The position numbers and the translations under genes are program-made. The notes under the pieces were generated by a model that saw nothing but the letters and a program-made list of their open reading frames with translations, had not been told where the DNA came from and ran no database searches. Shown piece by piece: positions 1 through 64,000 of a stretch of 64,000 bases of DNA. Each line of letters starts with the position of its first letter. Within the stretch, counting starts at the first letter, position 1. Source of the DNA: Abditibacterium sp. (GTDB lineage: Bacteria; Armatimonadota; Abditibacteriia; Abditibacteriales; Abditibacteriaceae); the NCBI GenBank assembly GCA_965199495.1, contig CBDASK010000003.1, positions 1,344,001 through 1,408,000 of the forward strand, read 5' to 3'.

Positions 1-401
1 TACAAACACTTCTTCAAATGCTTGAGCGGATAGGTCGTTTTAAACCACGGATCAAGCATTCCGTGCGGATAAACCAGATAAGGGGTCGAGGTATTGCGTA
101 ACGCTTTCCACGTCGCGTAACCGCCGAATTGCCACAAGCCGCGCACCAATACCATATCGTAGTTGCGGCGATTGGCCCGCAGCCAGTGCGTGAGGCGAGG
201 AGCGTAGGCATAGCCGGTTTTCGCCGGGCCGAACGCGCGAATTTTCAGTGGCGAGTCACGCAGCCACGGCGCGTCGGGCGCATCAAGAGAGGCGATTTCA
301 AAGCGATGCTCGTCTCCCAAAAACCGGTTCATCTGCGTAATGTTTTCGATGGGGCCGCCGCCCGTCGGATCCGTCGAGGTGATGACGTTGAGAATTCTCA
401 A
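1..401 (-). CDS. GT4-family glycosyltransferase (5' part; runs off window edge)
   Basis: Not in the ORF track. Manual translation from TTG at 401 (AGGAGG RBS at 406-411): MRILNVITSTDPTGGGPIENITQM...LVRGLWQF...YPHGMLDPWFK, a typical GT4 N-terminal domain. Confidence 0.85.
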   Translation of the reverse strand, partial: MRILNVITSTDPTGGGPIENITQMNRFLGDEHRFEIASLDAPDAPWLRDSPLKIRAFGPAKTGYAYAPRLTHWLRANRRNYDMVLVRGLWQFGGYATWKALRNTSTPYLVYPHGMLDPWFKTTYPLKHLKKCL

Positions 402-424
402 GCCGCCTCCTAATTTTTCTTGAC

Positions 425-2278
425 TCATGAGGTTTGATGCTTATAAACGGTGCGCGCCCACGCGCCCCACTCACGGTTGAGATCGCGCGCCGAATCGTCA
501 GCGGCTTTTTCGCCGCCGTGCTGGGTCAGCCAGAGCGCGACCGGCACCGAGAACCCGCTTTTGGCGCGATTCACGATGGCATCGGGCAAAGGCCTGCGCG
601 GCGTCGCGGCCAAGTCGGCTTTGGTCAGAGTTTTGTGTGCGCTCAAAGCCACCACTTTGCGCAGCAATTCGATGTCAACGAGCGGCGTGCGCACTTCGAG
701 CGAATGCGCCATGCTCGCCCAATCAGTGTCGCGTAATAACTGGTTCTTCATATACCACGCGGTTTCGAGCGCCGATATTTTCAAATGGGGCGTGCGCAGT
801 CCGCGCGCCGTCGTGTTGAGGCGCGCCATCGTTTGCAGTTCGCGCCAACCCGCGCGCACCATTTCGCCGTCCATGAATTGCGGCAGTTCCCACGGCATGA
901 ACAAGCCACGTCGCAGCAGATAGGCGCCGCCGTAAGTCCCGCCGTATTCTAGTAGGCTTGCATACTTCGGCGATGTGCGTTCGCGCAATAATCGGGCGCC
1001 GACCACGCGAAATCCTTTGCCCAGAACGCCGCCCAGCGGCGCCATTTGAAGGGGACGAGTGGCGCTTACCAAACGCGGGATTTGCGCGAAACTTGGATAA
1101 CCGCCAAAAATTTCGTCGCCGCCCAGTCCAGAAAGCGCGACTTTGGCGCCGATGGACGCTGCCGCCCGACTGACCAAATAGGAGTTCACGCCGTCAATCG
1201 TCGGTTGATCCATCGCGTGAAACAATTTTTCGATCTGGTCGCGGAAATCGGCGCCGCGCACCCGAATCGAATGCTGTCGCATGCCGTAATGGCGCGCGAC
1301 CTCTTCGGCCAAAGGCGTTTCATCGCGGTCGGTTCCGACGTATTCGTCAAAGCCCAGCGTCACCGTCGAGAGCGGTTCCTGCGTGACTTCGCTGGCCAAC
1401 GCCGCCAACGTGGCCGAGTCGCGGCCCGCCGAAAGAAACAGGCTGACTGGCACATCCGAAAGCAAGTGATGCTTCAGACTGTCGCGTAGGGCGTCGCCCA
1501 GTTGCTCCAGATTTTCCGCGTGTGCCCGCGCTTGTCGCGCCGAAGTTTGCGAGCGCGCCGCCTCGCGAGCGAGAGCGTCCGTATGGCGCATTTCGCGCGG
1601 AATATTGCAATAGACACGCGGTGTGCGCGCGCCATTTTCGTCAATCCACAGCGAATGGCCAGCGGGCAAAGCGCGGATGCCGCGATAGAGGGTGTAAGGC
1701 TGCGGCACCGATCCCCACAGAAAAAATCCGACGTGTCCGGCGGGTTCGGGCGCGGTGTCTATTTTGCCACCGGCCAACAACGCTTTGACCTGTGAAGCGA
1801 AACGGATGGCCGAGCCGTTGTCCGCGTAGTAGAGCGGCTTCATGCCGAACGGATCGCAGGCCAAAAGTAGGGCGCGTTTATGGGCATCCCACAAACCAAA
1901 GGCAAACATCCCGCGCAAATCGCCCAACATCGCCTCGCCTTTTTGCGCGTAGAGATGCAGCAAAACTTCGGTATCGCAATCCGAGGTGAATCGGACGCCT
2001 CGCGCTTCTAAGCCGCGCCGCAATTCGGGATAATTGTAGATTTCGCCGTTGAACGTGACAACGAGCGAACCGTCCGCCGAGGCCATCGGTTGCGCGCCAG
2101 CCTCGCTGAGATCAAGAATGGAAAGGCGCCGGTGCGCCAATCCCAGACGCTCGTCCGAGTTCAGATAAATCCCGGCGCCGTCGGGGCCGCGAGAACACAT
2201 ATAATCGCGAACTCGCAGCAACTCTTCTTGTTGCACAGGGCCGTTGTTATAGGAATAGATTCCGGAAATACCGCACAT
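425..2278 (-). CDS. asnB: Asparagine synthase (glutamine-hydrolysing)-like amidotransferase, probably for polysaccharide amidation
   Basis: N-terminal MCGISG (Ntn Cys), RGPDG, HRRLSILDL, FNGEIYN, SGLGGDEIFGGY and SMAHSLEVRTP motifs. Confidence 0.92.
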   Translation of the reverse strand: MCGISGIYSYNNGPVQQEELLRVRDYMCSRGPDGAGIYLNSDERLGLAHRRLSILDLSEAGAQPMASADGSLVVTFNGEIYNYPELRRGLEARGVRFTSDCDTEVLLHLYAQKGEAMLGDLRGMFAFGLWDAHKRALLLACDPFGMKPLYYADNGSAIRFASQVKALLAGGKIDTAPEPAGHVGFFLWGSVPQPYTLYRGIRALPAGHSLWIDENGARTPRVYCNIPREMRHTDALAREAARSQTSARQARAHAENLEQLGDALRDSLKHHLLSDVPVSLFLSAGRDSATLAALASEVTQEPLSTVTLGFDEYVGTDRDETPLAEEVARHYGMRQHSIRVRGADFRDQIEKLFHAMDQPTIDGVNSYLVSRAAASIGAKVALSGLGGDEIFGGYPSFAQIPRLVSATRPLQMAPLGGVLGKGFRVVGARLLRERTSPKYASLLEYGGTYGGAYLLRRGLFMPWELPQFMDGEMVRAGWRELQTMARLNTTARGLRTPHLKISALETAWYMKNQLLRDTDWASMAHSLEVRTPLVDIELLRKVVALSAHKTLTKADLAATPRRPLPDAIVNRAKSGFSVPVALWLTQHGGEKAADDSARDLNREWGAWARTVYKHQTS

Positions 2279-2301
2279 AAGACTGAAGGAAACTGAAGGG
2301 A

Positions 2302-3456
2302 TTAGCGACGCGTCTGCGCCACAATTTGTTCGTAGGCGCGCACGTAACATTCTACCATATGCGCCGCCGAAAACTTCTCTGCCTGGCGCAAACCAGCAGT
2401 CACGCGCACTTGCTTTTCGGCTGCGGTTTCGTCCAAAACGGCGCGCAATCGCACGGCGGCGGCGGTTTCCTCTTTGGGATCAAGGTAAACCGCCGCCTCA
2501 CCGCCGACTTCGGTCATCGGCGCCTCTCCCGTCGTAACGACCCGGCATCCGCACGCCTGAGCTTCGGCAATCGGCCAGCCAAACCCTTCGGCCAGTGAAG
2601 GAAAAAGCAGCGCATCAGCCAACGAATACAATGCGCGCAACGCTTCATTGGGAGGCCGCTCGACAAATATCATCTCGTTTTCTAAATTCTGCGTTTGCAC
2701 GACTTCGCGACTGGCTTCGTCGATCGGCTTGCCCGCCAGCACGAGCAGAGGCGCGCGGTCGGCATCCTCGCGCCGCAAATGATCGTAAATGCGCAGCACG
2801 CCAATCCGATTTTTATACCAGTCGTTGGCTCCGACATGCAACACGAAGCCACGCGCCATCGCTTCGTCGGCACGCGGGCTAAGTAGCACGCGCAAATATT
2901 CGAGCGCCTCGGCTTCGGGCATCGGCGCATAGGGATAATTGAGACCCATTTCGATGACCGTCGTGTTTTGCGGAGAACGCGTCGAAACTTCGAGCAGTTC
3001 GCGGCGCGTATTTTCCGAAATACAGGCGATATGAGGCGCGCGATTTAGACCGCGCAAAATCAAATTTTGCAAAATTTTTCCGGTCGTGCCCGTTGGGTTT
3101 TGCGGCACCAATCCCAGCGCCGAACGGATGGCCAACACATCGTTACAAGTCACCAAAAGCGGTTTATTGCACAAATGCCGCACATACATCGCATTAGAAT
3201 GATCGGTGATATGAACGATGTCGGCGCGCCGTGACGCGCGCTTGAGTAGCGCCGGGAACAAAACGAACTTATCAATGTAACCCAGCCATTTCGCGTTGCC
3301 GGAGGGCGGCGCCCCCGTGCGATTAAGCCGCGCCCGTGGCTGCAACAATTGAACGCGATGACCGCGCGCCCTCAATTCGCTTTTGAGAAGCCTGGCGAAA
3401 CGCTGCATACTTTCCTGACGGTCGGGAGCGTAGTTGCCGATGAGCAGTATTTTCAT
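2302..3456 (-). CDS. GT4 glycosyltransferase
   Basis: LFPSLAEGFGWPIAEAQACG (EX7E) motif. Confidence 0.9.
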   Translation of the reverse strand: MKILLIGNYAPDRQESMQRFARLLKSELRARGHRVQLLQPRARLNRTGAPPSGNAKWLGYIDKFVLFPALLKRASRRADIVHITDHSNAMYVRHLCNKPLLVTCNDVLAIRSALGLVPQNPTGTTGKILQNLILRGLNRAPHIACISENTRRELLEVSTRSPQNTTVIEMGLNYPYAPMPEAEALEYLRVLLSPRADEAMARGFVLHVGANDWYKNRIGVLRIYDHLRREDADRAPLLVLAGKPIDEASREVVQTQNLENEMIFVERPPNEALRALYSLADALLFPSLAEGFGWPIAEAQACGCRVVTTGEAPMTEVGGEAAVYLDPKEETAAAVRLRAVLDETAAEKQVRVTAGLRQAEKFSAAHMVECYVRAYEQIVAQTRR

Positions 3457-3640
3457 AAATAATTGTGGGGGAACTTTTCACAGTCCACGATGACTCGCTA
3501 AAAGCACTGCTTTCGTATCACGCGGCGATTTATAGATGTTCCGGAAAACATTGCCCACATGAAAATCAAGTGAGCGAGACTAAGCTATTCGAATTGGCTA
3601 TATTTACAAATGATGTCGAAAATGAATCACATGTGAACAA

Positions 3641-5035
3641 CTACGAAGATTTAATGCGCTGAGTCATTTTCATTGATGCGCAGCATAATCCTGAGATAAA
3701 AGCCGCAAAACCCAATGCCGTCGGCTGAGGAAACATTCCGTTGAGAATGAGAACTCCGCAAATGGCGAACAAGAGTAGCGGCAAAACATTACTAAGGATT
3801 GCACACCGCACCGACATCCATCCCAAGTACAAAGTTAAAGCGACACGCCAAAGAATAAAAGCGCTCCCTAAAATGGGGCCGCTCTCCAATATGTTGCGCG
3901 ACCATTCGCCTTCTTGCGAAATAAAATAAGCGCCAGCACCGGCTAAGGCAATACCACCATTTGTTCCCAATCCCAAGCCATGCCCTAAAAATGGAGCACT
4001 AAAAAGCGCAAAAACCGGTCTTGTAAATTCATCTAATACTCGAATAACCATATCGCTACCGACAGCTCCAGTTGAACTGGCTGCCCCCTCACTACGATAC
4101 AACAACAAACCAAAACCCAGTTGCACGATGGGAATATTGGAAGCCCCGAAAAGAAGCATTGTCGTAAGACAAATACCAAGCAACCAGCGCGTAATATACT
4201 GCGGTTGCAAAAATACCGCAGCCACAAAACCGAAGACGAATACCAAACCGACATTAACGATCAAAGAGCGACTAATAGAAACGGACATTGCCAATAACAA
4301 TGCGGCAGCAGCGAACGCGGTTAATGCTTTTGCTTGGCGTGCTGATCCATGACTGAATTGCTCATTGACCAAAAATGCAGCAACCGCACCAAAGAAGTAA
4401 ATCGGTCCGGTGACAAACGAAAAAGTCGCCGGGGGACGAATACGGCCACCGGCTCCTGTTATTTGTTCAAAATCGCCCATCACTCCTGCATTGACGATAG
4501 AAAGGGGAGGAGCTAAAAACTGTAGAACCATTAAAATCGCCAATGGGATCGAAAGCACAAACGTCCAATAACCAAATTGCTTGATGTCTTTTGAAGTAAG
4601 CAAATGCCCCATCACAAAGATGAGAGGCAAATGTAAAAAGTCGGCGCGAAAACCATAAAGAGCTGTCGGCACACTACTCGAAGTCAACAACACCCCCACC
4701 GCAAGAGACACAATCGCGATCACACCCAGTGTCGACACAAAAACATTGCGAGGAAAAACACCCGCGCGCCAAGCAAAAAAATAGATCGCGATCACGATGG
4801 GATCGCGAACCACGAGCAACGGCGTTGAAAGGGAAGGCACAATCCACTTGCGCAAAGATCCTTCAAAAATCAAAAGCCAGAAATAAATCCATATTAATTT
4901 TTTGGCGCGCTCAATATCGCGGGCACGCTTCATCCTTGCAATTGCGACTTGTTTTTGTTGCCCGAAATCCTTCGGTACATCTGGTAAGTTCAGAGTTACC
5001 GGCGAGGAGCCGTTAAAAGTTGTGGTCTCGTTCAT
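3641..5035 (-). CDS. Multi-pass membrane protein, Wzy/O-antigen ligase-like
   Basis: About 11 hydrophobic segments, RPPATFSF, SISRS and GHGLGLGT motifs, and position in the polysaccharide locus. Confidence 0.65.
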   Translation of the reverse strand: MNETTTFNGSSPVTLNLPDVPKDFGQQKQVAIARMKRARDIERAKKLIWIYFWLLIFEGSLRKWIVPSLSTPLLVVRDPIVIAIYFFAWRAGVFPRNVFVSTLGVIAIVSLAVGVLLTSSSVPTALYGFRADFLHLPLIFVMGHLLTSKDIKQFGYWTFVLSIPLAILMVLQFLAPPLSIVNAGVMGDFEQITGAGGRIRPPATFSFVTGPIYFFGAVAAFLVNEQFSHGSARQAKALTAFAAAALLLAMSVSISRSLIVNVGLVFVFGFVAAVFLQPQYITRWLLGICLTTMLLFGASNIPIVQLGFGLLLYRSEGAASSTGAVGSDMVIRVLDEFTRPVFALFSAPFLGHGLGLGTNGGIALAGAGAYFISQEGEWSRNILESGPILGSAFILWRVALTLYLGWMSVRCAILSNVLPLLLFAICGVLILNGMFPQPTALGFAAFISGLCCASMKMTQRIKSS

Positions 5036-5042
5036 TACAGTT

Positions 5043-6218
5043 CTATTGTTTCGATTGGTTGTGCGCGATGCCAATGAGTTTCTCAAAAAGAGACACCATT
5101 TTATCTCCGTATTCGTTCCAACCACCCATGTTTTGCACGCGCTGCAAAGCGGCACTCGACATCTGTGCGCGTAGTTCTGGCGTGTCAGCCAAAAGCTGAA
5201 GACGTTCGGCGAGCGCGATAGGGTCGCGGATTGGCAATATAAATCCTTGCACGCATTCTTCTATCAAGTCTTCAACACCCGAATTCGTTGTGCCGATGAC
5301 CGGGCAGGCGCAGGCCATCGCTTGGGCCTGCACCATTGCCAATCCCTCTTCTACACTCGGCAAAACCAAGACATGGCTGCGGCTCATAACCTCTTTCAAG
5401 CGTTCTTGAGGCATATGTCCGGTGCAAGTCACACTCTGGGTTTGAGTATATCTTTCTAAAAAACGTTCGATTTCAGGCGCTCTGCTACCAACGATGGTAA
5501 GAGACTTGTTGGGATGTCGCAACTGTTCAAAGCCTTCTAAGAGATAGCGAATTCCTTTACGTGGCGTCACCGATCCAACGAATAGGACATCGAAACGATT
5601 AGGATCAGGCGTAGCGACCGGCGTGAAACGTGATAGGTCAACACCGTAAGGCACCAGATGAATCTTGCCAGGTTCGAAACCCATTTCCAGAAAAGAACGC
5701 CGCGCGAAACTGGATCCCACAGTAATGGCATCCGCCTGCTCATACTCGCGTTCTTCGCGCTCGACAATCCGGGGGTCGACCTGAAATTTCAAATTGTAGC
5801 GAGCGTACTCCTCGCGCAGAATAGCGTCTTGATTGCGAATATGAGAGCCAGGGCGATCACAAATATAAATGGCACCGCGCGACTGGGCAACTTTGCCAGA
5901 GCGTAAACCCGTGTTTGCCAGCGCCATGAATATATCGCATGCAGGCAGGCGTCCCGCAACATAGCGATCCAACAGGCAGTTGGATCGCCACGCCATCTCA
6001 TCGCTTATCCATTGACCCGACAAACCTAATTTACCGCGCGCCATGTAAAGTGTTTGCAATGGCGGAAAGGAACGAATAAGTTGCGAGGGAAGTTCTTCGC
6101 CGCGCAGTTTAAAGCGTGGATAACCAGTAAAAATAGCCGTCAACTGCTCGCGCAGGTAAAGTTGCCGTGCCAGATCGAAAGTATGAAATTTACCAATTGT
6201 GGAAAGGACAACGTTCAT
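5043..6218 (-). CDS. GT4 glycosyltransferase
   Basis: VLPSVEEGLAMVQAQAMAC. ATG overlaps the upstream stop codon (ATGA). Confidence 0.9.
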   Translation of the reverse strand: MNVVLSTIGKFHTFDLARQLYLREQLTAIFTGYPRFKLRGEELPSQLIRSFPPLQTLYMARGKLGLSGQWISDEMAWRSNCLLDRYVAGRLPACDIFMALANTGLRSGKVAQSRGAIYICDRPGSHIRNQDAILREEYARYNLKFQVDPRIVEREEREYEQADAITVGSSFARRSFLEMGFEPGKIHLVPYGVDLSRFTPVATPDPNRFDVLFVGSVTPRKGIRYLLEGFEQLRHPNKSLTIVGSRAPEIERFLERYTQTQSVTCTGHMPQERLKEVMSRSHVLVLPSVEEGLAMVQAQAMACACPVIGTTNSGVEDLIEECVQGFILPIRDPIALAERLQLLADTPELRAQMSSAALQRVQNMGGWNEYGDKMVSLFEKLIGIAHNQSKQ

Positions 6219-7429
6219 AATTCGCGCGCTCCAATCGTATATTCCAGAGCCGCCAACAAGCCTTCTAAGTCTTGCTGAAAACTCCATCCGTTGATAATTC
6301 GCAGACTTTCTTGCCCCATACGCCGGGCGCATTCGGGATCGGAAGTGATTTTTCGCAAATGCTCGCCCAGAAGATGGACATCGCCGACGGGCACGACAAA
6401 ACCGTTCTTTCCCTCTTTCACCAGATCGGGAGCCGAACCTACGCCTTCCGTCACAATCAACGGTTTGCCCGCGTTCATGACTTCGTTCACGACCAATCCC
6501 CAGGGTTCACGCTCCGAGGGTAGCACAAAGACATCGCAGAGATCATAAAACGCGGGCAGTTCGGTTTGATTCTTAAAGCCTAAAAATTTTATGCTCGACC
6601 AACCCAGTTTATCCGCGTTCGCTCCCAGCATATGTCCCTGCTCACCATCGCCAATGAAGAGGAGGTAAGGCAATGGCTCACGTTTTCCATCGGGCGAGAG
6701 GCGCGCGTAAGCCTCAATTAAATCACCGGCTCGTTTACGCGCAATAAATTTGGAGGCGAACAAAATAACCGGACGATCAGGCTCCAACCCCAATTCGGCG
6801 CGCAGAATTTCTCGCCGTGGCTGTGCTGCGGCGACGCGCGCTTGAAAAAAAGCGTTATCTACCGCATAGGGCATTGAAAAAATGCGCTCGTTAGGCACGC
6901 CATAATGGCGATAGTATTCGCGATTGGGCGAACCGATGGACAGAAAACCGTCCGCGCGATTAAAGATATAACGTAATAAAGCTTCTTTTAATTGGACGGT
7001 GCCACGCGCGCGCAACGCGCTATCCATTTGAGATTCAGCGCGCAGTAACACCTTAATTCCCAACATTTTCGCGAGAGCCAGCGCGCGAAGATTGACGTTG
7101 TGAGCGTAACCGTGCATCCAGAGCGCATCGAAGCCACCGCTTTTCAAGCGCCAGCGTAAACCGCGCGACAACGGGCGCAAAGCATTCACCGGATCTGTGC
7201 TACCGTAAGCGGGCAAAAAATCGTGCTGGTAACCTTCGGTCAATGGTACGTCCCACGTTACGGTTCCACCAAAACCCTCGTCTTGATAACTTCTCATGGA
7301 AAAATCAGACAAAAAGAACGTCTTGAGTTCAATTTCTGGTTGCGACGAAACGAAACGCAGCAGTGGCGCTTGATATTGAATAGGATGCGAAACCAAATAG
7401 GCAACGCGGTAAGGACGAGTTAATTTCAA
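6215..7429 (-). CDS. GT4 glycosyltransferase
   Basis: SHPIQYQAPL N-terminus and VLPSEREPWGLVVNEVM. Confidence 0.9.
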   Translation of the reverse strand: MKLTRPYRVAYLVSHPIQYQAPLLRFVSSQPEIELKTFFLSDFSMRSYQDEGFGGTVTWDVPLTEGYQHDFLPAYGSTDPVNALRPLSRGLRWRLKSGGFDALWMHGYAHNVNLRALALAKMLGIKVLLRAESQMDSALRARGTVQLKEALLRYIFNRADGFLSIGSPNREYYRHYGVPNERIFSMPYAVDNAFFQARVAAAQPRREILRAELGLEPDRPVILFASKFIARKRAGDLIEAYARLSPDGKREPLPYLLFIGDGEQGHMLGANADKLGWSSIKFLGFKNQTELPAFYDLCDVFVLPSEREPWGLVVNEVMNAGKPLIVTEGVGSAPDLVKEGKNGFVVPVGDVHLLGEHLRKITSDPECARRMGQESLRIINGWSFQQDLEGLLAALEYTIGAREL

Positions 7430-7708
7430 GAGATCATTTCCTTTTGCACTATATCGTGGAGCGTGATCAGATTATTAATTTTCAATTCATCTGATAATAT
7501 TTTTATATTTGCGAAGGGCAAAATATAATTGTATTTCTTCAAATTAATTTCACAAAAACAACTTCTAATTAATTTAATTTTCATTTTTCCACCAAGCGAT
7601 TAGAATTTACGTAATTGCTCCTGTCATAGTAGTTCAACTCGGTATTGATTACGAGTGCACAGACAAACTACACGAAAAATAGTAAATTCGCGCTCAAATG
7701 CGTAGCCT

Positions 7709-8329
7709 TTAGCGAGGTTCATCTTCAATCATTTCACGGCCTTCTTTGCCGATCCACGCGTCTTGAAAAGCCAAGAATCGCACCGGACTGTAACGCAATT
7801 TGTGAATACGCTTTTCTTTTTTAATTATAGCGGGATTACCGATGGCCAACGCATAATCGGGCACGTCTCGGCTCACTACGGTAGCCGCACCGACAACTGC
7901 GCCTCGCCCAATTTTCACTCCTGGCAAAATAGTCGAACCCGTCGCAATCCAAGCGTAATCGCCGATGTGAACTTCGCCCAATTTGTGACGCCATAAAGGA
8001 TCTCGTAAATCGTGACTTGCCGTAAGTATCGTCACACCATCATTGATGCAAACAAAGGAGCCAATCGACAATTTATCGTGCAACATAATCGTCGCTCGTC
8101 CGATAAAAGAAGCATTGCCTACGATCAAATTGCTCATCTGACCTTGAATATCCGTTTCGCCAATACAAGCGTCAACGGCGATGTTCGCGCCGCTCCGGAT
8201 AAGGCGATGGCGCCGAGATGCGACTCGCAACAATCCCGGTAAAGTCAGAATACGCTTAGCCCAAGCTTTGAAAAACTCCTGCGAGCCGACGGGCGGGCGG
8301 CTGCGGTGGCTCCACAAATAAGAGAACAT
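7709..8329 (-). CDS. Hexapeptide-repeat (LbH) acyltransferase
   Basis: IGDYAWIATGSTILPGVKIGRGAVVGAATVV...GNPA. Confidence 0.9.
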   Translation of the reverse strand: MFSYLWSHRSRPPVGSQEFFKAWAKRILTLPGLLRVASRRHRLIRSGANIAVDACIGETDIQGQMSNLIVGNASFIGRATIMLHDKLSIGSFVCINDGVTILTASHDLRDPLWRHKLGEVHIGDYAWIATGSTILPGVKIGRGAVVGAATVVSRDVPDYALAIGNPAIIKKEKRIHKLRYSPVRFLAFQDAWIGKEGREMIEDEPR

Positions 8330-8335
8330 AGCGAA

Positions 8336-9520
8336 TTAGTGACTGAGGCTTTGCGCCTTCAATTGCCGCACAAATCTGGCAGCGACAACGGGCAAACTTT
8401 CTTGAGGAGCGCGCTTTTGCAGGTTCAGCGAAGTGGAAGGCGATGCACCATCAAAGCGTTGTAAACGCGGGTCGTTCGGAGGAGGCACGGCTTCCTTACC
8501 ACGCCAGTGCCAATCATGACGATTAACGATGACGGGCAGACCGTGATCCAGTATAGTTGCCGTGGAACTGCTCTTTTCGATCAACTGCCAGGGAGAAGCA
8601 GAAATCCCAAAATCAGCTTTTTGGAGCAAGCGCGAGACATGATCTGCGGATTGCTTGCCCCAAAATACGAAAGTTATATCAGCAGCATATTTACGCTTCA
8701 TCTCTTCCCAAATTGCTTCACCAGCGCTTCCCAATCGTCCGATAGCCATTAAGCGCAACCGTCTTTGCCGTTGTGTGGCCATTTCTATCAAGACGCTTAA
8801 TAAAGGTTCTGCTTCCCACTGGTTATAAAGTGCGCCGAAGAACACACCTGTCCATAGGGGAAACGATTGCTGAGATGAAGCAATAGACGCAGTCTTTTCC
8901 AGCCAAAACGTCTCGAATTGTCTCTGCGCCTCAGGGTCGTCGTTTGATGCGATTGGGATGTTAGCAAACAATGGTAAGTGAGCGGCCTGAAATCCATCGC
9001 GGGTGAGAATCGCCATGTAAACGCCATTGGACGTGGCTATCGCGGCGGGCCGCAACTGACGAGTCATTTGCAGAACATAATGCCGTTGCAGTTTGCCCAC
9101 CGCTCTCTCTTTCAGATTGGCTTCGATGGTCTCCCCGATCCACAATTCATGGAACATGATGTGGAGACGACGTTCTTCGACGAGCTGTCGCAGATTGGCC
9201 GCCAAGCCGCTCACAACGCCTTTGGGATGAAACGCGTAGGGCACGAATTGCAAACTGACCCAATCGGGAGCGAACTCGTCCAAAAAATTGCGAGCGAGTT
9301 CGATGCGTTCATGCCAAGATAAGCTATCGGGCAATCTCAATTGTGAAATTCCATCGTCATTGCGTTGCGGTGTGGTAACATGAGGATCGCTCAACGCCAC
9401 GATCTGGCATTTGACATGGGGTTGCTGGCGCTCGATTTCCCGAGCCAATAAACAGCTGTAATCGCCAACTCCATTGGCGCCCGGTTCCAAGCCACCAACT
9501 AAAAACGTGATCTTCGTCAT
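8336..9520 (-). CDS. Divergent GT-B glycosyltransferase
   Basis: GVGDYS, LQFVPYAF, MFHELW and KSSSTATILDHGLPV motifs. Confidence 0.75.
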   Translation of the reverse strand: MTKITFLVGGLEPGANGVGDYSCLLAREIERQQPHVKCQIVALSDPHVTTPQRNDDGISQLRLPDSLSWHERIELARNFLDEFAPDWVSLQFVPYAFHPKGVVSGLAANLRQLVEERRLHIMFHELWIGETIEANLKERAVGKLQRHYVLQMTRQLRPAAIATSNGVYMAILTRDGFQAAHLPLFANIPIASNDDPEAQRQFETFWLEKTASIASSQQSFPLWTGVFFGALYNQWEAEPLLSVLIEMATQRQRRLRLMAIGRLGSAGEAIWEEMKRKYAADITFVFWGKQSADHVSRLLQKADFGISASPWQLIEKSSSTATILDHGLPVIVNRHDWHWRGKEAVPPPNDPRLQRFDGASPSTSLNLQKRAPQESLPVVAARFVRQLKAQSLSH

Positions 9521-9583
9521 GATATTTTGAGAGTTCTCATCAGTGTTAAAAGCAGTCACATCAAATTAACAATAAATTTGAGG

Positions 9584-10486
9584 CTATATAGTTTGTCCAT
9601 TGGTTCTAAATGGCGCGGCAGATTTAATGCGCTCCTGAACTTTTCCCACATCTTTTATATATATTGTGTTGCCTGACTTCATATTTTTGCCATTGAGAGG
9701 CTTCAACTTCCGACGAAAAGGCGAATAGGTGAAGGTTTTAAAGCCATAACTCATCATCTTTTTATGAAGCGCAGCTTCGTCAAATCCATAGCGATTGCCG
9801 CTTCCATTTAATTCCATGATGACCGCGAGCAATGATTCTTGAGATAAAGTAGCCTCCGCGCCTTTAATGACATTGGTTTCAAAACCTTCAACATCAATTT
9901 TGATAATGGTGGGATGCTGTTCTGCGATAAGGCTATCCAATGTTTTTATGGGAACAGAAATGGAATCCAAATCTTCTTCATCTGTAGATATGACGTGATT
10001 AACGGTGTCTAATCCTGCGGTGAATTTAAGTTCGCCATTTTCGTGACCGACACCAATATTTTTAGCATCTACGTGTCCATAAATACCGTTTAAATCTATG
10101 TTTTTCACCAGGTTGTAATAAGTCGTTGGTATTGGTTCAAAAGATACACATTTTGCTCCAATGACAGCACCCGCTAAAACAGTGTAGGATCCCACATTGG
10201 CACCAACGTCCACGAATACATCTTCTTTTCGCAAAGCGTGGAGCACAAAACCCATATCCTCAAATTCATGCAATCCCGTATAGACGTTTTGGGTGGCTCC
10301 TGTCATACCTGGACTTACGAGTAATTGGGAGTCATTCACGAAACTAACGGCCACGGCCCCAGGCGCTAACCTGCTGCCGATTTGCCAGGCAACAAAGCGT
10401 TTGATAGATGCTAATTTTCGCTTTCTGTTCAAAGGATGATTAGTAATAAATCGCAGCAAATGGAGGATATTGAGTATTTGGTTCAT
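9584..10486 (-). CDS. FkbM-family methyltransferase
   Basis: FVDVGANVG and IKIDVEGFE. Confidence 0.9.
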   Translation of the reverse strand: MNQILNILHLLRFITNHPLNRKRKLASIKRFVAWQIGSRLAPGAVAVSFVNDSQLLVSPGMTGATQNVYTGLHEFEDMGFVLHALRKEDVFVDVGANVGSYTVLAGAVIGAKCVSFEPIPTTYYNLVKNIDLNGIYGHVDAKNIGVGHENGELKFTAGLDTVNHVISTDEEDLDSISVPIKTLDSLIAEQHPTIIKIDVEGFETNVIKGAEATLSQESLLAVIMELNGSGNRYGFDEAALHKKMMSYGFKTFTYSPFRRKLKPLNGKNMKSGNTIYIKDVGKVQERIKSAAPFRTNGQTI

Positions 10487-10727
10487 ATTTTTTTCACAAA
10501 GAAATATTGCTCTTGCAACTTATCTTACATGAAGCTTTAGTTTCGGCGCAATCCCCAAGGAAGAGTTGCTCAGGATCCTGCTCCAAAAACCGGAGAGTGG
10601 ATCAAATGAAGAAAATGTTACAAAAAAGTGGCAATTGCTCGGCAAACATAAACACATTTCAATAATATCGGTAAAGGAGTAAATAAAATGCTTGCTCCAA
10701 TGAGGCGAGAGGCAAGTGATACAAATA

Positions 10728-10876
10728 AATAGCCCGTGCAAAAATCTGAGTGTGTTTACGAATGCAGAGGAATTGAGTGTGAATTAAATCCAACTCACGC
10801 GCGCTAAGTTAGATTTAATCCAGAAAGCAAGTTTCCGACGCATATGCGCCACGTTCAGATTTTTGCACGGACTATT
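10728..10876. mobile_element. MITE-like element with 22-bp terminal inverted repeats
   Basis: AATAGCCCGTGCAAAAATCTGA (10728-10749) vs TCAGATTTTTGCACGGACTATT (10855-10876), 1 mismatch. Internal hairpin ATTAAATCCAACT...AGTTAGATTTAAT. Confidence 0.6.
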
Positions 10877-10915
10877 GATGAATCAGAGCTTCTCTTAGCG
10901 TTCAAAGAACAGAAA

Positions 10916-11719
10916 TTACGCCGGGCGAATGAAACTCACGGCCATGCCGGTATGCAGTTTACGGCGTAAAGGTAGAGGTAGAGTGCGCGAAGAGCGTTCG
11001 ATCAGTTGAACCAAACGTGAAGGCATAAATTTCAGCAGCATTCCCATTTTGAGATGACCATTTGTTAAGGGGTTGGTGTAGAGCTGAACGTTTTTTATCT
11101 GAAGACCCGCTTTGTCGGCTAAGACTTCTAATTCGTCGGTGTGCAATAGAAAAATGTGACCGTCCGAATTGGGTTTGAATTGTATGCTCTCGAATTGAGA
11201 AGGGTCAGCACACTGAGAGAATTTAGGCAATTTGTTAAGAAGGTAACCACCGTTTGGCGTAGTCATTACGATGTGTCCTCCTGGTTTGACAAGTGCAGCG
11301 ACCGAAGCAAGAAATTCGTCGGGGTGCGCGACATGCTCGATGATTTCAGTAATTAGAACTGCATCGAATTTTTCATCGAAATCCAACTCGAACGCGTTTC
11401 CAGGCGCGTAATGAACGATGCCTTTTTCATGCTTGAGCTTGACATAATCCATCAACTCGGTGCGCAAATCGTTCCATGTCACTTCGTAGCCCATCTCGGA
11501 TAGAGACAGAGTGAAGTTGCCTTGCGCAGCCGCAACATCAAGGATTTTAGCGCCTGGAACACACACTTGCTTTATGAGTTCAAGTGTGTGCTGACGCCGA
11601 TCATCATAAGCATAAGCGTAACCTTTGACTGTTTGAGTACCGAAAACTTCAAGCAAATCATACTCGTAACTGCTGGACCAGCTTTCGGGCCATTGTGCAT
11701 TGGGAATGGGTTGTTTCAT
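10916..11719 (-). CDS. Class I SAM-dependent methyltransferase
   Basis: KILDVAAAQG, FDAVLITEIIEHV and VKPGGHIVMTTPN. Confidence 0.88.
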   Translation of the reverse strand: MKQPIPNAQWPESWSSSYEYDLLEVFGTQTVKGYAYAYDDRRQHTLELIKQVCVPGAKILDVAAAQGNFTLSLSEMGYEVTWNDLRTELMDYVKLKHEKGIVHYAPGNAFELDFDEKFDAVLITEIIEHVAHPDEFLASVAALVKPGGHIVMTTPNGGYLLNKLPKFSQCADPSQFESIQFKPNSDGHIFLLHTDELEVLADKAGLQIKNVQLYTNPLTNGHLKMGMLLKFMPSRLVQLIERSSRTLPLPLRRKLHTGMAVSFIRPA

Positions 11720-11754
11720 GATGTATGGGAAAGAGCAAAAAATTAGCGCAACAG

Positions 11755-12315
11755 TTAAGAAAACAGGCGGCAGTAAGAAACTGAGTGTAGGAGATCAGGA
11801 TTGCGTTTGGCGATTACACGTGCAGGCACGCCAGCTACAATACTCAACGGCTCGACAGTTTTCGTCACAGTAGCTCCCGCCGCAACAATGGCTCCTCTGC
11901 CAATGGCGACACCAGGCAAGATCATTGCTCGCGTGCCAATAAAAACGTAGTCTTCAATAATTACACCGTTCATGCGTCCTTCAAAAGTAGCGCTCTGTGG
12001 ATCATGATCCGCTGTGAGAATACACACTTCGGCTGATATCGAAACGTTATCGCCAATAATAATGCCACCACGGTTATCCATACGGCACTTTTGGTTAATA
12101 GTCGAGTTAAAGCCCATGCGGAATTCGCCTCTGGAATCGAACCATGCATCCATAAAAATGAAGCTACCTTTTCCAATCTTACAGCGCAAAGCGCGGCGGT
12201 AGAACCACAGACGAAAAGCGTGAGATGGAATGCGAGCTATAATACGGTTAGTTAAATATAGCAATCCATCGAAGTGAATCCGACGAGCAAAATTTTTCAT
12301 TTCAAGATAGCTCAA
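11755..12315 (-). CDS. LbH acyltransferase
   Basis: IEDYVFIGTRAMILPGVAIGRGAIV...GVPAR. Confidence 0.9.
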   Translation of the reverse strand: MSYLEMKNFARRIHFDGLLYLTNRIIARIPSHAFRLWFYRRALRCKIGKGSFIFMDAWFDSRGEFRMGFNSTINQKCRMDNRGGIIIGDNVSISAEVCILTADHDPQSATFEGRMNGVIIEDYVFIGTRAMILPGVAIGRGAIVAAGATVTKTVEPLSIVAGVPARVIAKRNPDLLHSVSYCRLFS

Positions 12316-13140
12316 TTATTTGTGTTTATCACCACTTCTCCTCTTTAAGAGTTGGAGACGATATTGAATATAGGGAATCCCAAGCAGTTTCAGGCAACGT
12401 AAAAATGCCAATTTATGCCGAACTTCACTCGAGGGCGGTCCAACCGACCAGTTTTCGTTTTCGGCGCCGAATAAGCGTTTCCATTCACGTTCAGCTTCTG
12501 TTTGCCCAACAGACCAAATTGTGGAACTTTTATTATCAGGGTGACAACGAAAACAACCTAAATAGTCATCAATTTTGCAGAAGAGTCCTACTTGGTAAAG
12601 TCGTGAAAAAAACTCTAAATCCATAGCAAAACGCAAACTGGCGTTCAGTAGACCGATTTTATCCATCGCATTACGCCGCCAGAATGCCGTCTCTGAACAA
12701 ACATTAAAGCCATAGCATTGAGGATTGAAGGGCGGTAAGGCTGTCCATCCTACGACATGATTATCTGCATCAATAAGAATTCGGTCGCCATGAACCACAA
12801 TACAATCAGGATTCTTCTTAAATGCACCGATCACTTTGAGAAAAGCGCCTTTTACGTAGGTATCATCACTATTGAGCCAACCTATGATTTCTCCTGTCGA
12901 ACGACGAATTCCCTTGTTGATAGCATCGGCCTGGCCATCGTCCTTCTCCGAAATCCAGTAAGACAAGTGTTTCTCATACTTTTTAATAATATCAACCGAG
13001 TTGTCTGTGCTTCCGCCATCAATAATGATGTATTCGAGATCAGGATAATTTTGATCGAGAACCGATTGAATAGTCACTTCCAAAAACCGGCCTTGGTTAT
13101 AACTGGGCGTCACTATAGAAATTTTAGGGTAGTTTTTCAT
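12316..13140 (-). CDS. GT2 glycosyltransferase
   Basis: ISIVTPSYNQ, IIDGGSTD and WLNSDD. Confidence 0.92.
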   Translation of the reverse strand: MKNYPKISIVTPSYNQGRFLEVTIQSVLDQNYPDLEYIIIDGGSTDNSVDIIKKYEKHLSYWISEKDDGQADAINKGIRRSTGEIIGWLNSDDTYVKGAFLKVIGAFKKNPDCIVVHGDRILIDADNHVVGWTALPPFNPQCYGFNVCSETAFWRRNAMDKIGLLNASLRFAMDLEFFSRLYQVGLFCKIDDYLGCFRCHPDNKSSTIWSVGQTEAEREWKRLFGAENENWSVGPPSSEVRHKLAFLRCLKLLGIPYIQYRLQLLKRRSGDKHK

Positions 13141-13167
13141 CGGAGAAGAACACATATACAATGTTCG

Positions 13168-14415
13168 TTACAACAAAGTTGTGTAGAGTTGAGCATAGCG
13201 TTGTGCTTGAAGATTGAGAGAATACTCGGATAAAGCGATGCTACGACATTTTACCCTTAATTTGTCTTGTGAATCAAGATCACCAAAAATATATGTTAGA
13301 GTAGAGTGTAGCTCTGAAACATCTTTGGGACTCACCAACCATCCCGTGACGTTAGGACGCACCATATCTGTGATACCACCAGATGCAAAACCCACCACCG
13401 GAGTTCCACAGGCAAGCGATTCGAGAACAGTATTGGGTAAATTGTCTTCAAGCGAAGGAATGATGAATACATCAGCGGCACTATAAATCATGGAAAGCAA
13501 ACGCTCGCTGGCGATGTGACCGAGATGTAAGTGTGGCATTTCGATGTTTAGCACAGGACTGTTTTTTCCTACCGAAATAAGAAATCCCTTTGGTAACTTC
13601 AAATTCTGCAATGCTTCGGTTAAATACGCCAATCCCTTGCGCGTTTCATCGAGAGCATCCGCGACAAATAACATCACCTGAGCATCTTGTGGCACGCCCA
13701 GCACATCGCGCGCAGATCGTCGGTCTCGCGGCGCAAAAGCGTCTGTATCTACTCCGTAGGGTATGGTAGCCTTGGGAAAGCGGCCCAATAAACTGCTGCG
13801 ACCTGCTTCCTCGGTTAGCCACCGACTAGGAGCAACAACACGTAACTGTTCACTTCGGAGATGAGTGAATGCTTGATTTTTGCGAGTCCAACTTTCGCGC
13901 GAAAAATCGTTTTCTTTGTCTGATCCCAATTGAGGGCACGCGCCACACTGCTGCGAGAATTTGTCGCACCCCGAGCTATAATGGCATCCCCCAGTGAAAG
14001 GATTCATGTCATGTAGAGTCCATACCAACTTTTGATTTGCTGGCAATCCTGAGAAAACATCCTGATAATCTAAAAACCACGTGGTCCAATGTAAATTGAG
14101 GATGTCACACTCTGGCAACTGTTCCAAAATATCGCGCCCGTAAATGCTCCGATCTGTGGAAAAATAGTTGCCGTCAGCAGGGCGATTGGGGTAACGCTTC
14201 AACTCTCTGTAAATCAAGGTTTTCTTTACGCGTTTCAGAGGAGATTGCAACAAATTCCCTTCGCGCAATTCCACCACAGTTGCATCTTCCGACGAGCGGC
14301 GCAACACAAACATCGAAGAATCAACGCCGGCTTGACATAACCCTTGGTGAAGACGATACGCGGCTCGTGCGGCTCCACCTTGAATATCACTGGTCGCAAA
14401 ATGAACAACTTTCAC
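13168..14415 (-). CDS. GT4 glycosyltransferase (WcaC-like)
   Basis: GGAARAAYRLH, WTLHDMNPFTGGCHY and PSLEDNLPNTVLES. Confidence 0.9.
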   Translation of the reverse strand: MKVVHFATSDIQGGAARAAYRLHQGLCQAGVDSSMFVLRRSSEDATVVELREGNLLQSPLKRVKKTLIYRELKRYPNRPADGNYFSTDRSIYGRDILEQLPECDILNLHWTTWFLDYQDVFSGLPANQKLVWTLHDMNPFTGGCHYSSGCDKFSQQCGACPQLGSDKENDFSRESWTRKNQAFTHLRSEQLRVVAPSRWLTEEAGRSSLLGRFPKATIPYGVDTDAFAPRDRRSARDVLGVPQDAQVMLFVADALDETRKGLAYLTEALQNLKLPKGFLISVGKNSPVLNIEMPHLHLGHIASERLLSMIYSAADVFIIPSLEDNLPNTVLESLACGTPVVGFASGGITDMVRPNVTGWLVSPKDVSELHSTLTYIFGDLDSQDKLRVKCRSIALSEYSLNLQAQRYAQLYTTLL

Positions 14416-15320
14416 AGATTTTCACTCTCTCTTTGCATATTTGTAACTTCGGGTTTCCACGCATAAAGATGTAAAAGGCCTTTGCCATCTGGCACGGATG
14501 CATAAGGAGTTGGAATTTTCTCGCCTGGTAAGTCTGAGGCAATTCGAGCATGATTAAAAACAAAGGAGAATCCGGCGGAAGATAAAGAAGAGAGAAGCTT
14601 ACCTAATGCTGCGTCATCAGATTGGCGAATATGAACTTCGCAAACTAGTCGATCAACCCATTTCATCTTGTCAGCCCGGCACAAGTCCTCCAAAACACGA
14701 TATTCTGCTCCCTCAACATCCATTTTTAACAAATCAACACGTTGATTGATGTAATTGGCTAATCGTGTAGCTTTAACCTCGCCTGTCCCCGACTTCTCAT
14801 TCACGAACCCTGCATCAGATTGATCAGATGCAAAGGATATTTTACAGTCTTCATCCCAAACTGCAGCTTCGATGATGTCAACCGATGTTAGAGCCAAATT
14901 ACGAATATTGAGTCCTAATATTTGACATATTTTAGGATCAGCTTCAAAAACAACAATGCTGCTATTTGGATACTGGCGCTTAAATCGCAACACACTCAGA
15001 CCAATGTTGCCGCCACAATCTATAATAAACGGGTTGCTGCGCTCGCAATGAAAATCATATCCGCGTTCTACAAAAATCTCATTGAATTGGGACTCCAAAG
15101 AAGCAATATCAACATAATGAAATTTCCCAAAAGGGAAACTAAAAATCCCGGCAACGCGACGAGAGGTTTTCCTAACATCCATGCTCAGGCGCGCGGACAC
15201 TTCCTCTGTATTTTTTGCTCTCAGGCCGAGCCTTTTTCTTGTTTTATAGTAAAAATTTAAGCAACGTGGAGAAAATTTGAGTAATTTTTTTATACTTTTC
15301 ATGAGATTCAACTGTTTCAA
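14412..15320 (-). CDS. FkbM-family methyltransferase
   Basis: IIDCGGNIG and LLKMDVEGAE. Confidence 0.88.
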   Translation of the reverse strand: MKQLNLMKSIKKLLKFSPRCLNFYYKTRKRLGLRAKNTEEVSARLSMDVRKTSRRVAGIFSFPFGKFHYVDIASLESQFNEIFVERGYDFHCERSNPFIIDCGGNIGLSVLRFKRQYPNSSIVVFEADPKICQILGLNIRNLALTSVDIIEAAVWDEDCKISFASDQSDAGFVNEKSGTGEVKATRLANYINQRVDLLKMDVEGAEYRVLEDLCRADKMKWVDRLVCEVHIRQSDDAALGKLLSSLSSAGFSFVFNHARIASDLPGEKIPTPYASVPDGKGLLHLYAWKPEVTNMQRESENL

Positions 15321-15462
15321 TCTTTCTTATCCTTTTCTGACAGAGGTCTTCCTGCAGTTTGTTCGTAGTAGCGTCTGCAAGAAGACCTTTACTCCTTTTC
15401 TGTTGAAGAGCACTTTCTAAATATTATCACTATAAAAAGTGCATGGTATTATCACACTACTA

Positions 15463-16050
15463 TCAAGCACGTTTACGCAATGCGCGAGCTGGCACGCCGA
15501 CTACCACTAAATTAGAGTTTAATGATTTATTGACAACTGCACCAGCACCTACAACACAACCTTTACCAATAGTTACCCCATCCAATATCCTAACGCCACA
15601 GCCGATCCAAACATTTTCTTCTATATTGATTCCCACGCTTGTCTCTATTTGCTCCCGTATGGGAACCCTTAAATCTAAAAATCCATGACTATTAGGGATA
15701 ATTACTGTATGAGCAGCAATTAGGGTGTCTTTACCAATTCGCAAGCCGCCATGCCCATAAAGAACGCAATAAGGCCCAATAAACACATTTTCTTCAATAT
15801 CTATTCTCCCTCCAGAAGTTGCTAAAATCACTCCTTCTGATATAGTAACGCCTTCAGACACATGAATATGGCCACCTCCAATTCCAGTTGCCTCAGTTTG
15901 AAGTAGAGCACTGGCTGAAATGACTGCGCTGTTGGCAACGTAAACACCTGCTCGTTTGTTAAGTAGGAAGCGTCTCATCCTCCAACGAATTTTCAGAAAG
16001 CGAACTTTAACTGAACGTAACGCTAATTCACAGATGCCAATGATATTCAT
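15463..16050 (-). CDS. LbH acyltransferase
   Basis: IEENVWIGCGVRILDGVTIGKGCVVGAGAVV...GVPAR. Confidence 0.9.
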   Translation of the reverse strand: MNIIGICELALRSVKVRFLKIRWRMRRFLLNKRAGVYVANSAVISASALLQTEATGIGGGHIHVSEGVTISEGVILATSGGRIDIEENVFIGPYCVLYGHGGLRIGKDTLIAAHTVIIPNSHGFLDLRVPIREQIETSVGINIEENVWIGCGVRILDGVTIGKGCVVGAGAVVNKSLNSNLVVVGVPARALRKRA

Positions 16051-16106
16051 AAAAATAGGAGTCGTTAATTTATTGTAATGTATTTTTGCCTTCTTTCCTT
16101 ATTATC

Positions 16107-16286
16107 TAGCCCCGTGTGCAAGTTCTTTTTACGTTTAGGAGAAGAGCCAAATTGTCATTCTGAGCGTGGAGAGGCACGAACGAAGTCGAAGAATCCTGAA
16201 CTTCATGCATTCTTCGACTTCGTTCGTGCCTCTCCACGCTCAGAATGACAGAAGAAATCGTGAAAACGAACTCGCACATGGGGTTA
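16107..16286. repeat. Nested palindromic element A1: perfect 42-bp REP arms inside imperfect outer inverted repeats
   Basis: TGTCATTCTGAGC...GAAGAAT (16153-16194) is the exact reverse complement of 16209-16250. Outer TAGCCCCGTGTGCAAGTTC / GAACTCGCACATGGGGTTA. Direct repeat TTATCTA at 16102-16108 and 16284-16290. Confidence 0.85.
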
Positions 16287-16299
16287 TCTATTTAGAAAA

Positions 16300-16908
16300 T
16301 ACAACTTAAAGAATTGAATTCAGTGAATTTTCAGAAGAATACGTTTCTTAGCTTCTCAAAAAAGCTCTTTTGGACAGATGTATCTGCGAACATGATCAGG
16401 AATGTAGATTTGTCTGCTTCTTCATTCCTCTCAATACTTAATGGGTACTGGAGATAACAAAATCCAATTCATCTGTGTAGAAATGTGGGCGATGTAGTCC
16501 GCCATTTCCTCACCGGAGTGTGTTCTGACGGCTTGATCATACATTTATAATTTGATCCATGTGTGGCGAGAATGTTGGCTTGCATCTCCAGTTCCGAGAG
16601 CATGGAACGAATCCAAGTAAATCCGACAAATCTGCTTCAGATCTGGAACCGTAACTCGCAGAATTCCTCATTCCTCCGGGTTTGAGAACTCGAAAACATT
16701 CTCGAATGAACAGTGTGCCATCAACACGCCCAAAATGCTCTAAGACATTGGAATGATAAATGGCATCAAAGCTCTTGTTACTGAAGGGCAATTCTTGGAG
16801 CAGGTCGTGAGTGATGACGCGTTCGTCGCTAAACACGAAATCTACGATCGTCCAACGCGAGTCGTTGCAAAATCGCGTGCCATGCCTCAGGTTAAGTAAT
16901 TTGGCCAT
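16300..16908 (-). pseudogene. Degraded SAM-dependent methyltransferase
   Basis: LNLRHG in place of LNLGCG. A 7-bp duplication at 16663-16676 shifts the frame after LKPGG; the restored frame reads ILRVTVPDLKQICRIYL. In-frame TAA at 16545-16547. The 3' boundary is approximate. Confidence 0.8.
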
Positions 16909-17029
16909 AAATTTTTCTCACTCGTAAATTATCAGATTTATTGACTACAAATCAACTGTGTCGGATTTGGAGTAAGCCCAGCGCATGAATTTTAAATATA
17001 GTGTTCTGACTCATTTGATTTGCTGAATT

Positions 17030-18292
17030 TTACCGAGCAATTATTTCGCATTCACCTTGCAAGAACATGAGTCCATGAGAAGCTTGAAGTTGGAATCCGT
17101 TGTCATACACATCACATTCCATAACGTCAAATTGCATCGCGTTTTCTATAAAATCGAGCATTCTAATGTTATGTTGTGCAACGGCGATATCGATAGTGTA
17201 ACTTCCTGGAAGAAAAAACATTTTGGGTAAAGAAAATATAACTTTTTCTAAATTGTGGCGGGGTTGCTGTATCTTTGAGTGCGTCATATTAGTGGCAAAA
17301 GTCGCCAGAGTTTGACCATTTAAAGTTTTAAATACAATGCCAACCAGTGCTTCTTGGAATTCGCTCAAACCCTCGACTTCAACGATAAATTTAAAGGATT
17401 CTCCCATGACCAAAACGTCTGTCATCTGCCCTTTGGCATCAAGTAGACACATTTTTTGTATGATTAGAGAACCGGGCAAATGCGCGTTGTTACGTTCACT
17501 TAACCCCTTCTTCTCCGCACTGCCATCGAGATTGCGGCTCGATTTATTATAAACCTCAATGGCTTGGTCGGTATCGCCTACATACGCAACTTCACCATGT
17601 CTCATCACGATGCAATTAGTGCAGAGCTTTTGCACTGCGCTCATATTATGGCTGACGAACAACACGGTTTTGCCTTCTTGCTCCGAAACGTCTTGCATCT
17701 TTCCCAAACACTTCTTCTGAAACTGTGCGTCGCCAACCGCCAACACTTCGTCAACGATCAAAATTTCGGGATTCAAATGAGCAGCCACGGCGAACGCCAG
17801 TCGCACATACATTCCACTACTATAACGCTTCACTGGCGTGTCCAGAAATTGCTCGACTTCAGCGAAATCCACGATAGCGTCGAACTGGCGAACAATTTCG
17901 CCTTTCCTCATTCCCAAAATTGCACCGTTTAGGTAGATATTTTCACGGCCCGTCAATTCGGAATGAAAGCCCGTTCCGACTTCGAGCAAGCTTCCGACTC
18001 GTCCATAAAGCCTAACTTCACCTTGCGTGGGTTCTGTAATCTGGCTCAAAATTTTCAGCAAGGTGCTTTTGCCTGCGCCGTTACGCCCAACAATACCAAC
18101 AACATCGCCTCTTTTTACGTCAAATGAAACATCTTGAAGCGCCCAAAAAATTTCTTTTTCGACCTTTTCAATAGGATTTTTCAGTCGGTGAATCAAAGCT
18201 TCTCGCACCGTAGTATGACGAGTATCGTTATGGGCAATTGTATATGACTTGGATAGTCTACGAACCGAAACCGCAATATCTTTAGATGACAT
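17030..18292 (-). CDS. wzt: Polysaccharide ABC transporter ATP-binding protein with C-terminal Wzt_C-like domain
   Basis: GRNGAGKSTLLK, YSSGMYVRLAFAVA, ILIVDEVLAVGD and a C-terminal extension. Confidence 0.92.
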   Translation of the reverse strand: MSSKDIAVSVRRLSKSYTIAHNDTRHTTVREALIHRLKNPIEKVEKEIFWALQDVSFDVKRGDVVGIVGRNGAGKSTLLKILSQITEPTQGEVRLYGRVGSLLEVGTGFHSELTGRENIYLNGAILGMRKGEIVRQFDAIVDFAEVEQFLDTPVKRYSSGMYVRLAFAVAAHLNPEILIVDEVLAVGDAQFQKKCLGKMQDVSEQEGKTVLFVSHNMSAVQKLCTNCIVMRHGEVAYVGDTDQAIEVYNKSSRNLDGSAEKKGLSERNNAHLPGSLIIQKMCLLDAKGQMTDVLVMGESFKFIVEVEGLSEFQEALVGIVFKTLNGQTLATFATNMTHSKIQQPRHNLEKVIFSLPKMFFLPGSYTIDIAVAQHNIRMLDFIENAMQFDVMECDVYDNGFQLQASHGLMFLQGECEIIAR

Positions 18293-19226
18293 CGGCGAAC
18301 CTCCTTTCCATTTTCTTGAACGCAAACGCACCAACAACAAAAAGTGATATGGAACACAGCGCCGAATAAATGACCGCGCCCCATACCGGTTCTTGGCCAC
18401 CCAATATGGACCAACGAAAAGCTTCCAGTAATCCGGCCATGGGGTTAGCTAAAAAAGCTCGACTTGCCCATGTCGCCATTTCAGGTGAAAGTTTGCCTGA
18501 AATTTTTTCTGTCACAGTCGCAATTGAGTAAGCCACGGGGCTAGCGTAAAGTAGAAAGTTCATCATCACTGGCACTACATATTGCACGTCGCGGTAAGAA
18601 ACCATGAGCGCAGATAGGTATAATCCACAACCAATAGCAAACAGCAAAGTCAGGGCCATCCAAAGAGGCAATAGTAACAAGCTCCAACTTGGCACGACGT
18701 GATAAATTGCCATCAGCAAAGCCATCATGATTGCTGCCACACCAAAATCAATCAATGACGAATAGACTGTGGAAAGTGGCAAAACTAAGCGCGGGAAGTA
18801 AACCTTTGAAACTAGATTTGCGTTCTGCACCAGCACGCCACTTGATTTCGTTAGTGTGCTGGAGAACAAGTTCCAGCACAGTAATCCGGCGTAAGAGAAC
18901 ACAATGAACGGCACGCCACCCGACGGCAATCCGGCTACAGCGCCAAAGACAAAAGAGAAGATACCCGCCGCGATGAGCGGTTGCAATATGACCCAGATAG
19001 CGCCTAATGCCGTCTGGCGGTAACGCAATTTCACATCGCGTTGCGCGAGTGTATTGAGCAAATCGCGGAACTGCCAGACCTGCCGCAGATCGAGCGCCTG
19101 CCATCCGCTACTAGGACGAATGATGAGATGCGGCTCCGGCTCATCTATTGAAGCAGACACATCAGGCGTAAGAGACTCACTGTGAATATCTAACTTAGCT
19201 GGTGGGGGACTCGTAGTTTGTTCCAT
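18282..19226 (-). CDS. wzm: Polysaccharide ABC transporter permease
   Basis: RDVKLRYRQTALGAIW, KVYFPR and FADVI C-terminus. Overlaps wzt. Confidence 0.92.
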   Translation of the reverse strand: MEQTTSPPPAKLDIHSESLTPDVSASIDEPEPHLIIRPSSGWQALDLRQVWQFRDLLNTLAQRDVKLRYRQTALGAIWVILQPLIAAGIFSFVFGAVAGLPSGGVPFIVFSYAGLLCWNLFSSTLTKSSGVLVQNANLVSKVYFPRLVLPLSTVYSSLIDFGVAAIMMALLMAIYHVVPSWSLLLLPLWMALTLLFAIGCGLYLSALMVSYRDVQYVVPVMMNFLLYASPVAYSIATVTEKISGKLSPEMATWASRAFLANPMAGLLEAFRWSILGGQEPVWGAVIYSALCSISLFVVGAFAFKKMERRFADVI

Positions 19227-19502
19227 TGAAAATATGCCTTTAATCTTAAGTCACTTTTGTCGGTGACAGACTCTCTGGCCAAAGGGATAGAGAGTCATTG
19301 CCATGTATCCATGTATATCACAAGGTCAAGGGGAGGTTCTTGTCAGTCACGGCTATCTTCGGATCTATTCACCGATATTATTGGAATTCAGCCATAATTC
19401 GGTGTTGGGTGAAGGGCGTTAAGGAAGGCGAAAATAACTCAACGCGCTAAACAGGCTGGCTTCCGCCAAAGCATAGCGGGAGCGCGCTCATAGCAGTGTG
19501 CG

Positions 19503-19531
19503 AGGGCACCCTTTGTAAGAGCGCCCCTTAC
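19503..19531 (-). repeat. Single degenerate REP-like hairpin after the wza stop
   Basis: Minus strand reads GTAAGGGGCGCTCTTACAAAGGGTGCCCT, an imperfect stem with a GTA(A/G) tag. Confidence 0.4.
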
Positions 19532-19537
19532 TACAGA

Positions 19538-21532
19538 CTAACGAAAGATGGTGAACAGACTAGCCGCTCCGAGAGCGTCGCTCAATTGGAAACCGCGTCC
19601 TTTGGATGGGATGAAGAGCACGTCGTTGGGTTGGAGCATCACGTTTTGGGTGGTCGCTCCTTTTTTACCACCGTAGAGGGCTTCCAAGTCAATCGGGATC
19701 GGCGTGACTTGACCGCCTACCACACGGACGATGCGCGCGTCTTTGAGGTCAGCGCTTCCGGCGCCGCGCGTGCCGGTTGGGCCGCCAGCGTTGTTGATGG
19801 CGTTGAGTACGGTGGCATCCGAGGGCGAGTCGGGATAGGCAAACTTGCCCGGCGCGTTGACCTGGCCAACTACGGTGTAGAACACGGTGACTTGTGGAAT
19901 GACCAGCGCGTCGCCCGCTTTTAAGCGGAAGCCGGTGAGCGAAGGTTGATCTTTGGTGCCGCTTAAAAACACGTTCAAATCGAGCGGGATTTTGACGCCC
20001 TGACGCAAAACATAGGCCTTGCTCAGCGCGGCTTTGTCGTTGCCGTTGCCCGCCTGCGCCAACAGCGAAACCACACTTAAATCGTCGGTCAGATTGTAAA
20101 CGCCCGGACGCGCAATCGCGCCACTGACGGTGACTTGATCGGAAATATCGGGCACGCGAATCACGTCGCCGCGCAGCAAACGGAAACTTGAAATTTGCGG
20201 ATCGAGCGCGTTTTCGACCAAAACCGGACGCAAATCCATTTGGATTTGCTTGCCATCACGCAAGACCGAAACGTTGCGCAAGCTGGCATTTTTGGTCGGG
20301 TCGCCCGCTTTGGCGAGGGCCGAGAGCAGAGTTTCGTTGTCGGTTATCGGATACGAACCCGGCGTAGCCACGGCGCCGCTGATGATAACGTTGGAATCGC
20401 GTTTGGGCACGAACAAAACGTCATCGGGCCGCAAAATCGTGTTGTCGGGCGCGGTGCCGTTTTGAATCGCCGCCACGTCAATCGGCGTGATACGTTGCTC
20501 GCCATTGACAACGCGCGTCAGCGTTACTTTGGATAAATCGGCGCCTTCGCCCGGCCCGCCAGCCTGCGCCAAGAGGCGCAAAAGCGTGGCGTCCGCCGGG
20601 TCTTCGGGCAGAGGATAAAAGTTGGGCTGTTTCACTTCGCCGGTCACGCCGATGCGGTCGGTGTTGGCGGGCACCGTCAACACATCGCCCAATTCAAACT
20701 GAAAATTGTTGAGCGGCGAATCAGCCGGAATGCGGCCCGATTCGACGGCGCTCAAATCGAGCGGGATGTTTTTTCCAGCGCGCAAAATGTAGGCGTTGCG
20801 CGCCGATGCGCCCGTTTTCAGACCGCCCGCCTGAGCCAGCAAACTGGCAACGGTCAGGTTTTCGTTCAAATCGTAGTTGCCGGGTACGTTCACGTTGCCG
20901 GTCACGGTGAGTTGTTTGGTGAAATCCTGCGCGTCCAAAATTATCAAATCGTCGGCGCGTAGCGGCAAATTAGCGGTACTCGTCGGATCGGAAATAGCGC
21001 CCGCGACATCAAAGGGAATATCGCGGCCTTGGCGGATAATGCGTCCTTTGATACGCGTGGGTTTGGTAGACAAACCACCCGCCAGACTAATCAAATCAAC
21101 GGCGCGCGTTCCGGTTTTGAATGGATAGGGGCCGGGGGCTTTGACGGCGCCCGAAATGACCGCCTGTTTCAACGCCGCCGCCCTGACGGTGACTTGCACG
21201 CTCGCATTGTTAAGCGTGCGCCCCAAACGGCGCTCGATCTCTTTGGCCAATGCCAACGCGGTTTTCCCCTGCGCCATCACTTCGCCGACACCGGGCACGG
21301 TGATTTTTCCATCGGGGCGCACCACAACTTCGCCTCCGACATCGGGATGATTGGAAACGGTGATTTGCAATGTATCGCCCACACCCAATTGATATTGGGC
21401 GCCCAAAGCGGGCGCAGTCGAGGGTAAGGGCGCGGCCCATGACGGCGTCACGCCAGCGAGGGCACCGCCGCACAAAACTAAAGCCAGCTTCAAGCGGCGT
21501 GGGGGAAAAGATACAAAGAAGAGATGAGACAT
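19538..21532 (-). CDS. Polysaccharide export protein (Poly_export plus multiple SLBB repeats), Wza-like
   Basis: YQLGVGDTLQITV...VRPDGKITVP followed by about seven repeats of the form V.G.V..PG.Y. N-terminal signal peptide. Confidence 0.88.
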   Translation of the reverse strand: MSHLFFVSFPPRRLKLALVLCGGALAGVTPSWAAPLPSTAPALGAQYQLGVGDTLQITVSNHPDVGGEVVVRPDGKITVPGVGEVMAQGKTALALAKEIERRLGRTLNNASVQVTVRAAALKQAVISGAVKAPGPYPFKTGTRAVDLISLAGGLSTKPTRIKGRIIRQGRDIPFDVAGAISDPTSTANLPLRADDLIILDAQDFTKQLTVTGNVNVPGNYDLNENLTVASLLAQAGGLKTGASARNAYILRAGKNIPLDLSAVESGRIPADSPLNNFQFELGDVLTVPANTDRIGVTGEVKQPNFYPLPEDPADATLLRLLAQAGGPGEGADLSKVTLTRVVNGEQRITPIDVAAIQNGTAPDNTILRPDDVLFVPKRDSNVIISGAVATPGSYPITDNETLLSALAKAGDPTKNASLRNVSVLRDGKQIQMDLRPVLVENALDPQISSFRLLRGDVIRVPDISDQVTVSGAIARPGVYNLTDDLSVVSLLAQAGNGNDKAALSKAYVLRQGVKIPLDLNVFLSGTKDQPSLTGFRLKAGDALVIPQVTVFYTVVGQVNAPGKFAYPDSPSDATVLNAINNAGGPTGTRGAGSADLKDARIVRVVGGQVTPIPIDLEALYGGKKGATTQNVMLQPNDVLFIPSKGRGFQLSDALGAASLFTIFR

Positions 21533-21560
21533 AATGAAAAACGGCAAAACGCAGAGACGC

Positions 21561-23834
21561 CTAATTTTCTTTCGGGGCGCGTCCAAACGGGTCTTCGCCG
21601 GTTTCAACGGATTGCGCTTCGAGAGTTTGGGCCGCGCCGTTGCTCGCGCCGTGGCCGTTGTTTTCGGGTGATGTGCCGTTGGGAGTGGCCGCAAGATTGG
21701 TTTTGAGCGAGCGCGGGCCGGAGCCGTCGGAATCGAGCAATTTCTCATTTTCCGACCCCTGTTCCAATGAATAATAACCGCTGTAGTATTCGTAGGAGAG
21801 CGCGCCCTTGCCGTTGTTGACTTTGTTGAAGACGATGCCGATCAAATTGGCGTGCGCCTGGCGCAAGAGTTCGAAGGCGCGCTGGGTGCCCGAACGCGCC
21901 ACGCTACCCATTTGCATCACGAAAACCACGCCATCAACTTTGGCCGCGAGCAACTGCGAATCCGCAGTCGCCAGCAGTGGTGGCGTATCAATAATGACCA
22001 AATCGGCGTCGGCTTCGAGTTCGCGCAATACCGCGTCCATCGCGGGCGAGTTGAGCAGTTCCGCCGGGTTAGGCGGCAACGCGCCCGCACTGAGGAGTCG
22101 CAGACCGGGCACATGGGTTTGCTGCAACGCATCTTTGAGCGCGACTTCGCCCACCAAAACGTTGGTCAGACCGGGCTGACGCTTGCCACCCAGGCGCTCG
22201 TGCATCGTCGGACGATGCAAGTCGGCGTCGACCAAAACCACGCGACGTCCATCAAGCGCCATTGTAATGGCCAGGTTGGAAGTGACATAGCTTTTGCCTT
22301 CGCTGGGGACGGCGCTGGTGATTTGCAGTTTCTTGCCCTGGGTATTGACGAGAGCAAACTGCACGTTGGAGCGCAGAGCGCGGAACGATTCCAGCATCAA
22401 ACGGTCGGGGTTTTCCAGATTAATAATTTGGTTTTGGTCATCGCCGGACAAACGCGGGAAGTAACCCAAAATGGGCGCGCCCAACAGTTGGCGCGCTTCC
22501 TCTTCGTCACGCACGCGATCGTCGAGCGCATCGTGAATCAATGCGGCAGCGCAAGCCAGTAACGCGCCTAAGAAGACCCCCAGGATCAGGCTGCGCTTGG
22601 GCTGGGGCGCGATTTTCTCGGCGGAACCACTGGGCGCAATCGTGGTCACGGGCGCGCTCGCGGCTCCGAGAGCGTTGCTTCTCACGGTCAGATCGCGCAC
22701 GTTGGCGCCGCCGTCTTGCACCGCTTTGCGCGTGGATTCCAATTGACGGTTGAGTTGCGCGCCCTCACGTTGGGTTTGGGTGAAACCTTTGAGTCCCTGT
22801 TCCTGCGCGGCGATTTGCTTTTGCAACTCCCCAATCGCGGCTTGCTGGGCCTGCAAATCGGCGCGCACGCTGGCGATTTTGTTTCGGGTGTCCACAACGG
22901 CAGGGTTGGGCGTGCGGCTGTTGGTGGTGATAGTGGGCGGCGTGTTTGAGATGCGGCGCTCCAAATCCTTGATTTTGGCCGCGTTCTGGCGCATCGGATC
23001 GGCGTTGTCTTTATAAAGGAATGAGAGGCGATTGCGCTCGCTTTTGAGATCAGCCAACTGGTTGCGCAGCAGCTCGATTTGCGGATTGGTCGTGGTAACA
23101 GGCGTATTGATAAAGGGCGGCAAACCGCTGAGTTCGGATTGAAGCGCGGCGATTTGCGCCTGCAAACTGGAAGCATTGGCGCGCGCGCTGTCCAGGGACG
23201 CTTTGCTTTGCGAAAGCGCAGCGATGGCGTTATTGGCTTCGCTATCAACGTCCACGATACCTTTACTGTTTTTGAAATCGGTCAGCGCGCGTTCGGTGTC
23301 CTGCAATTTCTGAGTTTGGGTTTTTAAATCCTGCGTGGCAAAGTTGAGTTGCGCCCTGACTTCGCGTAAGCGGTCATTGCTGCGATTATCCCGATAAACT
23401 TCGGGCAACGCAGCCATGAATTTTTCCACGCCCTCTTTGGACTGTGACACGCCCGTGAGCAAAATCGCGCGTGAGGTTCCTACGCGCGTGGCGGTCAAAT
23501 CGACTGAATTAGGATTGATTTTAGCTTCTTTATAAACACTGTTCAAAATCAACGGCGAAGTCACGAGTTGCATCTGCGTCTCGATCTCCAAATTGGTCTG
23601 CGTATTGAAAATCGCCTCCAGATCACCACTGCTGGAAGAGCTTTTACTCTGATCTTCCAGAATAACAGTCGTCGAAGCGAGGTATTGCGGCTTGGTCAAA
23701 AGCGTCATCAGGATGACCGCCGCCAACACCGCAACAAAAGTGATGAACGCAGTGCTGCGCCGCCGCGAAAGCACGGCCAGAAAATCGCGCAATGACAGCG
23801 AGGGCACCAGAACTTCGGAATCTTCAGTGTTCAT
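21561..23834 (-). CDS. wzc: Polysaccharide co-polymerase / BY-kinase
   Basis: Two TM helices flanking a coiled coil, ESFRALRSN, SAVPSEGKS, VDADLHRP, IDTPP and a C-terminal Tyr cluster SYEYYSGYY. Confidence 0.92.
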   Translation of the reverse strand: MNTEDSEVLVPSLSLRDFLAVLSRRRSTAFITFVAVLAAVILMTLLTKPQYLASTTVILEDQSKSSSSSGDLEAIFNTQTNLEIETQMQLVTSPLILNSVYKEAKINPNSVDLTATRVGTSRAILLTGVSQSKEGVEKFMAALPEVYRDNRSNDRLREVRAQLNFATQDLKTQTQKLQDTERALTDFKNSKGIVDVDSEANNAIAALSQSKASLDSARANASSLQAQIAALQSELSGLPPFINTPVTTTNPQIELLRNQLADLKSERNRLSFLYKDNADPMRQNAAKIKDLERRISNTPPTITTNSRTPNPAVVDTRNKIASVRADLQAQQAAIGELQKQIAAQEQGLKGFTQTQREGAQLNRQLESTRKAVQDGGANVRDLTVRSNALGAASAPVTTIAPSGSAEKIAPQPKRSLILGVFLGALLACAAALIHDALDDRVRDEEEARQLLGAPILGYFPRLSGDDQNQIINLENPDRLMLESFRALRSNVQFALVNTQGKKLQITSAVPSEGKSYVTSNLAITMALDGRRVVLVDADLHRPTMHERLGGKRQPGLTNVLVGEVALKDALQQTHVPGLRLLSAGALPPNPAELLNSPAMDAVLRELEADADLVIIDTPPLLATADSQLLAAKVDGVVFVMQMGSVARSGTQRAFELLRQAHANLIGIVFNKVNNGKGALSYEYYSGYYSLEQGSENEKLLDSDGSGPRSLKTNLAATPNGTSPENNGHGASNGAAQTLEAQSVETGEDPFGRAPKEN

Positions 23835-24463
23835 AATCTGCGGATTTCGCGGTGTAATTTGGGTGGATATAGAGATAGGTGCTCCTTCTTGGATGTATAT
23901 GACCGTTTTCCAAACGGCTTTGTTTAACGTTTGTTCCTATCCGCGCCAAACAACCCACGTTGATTGTAAAGTTGACGCAAACTAAGTAGCGAATTCACGG
24001 CGTTCAGGCGCTAATATTGAGCGACAAGCGGCAATTCGCACGAGGAATTCGCCATAGTTTAAGCCATTGGCATTCCCATCGCCCATGCGCAAGTCATGGA
24101 AAAAGCGGTTTTGGCTCACGATTTTTGTGTTTCCGGCGTTTGATGCCGATTCTCTACGGCATGAACACCGCAATTTTTGACCGTGAGCAGAGGCGAATTG
24201 TCCCAGACAAGCCAAATTTGATTGTCCCAAATTTTGGGTTTATAAATCTAATCTCATGCTTTTGCCCTGGGGCAGTATCGCCTAAGCCGCCAAGTTGCAC
24301 CTGCAAACAGGTAAAATATCTTTCCGTCCTTATGGGCTTTATTGCATGAATCAGAAGCGCAATGGTTTCCACATTTAGCTTGGATTCGGCAGCTTTGCGG
24401 CTGCGCATCAGTTTAAGCGTGAACTTCGCGCTTTTTTGGATTTGTGTAACAAAACCATCCTTT

Positions 24464-26932
24464 ATGCAAATTATAACTCTCCCGACAGAGTGGCAACTGT
24501 GCGCCGTAGGCCGCACCGACCAAGTTCCCGATAACGTTTTAAACCGCGAAATTCCCGCCCAAGTGCCGGGTTGCGTGCATCTCGATTTGATGCGCGAAAA
24601 TTTGATTCCCGATCCATATCTCGATTTAAACGAAGCCTTAGTTCAATGGATCGGCTTCACCGACTGGGAATATTCGACGCGTTTTGAAATCGGCAAAAAC
24701 GATTTAGCCGAAGAACGCGTGGATTTGGTGTGCGAAGGTTTGGATACCATCGCCACGGTTTGGGTCAACGATGTCGAAGTCGGCCATTCCGAAAATATGC
24801 ACGTCGAGCGGCGTTATTCGATCAAAGAGCAGTTGCGCGAAGGTGAGAACACGATTCGGATTCGCTTCGATTCGGCGGTTTATTATGCGCGCGCGCGCCG
24901 CGACGAACTGGGCGATTTGCCGCACGCGAACGTGTCGGGCGCCGAGCCGTTTCACTTCATCCGCAAGAACGCCTGTAACTTCGGCTGGGATTGGGGGCCG
25001 GGCCTTACGACGGCGGGCGTGTGGAAGCCGATTCGTCTGGAGGCGTGGAGCGTCGCGCGCATCAAAAGCGTGCGGCCTCTGGTGAAAGTCGCCAACGAGA
25101 AAGTCGCGGTTGTCGATGTGGAAGTTGAATATGAAACAACGGGCGACTTTACGACTTACGGCTTCTCTGGAATGATTTCAACTGAAGACGCAGATTACAA
25201 TTTTCCTGCGCCAACTTCCGGCGGACGCGATGAGAATAAAGACACTTGGACTTTTTATAATCAAAATCCGAGATTATGGTGGCCCCGTGGCTATGGCGAG
25301 CAGAACCTTTATAATCTTAGAATTTCCATTTCTGGCGAATCAATGAAAAAGTTGGACACGTTCGAGTGCCAAATCGGTCTCCGCGAAGTCGAACTCGACA
25401 CTTCGCCCGATGAGATTGGCGCGGCTTGGACGGTGAAGATTAACGGCAAAGAGGTTTGGTGCAAGGGCGCCAACTGGATTCCCGATGATGTGTTTCTCAC
25501 GCGCGCCAATGATCCGGCACGGTTGCGGGCGCGCTTGACGCAGGCGCGCGACGCGGGCATGAATATGATGCGCATCTGGGGCGGCGGCATCTACGAAACC
25601 GACGACTTTTACGACATCTGCGACGAACTCGGTCTGCTCGTCTGGCAGGACTTTACCTTCGCCTGCGCCGCCTACCCCGAAGATGCAGCCACGGCGGCCA
25701 GCATCGAGGAAGAGGCGCGCTTTAACGTGACGCGTTTGAGCCGTCATCCGAGTCTGGTTTTGTGGAACGGCTGCAACGAGAATATCTGGGGCTACTTCGA
25801 TTGGGGTTGGGAAGCCAAATTGGACGGCAAACCGTGGGGCGCGCTCTATTATTTCGATGTGCTGCCGAAGGTTGTGGCCGAACTCGATCCGACGCGGCCC
25901 TACTGGGCGGGTTCGCCCTTTAGCGGCTCGATGGAGATTCATCCCAACGCCGACGCCTACGGCAACAAGCATATGTGGGACACCTGGAACGACGTGAATT
26001 TCACCTTTTTCAGACGCTATAGTCCGCGCTTCGCCAGCGAGTTCGGCCATCAGGCGCCGCCGAATTACTCGACATTGGCGCGCGCGATTCCCACCGACAA
26101 ACGCGATCCGATGTCGGTTTCGATGCTATCGCATCAGAAAGCGCACGGCGGCAACGAGAAGTTGCACGCGCGCTTGTTGGAACATTTCGCCATGCCCGAA
26201 GGTTTGGACGATTGGCTTTATCTGACGCAATTAGTTCAGGCCAGAGCCATGACGACGGCGTGCGAATGGTTTCGCACGCGCTCGCAGTGCCGGGGCGCGT
26301 TGTATTGGCAACTCAACGATTGTTGGCCGGTGATATCGTGGGCCGCAATTGACGGCGACGGCCAACCGAAGCCGCTGTATTACGCGACGAAACGTTTCTT
26401 TCGCGAGCGATTGCTAACGATTCAGCCGGACGGCGCGGGGCTGGCGTTGTGGGCGCATAATGATAGCGACGAAGTTTGGGTTGATGATTGTTGGATTCAA
26501 CAATATTCGATGGAATATAAACAGATAGAATGGTTTCATCTACCTTTACTCATCCAGCCACGCACCTTAATTAAAGTTGATACATTGGAGCCTTTTGCGC
26601 CAAACAAAGATAGCTTCTTGGTAGCAAACACGAAGGAGGGCGAGCGTTACGGTGAAGCGTTCTGGTTCTTCGACGCCGACAAAAATCTGCGCTATCCCGA
26701 ACCGAAATGGACGACCGAGATTGACGGTTCAACATTGCGCGTCAAAGCGGCGACGTTGTTGCGCGATTTGACAATTAACGTGGATCGGTTCGGCGGTTCT
26801 ATCGCCGAGAATGGCGTGACTCTGTTGCCGGGCGAGACTTGGGAAATCGAGATTACGGGCGCGGATTTGGCGGCGGTGGACTTCGGCGGGCGCCCGATTG
26901 TGCAGTGCGCGAATTGGTATGGGGCGAAGTAG
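24464..26932 (+). CDS. GH2 beta-mannosidase
   Basis: FGWDWGP, KGANWIP, RIWGGGIYE, WNGCNEN, SEFG and YWQLNDCWP. Confidence 0.9.
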   Translation: MQIITLPTEWQLCAVGRTDQVPDNVLNREIPAQVPGCVHLDLMRENLIPDPYLDLNEALVQWIGFTDWEYSTRFEIGKNDLAEERVDLVCEGLDTIATVWVNDVEVGHSENMHVERRYSIKEQLREGENTIRIRFDSAVYYARARRDELGDLPHANVSGAEPFHFIRKNACNFGWDWGPGLTTAGVWKPIRLEAWSVARIKSVRPLVKVANEKVAVVDVEVEYETTGDFTTYGFSGMISTEDADYNFPAPTSGGRDENKDTWTFYNQNPRLWWPRGYGEQNLYNLRISISGESMKKLDTFECQIGLREVELDTSPDEIGAAWTVKINGKEVWCKGANWIPDDVFLTRANDPARLRARLTQARDAGMNMMRIWGGGIYETDDFYDICDELGLLVWQDFTFACAAYPEDAATAASIEEEARFNVTRLSRHPSLVLWNGCNENIWGYFDWGWEAKLDGKPWGALYYFDVLPKVVAELDPTRPYWAGSPFSGSMEIHPNADAYGNKHMWDTWNDVNFTFFRRYSPRFASEFGHQAPPNYSTLARAIPTDKRDPMSVSMLSHQKAHGGNEKLHARLLEHFAMPEGLDDWLYLTQLVQARAMTTACEWFRTRSQCRGALYWQLNDCWPVISWAAIDGDGQPKPLYYATKRFFRERLLTIQPDGAGLALWAHNDSDEVWVDDCWIQQYSMEYKQIEWFHLPLLIQPRTLIKVDTLEPFAPNKDSFLVANTKEGERYGEAFWFFDADKNLRYPEPKWTTEIDGSTLRVKAATLLRDLTINVDRFGGSIAENGVTLLPGETWEIEITGADLAAVDFGGRPIVQCANWYGAK

Positions 26933-27023
26933 AGACAGCGATTTATCGTGTCTAAAACGTCGGAGTTGCTTCAATTGTAGAAGAGAATCGAATATTTTAG
27001 ACACGACAAGTCGGTGTCTCTAC
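26929..27023. repeat. GTAG-type REP doublet (REPIN)
   Basis: GTAGAGACAGCGATTTATCGTGTCTAAAA (26929-26957) and an inverted copy at 26995-27023. Each unit is its own hairpin. Confidence 0.8.
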
Positions 27024-27107
27024 AAGGCGCAGTAACACCAATTCGTAACGCAACGCCTCGCCAACGCCACGGGAAAACGCCAAACTGGTCGAAACTTAAA
27101 ATAGCCA

Positions 27108-29420
27108 ATGTCCTTTCGCAGCAACTTATCTCCCGACCAGAAGATGATCATCATCGTGGCGATCTGGGCGCTTGTCATCGGCGCGACCGCCATCACGCTT
27201 TACGAACTCACGCCGCCGCCCGCTCCGCCAACGCCCGTCGTGCCCGCCACCGTCGGTGAATCGGCGCCCGCGACTGGCGAAGAGCGCGTTTTCACCGCGC
27301 CCGGCGCGCCCGCGCCGAGCGAAACCCCCGCGCCCGACGCGCCGAATCAGCCACAAGTTTTTACCGCGCCCGGCGCACAGCCACCGGGCGCGCAACCGCA
27401 AAGCGGGCCGGGCGGAGCGCCGCCGAACAATGGGCCGCGCATCGCCAACAATTCGGGCATGGGCAATCGCCCGATGCCGATTCCGCAAATGCAGCCACCG
27501 CGTTCGATGAATGCTGGCGGCCCATTGCCGATGCTTCCGCCGCCACCGGGCGCGAACCGCAATCGGCCTTCGACGCCGCAGGTCAACGCGGGCGCGCAAC
27601 AGGCGTTCGAGGCGGGCAACGCGGCGTTGCGCGCGGGCGATAAGAACAAAGCCGCGTCCGAGTTCGCACGCGCGGTGCAGTTGGCGCCCGATAATATGCC
27701 GTCGCGTTTGAATTTGGCGAGCGTTTATTTGGACTTGAAGCAACCGGACAAAGCGATTCCGCATTTGCGCGAAGTCGCCACGCGTGACCCGAAAAACGCG
27801 GGCGTGCAGTTCACCCTCGCGCGCGCACTGTTGTCGCAAAAGCAGTTGGACGAAGCCCTGCCCTATCTGCGTAAAACCGTTCAGTTGGCGCCGCAAGAAC
27901 GCGAAGCGAAAGTTTTGTTGGCGCAGGTTTTGTTCGATAAAAAGCAGCCGCAAGAATCTTATAAACAGTGGGCGAGTTTGGCGCAGCAAAATCCCAAAGA
28001 CCTCGAAGCGCAGATGCAAGCGGCGGGTTTGGCAAACGACGTTTTGAAGCAACCGGCGCAGGCAGAAAAGTGGTTGCGCCGCGCCGTGGCTGCCGCGCCG
28101 CGCGCGCCGCAACCAGCATTGATGTTGGGCCAAATTTTGTTAAGTCGCAAAGACGCCAAAGGCGCCGCCGCCGTTTTAACCAAAGCCGCGCAAGCCAATA
28201 CGGGCGAGTTCGCGGTTTATCCGTTATTAGCCGACGCGCGCACGGCGGCGGGCGATACCAAAGGCGCGGCGAGCGCGCTGCAAAGCGCGTTGGGCAAATT
28301 GCCAAGCGGCAAAACCGACGCGCAACGCGCCAATATTCGCGCGACCGAAGGGGCGCTTCGTCTGGCTCTGGGCCGCACTTTGGGCGCGGATAAACAGAAT
28401 AAAGAAGCGCGCGTCCAATTCGATAAAGCGGCGGCACTCTTGCCCAAAGACCCGCAGCCACGCGCGCTGGGCGCCATTGCGGCGCTGCAACTCAAGGACG
28501 ATGCGGGCGCGATTAGCGGTTTCAAAAGCGCTTTGGCGCTCGATCCCAAGCGCGCGCAAGACCGCAAAACTTTGGCGCAGTTGTTGGCGCAAAACAAACA
28601 GTGGAAAGAGGCCGACGCGCAGTTCGCGACCTACGCGCAGAGCCAGCCCGGCGACGCCGACGCGTTGTTGCAATGGGCGAGCGTCGCCGACCAACTCAAA
28701 GACCCGGCGCGTTCGGCGCAGGTTTTGGGCAAAGCCGTCCAAGCCGCGCCCCGCAACGCGGCGGCTTGGACGCAGTTGGCACTGGCCCAACGCGCAAGCG
28801 GCGATAAAAAAGGCGCGTTGGCTTCGTTTAACCAACTGAATAAATTGAAGCCAAACGACGCCGATTCGCTTTACGAAACCGCGCGATTGCAAAGCGAATT
28901 GGGCGACAACACAGCGGCGTTTAGCAATTTCAAAAGCGCCATCGCGGCGCGTCCCCAAGCGACCGAGGCGTATGGGGCGATGCTCGAAGCCGCCGACAAA
29001 GCCGGGCAAAACGCGAGCGCGCGCCAGTTTTTGGTGAGCCAGATGGCGAAAAAAGAGAACGTCGCCGCGCTCAAACAGGTGTTGGATTTTTATCAACGCA
29101 AAAATCAGAGCGCACAGGCGCGCGATTTTTTGACCGACTTAGTCGCGCGCGCGCCCAAACAAGATGCTGCCCGCACCGCGCTCGACGCAATGAAAGGCGC
29201 GTCTGCCGCGCCCGCCTCGGCGCCGTTGCCGACCAAAACGCCGCCGATAAAATTAGCCGCCGTTCCCACGCCGGAGCCGACTGCGACACCAATGGTGCAA
29301 CCCGCGACGCAACCGGTGGCTGTGCCGACGATGAAATCGGTTATCGCGCCGCGCAAAGCGGTGAAGCATCAGGCAATCTCTCAAGATGTTCCGTTGGTTT
29401 CGACACAACCGACGCCTTAA
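27108..29420 (+). CDS. Membrane-anchored TPR-repeat protein with Pro-rich linker
   Basis: N-terminal TM helix, Pro/Ala/Gln-rich stretch and many ~34-aa helical repeats (A..L.P.N). Confidence 0.85.
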   Translation: MSFRSNLSPDQKMIIIVAIWALVIGATAITLYELTPPPAPPTPVVPATVGESAPATGEERVFTAPGAPAPSETPAPDAPNQPQVFTAPGAQPPGAQPQSGPGGAPPNNGPRIANNSGMGNRPMPIPQMQPPRSMNAGGPLPMLPPPPGANRNRPSTPQVNAGAQQAFEAGNAALRAGDKNKAASEFARAVQLAPDNMPSRLNLASVYLDLKQPDKAIPHLREVATRDPKNAGVQFTLARALLSQKQLDEALPYLRKTVQLAPQEREAKVLLAQVLFDKKQPQESYKQWASLAQQNPKDLEAQMQAAGLANDVLKQPAQAEKWLRRAVAAAPRAPQPALMLGQILLSRKDAKGAAAVLTKAAQANTGEFAVYPLLADARTAAGDTKGAASALQSALGKLPSGKTDAQRANIRATEGALRLALGRTLGADKQNKEARVQFDKAAALLPKDPQPRALGAIAALQLKDDAGAISGFKSALALDPKRAQDRKTLAQLLAQNKQWKEADAQFATYAQSQPGDADALLQWASVADQLKDPARSAQVLGKAVQAAPRNAAAWTQLALAQRASGDKKGALASFNQLNKLKPNDADSLYETARLQSELGDNTAAFSNFKSAIAARPQATEAYGAMLEAADKAGQNASARQFLVSQMAKKENVAALKQVLDFYQRKNQSAQARDFLTDLVARAPKQDAARTALDAMKGASAAPASAPLPTKTPPIKLAAVPTPEPTATPMVQPATQPVAVPTMKSVIAPRKAVKHQAISQDVPLVSTQPTP

Positions 29421-29439
29421 CGCTCGTTCTAAAACTCCC

Positions 29440-29970
29440 ATGACAATCGTTGAGCGCGTTACTCGCTGGCCTTATTTTTGGGGATTTTTTGTGGGCGGAG
29501 CTGCTTTGCCGCTATTTTATTGGATAAGTTGGGCTTTTTTCTTGTTCATATTTCCGCGAGTTCGCTCGGAGTTGCAAGGCGATTCAATCATTGACGAAGT
29601 TCAATTTTTGGCTATCGGCGCGACTTTTTTGCAACTCTTTCGCGGAGCGTTGCTCGGTTGGGCGACCGAGTTATGGTTTCATGCCCACATGAGCGAATCT
29701 TGGATGGCTCGCCCTTTGGCGATTCTTACGGGCGCCATTGGCATCTGGTTTTTCGGCCCGATGGTGTGGCTCAACTGGAATGCGCTTCCGCTTCTTCTGA
29801 ACCATTATGAAGAAGCACCACGTTTAGCCGAAGCGGTTCATCTCGCCTTTGTTGATGCTGGCTCCTTGCTGTGGTCAATCGCTTTAATACTCGCTGGTGT
29901 TTTTGCGCCTAAACCATCAAAGCGCGGGGGAAAACCGAACCTTGAACAGCGCTTTAGTTCGCAATTCTAA
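29440..29970 (+). CDS. Hypothetical membrane protein (about 4 TM)
   Basis: Hydrophobic, Trp/Phe-rich ORF directly after the TPR gene. Confidence 0.6.
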   Translation: MTIVERVTRWPYFWGFFVGGAALPLFYWISWAFFLFIFPRVRSELQGDSIIDEVQFLAIGATFLQLFRGALLGWATELWFHAHMSESWMARPLAILTGAIGIWFFGPMVWLNWNALPLLLNHYEEAPRLAEAVHLAFVDAGSLLWSIALILAGVFAPKPSKRGGKPNLEQRFSSQF

Positions 29971-30394
29971 TCTCCACGCGTCGCCCGTTCCCTTCGATAC
30001 TAATGGCGATATTCCATGTCGCGCGTGGCAGCCACGCCGCGATCATCGAAGGCCACTCGACGACTCGCACGGCATCGGTGCGACCGAAAAAATCTTCCAA
30101 TCCGGTGTCGCGCAGTTCGTCCCAACCCAGATTTTCCATGCGATAGGCGTCCAAATGCAACAACGGCGGTGAGCCAGGATATTCGTTCATCAACACAAAC
30201 GTCGGCGAAGTCACATCTTCCCGAATGCCCAGGGCGCGCGCTAAACCTTGCGTCAGAGTCGTTTTGCCTGCGCCCAATGGGCCGCTCAGCGTCACAAGGT
30301 CGCCGGGCTGGAGACGTGCGCCCAATGCTTCGCCCCACGCGCGCAATGCAGGGGCGTCGGGGAGAAATTGGCTTTGTTGTAAGTCGGGTTGCAT
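29954..30394 (-). CDS. tsaE: tRNA threonylcarbamoyladenosine biosynthesis ATPase
   Basis: LSGPLGAGKTT, VTSPTF, HLDAYR and VEW. Confidence 0.93.
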   Translation of the reverse strand: MQPDLQQSQFLPDAPALRAWGEALGARLQPGDLVTLSGPLGAGKTTLTQGLARALGIREDVTSPTFVLMNEYPGSPPLLHLDAYRMENLGWDELRDTGLEDFFGRTDAVRVVEWPSMIAAWLPRATWNIAISIEGNGRRVEIRIAN

Positions 30395-30689
30395 CAAAAA
30401 AGGGAAATCTATCGAAATGGCCAAAACGCGGTAAGTAAAAAAATTGACAAAGTTTGCGGCGTAAACCTACAATTTATCAGGGGATGCGAGCGCAATCATG
30501 GCGCCAAAAAGTTGAGTTAAGGCCAAGGCTATGCAAGTAGTGGAAAAGTGTGGAATAACTTGAGCAAGCCGTGACTGTGGCTGATTTGGCGATTTCGCAT
30601 CCAAAGTTTGGCAGAGTTGTCCCATTGTTAGCTTTTTGGCTTCGAGTAAACGCGCATTTGCGCAATTTGTCGGTGTTTCAGGAAAATCT

Positions 30690-31652
30690 ATGATCTCTCG
30701 TCTTCGGCCCTGTGGCCCTCTTCGCACTTCGCGTTTGCGCACCTCGCGCGCGCTGGGCTTGCTGCCCGTTTTGGCGCTTTCGGGCGCGTTGCTTTTGAGT
30801 TCTGCCGCGCACGCGCAGACGACCATCACCAAAGATGGCAGTTCCGCCGTCGGTTTCGTGCCCGGCTCGCCCACGCGCGCCGGAGCCGTCACGGTTGTGG
30901 CGGCTGCCGTTGATACGTCGGGCGATGCTGAAGTCGCCAAGCGCGCGCTGGCTTATGCCAACCAAGCGCTCAAAGCCACGCCGGGTTACAGCCCGATGGC
31001 CGATTCGGATTACAAACCGCTCAGCGAAAAGCTGGCCAAGGAGGCCACCAAAACCGATTGGGGCTGGCCCTTCACCGCGAGCGATTACCAGAAAATCGGC
31101 AAGCTGGGCAAAACGCCCAACGCCATGACGATCACGGTTTCGCCGACGGGCAACGGCTACGACGCGGTCGCCGAAATGTATGACACCGCGCGCGGCGCTC
31201 TCGTTGGCTATGGCAAAGCCAGCGCGACTGGCGATGATGCATTGCAAAATTCCATCGGTGACGCAGTGACGCAGTTGGGCGCAACCGTCACGCTCGATGG
31301 CATCGTGATTTCCAAGCCCAACGGTTATCTGGCGCGTCTGTCGCTGGGCACGCTGGCGGGCGCGCGCGGCGGGGCGCGCGTCGAATATTTGGACGGCGCA
31401 GGCAACCCGATTGCTTATGGCACCATTTTCGACATCGCGCCCGGCGAAGCTCTGGCGACTGTCGCGCCCGAAACGGCCTATTCGCAATTGTTCGTCAATA
31501 CCAAAGTGCGTTTGGTCAACAACCCGACGCTCAAACGCGCCCTGCCCGATTTTACCAAACAGTCCGAGCAAGAATTCAACAAATTCCAGAACCAATTCGG
31601 CGTGGCTGTGGCGGCGGCGGCGGCGATTTATTATATCGCGGGCGGCAAATAA
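30690..31652 (+). CDS. Hypothetical exported protein
   Basis: Signal peptide ending AHA-Q, hydrophobic C-terminal tail, followed by a terminator. Confidence 0.75.
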   Translation: MISRLRPCGPLRTSRLRTSRALGLLPVLALSGALLLSSAAHAQTTITKDGSSAVGFVPGSPTRAGAVTVVAAAVDTSGDAEVAKRALAYANQALKATPGYSPMADSDYKPLSEKLAKEATKTDWGWPFTASDYQKIGKLGKTPNAMTITVSPTGNGYDAVAEMYDTARGALVGYGKASATGDDALQNSIGDAVTQLGATVTLDGIVISKPNGYLARLSLGTLAGARGGARVEYLDGAGNPIAYGTIFDIAPGEALATVAPETAYSQLFVNTKVRLVNNPTLKRALPDFTKQSEQEFNKFQNQFGVAVAAAAAIYYIAGGK

Positions 31653-31673
31653 ACTTAAAAGCCAACACTTCTC

Positions 31674-31717
31674 AAACGTTTCGAGGGTGAAAAACCCTCG
31701 GAACGTTTTGTTTTTTG
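31674..31717 (+). terminator. Intrinsic terminator
   Basis: AAACGTTTCGAGGGT-GAAAA-ACCCTCGGAACGTTT followed by a T-rich tail. Confidence 0.75.
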
Positions 31718-32014
31718 CTGCTTTTCACGGGTAAATAAAAATAACAGAGTTGACTTGCGTGCGTTTACGGTAAAATAAAAGGAAGAAACATCGCGTTCCT
31801 TTCAACCAACGAGCGAATCGGGCCTGATGGCAGTTGCGGCAATTGACAGCAGCCACGGCGCGTTCTAAAATTTAGACACCTCGCTTTTTCCGTTTTCAAG
31901 GCGCTCTTGCAAAAGGGCGACGATGCGAAGGACGGAATGGGCGCGCGATTCCAATCTGTTTCATCGAACGTCAGTAACTCAAACAACTATGCTATTTCTG
32001 CGGAGGATTTCCCT

Positions 32015-32392
32015 GTGAAAGAACTGAAAATTGAACATGCGACCACGTCTGTCGGCTCCAAAGACATCCATATCTTGCGACTCGAAGGTTATGTCGACGC
32101 TCACACCTTCGCCGAATTTGAAGAAGAGCTAACGCGCCTGACCGACCGCGAGCAGCAATACAATTTGCTGCTCGATCTGGAAAAGTTGACCTACATCAAC
32201 TCGACCGGTTTGGGTTTGCTGATGGCGACTTTTCGTCAGGTGCGCCAGCACGGCGGCGATTTGGTCATCGCCAAGATGAGCGACAAAATCACCAACATTT
32301 TCAATTTGTTGGGCTTTTCTCGCCTGATTCACACTTATCCGGGCGAAGAAGAGGCATTGGCCAAATTCCAGCCCACCGACGCGCCCGTTTAA
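32015..32392 (+). CDS. STAS-domain anti-sigma factor antagonist (RsbV/SpoIIAA-like)
   Basis: LEGYVDAHT and DLEKLTYINSTGLGLL. GGAGG upstream of the GTG start. Confidence 0.9.
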   Translation: MKELKIEHATTSVGSKDIHILRLEGYVDAHTFAEFEEELTRLTDREQQYNLLLDLEKLTYINSTGLGLLMATFRQVRQHGGDLVIAKMSDKITNIFNLLGFSRLIHTYPGEEEALAKFQPTDAPV

Positions 32393-32565
32393 GGCACACG
32401 CTGAAAATTTTTCATCGCAGGGCCGGACGCGCGCCCCAAGTGCGCTGACACTGGCTTATTCATCGCTCTTTTCATCGCAAATTTAAGAGAGGTCATGTCA
32501 ATTGGAGTCGGGTAAAATTAACTCTGACTTCAGTTCATTGTTTTATTTGTGAAAGCGACAAGCAT

Positions 32566-33075
32566 TTGTTGTTTTCCCCAATCTTTACTCCTGTGCCCGC
32601 CCCCTCGCCTTCTTCCAACGGCACCCCTCCACACGATTCTTCGCAAGCGTCGTGGCACCAAGAGGTGCGCGCCCACGGCTCGCCCTCGGCGCTCCCGCAA
32701 ATTCGCCACGCCGTCGTCAAGGCCGCGCAAGAGAGCGGTTTCGGCGAGGAAGATGTCGCCAAAATCGAGATGGCCGTCGGCGAAGCCTGCACTAATATTA
32801 TCGAACACGCCTACACCACGCAACCGCTCAAAATGGAAATCGTGGTGATTCTGGCGCGTTTCGAGAACCGGTTGGAAGTCACGATTCAAGATTATTCGAG
32901 CATCAACTTCGCCGCCAACGAAGTCGAAACCGTGGGTGAAATCGAAGAGTGGATCGCGGCAGACAAGCGCCGTGGCCTGGGCATTTTCATCATTCAATCG
33001 TTCGTGGATAAAGTCGAACATCGCTTTGTGTGCGGTCAGGGCAACGAACTGATTTTGATCAAATACTTCGCTTGA
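32566..33075 (+). CDS. Anti-sigma factor Ser/Thr kinase (RsbW/SpoIIAB-like)
   Basis: MAVGEACTNIIEHAY and RRGLGIFIIQSFVD. Start codon uncertain. Confidence 0.85.
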   Translation: MLFSPIFTPVPAPSPSSNGTPPHDSSQASWHQEVRAHGSPSALPQIRHAVVKAAQESGFGEEDVAKIEMAVGEACTNIIEHAYTTQPLKMEIVVILARFENRLEVTIQDYSSINFAANEVETVGEIEEWIAADKRRGLGIFIIQSFVDKVEHRFVCGQGNELILIKYFA

Positions 33076-33085
33076 AATGGGACAA

Positions 33086-33260
33086 GAGTTAGGATATGGC
33101 TCGCTTCCATTGTCATTCTGAGCGGAGAGAGGAACGAACGGAGTCGAAGAATCCAGAGGTTGCATCTCAGCTTCGTTTTTACGATGCAGCAAGATCATGG
33201 ATTCTTCGACTCCGTTCGTTCCTCTCTCCGCTCAGAATGACAATGGAAGCATCCTAATTC
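33086..33260. repeat. Nested palindromic element A2: perfect 53-bp arms
   Basis: 33103-33155 is the exact reverse complement of 33198-33250 (GTCATTCTGAGC...GAAGAATC family). Outer GAGTTAGGAT / ATCCTAATTC. Confidence 0.88.
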
Positions 33261-33292
33261 TCTCTATCCTTCGTCGCTTAGAAACGCTTCAC

Positions 33293-33342
33293 CCCGCGAA
33301 CTGCGTTAAACTTGTGTGTCCCGCAGTTCGCGGGCTTTTTTG
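33293..33342 (+). terminator. Intrinsic terminator upstream of ilvB (possible attenuator)
   Basis: CCCGCGAACTGCG...CGCAGTTCGCGGG followed by CTTTTTT. Confidence 0.7.
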
Positions 33343-33418
33343 TGCCAAAAATTTGGGCATTTGCCCAATTTTTGGTTGAACAGATAACTCGCAGCGTATT
33401 CGCTGAAAACACACAATT

Positions 33419-35275
33419 ATGGACGGAGCAGAAATTCTCTTGGAAAGCATGAAACGCGAAGGCGTTGATACCTTATTTGGTATTAGCGGCGGCGCGATTC
33501 TGCCGATTTACGACGCGTTGGGCAAACAGCAGGACATTTGGAGCATCCTCACGCGCCACGAACAGGGCGCCGGGCACATGGCCGAAGGCTACGCGCGAGC
33601 CACCGGGCGCGTTGGCACCTGCATCGGCACGTCGGGGCCGGGCGCGACCAACCTCGTCACCGCCATCACCGACGCCTACATGGACTCGACGCCGACGGTT
33701 TTCCTGAGCGGTCAAGTCGCGTCCGCCAACATCGGCAAAGACGCGTTTCAAGAGTGCGATACCTTCGGCATCACGATGCCGATTGTCAAACATTCCTATT
33801 TGCTCAAGCGCGTCGAGGACATTCCGCGCGTGGTCAAAGAGGCGTATCACATCGCGCGCACGGGTCGGCCCGGCCCGGTTTTGATTGATATTCCCAAAGA
33901 TATTTCCGAGGGCCAGTTTCCCGGCGTTTTTGAATATCCCGAAAGCGTGACTTTGCGCGGTTATCATCCCGAAACGCCCGGTGCGCCCGAACAGATCAAA
34001 GCCGCCGTGGCTCTCATCGCGCAAGCCAAACAGCCGGTGATTTACGCGGGCAATGGCGTTAATTCGTCTAACGCCGCCGACGAATTATTGGCGTTCGCCG
34101 AGAAGATTAATTGTCCGGTTACGACCACGCTTTTGGGACGCGGTGCGTTTCCCGGTGGCCACGTTTTGGCGCTCGATATGTTGGGCATGCACGGCACGGC
34201 CTACGCCAACTGGGCGGTTCACGAAAGCGATTTGATTATCGCGTTGGGAGCGCGTTTCGATGACCGCGTGACTGGCAATCCGAAGATGTTCGCGCCCAAC
34301 GCCAAAGTGATTCACGTTGATATTGACCAGGCCGAACTGGGCAAAATCCGCTTCGCGCAGGTGCCGATCTGGGGCGATGTCAAAACCGTTATTAAGCAGT
34401 TGACCGACGCCGTGGCTGCTAAACCTCGCTCGCCGTGGAACGATACGGTCGAGGAATGGAAAGAAAAAGCGCCGCTGATTTACGAAAATACCGGCAGCAA
34501 ACTCAAGCCGCAGTTCGTATTGGAAGAACTCGCCAAAGCCACCAAAGGCGAGGCGATTATGACGACCGATGTCGGCCAGCATCAGATGTGGGCGGCGCAG
34601 TATTACAACCCGAAAAATACGCGCAGCTTCATCACATCTGGCGGTCTGGGCACGATGGGCTACGGTTATCCCGCCGCGATTGGCGCCAAAGTCGGCTGTA
34701 TTATGGGACATAGAAATCCCGATACCGAAGTTTGGTGCATCACGGGCGACGGCTCGTTCCAGATGAACATTCAGGAGCTGGCGACCGGCGTTTTGTATGA
34801 TATTCCGGTTAAAATCGCGGTTTTGAACAACTCGGCGCTGGGCATGGTGCGCCAGTGGCAGAAGCTGTTTTACTCCAAGCGTTGGAGCGGCATTGACTTG
34901 TCGAAGTGTCCCGATTTCGAGAAAATCGCGCAGGCGTATTCGACGACCGGCATGACGATCACCGAACCCGATGAAGTGGCCGATGCGATTCGCGAGGCGC
35001 AGAAAAATCCCGGCACCGTCGTAATGAACTTCATGACCGACACCGAAGAAGACGTTTACCCGATGATTCCCGGCGGCAAAACCGTTCACGAAATGCGGCT
35101 CAACGGCAGTGGCAAATCGGTTCCCGTCGGCGGCTGGTCAATCGAAGATGCGCCGACGGCTTTGGAAAGCACGACCAACGGACACGCGCCCGAAAAAGCC
35201 GTCGAAACCGCCGAAGCAGGCGACTACGCGAGCGAATGGAACGACGATTTGAAATCGGGACAGATTAAAATATAG
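33419..35275 (+). CDS. ilvB: Acetolactate synthase large subunit
   Basis: RHEQGAGHMAEGYAR, TSGPGATN, DVGQHQMW, GDGSFQMN and GMVRQWQ. Confidence 0.96.
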   Translation: MDGAEILLESMKREGVDTLFGISGGAILPIYDALGKQQDIWSILTRHEQGAGHMAEGYARATGRVGTCIGTSGPGATNLVTAITDAYMDSTPTVFLSGQVASANIGKDAFQECDTFGITMPIVKHSYLLKRVEDIPRVVKEAYHIARTGRPGPVLIDIPKDISEGQFPGVFEYPESVTLRGYHPETPGAPEQIKAAVALIAQAKQPVIYAGNGVNSSNAADELLAFAEKINCPVTTTLLGRGAFPGGHVLALDMLGMHGTAYANWAVHESDLIIALGARFDDRVTGNPKMFAPNAKVIHVDIDQAELGKIRFAQVPIWGDVKTVIKQLTDAVAAKPRSPWNDTVEEWKEKAPLIYENTGSKLKPQFVLEELAKATKGEAIMTTDVGQHQMWAAQYYNPKNTRSFITSGGLGTMGYGYPAAIGAKVGCIMGHRNPDTEVWCITGDGSFQMNIQELATGVLYDIPVKIAVLNNSALGMVRQWQKLFYSKRWSGIDLSKCPDFEKIAQAYSTTGMTITEPDEVADAIREAQKNPGTVVMNFMTDTEEDVYPMIPGGKTVHEMRLNGSGKSVPVGGWSIEDAPTALESTTNGHAPEKAVETAEAGDYASEWNDDLKSGQIKI

Positions 35276-35366
35276 GAGACAGGAGACGAGGGAGACAGGA
35301 AACAGAATGGCGAAGTATCAAACCAACTTCATGCTGTCTCCCTCGTCTCCTGTTTGCTGTCTCCTG
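35273..35366. repeat. Inverted element made of ~7-nt GGAGACA units
   Basis: TAGGAGACAGGAGACGAGGGAGACAG ... CTGTCTCCCTCGTCTCCTGTTTGCTGTCTCCT. Confidence 0.75.
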
Positions 35367-35372
35367 ATAAAA

Positions 35373-35978
35373 ATGAACAACGGAACGATAAATTCAAATG
35401 TGCCCGCGCAAGACGAAGACGTGATTGTGCAAAACGGCGTGCCGACGATTATTTCGGCGGCGGGCGTCAACGTAATGAGCGGCGACGAAACGCTCCACAC
35501 CATCTCGATTTTGGTCGAGAACCGGCCCGGCGTCTTGGCGCGCGTGTCGCACGTTTTCGCGCGGCGTGGCTTCAACCTCGAATCCCTTGCGGTCTCGCGC
35601 ACCGAAGACCACACGGTTTCGCGCATTACTGTCGTCGTCGCGGGCGATGACGAACAATTTAAACAAATTGGCAATCAATTATTCAAATTGATTGACGTGA
35701 TTAAAGTCATTGACCACACGCGCGACGATTTGGTCGGACGCGAACTGGCGCTAATTAAGATCAAGGTCGCCGATGCAGCCACGCGCGCCGAGGTTTTGCA
35801 AATCGCTGAGATTTATCAGGCTAAAGTCGTCGCCTCCGATCTCGAAACGATGATGCTGGAAGTCACCGGTAAATCGAGCAAAGTGGATGCGCTGCAAAAT
35901 ATGCTGAGCAATCACGAAATTCTCGAATTGGTGCGCACCGGTTTAATTGTGTTGAAACGCGGCGCAAAGCAGACTTGA
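35373..35978 (+). CDS. ilvN: Acetolactate synthase small subunit
   Basis: HTISILVENRPGVLARV...RRGFNLESL ACT domain, RELALIK and ELVRTG. Confidence 0.95.
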   Translation: MNNGTINSNVPAQDEDVIVQNGVPTIISAAGVNVMSGDETLHTISILVENRPGVLARVSHVFARRGFNLESLAVSRTEDHTVSRITVVVAGDDEQFKQIGNQLFKLIDVIKVIDHTRDDLVGRELALIKIKVADAATRAEVLQIAEIYQAKVVASDLETMMLEVTGKSSKVDALQNMLSNHEILELVRTGLIVLKRGAKQT

Positions 35979-35989
35979 TTTTAAATTGG

Positions 35990-36038
35990 AATAGGACGCC
36001 AGCCGTGGGTGAACCGAAGGTTGGCGTCCTATTTTTTG
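35990..36038 (+). terminator. Intrinsic terminator
   Basis: AATAGGACGCCAGCC...GGTTGGCGTCCTATT followed by TTTT. Confidence 0.8.
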
Positions 36039-36040
36039 TT

Positions 36041-36862
36041 ATGTCCTCCGTTCTCGAATTCAAAGATGCGACAATTAAGTTCGGCGGCCTGACCGCCGTG
36101 GCTCCTCTGTCGTTCGCCATCCCGCAAGGGCAACTGGCGGCGATTATCGGGCCAAATGGCGCGGGCAAAACCACGGTTTTCAACCTCATTACCGGCGTTT
36201 ACGCGCCGACGGGCGGCGAAATCTGGGTCGAAGGCCAAAAGGTTGCTTCCTCTAATCGGACGCTGAAACCGCATCAGTTGGTGCGGCGTGGCATCGCGCG
36301 CACGTTTCAAAATATTCGTTTGTTCGGTGATTTGAGCGTCGCCGATAACGTGCGCGCGGCGTTCGCTTCGCGCGCGCAATATGGTTTGACCGGCAGTTTG
36401 CTGTGTAACGGACGGATGGCGAAGCGCGAAAATTGGATTGACGAAGAGACCGAAAAACTATTGGCAACGTTTGGTTTGGAACATCGCGCCCGCAACGATG
36501 CGCGCAATTTGCCTTACGGCGATCAGCGCAAACTCGAAATCGCGCGCGCCGTCGCAACCGAGCCGAAACTGTTGTTGCTTGATGAACCCACGTCGGGCAT
36601 GAACCCGTCGGAAACCGAGGAAGTTACGCAGACGATTCGGCTGGTGCGCGAGCAGTTGGGCATCACGGTTTTGTTGATCGAGCATCACATGAGTTTGGTG
36701 ATGAGCATTTGCGAGCGCGTGATTGTGTTGGACGGCGGCGTTAAAATCGCCGATGATGTGCCGGTAAATATTCAGAATAATCCGCACGTCATCGCGGCTT
36801 ATCTGGGCCAACCCGACCCGGAAGTGGACGAAGCTATTGAACAGGGCGAAGCGGTGGTTTAG
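36041..36862 (+). CDS. livG: Branched-chain amino acid ABC transporter ATP-binding protein
   Basis: FGGLTAV, GPNGAGKTT, ARTFQNIRLF, LPYGDQRKLEIARA and VIAAYLG. Confidence 0.88.
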   Translation: MSSVLEFKDATIKFGGLTAVAPLSFAIPQGQLAAIIGPNGAGKTTVFNLITGVYAPTGGEIWVEGQKVASSNRTLKPHQLVRRGIARTFQNIRLFGDLSVADNVRAAFASRAQYGLTGSLLCNGRMAKRENWIDEETEKLLATFGLEHRARNDARNLPYGDQRKLEIARAVATEPKLLLLDEPTSGMNPSETEEVTQTIRLVREQLGITVLLIEHHMSLVMSICERVIVLDGGVKIADDVPVNIQNNPHVIAAYLGQPDPEVDEAIEQGEAVV

Positions 36863-36917
36863 CGGAATTGGCAAAAGCGGTGATAGTCTCAGTTGCGGTC
36901 TCTTACATTCTATAAAA

Positions 36918-37679
36918 ATGCACGCGGAATTTCTCGGCACGGCTGGTTATCATCCCAGCGAAACCCGTCATACGACGGGGATTTTCGTGCCTGGTGCGGC
37001 ATCGGACGACGCGTTTTTGTTGGATGGCGGTAGCGGAACTTTTCGCCTGAACAATCGCACTTTGCCCGCGCGCCTGCACGTCTTCCTGACGCACGCGCAC
37101 CTCGATCACACGGTGGGCTTGAACTTTCTTTACGACGTGGTTTATATGCAACGCCAGATGCAGGAGCGCGACGTGGAAATCCTATTTCACGGCGACGCCA
37201 AAACGCGCGATGCGGTTTGCGGCAACTTGTTCAATCCGCTAATTTTTCCGCTTTCATTCCAATGGCAGTGGCACGAAATCGAGGCCGCCCAACCGTTTGA
37301 AGTCGCGGGCGTGCGCATCAACACAGCGTTGCTAACCCATCCCGGCGGCAGTTTGGGCTACCGTTTCGATTGGGGCACGAAAGCGCTCGGTTTCATCACC
37401 GATACCGGCGGCGACGAGAATTATTTTTCGCTGATCGAAGGCGTTGATTTACTCATTCACGAGCGCAATTTTCCCGATGAATATGCGGAACTGGCGTGCG
37501 CGTCGGGCCATTGCACTTCCAGAGATTTAATCATCGCCGGACGCGCATCGGGCGCGAGCCAAATCGCGGCGATGCATTTCAATCCATTGACCGTTGGCGA
37601 CCCTTTGGAAGAAGACGACGTTTACGCGCAGTTGCCCAACATCGTGGCGGCGAGCGACGGTTTGCAGCTCGAATTTTAG
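36918..37679 (+). CDS. MBL-fold metallohydrolase (RNase Z / phosphodiesterase-like)
   Basis: THAHLDH, HPGGSLGY, TDT, GH and MH motifs. Confidence 0.88.
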   Translation: MHAEFLGTAGYHPSETRHTTGIFVPGAASDDAFLLDGGSGTFRLNNRTLPARLHVFLTHAHLDHTVGLNFLYDVVYMQRQMQERDVEILFHGDAKTRDAVCGNLFNPLIFPLSFQWQWHEIEAAQPFEVAGVRINTALLTHPGGSLGYRFDWGTKALGFITDTGGDENYFSLIEGVDLLIHERNFPDEYAELACASGHCTSRDLIIAGRASGASQIAAMHFNPLTVGDPLEEDDVYAQLPNIVAASDGLQLEF

Positions 37680-38027
37680 CCACAAAGGGGCACAAAGAAG
37701 TAGGAGTTACACAGTTGGCCGGGCTTGTCATTCTGAGCGTGGGCGCCCTCTGGGCAGAAGGCACGAACGAAGTCGAAGAATCCAAAGGTCGCGCGTTGAC
37801 TTCGCTTTGGTCTCGTCCAGAGTCGTGGATTCTTCGACTTCGTTCGTGCCTTCTGCCCAGAGGGCGCCCACGCTCAGAATGACAAGCCCGGCCAACTGTG
37901 TAACTCCCAAGAGGATCGAAGAAACTAATTTGTAAAAGCAAAATTATGAAAATAGTGCTTCTACTTGTCAGCTTCTCCTCCCTTTCTTTGTGCCCCTTGG
38001 TGTGTTCTTGGTGCCCCTTTGTGGCTA
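37677..38027. repeat. Outer inverted element (TAGCCACAAAGGGGCAC... / ...GTGCCCCTTTGTGGCTA) hosting element A3
   Basis: 17-bp perfect terminal match plus ~9-nt CACAAAG(G/A) subrepeats at both ends. Confidence 0.75.
37701..37909. mobile_element. MITE/REPIN A3: perfect 82-bp arms with TAGGAGTTACACAGTT termini
   Basis: 37703-37784 is the exact reverse complement of 37826-37907. Flanks AGAAG / AGAGG (4/5 direct repeat). Confidence 0.85.
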
Positions 38028-38040
38028 ACTCCATTCCCAG

Positions 38041-38817
<777 letters not shown>

Positions 38818-38833
38818 ATTCCGATTTAGGATA

Positions 38834-38853
38834 AAATTAGTTATGTCTAATTT
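38834..38853. promoter_or_regulatory. Probable DtxR/MntR-family operator (autoregulation)
   Basis: Palindrome AAATTAG-TTATGT-CTAATTT ending 12 bp before the ATG of the DtxR-family gene. Confidence 0.6.
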
Positions 38854-38865
38854 AGGGTAATCGTC

Positions 38866-39549
38866 ATGGAAAAAACGCTCAGTGCCGCGACCGAAGATTA
38901 TTTGAAAACCATTTTGCATCTGCGCGAAGAGGCGCCTTTGGGCGCGCCATTGGAAGCGATTACCACACAGGCCATTGCCAGTCGCCTCGCCGTGGCTGCA
39001 CCATCAGCCACGGCGATGATCAAGAAATTGGCGACGCTCGGTTTGGTGCGTCACACGCCTTATCATGGAGTCGAACTGACAGGCAAAGGTGAAAAAGTCG
39101 CGCTCGAAGTGACGAGGCACCATCGTTTGAGCGAGAGTTTTCTAACCGAAATTTTGGGTTTGGACTGGGACAAGGCGCACATCGAAGCCGAAAAGTGGGA
39201 GCACATTTTGAGCGAGGAAGTCGAGGCGCGCATGGCGGCGATGCTGGGCAATCCCACGCACGATCCGCACGGCTCGCCGATTCCCACGCTCGATGGCAAA
39301 ATGGCGCGCGAAGGCGGCGAACCGTTGGCGCGCCTATCCGAAGGCGCCCACGTTATCGTGCGCCGCGTGAGCGACGAGGACGCGGCGGTTTTGCGTTATT
39401 TGCACAGCGTCGGTTTGGTTCCGGGCGCCCGCGTCGAAATCGTGCGCGCCGTGCCCGCCGAAGGCGTGCTGCAAATTCGCGTCGGCGACGCGGAATATAC
39501 CGTTGGAATCGCACCTGCGATGGCGGTTGTTGTGGAGCAGTTGGATTAG
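38866..39549 (+). CDS. DtxR/MntR-family metal-dependent repressor with FeoA domain
   Basis: EDYLKTI, RHHRLSESFL, EAEKWEH and HDPHGSPIP. Confidence 0.92.
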   Translation: MEKTLSAATEDYLKTILHLREEAPLGAPLEAITTQAIASRLAVAAPSATAMIKKLATLGLVRHTPYHGVELTGKGEKVALEVTRHHRLSESFLTEILGLDWDKAHIEAEKWEHILSEEVEARMAAMLGNPTHDPHGSPIPTLDGKMAREGGEPLARLSEGAHVIVRRVSDEDAAVLRYLHSVGLVPGARVEIVRAVPAEGVLQIRVGDAEYTVGIAPAMAVVVEQLD

Positions 39550-39572
39550 AAAGGCGTGGCTTTCTTCAACAT

Positions 39573-40193
39573 CTATCGTTGCTTACCTTCAATCGCTTCC
39601 AAAAGCATCGCCAGCGCCAGCACCAAACGGCGGTCATAAGCTGGATTGGGTTGATTGAAAGTGATTTCCATGCGCGACGAAAACGGGTTGCGTCCCTGCT
39701 GAAACGTCGCGATTTGCTGGCCGCCAACGGTAATATCATAACGTTGCGGCATGAGCATACTGGCGTGTTCCACAAAGCGTCGGATGATGCCAAAGAGCGC
39801 GCTGTCTTCTTGACACAGCCCGATTTCGGCGTCGTTCCAATCCATAATCGTCCAGGTGTCCTGCATGAAACTCGATTTCATGCCCTGACGCTTGAAGGCG
39901 CCCAACTTTTGGTTGGTCGCCGAATCGTAGACATCATAAGCCGCGCTGAAATCCAAAATCGAGCGCGCGCTGACGCGCAACAGTTCCTGCGATTTATTCT
40001 CGTCCGAGTAAATCCGAAAATCTTCTTTGAGCTTGAAGGCTTTCTGCGAGGCCCATAACACCAAATTTTCCTGCGGATCGTAGAGATAAAAAGTGCCGCC
40101 AAACGCTTGCAAGAATTTTTTGGTGATGACGTATTTTTGATGATTGAAACGCGGGTCTTTGGCGCCTTGGTTGGAAGCGAGGGGATTTTGCAT
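39573..40193 (-). CDS. LURP-one/scramblase-like (tubby C-terminal fold) protein
   Basis: QKAFKLKEDFRIY, ARSILDFSAAYDV and DRRLVLALAMLL. Confidence 0.65.
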   Translation of the reverse strand: MQNPLASNQGAKDPRFNHQKYVITKKFLQAFGGTFYLYDPQENLVLWASQKAFKLKEDFRIYSDENKSQELLRVSARSILDFSAAYDVYDSATNQKLGAFKRQGMKSSFMQDTWTIMDWNDAEIGLCQEDSALFGIIRRFVEHASMLMPQRYDITVGGQQIATFQQGRNPFSSRMEITFNQPNPAYDRRLVLALAMLLEAIEGKQR

Positions 40194-40294
40194 CGTTAGT
40201 ATTTTGACAGAGTTTCCGATTTCACGCAGAGAACAAAAACGGAGCGCACGAAGTTAATTTGCCATCCCGCGCGATTCACGGTGAACTACCGTGC

Positions 40295-41347
40295 GTGACT
40301 CCCATTCGTTTCGCCATCGTCGGGGCGGGCAACATCGCCAATTTCCACGCACAAGCCATTCATTCCGTTGAGGACGCCGAACTCGTCGCCGTTCATTCGC
40401 GCCGCGCCGCGCCGGGCGAGGAATTCGCCCGTAAATATAACGCCGAATTCATCGGCGACTACAATACCCTGCTCGCGCGCGCCGACATTGACGCGATTTG
40501 CATCACGACGCCATCGGGCACGCACACCGAGTTGGGCGTGGCTGCTGCGCGCGCGGGCAAACACGTTTTGACCGAAAAACCGCTCGATATTACGCCGCAA
40601 CGCATTGATGAACTGGTCAAAGTTTGCGCCGAAAACAATGTTCAACTGGGCGGCATTTTTCAGGCACGCTTTGGCAAAGGCGCCCAAGCGCTCAAAGCAG
40701 CCACGGCGGCTGGACGATTCGGCAATTTGGCGTGGGCTTCAGCGTATGTGCCGTGGTATCGCAGCGAAGAATATTACCAATCGGCGGGCTGGCGCGGCAC
40801 TTGGGATTTGGATGGCGGCGGCGCCTTGATGAACCAATCCATTCACGCGATTGATTTATTGTTGTGGCTGGCGGGCGACTGGGACGAAGTTTCGGCGCGT
40901 TGTTCCAACGCGCTACACACCGAATTGGAAGTCGAGGACACCGCGATGGCGTGGATTAAATTCAAAAGTGGCGCGACCGGCGTCATTCAAGGTTCGACGG
41001 CGTGTTATCCCGGTGAACTCAAGCGCGTCGAACTCAAAGGCTCAACCGGCAGCGCGACTTTGGTAGACGATATGCCGACGTTGTGGGAATTTAAAAACGC
41101 GCAACCGGGCGACGACGAAGTGCGCGATTGGGCAAATCAAGCGCAAATCGGCGGCGGTGCCGCCGATCCAATGGCGATTTCAATCGAAGGCCACCGCGCG
41201 CAAATCGAAGATTTCGCCAACGCGATTCGGGAAAATCGCGAACCAGCGATTCCGGGCCGCGACGGGCGCAAAGCCGTCGAGTTGATTTGCGCGATTTATC
41301 AGTCGAGCCGGGAAAACGCGATTGTGCGGAGAGGAGAAACCCGATGA
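40295..41347 (+). CDS. Gfo/Idh/MocA oxidoreductase
   Basis: AIVGAGNIA, HVLTEKP and GGGALMNQSIHAID. Confidence 0.92.
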   Translation: MTPIRFAIVGAGNIANFHAQAIHSVEDAELVAVHSRRAAPGEEFARKYNAEFIGDYNTLLARADIDAICITTPSGTHTELGVAAARAGKHVLTEKPLDITPQRIDELVKVCAENNVQLGGIFQARFGKGAQALKAATAAGRFGNLAWASAYVPWYRSEEYYQSAGWRGTWDLDGGGALMNQSIHAIDLLLWLAGDWDEVSARCSNALHTELEVEDTAMAWIKFKSGATGVIQGSTACYPGELKRVELKGSTGSATLVDDMPTLWEFKNAQPGDDEVRDWANQAQIGGGAADPMAISIEGHRAQIEDFANAIRENREPAIPGRDGRKAVELICAIYQSSRENAIVRRGETR

Positions 41348-42780
41348 ACGATATTTCCCAATTGTCGGTCAACTCGCGTCTGACGTTCGACGTTTTGCAA
41401 TTTGGCGCCATTCCCGAAATATCGGCGCTCTGCTTTTCGCCCGATGGACGCTGGCTGTGCGGCATCTGCAAAGGTTTAGTTCGCATCTGGGCGATGCCGA
41501 GCGGCGAACTGGCACACGAATTTAACTCTGGCGGCCAAATCGCTTTCACGCCCAATAGTGATTTGGTTTGCATTTTCAACGGGCAAGATTTCTCCTTGAT
41601 GCGGATTTTGCGGCTGCCCGATGGTAAGTTAGTGCGCGAATTTGAAATTCACCGCGAGCCGATCTACACAATTACGGTGAGTCCCGACGGCTCGACAATC
41701 GCCGGAGGCGGTTATCAAAAAGCCTATTTATGGGACGTTGGAAGTGGGCAACAAACGCACTCTTTTCCGCTTCATCGTCGTGTGACGAATTTCATCGGTT
41801 TCGCTCCCAACGGCCAAAGTTTGGTAACGCGCAGCTATAATGATGCGGCGATTTGGTCACTCGATGGCGAGCTTCAAACAGCAATCGAACCGCTCGACGA
41901 AGGCTTTGGCGCCGTGGCTGCTTCGCCTCAAGGTGTCTTGGCCGTTACCAACAACAACGCGGTCGAACTGTGGAATTGGAAAGGCGAGAGATTGGCATAT
42001 ACCGAAACCGAGCATCGCTTGTATTCGGCGGCGTTCGATGCAACGGGGGAAGTTTTGGTGGTTGGTTCTTGCGAAAATGACATCACGATTTTCGATGTCG
42101 AAAGTTTGAAGATAACTCGCACTTTGAAAACTCCGCGACCTCATGTGCATAAATTAGCGTGGAGCGCGGATGGAACTTTGGCCGCCGTTTGCTATGGCGC
42201 CATCGAATTGTGGAGCGACCGCGCGATTGGCAAACCTTCGCCCAAAGCCGCCGCGCGCGCCGACGATGCGGAAATGACCGAGCGATTGGAACGCATTCGC
42301 GCCAAAATCGCAAAGCGGGGTTTAGGGCTTCTGCCGCCAGCCGAACTTTCGCAGGTAGAAGCCTTTGAAGCTGAATGGAAAATTACGCTGCCATTGGGGT
42401 TTCGGCGTTTCATCACTGAAATCGGCAACGGCGGCAATGGGCCACCCGCTTATGGTTTGGTTCGACTTCAAGAATCGGCCCAACTTTATAATCAAAGTTT
42501 GCAACCGCAAAAGCCTTTTCCTTTTACTGAAGATTTTATGTGGACAGACGAAGATGCGGCGAAATTCTACCCAGATGAGGGTTACCTCTATCTGGGCACA
42601 GATGGTTGCGCGATGGATTGGATATTGATTATTGAAGGAACTGAGCGGGGTCAAATCTGGCAAGTTACGGAGATGGGCGCGGTTGCGGTTGCGCCGCGCC
42701 GCGATCTTTTGAGTTGGTACGAGTATTGGATAGATGGCGGCGACGATTACTGGGAAATGTTTGGCGATGGCGCTGCATAA
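41344..42780 (+). CDS. WD40 beta-propeller fused to a C-terminal SMI1/KNR4 domain
   Basis: FSPDG/IW and LWD repeats, then VEAFEAEWKITLPLGFRRFITEIGNGG...GTDGC...GQIW. Confidence 0.82.
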   Translation: MNDISQLSVNSRLTFDVLQFGAIPEISALCFSPDGRWLCGICKGLVRIWAMPSGELAHEFNSGGQIAFTPNSDLVCIFNGQDFSLMRILRLPDGKLVREFEIHREPIYTITVSPDGSTIAGGGYQKAYLWDVGSGQQTHSFPLHRRVTNFIGFAPNGQSLVTRSYNDAAIWSLDGELQTAIEPLDEGFGAVAASPQGVLAVTNNNAVELWNWKGERLAYTETEHRLYSAAFDATGEVLVVGSCENDITIFDVESLKITRTLKTPRPHVHKLAWSADGTLAAVCYGAIELWSDRAIGKPSPKAAARADDAEMTERLERIRAKIAKRGLGLLPPAELSQVEAFEAEWKITLPLGFRRFITEIGNGGNGPPAYGLVRLQESAQLYNQSLQPQKPFPFTEDFMWTDEDAAKFYPDEGYLYLGTDGCAMDWILIIEGTERGQIWQVTEMGAVAVAPRRDLLSWYEYWIDGGDDYWEMFGDGAA

Positions 42781-42837
42781 GCTGGGCGACCAGATCGTAT
42801 TATGACCCGTCACAGCGCACCAGCCACGCCGCCCTTC

Positions 42838-43809
42838 TCACTGATGCGCCGCCGAAAACTTCTCGTGCAGGCGTCGCATAAACGCATCCTCAATGCCCAC
42901 GCGCTGTTTTAACAGTGCGCCTTTGGGCGAACCGGCGAACCATTTTAAATTGACGTATTCGCGGTCAACGGCGCCGAAACGATATTTGTATTCTTCGGCG
43001 CCGCGCAGAAAGTCGAACTCGGTCGCGCCTTCGGTTATGGCGTGGGCGAAAACGCGGCTAAATAGACAGGTGCCGACGCTCCATTTCATCAGTTCCGGCT
43101 CGAAGCCGCCGATGAAAAACCAGTATTTGCCACCCCAGAAATAACTCAACAAAACGCACGCCGGACGATTATCGCATTTGAGGCGCCACAAGCGCAGCCA
43201 ATCGTTGGCGAGAAATTTGTGACAAATCGTGCGATGAAAATTGCGGCGCGACGGCAACGCCAACACGCCGGTTTGCCCGCGCGCGCGCCAACGTCTGCCG
43301 TGCAGTTCGACCAATTGATTCCAAAATTCGTCAACTTGCGCGGGCGTTTGCGCCAGTTCATATTCGACTTTAAATTGCTTTTCTAATCTACGCGGGTATC
43401 GTTTAATTTGCTCGCGCATATTCTTGCCCAGCGATTTGACATATTCATCGAATGTATCGGGAAAAGTTAAAACCGGACAGACTTCGGCGGGTTCGATTTG
43501 CCAATCGTCGGCGCGCGCGCGTTCGACGAGGGGCGACGTGGCTGCTATTTGACTCAGAATGGCGCCAGCGCGTAGGCGCGACAATTTGAGCGTTGAATCC
43601 CAGAGTTCATCGAGCGCTTTGGGGTTTTCGATGCACGCGCCGCCGCAATCGGCGATGCCTTGCGCCCAAAACTCCAGACGCCGAATGCCCAAGCCACGCG
43701 TTTGTAACCAAATTCCGTCGCTTGCGGTTTCGATGGCGTGAAAACGCTTGCCGTTGCCGAACAATTTCGCGTAAACCTTGCGATATTCGGCGGTTTGAAA
43801 GACTGTCAT
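42838..43809 (-). CDS. GNAT acetyltransferase (CelD/BcsL-like, Acetyltransf_6)
   Basis: TFDEYVKSLGKNMR, LHGRRW and FDFLRGAEEYKYRFG. Confidence 0.82.
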   Translation of the reverse strand: MTVFQTAEYRKVYAKLFGNGKRFHAIETASDGIWLQTRGLGIRRLEFWAQGIADCGGACIENPKALDELWDSTLKLSRLRAGAILSQIAATSPLVERARADDWQIEPAEVCPVLTFPDTFDEYVKSLGKNMREQIKRYPRRLEKQFKVEYELAQTPAQVDEFWNQLVELHGRRWRARGQTGVLALPSRRNFHRTICHKFLANDWLRLWRLKCDNRPACVLLSYFWGGKYWFFIGGFEPELMKWSVGTCLFSRVFAHAITEGATEFDFLRGAEEYKYRFGAVDREYVNLKWFAGSPKGALLKQRVGIEDAFMRRLHEKFSAAHQ

Positions 43810-44753
43810 GCGGCCTCCGTTGCGGCGGCTTTGGCCGCTTGCGCATCGCGAATCGTCGCGCCGACTTCAGCGCCCAACAACACGATCATCGAAGCGTAAT
43901 AAATCCACAGCATCGTGACGACGACGCCAGCCACGCTGCCATAAGCGGCTTCGTAGCGCGTGACGTTGCCCAGAAATCGGCCAAACGCCCATTTGCCGAT
44001 TTCCCAGCCCAACGCGCCGACCAACGACGAAGTCAGCAAAGTGCGACTGCGCGGCGCGACTTTGCGGTTGGGCGTGAAGCGATAAAGCAAATAAAACATC
44101 AGAAAAGTGATGGCGTAACCGGCGAATTTGCCCAGTAAATTGTAGACGACGGGCGCGCGATTGATCCAAAAATCGGGCAAACGTTCGCCCATAGTTTGCA
44201 ACAATGACAAACCAAAAGTGACGCCGGACGAAAGCAAAAAGAGCAGGCCAGCGCCAAAAAGCAAACCCCACAGCGTCAGTTGGTGCGACAAAAACGAGCG
44301 CGGTTGCGCGCCGGGAAAGATGCGATTGAGCACGGTCGCCAAAACATCGAAATAGGCGCGCCCGGCCCACAACAGCGAAATCAGCGCGAAAATCGAAGTG
44401 CGCGTGACGTGCGGATTGGCGGCGATGGAAGTCACGCCGCGCTCGATTTCGCGCGATAAATTGGCGCCCGCCGCGCCCGGAAAAAACGAGGCGACGAAAC
44501 CAGAAAAATCGGCCAAAGCCGTTTTATCACCCGCCAACGAACGCGCCAACAAAGTCACGCCCGCGAGGGCGAGCGGGAACATCGAAAGCAAGCCGAAAAA
44601 CGCGAGGGCCGCCGCCATTAACGGGCAGGCGTCGTCGCCCCAACGATTGGCGAGGCGAAAACCGAAAGTAACGGGCACGCGCAAAAACGGGACTTTATCG
44701 AGAATCGTTTCGACAAAATCGGGCAGTTCGAGCGGCGAAGCGGAAGCAACCAT
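43806..44753 (-). CDS. YihY/BrkB-family membrane protein
   Basis: AAALAFFGLLSMFP and YGSVAGVVVTMLWIYY...LLGAE. Confidence 0.9.
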   Translation of the reverse strand: MVASASPLELPDFVETILDKVPFLRVPVTFGFRLANRWGDDACPLMAAALAFFGLLSMFPLALAGVTLLARSLAGDKTALADFSGFVASFFPGAAGANLSREIERGVTSIAANPHVTRTSIFALISLLWAGRAYFDVLATVLNRIFPGAQPRSFLSHQLTLWGLLFGAGLLFLLSSGVTFGLSLLQTMGERLPDFWINRAPVVYNLLGKFAGYAITFLMFYLLYRFTPNRKVAPRSRTLLTSSLVGALGWEIGKWAFGRFLGNVTRYEAAYGSVAGVVVTMLWIYYASMIVLLGAEVGATIRDAQAAKAAATEAA

Positions 44754-44773
44754 CGCTTTCAGTTTGACTGTTC

Positions 44774-44879
44774 AGGAGCAAGGGACAAGGAGCAGGGAAC
44801 AAGGAGTAGGAACGAGATATTTCACAAATAAACAGAATTGGTGGAAGGTGCTGTCCCTTGTTCCCTGCTCCTTGCTCCA
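44774..44879. repeat. Inverted element made of 7-nt AGGAGCA/AGGGACA units
   Basis: AGGAGCA AGGGACA AGGAGCA GGGAACA AGGAGTA ... TGTCCCT TGTTCCC TGCTCCT TGCTCC. Confidence 0.75.
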
Positions 44880-44882
44880 CTT

Positions 44883-46103
44883 TTACGGATGAGCCAGATA
44901 ATAATCGCGCGACAAACGAACTTGTTTGCCGTTCACAATTTTATAGGCTTCTGAGCGCATGCCGCCTGTGCGCGATAAAACGCGCGAAGTGACTTTCACT
45001 GCCGGACTGGATTTGGGTTTTTCGCCCCAGATTTTCGCGACGAATTTGCCGCCGCTGACTTTGGTTTCGACTTTGATCGCGCCGCCGGTATCGTTGCGAA
45101 ACTTGAAATCTTTCTGGCCCCACAACAACGCCGCGTCCTGCGACGGCGGCACATACGTCACGCGCATCGAGTGCGGATGGCGCTCGACAATCGGCAAATC
45201 GGCCAACAATGTCGCGTTATAAAGCGTTGAAGACGCCTGACAAATTCCGGAGCCGGTGCCCGAAACGACCTGACCATTCATAAACATTCCGGCCTCGCGC
45301 CAGCCCGCCGCCGCATTGCGCGGGCCGATGGTTTGGTTGGTCGAAAACACCGCGCCCGGCGCCACAATCGTGCCGTTGATATGGCTGGCCGCCATCTTCA
45401 AATTGGTGGTGCGACCGCGCAAACCCGCGTTATAGGAAGTCGAGAAATCAGCCAGTAAATAGGGGAATTTGCCACTGCCCGCCTTCGCCGTGGCTGCTTC
45501 GTCGGGCTTGTCGGTTTTGATGATTGGATCGGGCGCCGATTTGAACGGAATGGTCAACATTTCGGCGAACGGCTTGGGCTGGCCTTCCAAAGCCAAGCGC
45601 ACGCGCACCGCGCTGCCGCCGACGTTGAGCGCTTTGTCCTCGAAATCCTGTTTGACCTGAGAATTGAGCAAATTCAATTCGCGCGTCACTTTTTTGGTAT
45701 CCACGTCCAAACGCAACGCCGCCGCGCCGGTTTTGCGCGCGGCGTCGAACATCGAATCAGTATCAATCGAGGCACCCAATTCGGCGCGCGTGTAGGTGTA
45801 TTGATAATCGCCGATGACCAGACGAATCGGTTCTTTGAGCTGCGGTTCGAGCGCCGCGCGCAATTTAGCCGTCGCCTGCGCCCGCGACAAACCGGCGATG
45901 TCTACGCCCGCCGCCAACAAGGTATTTTGCGAAGCCGAACTTGCGGAAGCTGAAGGCGCGGGCGCGGGCGTGACCGAAGTCGTCTGATGGCGTACCGGTT
46001 CGCCGATAATCAGCGGCGAATCTGTTTGCTGCGCGTGCGCAATGTCGGTGGCCGAAGCCACCGCACCAAGCGCGAAAATTGCCAGAATGAAACGAGAGTT
46101 CAT
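44883..46103 (-). CDS. VanW-family exported protein
   Basis: Signal peptide, RTTNLKMAA, GSGICQASSTLYNA, ERHPHS and DFKFRN. Confidence 0.9.
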   Translation of the reverse strand: MNSRFILAIFALGAVASATDIAHAQQTDSPLIIGEPVRHQTTSVTPAPAPSASASSASQNTLLAAGVDIAGLSRAQATAKLRAALEPQLKEPIRLVIGDYQYTYTRAELGASIDTDSMFDAARKTGAAALRLDVDTKKVTRELNLLNSQVKQDFEDKALNVGGSAVRVRLALEGQPKPFAEMLTIPFKSAPDPIIKTDKPDEAATAKAGSGKFPYLLADFSTSYNAGLRGRTTNLKMAASHINGTIVAPGAVFSTNQTIGPRNAAAGWREAGMFMNGQVVSGTGSGICQASSTLYNATLLADLPIVERHPHSMRVTYVPPSQDAALLWGQKDFKFRNDTGGAIKVETKVSGGKFVAKIWGEKPKSSPAVKVTSRVLSRTGGMRSEAYKIVNGKQVRLSRDYYLAHP

Positions 46104-46157
46104 AACGATTAGTGTGACAACCCAACGGCGTTTGGGTTGCTTTGGGCGCGCTATAAC

Positions 46158-46940
46158 TCAACTTTCGACGGCAACTGCGATGTCCAACGCATAAATTTCG
46201 CTCGGCGCCAGCGTGACTGCGTCATCGGCGATGGCGCCGCATTCGACGCAAATATAACGCTCCCAATCGTCGGCGCCCAAATCGTTCATTTGCCCGGCGG
46301 CTTTTTGCCACGGATTCCACACCACCGTCGAGCGCCAACCCGATTGGCCCGTAATGTGAACGGTGCGCGCGCCGTCGCGAATCTGAATCGGGCCGGGCGC
46401 ATCCAGATAAACGCGGTCGGTTTCGCCATGCAAAAGGACGGCACCGTTTTGCGATTTGCGCGCGTAATTTTCGGTTTTATCGAGATAAGTTTTGCCATTT
46501 AATCCCTCGACGATCACGTTTCGCACGTCTTCGACCGCGAAATAAGTGTGCAAAGCGCACTCGAATTTTTGTTCGTAATCGCGCTGGTTTTCGATTTCCA
46601 AACGCATCTGCAATTGCTCGCCAAAACCGAACTTCATCTGCACGCCCCAACCGCGCGATGGCACGGAAAGCGTGACGGCATCGTCCGCGACGTTTTCGAT
46701 TTGCCAGATCGCAGTGCGCGCCCAGCCGTGTTGCGGCAAATTCGCGTCGGTTTGGTTAGGGCCAAACCACGGAAAAATGACCGGCACGCCGCCGCGAATC
46801 GCGCGGCCCGCCGCAAAATTCGAGGTTTTCGACAAAAACAGCCAATCGCGAAAACGCGTCAGGTGCGCGCCCTGCAAATAAATATCGGCATCGGGGCAGC
46901 GCAGCAATTCGAGTCCGCCATGTTGAAGATTTTCAAACAT
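46158..46940 (-). CDS. D-hexose-6-phosphate mutarotase (aldose 1-epimerase family)
   Basis: IRGGVPVIFPWFG, HGWAR, ALHTYF and VVWNPW. Confidence 0.9.
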   Translation of the reverse strand: MFENLQHGGLELLRCPDADIYLQGAHLTRFRDWLFLSKTSNFAAGRAIRGGVPVIFPWFGPNQTDANLPQHGWARTAIWQIENVADDAVTLSVPSRGWGVQMKFGFGEQLQMRLEIENQRDYEQKFECALHTYFAVEDVRNVIVEGLNGKTYLDKTENYARKSQNGAVLLHGETDRVYLDAPGPIQIRDGARTVHITGQSGWRSTVVWNPWQKAAGQMNDLGADDWERYICVECGAIADDAVTLAPSEIYALDIAVAVES

Positions 46941-46990
46941 CGGTATTGAGGATAATTCAAACTCACTGCGCCAGTCATTTCCCTTCCATT

Positions 46991-47854
46991 ATGAAAATCG
47001 TATCGCTGATTCCTTCGGGCACCGACATCGCCGCCGCATTGGGTCTGGGCGCGCAAATCGTCGGCGTGTCGCACGAGTGCGATCACGCGTGCGCGGCGGG
47101 TTTACCCGTCGTCACGCGCTCGGTCATTGATTCGACTTTGCCGCCCGCGCAAATTGACGCCGACGTGAATAACGCCGTCGCGGCGGGCGAAAGTTTATAT
47201 CTCACCAATCGGGAATTGCTGCGAAAATTGGCGCCCGACGTGGTTTTGACGCAAACGATTTGCGATGTCTGCGCCGTCAACAGCCAAACCGCGACGCGCG
47301 ATTTGCCGCCGGGCGCCGATTTAATCAATTTGTCGGCGATTTCGATTGACGGTTTATGGGCCGACATCCGCGCCGTGGCAACAGCCACCGGCACCGACGG
47401 CGAACCGTTAATCGCGCAATTGCAGGCGCGATTAGAAAAAGTGCGAGCGCGTGCTGCGGACAAACCGCGCCCGCGCGCCTTGGTTTTGGAATGGAGCGAT
47501 CCGCCATTTCTGGGCGGACACTGGGTGCCCGAAATGATCGAAATCGCCGGAGCGACGCACGTTTTGAGCGGCGCCAGCGAACCGTCAAGGCGCGCGACAT
47601 GGGACGAAATCGCCGCATCGAAACCGGAATTCGTGATATTGGCGCCGTGCGGCTACGATTTAACTCAAACAATGGAACAGGGCCGCGAACTGTTGCCGCG
47701 CCTCAAACAAATCGGCGCGCGCGAAGTGTGGGCGACGAACGCGACGGCGTTGTTCTCGCGTTGCACGCCCGCGACAATTCGCGGCATCGAAGTTTTGGCG
47801 AGCATTTTTCACGGCGCGTTTGAAATTGAGAAATCGGAAGCGCGGCGTTTATAG
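46991..47854 (+). CDS. BtuF-like cobalamin/iron ABC substrate-binding family protein (no signal peptide)
   Basis: IVSLIPSGT, VGVSHECD, TQTICDVCAV, GHWVPEMI and APCG. Confidence 0.8.
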   Translation: MKIVSLIPSGTDIAAALGLGAQIVGVSHECDHACAAGLPVVTRSVIDSTLPPAQIDADVNNAVAAGESLYLTNRELLRKLAPDVVLTQTICDVCAVNSQTATRDLPPGADLINLSAISIDGLWADIRAVATATGTDGEPLIAQLQARLEKVRARAADKPRPRALVLEWSDPPFLGGHWVPEMIEIAGATHVLSGASEPSRRATWDEIAASKPEFVILAPCGYDLTQTMEQGRELLPRLKQIGAREVWATNATALFSRCTPATIRGIEVLASIFHGAFEIEKSEARRL

Positions 47855-47861
47855 TGACGAT

Positions 47862-48416
47862 TCAACTCAAAACTAAGCGCAATTCCAAAGACAAGCCCGG
47901 CAACAACGCGCTTTCCAATTTATCATCGGCGCTCAGGGCGCGTGGCTCGTTGTTAGGCGTGTAAACGGTGAGAATTTGGCGGCGCGGATTCAGTTCCCAG
48001 ACTTCGCGCGCGCCGACTTCGAGCCACAACTCGATTTTGGCGGCGACTTCGCGCGCCGTATCGCCGGGACTACGCGTTTCCAAAACCAAGTCAGGCACGA
48101 CTGGCATGAAGCCTTTGGGAATCGGATAAATCACGCGCGCTTTGGTGATAAACGCGTAATCGGGCGCCAGAATGGTGCGCGGATTTTCTTCGACGATAAA
48201 TCCTGTTTCAGAAGTAAACCCTTTGCCCAAATCGTTGGCCAAAACGTGACCATGAACAAGAGCGACCAAATCGACTGTAACATTGCCGTGATCGGCTCCT
48301 GCTGGTATCATCAGTTTGAGTTCGCCGCGAATCAATTCGTAGCTTTGTCCGTTCGCGTTCAAACGTTCGTAATCGGCATCGCTGTAAAGTTCGGGTTCGA
48401 TAAAAATAGCGCTCAT
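47862..48416 (-). CDS. Uma2-family (DUF820) endonuclease-fold protein
   Basis: YELIRGEL, APDYAF and VPDLVLETRSPGD. Confidence 0.88.
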   Translation of the reverse strand: MSAIFIEPELYSDADYERLNANGQSYELIRGELKLMIPAGADHGNVTVDLVALVHGHVLANDLGKGFTSETGFIVEENPRTILAPDYAFITKARVIYPIPKGFMPVVPDLVLETRSPGDTAREVAAKIELWLEVGAREVWELNPRRQILTVYTPNNEPRALSADDKLESALLPGLSLELRLVLS

Positions 48417-48432
48417 GCTTCTATTTTGACAC

Positions 48433-48474
48433 AAAACAAAAACCGCAGCGAATTCGCTGCGATTTTCTTGTTTG
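48433..48474. terminator. Terminator downstream of cpaE
   Basis: AAAACAAAAAC-CGCAGCGAATTCGCTGCG-ATTTTCTTGTTTG. Confidence 0.6.
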
Positions 48475-48483
48475 CTTTGGATT

Positions 48484-49719
48484 TTACTTGAACCACTTTT
48501 TCAACAAGCCGCCTTGCCCGTTGTTCGATTCGTTGAAAACAATTGGCTCGCGGCCCAGCAGTTCGAGCGCCAGATTGTTGATGCGTCTGGCAATCGTGGT
48601 GCTTTCGTTGTGCAAAACGAAAGGTTTGCCTTCGTTGATCGAAGTTACCACGATTTTGCCGTCGGACGGAATGCGCGCGCGCATTTGCACGCCTAAAACG
48701 TTTTCCACATCTTCCAGCGAAATGCCGACATCCGAATTGGCGCGATTGAGCACGACCTGAATTTTTTCGGCCTCGTAAAGTTGGCGCAACATCTCCAACG
48801 CGGTGCGCGTTTTGTGCAGCGCCAGCAAGTCGAGCGAAGTCAAAAGCAGAATCGTTTTGGCGCTGTCCAACACGGCCAACGTGGTGTCTTGCAACTGCGA
48901 GGGCGTGTCCACGATGATATAATCGTAGCTTTCGCGCAACGTTTCCATGACTTGCTCAACCGTGTAAACAGTAATGGATTCGGCGTATTGCGGCGTCGAG
49001 GGCGCGACCAAAATTTTGAGGCCGCTTTCGGGGTGGAGCGTGAGATATTGCTCCAGAAGTTCGCCATCAATGCCGCCGTGGCCCTTCTGCGCCAGACCGG
49101 CGATGGTATTTTTGGGCGCCAGATTCAGCATCAAATCAATGTCGCCGAATTGCAAATTGAGGTCAACTAACACCACGCGCGGCATTTGGCCGTCTTCGCC
49201 CGTCGCGCGCGCCATAGCCACGGCGAGGTTGGCCGACAGCATGGATTTGCCCGCGCCGCCTTGGGGCGAGTAAACCGCGATGATTTCGCCCAGCGCGCGC
49301 TTGGCGTCGAGATTGGGCTGGGCGCTGACTTTGGCTTCGCGCTGTTTGGTGTTGGTCTGGTGAACGCTGCGAATCGTCGAAATCAGATCGTCGGGCGCGA
49401 CCGGGCGCATGATGCAATCGCGCGCGCCCGCCCGCATCAGGCGCCGCATCAGTTCCATGTCAGCGCCTTCGATTAAAACGATGACCGCCGTATCGGGAGA
49501 AGCGGTCGTGATTTGATCTATGACATGCGTCGAATCGGCGCTCAAAATGGCGCTGTCGAGCAAAACGACTTCGGGAGATAATTGGCGCGCTAAATCAACG
49601 GTTTGGCGGCCATCGGAGGCCTCGCCCACAATTTCCAGACCCCGGTCGCGCTCCAGTTGGAGCGCCAACCCTTGGCGCGATGTTGGTTTAGCGTCGGCGA
49701 GGATAATAGAAATAGCCAT
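48484..49719 (-). CDS. CpaE/TadZ-like receiver plus MinD-type ATPase
   Basis: Atypical REC domain, SPQGGAGKS, VDLNLQFGD and IVDTP. Confidence 0.85.
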   Translation of the reverse strand: MAISIILADAKPTSRQGLALQLERDRGLEIVGEASDGRQTVDLARQLSPEVVLLDSAILSADSTHVIDQITTASPDTAVIVLIEGADMELMRRLMRAGARDCIMRPVAPDDLISTIRSVHQTNTKQREAKVSAQPNLDAKRALGEIIAVYSPQGGAGKSMLSANLAVAMARATGEDGQMPRVVLVDLNLQFGDIDLMLNLAPKNTIAGLAQKGHGGIDGELLEQYLTLHPESGLKILVAPSTPQYAESITVYTVEQVMETLRESYDYIIVDTPSQLQDTTLAVLDSAKTILLLTSLDLLALHKTRTALEMLRQLYEAEKIQVVLNRANSDVGISLEDVENVLGVQMRARIPSDGKIVVTSINEGKPFVLHNESTTIARRINNLALELLGREPIVFNESNNGQGGLLKKWFK

Positions 49720-49945
49720 GCGGAAAGATTTCAACGAACGGTCTTGAGTGACTCGTCCAAAAGAGAATGCCAGAGTTCAAGCAACAAAAATGCCCTTTTA
49801 CTCAAAGGGTTGAGGGTATTGGTAATTTGCCAACTTATAAGTTTAAGCGTTATTGATGATATAGGCGATGATTTATAAGTTGAAATTTGTAATTGGAGTT
49901 GCAAAGCGCCCTCAAACACCGTTCCAGCGGCAAGTTGGCTTCAAC

Positions 49946-49981
49946 AAAAAAGCCCGTTGCAACTTTGCAACGGGCTTTTTT
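49946..49981. terminator. Bidirectional intrinsic terminator after ndh
   Basis: AAAAAAGCCCGTTGCAA-CT-TTGCAACGGGCTTTTTT. Confidence 0.85.
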
Positions 49982-49993
49982 GAAGTCAGCGAT

Positions 49994-51322
49994 TTATTTG
50001 TCGCCGACCAAATCTTTGGTTTTGTGATCGCGGCGCCCGACCAGAACGCGCGCGCCCCGGTCGTGGCCGACGAAGTTCCAAAACCAGCTTCCAATCGCGG
50101 CCAGACGGTTGCGCCAACCGGCCAGAAACATGACGTGAACGGCCAGCCACATCAGCCAACCGGGAAATTTGGTGATGCCGGTTCCCATGCGGATTTTGGC
50201 GGGTTTGTCCGCCGCCACAATCGCCGCGCCGCGCCCGATAATCGCCATCGAACCTTTGTCGTAATACGAAAACTTCGACGGCACGCCGCCACTGGCCAGC
50301 GTCAAAACGTTGGTCGAAGCCTGCGCCGCCATCTGAATCGCCACCTGCGCGACCTGCGGATAAGCCATCACGCGGTCGCCCCATTTGTAACCTTCGAGAT
50401 AGGCCATATCGCCGACCACGAAAACTTCGGGATGATCGGGCAAATTCAATTCTTCGTTGACCGGCACGCGAAAACCGCGCTGCAATTCCAGACCGAGATG
50501 GTCGCTGAGCAAAGCGCCGCGCACGCCCGCCGCCCAGATGACCGTGCCCGCCGCCAGCGTCTTGCCGTCTTTGAACTCGACGACGTTGTTTTCGACGCTA
50601 CCGACCGCCGAGTTGAGCATGATTTCGACGCCGCGCTTTTCCAACTCTTTCGCCGTGGCTTTCACCAGGTCGGGCGTGTTGCTAAAGGGCAACATGATGT
50701 TGCCCATCGCCTCGATAAGACAAACGCGCGCGTCTTTCATGTTGAGGCTGGGATAATCTTTCTGGAAGTTATCCTTGATCAACTCGCGAAAACCGCCCGC
50801 CAACTCGACGCCGGTCGGGCCGCCGCCGACGATGGCGATGGTCATCAACTGTTTGCGCTTTTCCGGGTCGGTTTCGGTCTGCGCCTTCTCGAAGCACTCC
50901 AAAACGTGATTGCGAATCTCTTCGGCCTGATCCACATCTTTCATCGAAAACGTCGTTTCGGCCAGACGGTCGTTGCCAAAGTAAAACTGTGCGCTGCCCG
51001 CCGCCAGAATCAGATAATCGTAATCAATTGGCTTGCCGTTGGCGATGTTGACCTGTTTTTGCGCCCAGTTCACGCCGGTCACGTCGGCCAATTGAAAATC
51101 AATGTTCTTGTAGGGATGAATGACTTTGCGAATCGGATAGGCGATGAGTTCCGAGTTGAGCGCGCCCGTCGCGACTTGATAAAGCAGCGGCCAGAAACCG
51201 TGATAGTTGTTGCGATCAACGACCAAAACGTCAATCGCCTTGTTGCCGAGCGTGCGAATCGCCGATATTCCGCCAAATCCGGCGCCCACAATGACCACTC
51301 TGGGTCGTCCATTTTTTGCCAT
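49994..51322 (-). CDS. ndh: Type II NADH dehydrogenase
   Basis: VVIVGAGFGG, PLLYQVATG, IVGGGPTGVELAG and DKGSMAIIGR. AGGAG RBS. Confidence 0.93.
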   Translation of the reverse strand: MAKNGRPRVVIVGAGFGGISAIRTLGNKAIDVLVVDRNNYHGFWPLLYQVATGALNSELIAYPIRKVIHPYKNIDFQLADVTGVNWAQKQVNIANGKPIDYDYLILAAGSAQFYFGNDRLAETTFSMKDVDQAEEIRNHVLECFEKAQTETDPEKRKQLMTIAIVGGGPTGVELAGGFRELIKDNFQKDYPSLNMKDARVCLIEAMGNIMLPFSNTPDLVKATAKELEKRGVEIMLNSAVGSVENNVVEFKDGKTLAAGTVIWAAGVRGALLSDHLGLELQRGFRVPVNEELNLPDHPEVFVVGDMAYLEGYKWGDRVMAYPQVAQVAIQMAAQASTNVLTLASGGVPSKFSYYDKGSMAIIGRGAAIVAADKPAKIRMGTGITKFPGWLMWLAVHVMFLAGWRNRLAAIGSWFWNFVGHDRGARVLVGRRDHKTKDLVGDK

Positions 51323-51410
51323 GTTCGTGTTAAATCTCCTGTTTACTATCGCGTCACCAGCTCTCACCGAGGGAAATCGCCGCCATCGCGAACCGCCGAA
51401 TTTTTCGACA

Positions 51411-51428
51411 TTGTGAACTTTATCACAA
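51411..51428. promoter_or_regulatory. Rex operator
   Basis: TTGTGAACTTTATCACAA matches the Rex consensus TTGTGAA-N4-TTCACAA with 1 mismatch, about 90 bp upstream of ndh. Confidence 0.75.
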
Positions 51429-51689
51429 AGTCGGCCTTGTGGCGCGCAAGAAAGTTCAAAGCGGAGTTTGTTATGATAATTCTTTATTTCCACTGACTTA
51501 TAAAGCCTCTCAATGAGCGAGAAATTAAAACGCTTTTCTCGCTTGACCGCGTTAAACTTTCAGTTTCTGCGTGCTGCGTGAAATCTCCGCGCCCTTCTCT
51601 CCTTTCCGCCCTTGGAGTTTGCATCGGCCAAGCTCAAGCACTTTGGCATTTTCCGTGAATTTTAATCTCTGAACCCAAATTTTCTCATT

Positions 51690-54600
51690 ATGATACTTTC
51701 TGGCGGCTCGAAGAATTGGCGGTGGCTGGGCGTGGCGCTGGCGCTTTTGCTGATCGTTAACGCTTTCATTTCCTATCGCAGCGTGCGGCATGTGGTCGAA
51801 AGCAACGCCAAAGTCGCCCTAACTTACCAAGTTTCGTCCGAACTTCAGCGCGTTTTTTCGGCGATGCAGAACGCCGAAACCGGGCAGCGCGGCTATATTA
51901 TTACCGGTCAGGACAACTATCTGGAGCCGTATCGCGACGCCATCAGAAACCTCGCGCCTCATCAAAAGCGGTTGCGCGAATTGGCCGTTGACCCGCAGGT
52001 CGCGGCGCAGTTGCCGGTTTTGGACGAGCAAATCGCGCAACGTTTGAAGCGTTTGGAAGAGACCATCGCAGTGCGGCGCGCGAGCGGTTTCGATGCGGCG
52101 CGCGCGCGCATTTTGACGGGTGAGGGCAAAGCGAAGATGGATCAGATTCGCTCCACGATTGATACAATCGAAGCGCGCGAGCAAGTTTTATTAGAGCAGC
52201 GCCAGCAACAGGCCGCCGAGAGCGTGCGCGACGGTCAAATTACCTTTGGCGTGGCGCTCTTGTGCAATTTGCTGTTTTTGCTGGGACTTTACGCGATTAT
52301 TCAGCGCAACACGGCGCGGCGCGAACTGGCGGCGCAGCAACTGCGCGCAAGCGGCGAACGTTTTCGCGCCATTGTCGCGGCCTCGTCCAACATCGTGTGG
52401 ACGACCGACGCGAGCGGAAAATTTGTCGAAGAACAGCCATCGTGGATGGCGTTTACCGGACAGACGCCCGAAGAAACCCAGCGCGAAAGTTGGTCGGCGG
52501 TTCATCCCGATGACCGCGCATTCGCGGAGCAAAAGTGGGAAGAAGCGCGGCGCGGCGCCAAAATCTATAACGTCGAATATCGCACGCGCCGCGCTGACGG
52601 CCAATGGCGCCTGATGGCAGTCAGAGCCACGCCGATGCTCAACGAAAATGGCACGGTCACCGAATGGGTCGGCACCAGCACCGACATCACAGATATTAAA
52701 CGCACCGAGCGCGCGCTTTTGCAACGCGATCAGCAGATGCAGTTGGTGTTGTCCAACGCGCCGATGATTCTGTTTACCGTGGATCGCGACGGCATTTTCC
52801 TGCTCAGTCGCGGCAAAGCGCTCGAAGCGCTGGGATTTGGGCAGGACGAAGTCGTCGGGCGCTCGCTCTTCGAGGTTTACGCCGGTTTTCCCGATGTCGT
52901 CGCCGATGTGAAAGACGCGCTCGAAGGCCGCGTTTCCAGCAAAGTCGCGACGTATGAATTGGGGCCGGTCACGCTCGAAGGCCGTCTGTCGGCGCTGCTC
53001 GATGAGAGCGGCGAAATCGTCGGTGCCATCGGCATGACGACCGATGTCACGCAGCGTTACCGCGCCGAAGAAGAGCGCGCGCGCTTGAGCCGCTACAATC
53101 AACTGCTGCTCGATTCGACGGGCGAAGGCATTTTCGGCGTGGATTTGGAGGGCCATTGCACTTTCGTCAATGCCGCTGGCGCCGCCATGACCGGCGTCAC
53201 GCCCGACGAAGTGCAATCGCAGATTCTGGGGCGCGATGTGCATCAATTGCTGTTGCCCAAACGCGGCGACGGCAGCGATTATTCCGCCGCGCAAGGCCCC
53301 ATCGCGCGCTGTTTCGCGAGCGGCCACAGCGTCCATAACGAAGAGGCAATTTTGTGGCGCCGCGACGGAACTTCGTTCGATGCGCACCTCGACGTTTATC
53401 CCTTACGAGACGGCGAAAATAGCGATGGCATTCTCAGTGGTGGCGTGTTGACCTTCGAGGATGTCACCGAGAAAAAGCGCGCCGAGGCCGATTTGCGCCA
53501 CAGCCAGCAGCAGTTCAAAAATCTGGCGAACTCGATTCCGCAACTCTCGTGGACGGCGCATCCCGATGGGAAAATCTACTGGTATAACCAGCGTTGGTAT
53601 GATTTCACCGGCACCGATTTCGAGGGGATGCAAACGCCGCGCGGCGACATCGTTCACCCCGAATACGGCGAGGCGATGACCGCGAGTTGGCAAGAAGCCT
53701 TGAGAAATCAGACTTCGTGGGAATATACCTTTCCGTTGCGACGCCACGACGGCGAGTATCGCTGGTTTTTGTCGCGCGCCGAGCCGGAGCGCGACGAACG
53801 GGGCGAAGTCGTACGCTGGTTTGGTACCAACACCGACGTGACCGACGAACGAGAAATCGCCGCCAGTTTGCAGGCGAGCGAAGCCCGCAAAGCCGCGATT
53901 CTGGAAACGGCTTTAGATTGTATCGTCGCCATTGACGAGCAAAGCCACATCACCGAGTGGAACCCGGCGGCGGAAAAAACTTTCGGCTACGCGCGCGCCG
54001 AAGTTCTGGGCCAATCGTTGCCCGAACTGATTATTCCGCCCGCGCTGCGCGAAGCGCATTTTGGCGGCATGGAGCGTTATCTTGCGACCGGCGAAGCGGT
54101 GGTTTTGGGGCAACGCATCGAAGTTCCGGCGCTGCACCGCGACGGACGCGAATTTCCCGTGGAACTTTCGGTCGCGCGCATTGAGGGCGCCGGGCCGCCG
54201 CTTTTCACGGCGTATCTGCGCGATATTTCCGAACGCAAAGGGGCCGAAGCCGAACTGGCGGCGAGCGCGCGTTTGGCGGTTTTGCGCGCGCAAATTGGGT
54301 TATCGCTCAACCGCTCCGACGATCTGGAAGAAATGCTGACCGCGTGCGCGCAGGCGATTGTGGATCACCTCGACGCCAGTTTCGCGCGCATCTGGACGCT
54401 CAACGAAATAGAAAACGTGCTGCATCTGCGCGCGACCGCCGGTTCTTACACGCGCTCGAACCGGCCCGACGATCTGGTTCCGGTGGGCCAGTTCAAAGTT
54501 GGCATTATCGCGCAGGAGCGACGGCCCTATCTCACCAATCAGGTCGTGGGCAACCCGCGCGTGGCCGATCAAGAATGGGCGATACGCGAGGGCATGATCG

Positions 54601-56357
54601 CGTTCGCCGGTTATCCGTTGCTGGTGGAAAATCGTCTGGTCGGCGTGTTGGGAATGTTCGCCAAACACGAACTTTCTGATACCGTTTTGACTTCGCTTTC
54701 GACCGTGGCCGATGCCATCGCGCTGGGCATCGAGCGCAAGCGTTCGCAGGCCGAAATGGAACGCGCCAAGCTCGATGCCGAAGAAGCCTCGCGCACCAAA
54801 AGCCTGTTTCTGGCCAACATGAGCCACGAACTGCGCACGCCGCTCAACGCGATTTTGGGCTACTCGGAAATGTTGGAAGAAGAAGCGCAGGATTTGGAAC
54901 TGGACAATTTCACTTCCGATTTGAGCCGCATTAATTCGGCGGGCAAACATCTTTTGGCGCTGATTAACGATATTCTGGATTTGTCGAAAATCGAGGCGGG
55001 CAAAATGGACTTGTTCGTCGAAGAGTTCGATCTGGCCATGACAATTCACGAAGTTTCGTCGCTGGCAGAGACGCTGATGGAGAAAAATGGCAACGCGCTC
55101 CGCATCGAAATGCCCGACGATTTGGGAACGATGACCGCCGACCAGACCAAGGTGCGCCAGTGTTTGCTCAATTTGCTTTCTAACGCCGCCAAATTCACCA
55201 AAGACGGCGACGTGACGTTGCGCGTTAAACGCGAAACCATTGCGGCGCTCGATGAAGCCACGTCGCGCGACTGGCTGGCTTTCGAGGTGCAGGATTCGGG
55301 CATCGGCATGAGCGAGGAACAGGTTCTGCGCCTGTTTCAGGCGTTCACGCAGGCCGACGCTTCGACGACGCGCAAGTTTGGCGGGACGGGTCTGGGTCTG
55401 GCGCTGACTCGCCGTTTTTGTCAGATGATGGGCGGCGACGTGAACGTGCAATCGGTGCCCGGCGCGGGCAGCACCTTCACCTTTCATCTGCCCGCCGTCG
55501 TCAGCGCCGACGTGGCTGGGAATGGCGGCGAACCGTTTCTCTCGTCCGACGCGGTTATGCGACCAGTCATCGAAACGCTGGCGCCCGGCGCGCAGCGCAT
55601 CAGCGTTCTGGTGATTGACGACGACCCGACGCAGCGCGATTTGATGCAACGCTTTCTGGAAAAAGAGGGCTTTTCGGTGCAAACCGCCAGCAGCGGCGAA
55701 CAGGGTTTGGCCCTCGCGCGCCAGATCAAACCTTTGGTGATTACGCTCGACGTGATGATGCCCGGCATGGATGGTTGGCGCGTGTTAGACGCGCTCAAAA
55801 ACGACGCCGAACTGGGCAAAATCCCGGTGATTTTGCTGACGATGGTGGATGACAAATCGCGCGGCTACGCGCTGGGTGCCGCCGATTACATGACTAAACC
55901 GGTGGATCGCTCGCGGCTGTCGAATGTGTTGCAAAGGTTCATTTGCGCCAATCCGCCGTGTTCGGTTTTGCTGGTCGAAGACGACGAACCCACGCGCGCC
56001 ATGATGCGCCAGATGCTCGAAAAACAGGGCTGGCTCGCCGTCGAAGCCGCCAACGGCGTCGAGGGTTTGGCGAGATTGGCAGAAAACCGGCCCGCATTAA
56101 TTCTGCTCGATTTGATGATGCCCGAAATGGACGGCTTCGAGTTCGCCGAAATCGTTCACCATCACCCGGAGTGGCACAACATTCCCATCGTCGTGCTGAC
56201 GGCCAGAGATTTGTCATCCACAGAGCGCGAAATGTTGGGCCAGCACGTCCATCAAATCCTGCAAAAATCGGGGCAATCGCGCGAAGCACTGCTAAAGCAA
56301 GTGCGCGGATTGGTCGCGAATTACACGACGATTTCACCCGGCACCTGCGAAACGTAA
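51690..56357 (+). CDS. Hybrid sensor kinase CHASE3-PASx5-GAF-HisKA/HATPase-REC-REC
   Basis: AETGQRGY (CHASE3), five PAS/PAC repeats, GAF (AFAGYPL), FLANMSHELRTPLN, GGTGLGL and two receivers. Confidence 0.93.
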   Translation: MILSGGSKNWRWLGVALALLLIVNAFISYRSVRHVVESNAKVALTYQVSSELQRVFSAMQNAETGQRGYIITGQDNYLEPYRDAIRNLAPHQKRLRELAVDPQVAAQLPVLDEQIAQRLKRLEETIAVRRASGFDAARARILTGEGKAKMDQIRSTIDTIEAREQVLLEQRQQQAAESVRDGQITFGVALLCNLLFLLGLYAIIQRNTARRELAAQQLRASGERFRAIVAASSNIVWTTDASGKFVEEQPSWMAFTGQTPEETQRESWSAVHPDDRAFAEQKWEEARRGAKIYNVEYRTRRADGQWRLMAVRATPMLNENGTVTEWVGTSTDITDIKRTERALLQRDQQMQLVLSNAPMILFTVDRDGIFLLSRGKALEALGFGQDEVVGRSLFEVYAGFPDVVADVKDALEGRVSSKVATYELGPVTLEGRLSALLDESGEIVGAIGMTTDVTQRYRAEEERARLSRYNQLLLDSTGEGIFGVDLEGHCTFVNAAGAAMTGVTPDEVQSQILGRDVHQLLLPKRGDGSDYSAAQGPIARCFASGHSVHNEEAILWRRDGTSFDAHLDVYPLRDGENSDGILSGGVLTFEDVTEKKRAEADLRHSQQQFKNLANSIPQLSWTAHPDGKIYWYNQRWYDFTGTDFEGMQTPRGDIVHPEYGEAMTASWQEALRNQTSWEYTFPLRRHDGEYRWFLSRAEPERDERGEVVRWFGTNTDVTDEREIAASLQASEARKAAILETALDCIVAIDEQSHITEWNPAAEKTFGYARAEVLGQSLPELIIPPALREAHFGGMERYLATGEAVVLGQRIEVPALHRDGREFPVELSVARIEGAGPPLFTAYLRDISERKGAEAELAASARLAVLRAQIGLSLNRSDDLEEMLTACAQAIVDHLDASFARIWTLNEIENVLHLRATAGSYTRSNRPDDLVPVGQFKVGIIAQERRPYLTNQVVGNPRVADQEWAIREGMIAFAGYPLLVENRLVGVLGMFAKHELSDTVLTSLSTVADAIALGIERKRSQAEMERAKLDAEEASRTKSLFLANMSHELRTPLNAILGYSEMLEEEAQDLELDNFTSDLSRINSAGKHLLALINDILDLSKIEAGKMDLFVEEFDLAMTIHEVSSLAETLMEKNGNALRIEMPDDLGTMTADQTKVRQCLLNLLSNAAKFTKDGDVTLRVKRETIAALDEATSRDWLAFEVQDSGIGMSEEQVLRLFQAFTQADASTTRKFGGTGLGLALTRRFCQMMGGDVNVQSVPGAGSTFTFHLPAVVSADVAGNGGEPFLSSDAVMRPVIETLAPGAQRISVLVIDDDPTQRDLMQRFLEKEGFSVQTASSGEQGLALARQIKPLVITLDVMMPGMDGWRVLDALKNDAELGKIPVILLTMVDDKSRGYALGAADYMTKPVDRSRLSNVLQRFICANPPCSVLLVEDDEPTRAMMRQMLEKQGWLAVEAANGVEGLARLAENRPALILLDLMMPEMDGFEFAEIVHHHPEWHNIPIVVLTARDLSSTEREMLGQHVHQILQKSGQSREALLKQVRGLVANYTTISPGTCET

Positions 56358-56451
56358 ATTAACGTAACTTTCGCGGCCCAACTTTTTCTTATGCTGGCAA
56401 CAGCACAAGTTACACTCTCGCTAAGATAAGACTTGTGTCAATGCTCATTCC

Positions 56452-56853
56452 ATGCCCTTAATTTTGCTCGTCGAAGATAACGAAATGAATCGCGATATGC
56501 TGTCGCGCCGCTTGATTCGCAAAGGTTATGAAGTCGAATTCGCGATTGATGGCGAACAGGGCGTGGAAGTCGCGATGGAAAAGCAGCCCGACCTAATTTT
56601 AATGGACATGAGTCTGCCGGTTCTCGACGGCTGGGAAGCCACCAAAAAGCTCAAGGCACAAGCAGCCACGGCGGCCATCCCGATTATCGCGCTGACCGCC
56701 CACGCCATGAGCGAAGACCGCGAACGCGCGTTGGACGCGGGTTGCGACGATTACGATACCAAACCCGTTGAACTGGCGCGCTTAATCGAGAAAATCGAGG
56801 CGTTGTTGGCCAATAAAACAAGCGAAGATGATGACATCAAAGAGTTAGACTAA
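56452..56853 (+). CDS. Single-domain response regulator (DivK/CheY-like)
   Basis: ILLVEDNE, LILMDMSLP, ALTA and TKP. Confidence 0.93.
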   Translation: MPLILLVEDNEMNRDMLSRRLIRKGYEVEFAIDGEQGVEVAMEKQPDLILMDMSLPVLDGWEATKKLKAQAATAAIPIIALTAHAMSEDRERALDAGCDDYDTKPVELARLIEKIEALLANKTSEDDDIKELD

Positions 56854-56867
56854 AGCCGTAAAATTCC

Positions 56868-58313
56868 ATGACCGAACCCACCCTTGAGCCGACGGCGTTG
56901 CCCGCGCAATTGCTGCACGATTTGCGCACGCCCGTCCATCAAATCGTGGGCTACGTCGAGATGTTGCAGGAAGACGCCGCCGACGCCGAAAACGCGGCAT
57001 TGGCGGGCGACCTAAAAAAAGTTAAGGGCGCCGCCGCACAATTGCAACGGATGCTCGAAGAGCGTTTCGTGGCGCGGCGGGAAACGCCGGATCGCGTTGC
57101 CGCGACGGACGCACCAAAAGCCGCCGAAACGGCAGCAACAACGGGCGCAACGGACAAACCGGCGACCGAACAAAATCGGGCGCTGTCATCGGGCGCCGAG
57201 CGCGGATTGTTGCTGGTCGTGGACGACAACGAAACCAATCGCGATATTCTGTCCAAGCGCCTCGAAATGCAGGGCTATGAAGTCGAAACCGCCAACGATG
57301 GCGCGCAGACGTTGCAGATGGTGAACGAGCGCGTTTTCGATTTGGTGTTGCTCGACATCATGATGCCCGAAATGGACGGCTACGAAGTTTTGCGCCGCCT
57401 GAAAGACGACGAGAAAACGCGCGATTTGCCGGTGATTATGATTTCGGCGCTTGGCGATATGGATTCGGTCGTGCGTTGCATCGAATTGGGCGCCGAAGAT
57501 CATCTGCCCAAACCGTTTAATCCGACTTTGCTCAAAGCGCGCATCGGCGCGTGTCTGGAGAAAAAACGCGGACACGACCGCGAAGCGCGCTTGTTGGCGC
57601 AGGTGCAGGAAAACTACAGCAAATTGCAGGAATCGGAAAAGTTGCGCGACGATTTGACGAATATGATCGTGCATGATTTGCGCACGCCGTTGTCTTCGCT
57701 GATGGCCGGTTTGCAAACCATCGAAATGCTGGGGCCGCTGGAACCCGAACAGAAAGAGTGCTGCGACATCGCGGTGCGCGGTGGCTACTCGTTGCTCGAC
57801 ATGATTAACGATTTGCTCGACATCAGCAAACTCGAAGGCGGCGTGCCCGATCTGGAAATTCAAACCATTGAAGTGCCGACACTGATTACCGAATCGTGCG
57901 AGCAGGTGCAGGCCGCCGCCGAAATGCGCCACATCATCTGGGAATTCGATCTCGCGCCCGACCTGCCCACGTTTCCGGGCGACGGGAGCAAACTGCGCCG
58001 CACCCTCGTCAATTTGCTGGGTAACGCCATCAAATTTTCGCCGACCAACGGCAAAATCATCATCGGCGCGCGCGCTGATGAAAACGAATTGACTTTATTG
58101 GTGCGCGATTACGGCGAAGGCATTCCGCGCGAAGCGTTCGAGCGCATCTTCGAGAAATTCGGCCAAGTCGCCGACCGCAAGGCCGGGCGCGTGATGTCCA
58201 CGGGATTGGGACTGGCGCTGTGCAAAATGGTGACGGAAGCGCACGGCGGGCGCATCTGGGTCGAAAGCGAACTGGGACAAGGCAGCACGTTTTACCTCGC
58301 TTTGCCGTTGTGA
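56868..58313 (+). CDS. HisKA-like-REC-HisKA-HATPase kinase
   Basis: N-terminal HDLRTPVHQIVGY, a REC domain, then HDLRTPL, NLLGNAIKF and STGLGLA. Confidence 0.9.
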   Translation: MTEPTLEPTALPAQLLHDLRTPVHQIVGYVEMLQEDAADAENAALAGDLKKVKGAAAQLQRMLEERFVARRETPDRVAATDAPKAAETAATTGATDKPATEQNRALSSGAERGLLLVVDDNETNRDILSKRLEMQGYEVETANDGAQTLQMVNERVFDLVLLDIMMPEMDGYEVLRRLKDDEKTRDLPVIMISALGDMDSVVRCIELGAEDHLPKPFNPTLLKARIGACLEKKRGHDREARLLAQVQENYSKLQESEKLRDDLTNMIVHDLRTPLSSLMAGLQTIEMLGPLEPEQKECCDIAVRGGYSLLDMINDLLDISKLEGGVPDLEIQTIEVPTLITESCEQVQAAAEMRHIIWEFDLAPDLPTFPGDGSKLRRTLVNLLGNAIKFSPTNGKIIIGARADENELTLLVRDYGEGIPREAFERIFEKFGQVADRKAGRVMSTGLGLALCKMVTEAHGGRIWVESELGQGSTFYLALPL

Positions 58314-58363
58314 ATTGCAGTATGGGCGCAAAATTATGAGTGAGAATGCACCTTATAGACCGT

Positions 58364-58510
58364 CCGTCATTTCGAGCGAGGCACGAGCCGAGAAATCTTG
58401 CGGCCCCGCGCCAGCGGAAATGATGCAAAAGCCTCAACATTAAAAGTCTCTGACTTGCGCTGCCGCGCGGGCAAAAGATTTCTCGGCTCGTGCCTCGCTC
58501 GAAATGACGG
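58364..58510. repeat. Palindromic element B1 (CGTC-type REP doublet, perfect 36-bp arms)
   Basis: CCGTCATTTCGAGCGAGGCACGAGCCGAGAAATCTT (58364-58399) is the exact reverse complement of 58475-58510. Confidence 0.88.
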
Positions 58511-58585
58511 GCGCGTGTTTATGTGGCGTTGAATAGCGTTGTAAAACACTTCAAAATGGTGAGGCTAAACAATAGAGAGCGACAT

Positions 58586-59281
58586 CTACAACTCGTAACT
58601 GCAAACCGCCACAACGCTGGCTTTTTTGCTGGCGACGACTTTTCCATCCACTACAATTTCGACGATAATCGGCGTATTGGCGGGCAGTTGGCTTTGCGCC
58701 AGACGCGCGCTCAACTGAATTTGCGCATCGTCGGCCAAAGTCGCGTCAATATACCACGGCGCGATGGTCAGCATATTTTCGCCCGGCGGATTGGCTCCGC
58801 TCATCGCGTAGCCGACTTGCAACATTTCGGGCGGGCCGCTCACGCGCAGTTGCACCTTGTAGGTGCGCGGCGCGGGCACGATGCGCACGCCGTTGAAATA
58901 CAAAGGTTTGTCGGGCGCCTCGATCCAATCGGTGCTGTAACGCTTGTCCGACGCCACCAGTTGGCCGATTTTCAGCAGCGTGCTTTGCTCGCCATCGCGC
59001 ACGATTCCATCCGCCGAAACCAGAGTTAATTCGGTCACGCGCCCGTTGGAAGGCTTGAAGGTCGCCGTCAAAGTCGCGCCGTTTTTCGTCCAAATTTTTT
59101 GATTGGGCGTCGCCGTGGCTGCATTGGTCGCTGGCCCCAACCTTTGCGTGACCTGATCAATGGGCAAACCGATGAGCGCGGGCACATCGAACGGCGGCGG
59201 AACGGGCGCTTTGTGGCAACCGCTCAACGTCGCCAGCGACAAAGCGAAAAGGCAACAGAAAAAAACGCGAAATAGGGTCAT
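58586..59281 (-). CDS. Hypothetical lipoprotein
   Basis: MTLFRVFF...LATLSG-C lipobox. Confidence 0.72.
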   Translation of the reverse strand: MTLFRVFFCCLFALSLATLSGCHKAPVPPPFDVPALIGLPIDQVTQRLGPATNAATATPNQKIWTKNGATLTATFKPSNGRVTELTLVSADGIVRDGEQSTLLKIGQLVASDKRYSTDWIEAPDKPLYFNGVRIVPAPRTYKVQLRVSGPPEMLQVGYAMSGANPPGENMLTIAPWYIDATLADDAQIQLSARLAQSQLPANTPIIVEIVVDGKVVASKKASVVAVCSYEL

Positions 59282-59303
59282 GGCTGGCGGGAGATAAAAT
59301 TTT

Positions 59304-60005
59304 TCAAGAACGCGCGCGCGGCGGTCTTTTGTTGGTCGAGTGAGCCTCGTCAAGGGGATCGAAGGCCGCCCCGGTGCGCGCGGCATTGGACGCGACGCTA
59401 ACGCGAGTTTCGTCTTCGGCGACGCGTCCGTCAATCACGGGTTCTTCGTGGATGACGCCCGACGATTTCTTTAAAATCGTGATGTCGCGCACATCGCGAT
59501 TGCTGAGGACGTGCATGCAATCGGCTTCGTCGCGCAACCAGATGGCGCGCAGCGAAATCTTCTCGATGGTGCCGACGTGGCCGTTAATCGTGACGGCATC
59601 GCCGGGCGCAATCGAATCTTCGGCCAGCAAAAAATAGCCCTGCGCATAATCGCGCAAAACCGGCATCAGCCCGGCGCCAATCATAAACGCGACCGCGCCA
59701 AACGCCAGAGCCAACGGCAAAAGCGGAACGCCGAAAACGCCCAAAACCAAAATGCCCGCGACCGTATAAATCATGAATCGCGCGACGAATTTGGGCACGC
59801 GGCGCAGCGTAGCACGCCGCTCATTGCGCCATTTGGCCTCGCGATGTTGGTCGAGTTTGCTGAAACTATCGGTCAGCGCGGCCAGTCGGCGCCCGGCATA
59901 CCAAGCGATGAACTCGAAAGCCACGGCGATGAGCAAAACGCGCACGCCGATGAAAAGAAGCGTCCCAAAATTGGGAATCAAATCGCGCAGGGTGACAATG
60001 TTCAT
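59304..60005 (-). CDS. Small-conductance mechanosensitive channel (MscS family, short)
   Basis: TM helices, RDYAQGYFLLAEDSIAPGD and GTIEKISLR. Confidence 0.85.
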   Translation of the reverse strand: MNIVTLRDLIPNFGTLLFIGVRVLLIAVAFEFIAWYAGRRLAALTDSFSKLDQHREAKWRNERRATLRRVPKFVARFMIYTVAGILVLGVFGVPLLPLALAFGAVAFMIGAGLMPVLRDYAQGYFLLAEDSIAPGDAVTINGHVGTIEKISLRAIWLRDEADCMHVLSNRDVRDITILKKSSGVIHEEPVIDGRVAEDETRVSVASNAARTGAAFDPLDEAHSTNKRPPRARS

Positions 60006-60047
60006 GGTTGAAAAGGATGTGACAAAGGGAAAGTTGAAGCGCGCAGT

Positions 60048-60629
60048 TTAGCCCGTTTGCCCGCGCACCGTGAGCTTTTCGCGCTCGATCTCGACGCTCT
60101 CGAAACGCACCTTTTGACCGCCACTCAACGCCTCTTCCAAAGCCTTGCTAATCGCGTCCTGCGCTTTATTTTGCCAATCCGAGGGCGCGCTAAAACCGCC
60201 CAAAGTCAGCGATTGAATCTGCAATTGCAAACCGCCGTTTTGGGCTTTCAAATCGCCGTTAATAACGACGGGAACTCTAATGCCGTTGTATTTGGCGCGC
60301 CCGCTCACCACAATCGAGTTGGGTTGCAATTGGGCGCTCAAATCGCGAATCGGCAGGTTTTTGATTTTGACTTTGTCCTGCAACAGCGTGTTCAACTGGT
60401 CTTGCGTCGCCGTCACGTTGAACTCGGAACGCTCGTTTTTGCGCGCCGCGCGCGCGACTTTGTCCACGTCGCGCACCAAATCCTCGGCCTCGGCGCGCCG
60501 CTCGGCCCGCACTTGCGGCGATAAATCGGCCAGACGCGGCGCGATTGGCGGCCCCGTCACTTTGCGGTAGGCGAAGTAGCCACCGGCAATGAATAGAAGT
60601 AAAAAAACGGGAATGAAGATTTTTTTCAT
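60048..60629 (-). CDS. Hypothetical membrane-anchored protein (LmeA/DUF2140-like)
   Basis: N-terminal TM helix, TQDQLNTLL and a beta-rich C-terminus. Confidence 0.6.
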   Translation of the reverse strand: MKKIFIPVFLLLFIAGGYFAYRKVTGPPIAPRLADLSPQVRAERRAEAEDLVRDVDKVARAARKNERSEFNVTATQDQLNTLLQDKVKIKNLPIRDLSAQLQPNSIVVSGRAKYNGIRVPVVINGDLKAQNGGLQLQIQSLTLGGFSAPSDWQNKAQDAISKALEEALSGGQKVRFESVEIEREKLTVRGQTG

Positions 60630-60638
60630 GGGATAAAA

Positions 60639-60814
60639 TTGTGGTGAGTGAGGCGTTTTTCCCTCACCCTCTCCCGGAGGGAGAAGGAACACTTGCTTGA
60701 AAGTGTTACCTGCAAGAACTAACTTTTAAGAGAGTTCAAGTAACTTTGACTTTCAAGCGAGTGTTCCTTCTCCCTCCGGGAGAGGGTGAGGGAAAAACGC
60801 CTCGCTCACCATAA
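60639..60814. repeat. Long inverted repeat containing the CCCTCACCCTCTCCC..GGGAGA REP unit
   Basis: 60639-60704 vs 60749-60814, 66-bp arms with 3 mismatches. Confidence 0.85.
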
Positions 60815-60817
60815 ACT

Positions 60818-62299
60818 CTACAACGGCACGCCGCGCCGCACGAAACTTTTGGCAAATGGACTGGCTGCGCGCGCCGCCGTTTCGGCGTTTTTAAACGCCT
60901 GACCAATTTCGACACAACCGCTCGCGCTGGGCAGAAGTTTCGACGGATTAAATCGTCCGTTGGGATTGAAAACGTCTTTGAAATCGCGCATTGCCGCGAT
61001 GGTATCAGCGTTGAACGCGTATTCCATCAGGCCGACTTTTTCGATGCCGGTGCCGTGTTCGCCGGTTGCGCTGCCGCCCATGTCAATGCAATGTTTGAGA
61101 ATCTCTTCGCCCGCTTCCAGGACGCGCGGCAGTTGCGAAACGTCGCGTTCGTCGTAGAAAACGCATGGGTGCAAATTGCCGTCGCCCGCGTGAAAAACGT
61201 TGGCGATTGTCACGTTGTGTTTCAGGCCGACTTCTTTGATAATCGCCAAAATCTCGGTCAATTTAGAACGCGGCACCACGCCGTCCTGCGTGACATAACT
61301 CGGCGTGATGCGCCCGACCGCGCCAAATGCGCCTTTGCGCGCGGCCCACAATAATTTGCGCTCTTTGTCATCGCGGGCCAATCGCACTTCGCGCGCTCCG
61401 CAATCGCGGCAAATCTGCGCGGCGCGCTCATATTCTTCGGCAGAGGCCGCTTCCAAACCGTCGGTTTCGATGAGCAAAATCGCTTTGGCGTCGAGCGGCA
61501 AACCAAACTTGTAGGCGGCTTCAATGGCGGGCAAAAACACGTCGTCCAACATTTCGAGCGCGGCGGGCACGATTCCGGCGCCGATAATTTGCGCGACGCA
61601 CTGCGCGCCCGCGTCGAAATCGTCGAAAATCGCCAACATCGTGTGCGCCTTTTGCGGCGCGCGCACCAGTTTCACCCACGCGCGCGTCACGATGCCCAAT
61701 GTGCCCTCGCTGCCAACGACGGCGCCCAATAAATCAAAGCCGGGCGCGCCTTCGAGGCCGCCACCCAACCAGACAATTTCACCATCGGGCGTCACCAATT
61801 CGACGCCCAGCGTGTGATTGACGGTGATACCATATTTGAGCGTGTGCGGCCCGCCCGAATTCGCCGCGATGTTGCCGCCAATCGTGCAAGCCGCCTGACT
61901 CGACGGATCGGGCGCGAAACAGAATCCGAAAGGCGCCGCCGCCTGCGTCAGATGCACGTTGACGACGCCCGCTTCGACCAGAGCGCGCCGGTTAGGAATA
62001 TCCATTTCGACGATTTGGTTCAAACGCGAAGTCGAAATTAAAAGCGAATTGGTTTCGGGCAGAGCGCCGCCCGCCAGCCCGGTTCCCGCCCCGCGCGGCA
62101 CGACGGTGACGTTGTGCTTATTGGCCCACTTCACCGCGCGCGCGACTTTTTCTGTCGTATCGGGAAACGCGACGGCGACGGGCCGATTTTTGGCGGCGAC
62201 AAACGCATCGCATTCGTAAACCATCAAGTCGGCGTGGCTGCTGACGACGGCATTGGCGCCCAGCAAAGTTTCCAGTTCGCGCAAAGCGGCAGAATTCAT
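60818..62299 (-). CDS. glcD: Glycolate oxidase subunit GlcD-like FAD-linked oxidase
   Basis: PRGAGTGLAGG, APDPSSQ, NSGGPHTLKYG, FHAGDGNLHP and GEHG. Confidence 0.88.
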   Translation of the reverse strand: MNSAALRELETLLGANAVVSSHADLMVYECDAFVAAKNRPVAVAFPDTTEKVARAVKWANKHNVTVVPRGAGTGLAGGALPETNSLLISTSRLNQIVEMDIPNRRALVEAGVVNVHLTQAAAPFGFCFAPDPSSQAACTIGGNIAANSGGPHTLKYGITVNHTLGVELVTPDGEIVWLGGGLEGAPGFDLLGAVVGSEGTLGIVTRAWVKLVRAPQKAHTMLAIFDDFDAGAQCVAQIIGAGIVPAALEMLDDVFLPAIEAAYKFGLPLDAKAILLIETDGLEAASAEEYERAAQICRDCGAREVRLARDDKERKLLWAARKGAFGAVGRITPSYVTQDGVVPRSKLTEILAIIKEVGLKHNVTIANVFHAGDGNLHPCVFYDERDVSQLPRVLEAGEEILKHCIDMGGSATGEHGTGIEKVGLMEYAFNADTIAAMRDFKDVFNPNGRFNPSKLLPSASGCVEIGQAFKNAETAARAASPFAKSFVRRGVPL

Positions 62300-62403
62300 G
62301 GAATAGAGTGTGATTGATTTCAACTGAACATAATCAACGAATCAGCGATGCAAACCAAAGAACATGACCCGCATTGCAATGTCGAAATTTGGAGCGATAT
62401 AAA

Positions 62404-62586
62404 TAGGATTTACGCAGTTAGCCTGCGTTTGTCATTTCGAGCTTGCCGAGAAATCTTACGGCCCCGCGCCAGCGGAAATGACGCGTGAGTTGAACGTAAA
62501 AATGGCTTTTACTTGCGCTGCCGCGCGGGCGTCGGATTTCTCGGCAAGCTCGAAATGACAGACGCAGGCTAACTGCGTAAATCCTA
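62404..62586. mobile_element. MITE/REPIN B2 with TAGGATTTACGCAGTT termini and 5-bp target duplication
   Basis: 52-bp arms (62404-62455 / 62535-62586, 1 mismatch). ATAAA directly flanks both ends (62399-62403, 62587-62591). Confidence 0.85.
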
Positions 62587-62764
62587 ATAAATTCGATTGC
62601 GGCGCGTTATACCTCTCGAATTATGGCAGTCGTTTGCCTCCAAATTTCGCTCTATACTGAACGAAGAATTTGTGAGTCAGTAATTTTGCTCGAATGTATA
62701 GGTCAGATGGCTTGGTTTAAACGAGCATGACCAGCGCTAAAGGTGAGTGCGAGTCGCGAAATCA

Positions 62765-63634
62765 ATGATGAAAAAGCAATCCTCAATCCTTTTCGGTCTG
62801 CTGATATTGGGCAGTGCAAATGTTGGTGTGATGCAGGCGCAACCGCTTGATTTACCGCCGCTTTATCCGACACCCGCGAAATCGCAAGCCGAAATGCAAC
62901 GCGCGGAAGCCAGCGCGCAGATCATGGCGTTCGCGACCGAAACTCTGCGTTCGCAGTTGCCGCCAGAAGAATTTGCGCGCTGGCCGTTGGCTTTACGCGA
63001 TGCGTTGCCGTATTGGTTGGAATATCAACCGTTCGAGAACTGGTCGCCGGAATTGCAGCAGTTCGCGCTGGGGAAATTTCAGGCTTTGGCGGACGACACC
63101 AAAGTTGAAACCTTCGCGCCAGCCGCCAAAAACAAAGCGGCTATCCGCGATTGGCTCCAAGAAAAGGCGCCTCTGAAAAACGCGCAATTGCGATTTTTTT
63201 TGAACCTTCGTCTTGGCTTAAAAGTGAAAGATCAAGAGGGAGTCTTGCTTCTCGATACTAGTCAACAAGTCCCAGTGAGCCTTAGTGACAAGGGATGGGA
63301 GGCGTTTGAAATAGTAAAATCTGGACGTTTGATAAACAGTTTGTCGCCGGAGCAAAAAGCCGCATTATTTGCCAACAACATGCTTTTGCCCTTTGCGCGA
63401 TTGAGCGAAGCACAGCGGCAGATTCTCGATGAAATTTTCGATGCCAAAAGGCCGAGATTAGGCGATAAGTCGCTCGACCAGTTTCCCAATCGGGAAATAG
63501 TTATAGATTTCCAGTTCTCCGCTCAAAGCCAACGCCTCACTGCTGGCAAGTTCGCGGATGGCAAGGACAAGAAAGAGGATTTCGAGGTGCAGATCGCTCG
63601 GCCCTTTGATTATTTCGCCGACGAATTTCGATAG
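62765..63634 (+). CDS. Hypothetical exported protein
   Basis: Signal peptide MMKKQSSILFGLLILG...QAQ in a long open frame. Confidence 0.7.
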   Translation: MMKKQSSILFGLLILGSANVGVMQAQPLDLPPLYPTPAKSQAEMQRAEASAQIMAFATETLRSQLPPEEFARWPLALRDALPYWLEYQPFENWSPELQQFALGKFQALADDTKVETFAPAAKNKAAIRDWLQEKAPLKNAQLRFFLNLRLGLKVKDQEGVLLLDTSQQVPVSLSDKGWEAFEIVKSGRLINSLSPEQKAALFANNMLLPFARLSEAQRQILDEIFDAKRPRLGDKSLDQFPNREIVIDFQFSAQSQRLTAGKFADGKDKKEDFEVQIARPFDYFADEFR

Positions 63635-63708
63635 AGATGCGCACCAACTTACAACGGTAATCTAATCTTTGCTGTTTGCTTTACGTCAAAGGTGCGATTC
63701 CAAAAATC

Positions 63709-63737
63709 TTGCGCTGGCTTTTGATGTGCGTTATAAT
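63709..63737 (+). promoter_or_regulatory. Sigma70-type promoter of rpsT
   Basis: TTGCGC-17 bp-TATAAT, with GAGG upstream of the ATG. Confidence 0.7.
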
Positions 63738-63770
63738 ATGACGGGTCAAAAAGAGGAAAATCTTAAATTC

Positions 63771-64000
63771 ATGCCAAATCTTGCATCAGCCAAAAAGCGT
63801 CTGCGCCAGAACACTGCCAAACAGTTGCGCAATCAGATCGCCAAAACGCGCATCAAAACCGAAGTCAAAAAAGCCATCAGCGGCGAAGAGAACACCGCCG
63901 TCAGCGTCATTGATCGCGCCGCCGCCAAAGGCATCATTCACAAAAACAAAGCCGCGCGCCAGAAAAGTCGCTTGGCCAAACGCCTGTCGAGTGCCGCCAG
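63771..64000 (+). CDS. rpsT: 30S ribosomal protein S20 (runs off window edge)
   Basis: Manual translation: MPNLASAKKRLRQ...IDRAAAKGIIHKNKAARQKSRL. Confidence 0.95.
   Translation, partial: MPNLASAKKRLRQNTAKQLRNQIAKTRIKTEVKKAISGEENTAVSVIDRAAAKGIIHKNKAARQKSRLAKRLSSAA

Follow-up and report, generated by a model that had tools for sequence, protein, structure and literature searches.

What kind of signal is a ten-letter word that recurs on both strands of one stretch of DNA far more often than expected? The question was raised by a window of 64,000 nucleotides (the whole stretch analysed) from Abditibacterium sp., and we pursued it through the genome of this Abditibacterium-like organism (G000) and its relatives. 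The host branch consists of uncultured Abditibacterium bacteria.

The word and its copies in the window

The word CGCCGTGGCT occurs 20 times in the window, ten times on each strand, against 0.25 copies expected and a maximum of two in 100 dinucleotide shuffles. The over-representation claimed in the original prediction is therefore real; all 20 of its coordinates and strands were exact, the five single-mismatch copies that it cited were recovered, and 12 of the 20 copies do extend to CGCCGTGGCTGC. The ten-letter form itself stood only in part, since its exact copies exist but position 3 is degenerate in genome-wide counts (C 1374, G 863, A 562, T 114). The true word is thus CGVCGTGGCT(GCT), which is non-palindromic and, as CGVCGTGGCT, has 31 copies in the window when the position-3 variants are added. 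Its invariant core is (C)GTGGCT rather than the GCCGT start once likened to the Neisseria DUS, a likeness that is incidental; the Neisseria 10-mer itself has just 7 copies in the G000 genome.

Copies read as A-V-A were located at 17783..17792 (−, F-A-V-A), 20366..20375 (−, G-A-V-A), 28082..28091 (+, R-A-V-A), 36094..36103 (+, T-A-V-A), 41910..41919 (+, G-A-V-A), 49216..49225 (−, L-A-V-A) and 59919..59928 (−, I-A-V-A), with two more in acetolactate synthase at 34003..34012 (+, A-A-V-A) and 34408..34417 (+, D-A-V-A). The reading is A-A-T-A at 25687..25696 (−), 40699..40708 (−), 45486..45495 (+), 56664..56673 (−) and 59111..59120 (+), and K-A-T-A at 50651..50660 (+). Two further peptide readings, P-W-L and Q-P-R-R, had been assigned correctly: the copy at 262..271 (−) encodes A-P-W-L in a predicted gene, and that at 6813..6822 (+) runs antisense in a GT4 glycosyltransferase (Q-P-R-R). 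An inverted pair (38988 on the + strand, 39006 on the − strand) occupies 38988..39015 within a DtxR-family regulator gene, and the CGCCGTGGCT(GCT) copy at 31851..31860 (−) is intergenic, as had been proposed. Position-3 variants are found on the − strand at 904..913, 30030..30039, 30974..30983, 42822..42831, 52625..52634 and 55256..55265, and on the + strand at 31598..31607, 35562..35571, 43534..43543, 55508..55517 and 62230..62239. A low-GC (44%) block of polysaccharide genes at 7000..17500, which was probably acquired recently, holds no copy, against 28 in 17.5-64 kb.

A selected, lineage-specific signal in the DNA

On the 4.72-Mb chromosome of G000 we counted 2,799 copies of CGVCGTGGCT, of which 2,589 lie in predicted genes, at a density of 0.63/kb in genes against 0.31/kb between them. 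Most coding copies fall in two frames (xVA and ATx), but all six frames are used, and the excess over synonymous-codon shuffles is about 27-fold: five protein-preserving shuffles retained 40-50 copies where the real genes had 1,277. A dicodon model, itself trained on the motif, gave 275-310 copies in three runs. No gene stood out as rich or poor in the motif (best p 0.007 among ~3,850 ORFs).

The copies are evenly dispersed (variance/mean 0.5-0.6 at 10 kb). Replichore polarity is absent, with 531/531, 643/659 and 218/217 copies across skew-defined segments, and no clustering at ori or ter was seen on the G000 chromosome, so that the word behaves as a DUS-like reading needs and not as a KOPS, matS or parS site would. 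It is scarce in DNA of foreign character: atypical ORFs carry 0.22 copies per kb against 0.6-0.7 in typical ORFs, two small contigs have 0 and 2 copies where 14.6 and 38.3 were expected, and most gaps in its distribution are low-GC islands.

Of 251 genomes of the phylum, just three, all of one clade, carry the word at a high level. In the sister genome G006, 26 of 33 orthologous sites were identical and none was gapped, with a third-position identity of 0.94 at the sites against 0.76 overall. Other family members bear different hyper-abundant words, some of them palindromic; palindromic words were found in six family genomes (G016-G019, G025 and G026), HIP-like with an AGTACT core and about one copy per kb. 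These de novo searches used samples of 60-220 kb in nine motif-less genomes and 11-20 kb in six more, G002, G007, G008, G022, G027 and G029 were searched with fixed patterns only, and the accompanying rpoB tree is a quick version of 30 of the 31 genomes that leaves out G002. Two apparent words were dropped, that of G028 because it proved to be a tandem repeat and that of G004 because counts per kb showed no dispersal. Inverted pairs hold about half of the copies in G012 (46/93) and G015 (34/59).

Since the enrichment survives the shuffles and polarity is absent, it is established that the word is a DNA-level, selected, lineage-specific signal. It is kept by selection or drive, stands in register in genes and is missing from foreign DNA.

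Spacing on each strand and rotational phase

Copies in the same orientation shun each other up to about 1 kb, whereas those in opposite orientation are independent. At 40-600 bp there were 121 same-orientation pairs against 292±12 in 200 label permutations, and opposite-orientation pairs in G000 were not depleted (284 observed, 276 expected). The exclusion persists across gene boundaries and between non-identical variants (observed/expected 0.19-0.37), and 60 other frequent 10-mers, used as a control, have direct pairs in excess (1885/1115). Within 45 bp, 71 of 74 pairs are inverted; 140 of 2,766 copies in G000 lie in pairs closer than 40 bp, and there are 14 intergenic hairpin pairs. Helical phasing of the distances between neighbours appeared only for −+ pairs at 11 bp (p=0.004, 54 tests) and is not relied on.

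The sites are also phase-locked to an A/T oscillation with a period of 11.1 bp on the 5' side and 11.0 bp on the 3' side, which decays over ±150-200 bp and slips by about 2-3 bp across the word. The phase does not differ between sites coded in sense (956), coded in antisense (665) or lying between genes (196), tripeptide-matched controls have an amplitude of ≤0.008, and CGTGGCT ranks first among all 7-mers by phase-lock z-score. The lock was replicated in G006; single copies in G012 were not phased (0.012). As the period matches the genome-wide signal, it suits supercoiled intracellular DNA, and the nucleoid-protein site that the original prediction had offered as an alternative gains by it. 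The same mismatch positions abolish both the per-strand spacing and the phase lock, so sequence data suffice to delimit the functional core. The word is spaced evenly per strand and keeps a fixed rotational phase to curved DNA; same-orientation exclusion and the 11-bp A/T phase lock are new here.

Candidate readers, explanations and known systems

No reader protein for the word was found in G000 among the candidates examined. The genome has intact comEC, comEA, dprA and recA as well as a pilB-pilT-pilC-pilD-minor pilin operon, and competence genes are equally common in motif-less relatives (comEC 30/31, dprA 29/31). The 608-aa minor pilin diverges fast and has a confident predicted fold (pLDDT 88.9), for which a fold search of the PDB gave no match at E<=0.001. 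A 1,421-aa protein joining a PD-(D/E)XK nuclease to an SF1 helicase (C3:4111365-4115630), whose gene is present in G000, G012, G015 and G021 and broken in G006, was rejected because the word it predicted for G021 was absent from 220 kb. The extra length of GyrB proved to be an intein, and the G000 gyrase has no extra recognition domain.

By analogy with known systems, we give about an even chance to CGVCGTGGCT(GCT) being a lineage-specific, DUS/USS-like uptake or recombination self-DNA tag. We infer that some protein in the type IV pilus/ComEA/ComEC pathway may bind the word from one face of a bendable duplex, and word-bearing DNA would then be preferentially taken up or recombined, so that alleles creating the word would spread. 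If the gain were strand-specific and saturated over the length of the recombined tract (~0.6-1 kb), a second copy on the same strand would add little while one on the other strand would still add; the palindromic words of related genera could represent further dialects, each serving the two strands simultaneously. We count for this reading the enrichment, the lack of polarity, the scarcity in foreign DNA, the conserved sites, the clade-bound dialects, the inverted pairs of G012 and G015, the phased T-tracts of USS and the intact competence genes, as well as the fact that genuine uptake sequences show weak forms of both unusual signatures. Binding to an outer-membrane receptor in either orientation should make spacing blind to orientation, and the undepleted opposite pairs speak against uptake, as do the competence genes of motif-less relatives, the stronger and longer-ranged phasing, the low intergenic density, the slight same-orientation deficit of DUS singles and the lack of added uptake from neighbouring USS in H. 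influenzae.

A possible but rather unlikely alternative is an intracellular, strand-specific repair or recombination signal, Chi-like in logic and with a new reader, in a clade without AddAB or RecBCD: a nickase, resection enzyme or RecA loader would recognise the word on one strand. Each strand would need its own copies within ~1 kb of a break or gap, and the orientations would therefore be spaced independently and free of replichore bias. Exclusion between copies of like orientation with independence of opposite ones is what two such strand channels predict, and its reach across genes and between variants fits as well. An AddAB-like pair is present in 10/10 motif-less genus members and in none of G000, G006 and G012; G000 has a single UvrD-family helicase and no RecBCD/AddAB was found in it, nor any AddAB-size PD-(D/E)XK protein in 10 motif-bearing genomes. 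However, the loss of AddAB is one event within the genus, G014, G021, G023 and G024 have neither AddAB nor a word, the nuclease-helicase that was its best candidate failed, a helicase that reads single strands would not explain the rotational phasing, and known Chi is polarised (PMC8022716). Another alternative, to which we assign a similarly low probability, is an anchor of chromosome architecture. Here a sequence-specific nucleoid protein or topoisomerase (gyrase-like wrapping) would bind supercoiled DNA at the word, from one face, and wrap or bend its flanks, its polar complexes excluding one another over ~1 kb. The context-independent oscillation, its recurrence in G006 and the top rank of CGTGGCT argue for it, and so do the periodic arms of the E. 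coli gyrase motif (PMC6379681) and the structural role proposed for HIP1 (PMC5861425). But the gyrase motif is symmetric and degenerate with a 10.75-bp period while the word is invariant and asymmetric, the gyrase here shows no extra recognition domain, the handling of supercoils should be blind to orientation, USS and DUS show some phasing too, and G012 singles are unphased.

We regard it as improbable that the word is HIP1-like and coupled to a DNA methyltransferase, through a methylation-directed repair ratchet or methylation-dependent transformation. The palindromes of the relatives point that way, HIP1 is methylase-linked and aids transformation (PMC13756078), and methylation of one strand of an asymmetric site would be expected to give strand-specific coverage. 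In a survey by family of N4/N6 and C5 enzymes, the only enzyme shared by all three clade genomes adjoins a putative restriction gene; an orphan N4/N6 methylase (C3:1807692) is closely matched in most family members, whether or not they have a word, and was not found in G012; and a target of 10-13 bp is long for such an enzyme. An origin as a neutral side effect (of codon or peptide bias, of REP-type remnants, or of deletions that purge close direct repeats) is very improbable and largely refuted. It would account for the two favoured frames and for G012, where about half of the copies are REP-like hairpins containing GTAG, but protein-preserving shuffles remove the word, silent positions are conserved with no site gapped against G006, exclusion is equally strong between non-identical variants while other 10-mers favour direct pairs, and none of the 20 Y1-transposase loci examined in G000 is flanked by the word, leaving a RAYT/REP origin unsupported there.

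To our knowledge, only two families, both proteobacterial, have established sequence-specific tags for DNA uptake. Such a tag in the Abditibacteriaceae (Armatimonadota), with dialects of its own, would show independent origin and rapid turnover. It is also conceivable, at low probability, that the word represents an undescribed class of chromosome-wide signal, read strand-specifically on bent duplex inside the cell, which would arise in lineages that lack RecBCD/AddAB, with a reader that alternates between asymmetric and palindromic words among members of one family; the weak signatures of USS would then mark an unrecognised strand-specific step in known uptake sequences. Both signatures predict such a step for USS, and per-strand spacing and the 11-bp lock offer concrete tests for the DUS-versus-HIP1-versus-Chi debate that can be run on any genome.

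Among known systems, REP/BIME elements differ from the word in that the latter lies mainly in predicted genes and flanks none of the 20 Y1-transposase loci examined. Chi shares orientation-dependent logic, core-genome enrichment and a G-rich GTGG core; the word is longer and denser, has no replichore polarity and occurs in a genome without RecBCD/AddAB. The E. coli gyrase motif and strong gyrase sites likewise have a centre with periodic A/T arms to either side, whereas the word has an invariant asymmetric core, an 11.0-bp period, a longer decay and orientation-specific exclusion. HIP1 (GCGATCGC) is also hyper-abundant, selected and present in genes and spacers, its function being debated between transformation and chromosome structure, but it is palindromic and methylase-linked, while the G000 word is asymmetric and none of the N4/N6 and C5 methylases surveyed could be linked to it; the periodicity reported for HIP1 is 10-90 kb (PMC5861425) against 11 bp here. 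DUS resemble the word as dispersed 10-12-mers with clade-restricted dialects among relatives (see PMC3630211) and conservation at orthologous sites, and they resemble the G012 and G015 words in having about half of their copies in inverted pairs (507 of ~1,028 in pooled DUS). Their core is different, they show little orientation-specific spacing (a slight same-orientation deficit of singles, 53/61) and they are not sparser between genes as the word is (PMC2397512).

For USS, pooled Pasteurellaceae singles at 40-400 bp gave 36 same-orientation pairs against 65 expected and 56 opposite pairs against 61; both orientations were depleted in DUS and USS when inverted pairs were left in, and these controls, which combine related genomes, do not count as independent. 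The 5' A/T phasing was 0.021 for USS (null 0.005) and 0.018 for DUS (null 0.004), that of the word being about three times stronger and longer-ranged. Helically phased T-tracts and a kinking model are described for USS in PMC3458573, and pairs of USS less than 100 bp apart bring no additional uptake in H. influenzae (PMC7811141). The word differs from USS in its unrelated sequence and phylum, its degenerate third base, its few terminator-like pairs in G000, its much stronger exclusion (0.22 vs 0.55) and a broad ±150-bp oscillation in place of two discrete tracts. Like USS, it is non-palindromic, present in thousands of copies at ~1 per 1-2 kb on both strands and in genes, absent from acquired DNA, evenly spaced and flanked by helically phased A/T, and pooled USS share, weakly, its same-orientation exclusion and its 5' phasing.

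Abundance and distribution of the word

The 20 copies in the original prediction all lie exactly where it had placed them in the window, and its low chance expectation was borne out, the shuffled window yielding 0.25 copies. The window is part of the 4.72-Mb chromosome contig C3 of the source genome (G000), and the closest matches of one window protein come from Abditibacterium or Abditibacteriaceae (80-81%). Among the 10-mers of this genome CGCCGTGGCT ranks first, with 693 copies on the plus and 681 on the minus strand, where order-4 and order-5 Markov models predict 80 and 218; models above order 5 absorb the word. A single-mismatch table showed position 3 to be degenerate (C>G>A>>T) and the GCT tail to be softer, so the word is written CGVCGTGGCT(GCT), of which the genome holds 2,799 copies.

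As the strand balance in the window had suggested, replichore polarity is absent (strand counts 531/531, 643/659 and 218/217). dnaA was placed near 2.03 Mb by motif scan, and no clustering of the word at ori or ter was found on the chromosome. The two small contigs carry 0 and 2 copies where 14.6 and 38.3 would be expected; the widest word-free gaps on the chromosome are mostly low-GC islands. A window block at 7-17.5 kb (44% GC) has 0 copies and is probably acquired; low-GC glycosyltransferase and methyltransferase genes occupy 7000-17500, adjoining an ABC exporter. A CRISPR array of 131 repeats (G000:C3:2766480-2775200) has two spacers matching the chromosome elsewhere, exactly at C3:593119 and in part at C3:4220148, both in or near motif-poor regions.

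The word is a DNA-level signal, and its enrichment outlasts the shuffles proposed for it. Within an uncurated set of 3,849 C3 ORFs (own Markov caller with gap filling, 86.6% coding), the 10-mer occurs 1,277 times, spread over all six frames, against 40-50 copies in five synonymous-codon shuffles and 275-310 in three runs of a dicodon-plus-next-residue model. Tripeptides that it encodes outnumber reversed controls (ATP 867/407, DVA 823/387) and QPR is level with its control (184/183); such an excess is also described for uptake sequences (PMC2817400). Conservation in relatives was likewise found: across 37 genes shared with the sister genome G006 (91% amino-acid identity), the word is unchanged at 26 of 33 sites and no site is gapped. 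Third-position identity is 0.94 in sites; overall it is 0.76, and tripeptide-matched controls give 0.71. G012, the third genome of the motif clade, has 10 of 66 sites, and motif-less members of the genus 1 of 159.

Spacing and helical phase of the sites

Pairs in the same orientation occur in G000 at 0.05-0.34 of expectation between 10 and 600 bp and at 0.60 between 600 and 800 bp, returning to normal past 1.5 kb; pairs in opposite orientation stay near 1, with a surplus only below 25 bp. Label permutation gave 292±12 pairs of the same orientation where 121 were observed, and three control 7-mers in this genome showed nothing resembling this spacing. The avoidance is seen inside genes and across oppositely oriented genes. 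Non-identical variants of the word avoid one another too, and the trend is the reverse for 60 other frequent 10-mers, which makes deletion between direct repeats an unlikely cause. Most variants mismatched at positions 1-3 still avoid perfect sites and most mismatched at positions 6-10 do not. Spacing in the small G006 and G012 samples is consistent with that in G000.

Around the site, A/T content oscillates with an amplitude of about 5 points, peaking near -17, -28, -39, -50 and -61 and near +30, +40, +51 and +62; the 5' side has a period of 11.1 and the 3' side one of 11.0. The signal is greater 5', fades over 150-200 bp and peaks at third codon positions (0.094 vs about 0.05). Its phase does not differ between sense-coded, antisense-coded and intergenic sites, and the profile is flat in tripeptide-matched controls. 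Because an AA/TT periodicity of 11.1 bp runs throughout G000, including far from sites, the word is locked onto this general signal and does not create it. CGTGGCT has the highest phase-lock z-score of all 7-mers in the genome, and those of greater amplitude are mostly repeat families. The lock is lost with mismatches at positions 5-10 and reduced to half with those at 1-4, which repeats the positional map seen for spacing. The lock is reproduced in G006. Word-less G012 positions orthologous to sites retain phasing (0.067, n=51), the value in motif-less relatives being 0.022±0.010, and G012's own single sites show none. A/T periodicity is usually taken to reflect DNA bending. One paper disputes this reading (PMC7537859).

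Taxonomic range and gene content

Of 31 class genomes, three are rich in the 12-mer (690, 510 and 154 copies; the rest ≤13), and the same three, out of 251 phylum genomes, are rich in the 11-mer; they group as a single clade (support 100) in a quick rpoB tree. G012 has moved to a dialect of its own, GGACGTGGCTGGTGT (1,288 copies; L082-L086), about half of it in REP-like inverted (hairpin) pairs; at 2 of 8 printed orthologous coding sites this longer word stands in register in place of the G000 word, altering amino acids. Genome G015 carries AGTACGGTCGA about once per kb (L129-L131), with 34 of 59 copies forming hairpins bordered by A/T runs. Hyper-abundant palindromes built on an AGTACT core, (T)CGAGTACTCG(A) and GCAAGTACTTGC (e.g. 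L107-L116, L126-L128), occur in six genomes from two other genera (G016-G019, G025, G026); RAGTACTY numbers 2,695-4,371 copies in each of these, against 0-396 in the other 25. These palindromes lie in both genes and spacers and avoid themselves at short range. No comparable word was found in 60-220 kb sampled from each of nine genomes.

The proposed search for competence genes succeeded: comEC, comEA and dprA are intact in G000, as is a complete type IV pilus operon that includes four minor pilins, alongside intact recA, mutL and HU. Most of these genes also occur in motif-less relatives, among which G003 (L153-L154) has comEA as a 62-aa frame and an N-terminally truncated comEC. About 40 related prepilin-type genes of some 250 aa are dispersed on C3. 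All 10 motif-less genus members have an AddAB-like pair, which was not found in the motif clade, nor in any of the 10 word-bearing genomes; several genomes lack both AddAB and word. HIP1 occurrence is inverse to the recBCD pattern in cyanobacteria. According to one paper, recBCD is present in marine picocyanobacteria and missing from several freshwater models (PMC5101192).

Candidates considered as the reader were a nuclease-helicase, an orphan methylase, RAYT transposases, GyrB and a minor pilin, and none of them gained support. GyrB (C3:4092616-4096092, L594) is interrupted by an intein, and motif scan found a single type IIA topoisomerase pair. At 16232-18512 of L535 (G006:C5), the 1,421-aa helicase gene has lost its nuclease half to a 265-aa frame whose start may resemble a CD-NTase, the remainder being frameshifted. 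C3 also carries several Y1-transposase genes and at least two unrelated REP-like families of about 120-160 copies each, one beginning GTAGAGAC. Avoidance of restriction-type words is extreme throughout C3: fourteen 6-mers, mostly palindromes (CGGCCG, CTCGAG, CCCGGG, CCGCGG, GAGCTC and TTCGAA among them), stand at 1-8% of Markov expectation, CTAG at 4%, GTAC at 11% and GGACC at 3%.

Origin of the pattern and comparison with uptake sequences

The per-strand, saturating, bent-face pattern is observed, and from it we infer a maintaining force. This would act separately on each strand, saturate within about 1 kb and read one face of the duplex in a bent geometry, indifferent to the direction of transcription and replication. 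A strand-specific repair signal inside the cell would best account for the spacing, and an anchor for a wrapping protein for the phasing; we consider the former improbable, and the latter doubtful to the same degree. Accumulation driven by uptake best fits the pattern overall, and both signatures recur faintly in known tags, for which reasons we give this reading an even chance. If true, it requires a strand-specific step missing from standard uptake models.

Among openly accessible papers, none contains these words as whole words, and none of those listed ties uptake sequences to Abditibacteriota or Armatimonadota. Control loci were fetched around terminator pairs of the Neisseria DUS and Pasteurellaceae USS; after removal of other taxa (2/80 DUS, 4/79 USS) and then of short or overlapping loci, 46 DUS and 51 USS loci served for spacing. 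At 40-400 bp with inverted pairs removed, same- and opposite-orientation pairs (observed/expected) numbered 36/65 and 56/61 for USS and 53/61 and 73/58 for DUS, compared with 55/255 and 284/276 for the G000 word; with inverted pairs retained, depletion extends to both classes (USS 0.44 and 0.60, DUS 0.73 and 0.79). Single sites have a 5' phasing of 0.057 in G000 (null 0.003), 0.021 for USS (0.005), 0.018 for DUS (0.004) and 0.040 for the G026 palindrome (0.013). These controls are suggestive only, since the pools include related genomes and have no peptide-matched control. The word behaves as an uptake tag in all sequence tests save one of mixed outcome, and is a candidate member of the DUS/USS/HIP1 kind.
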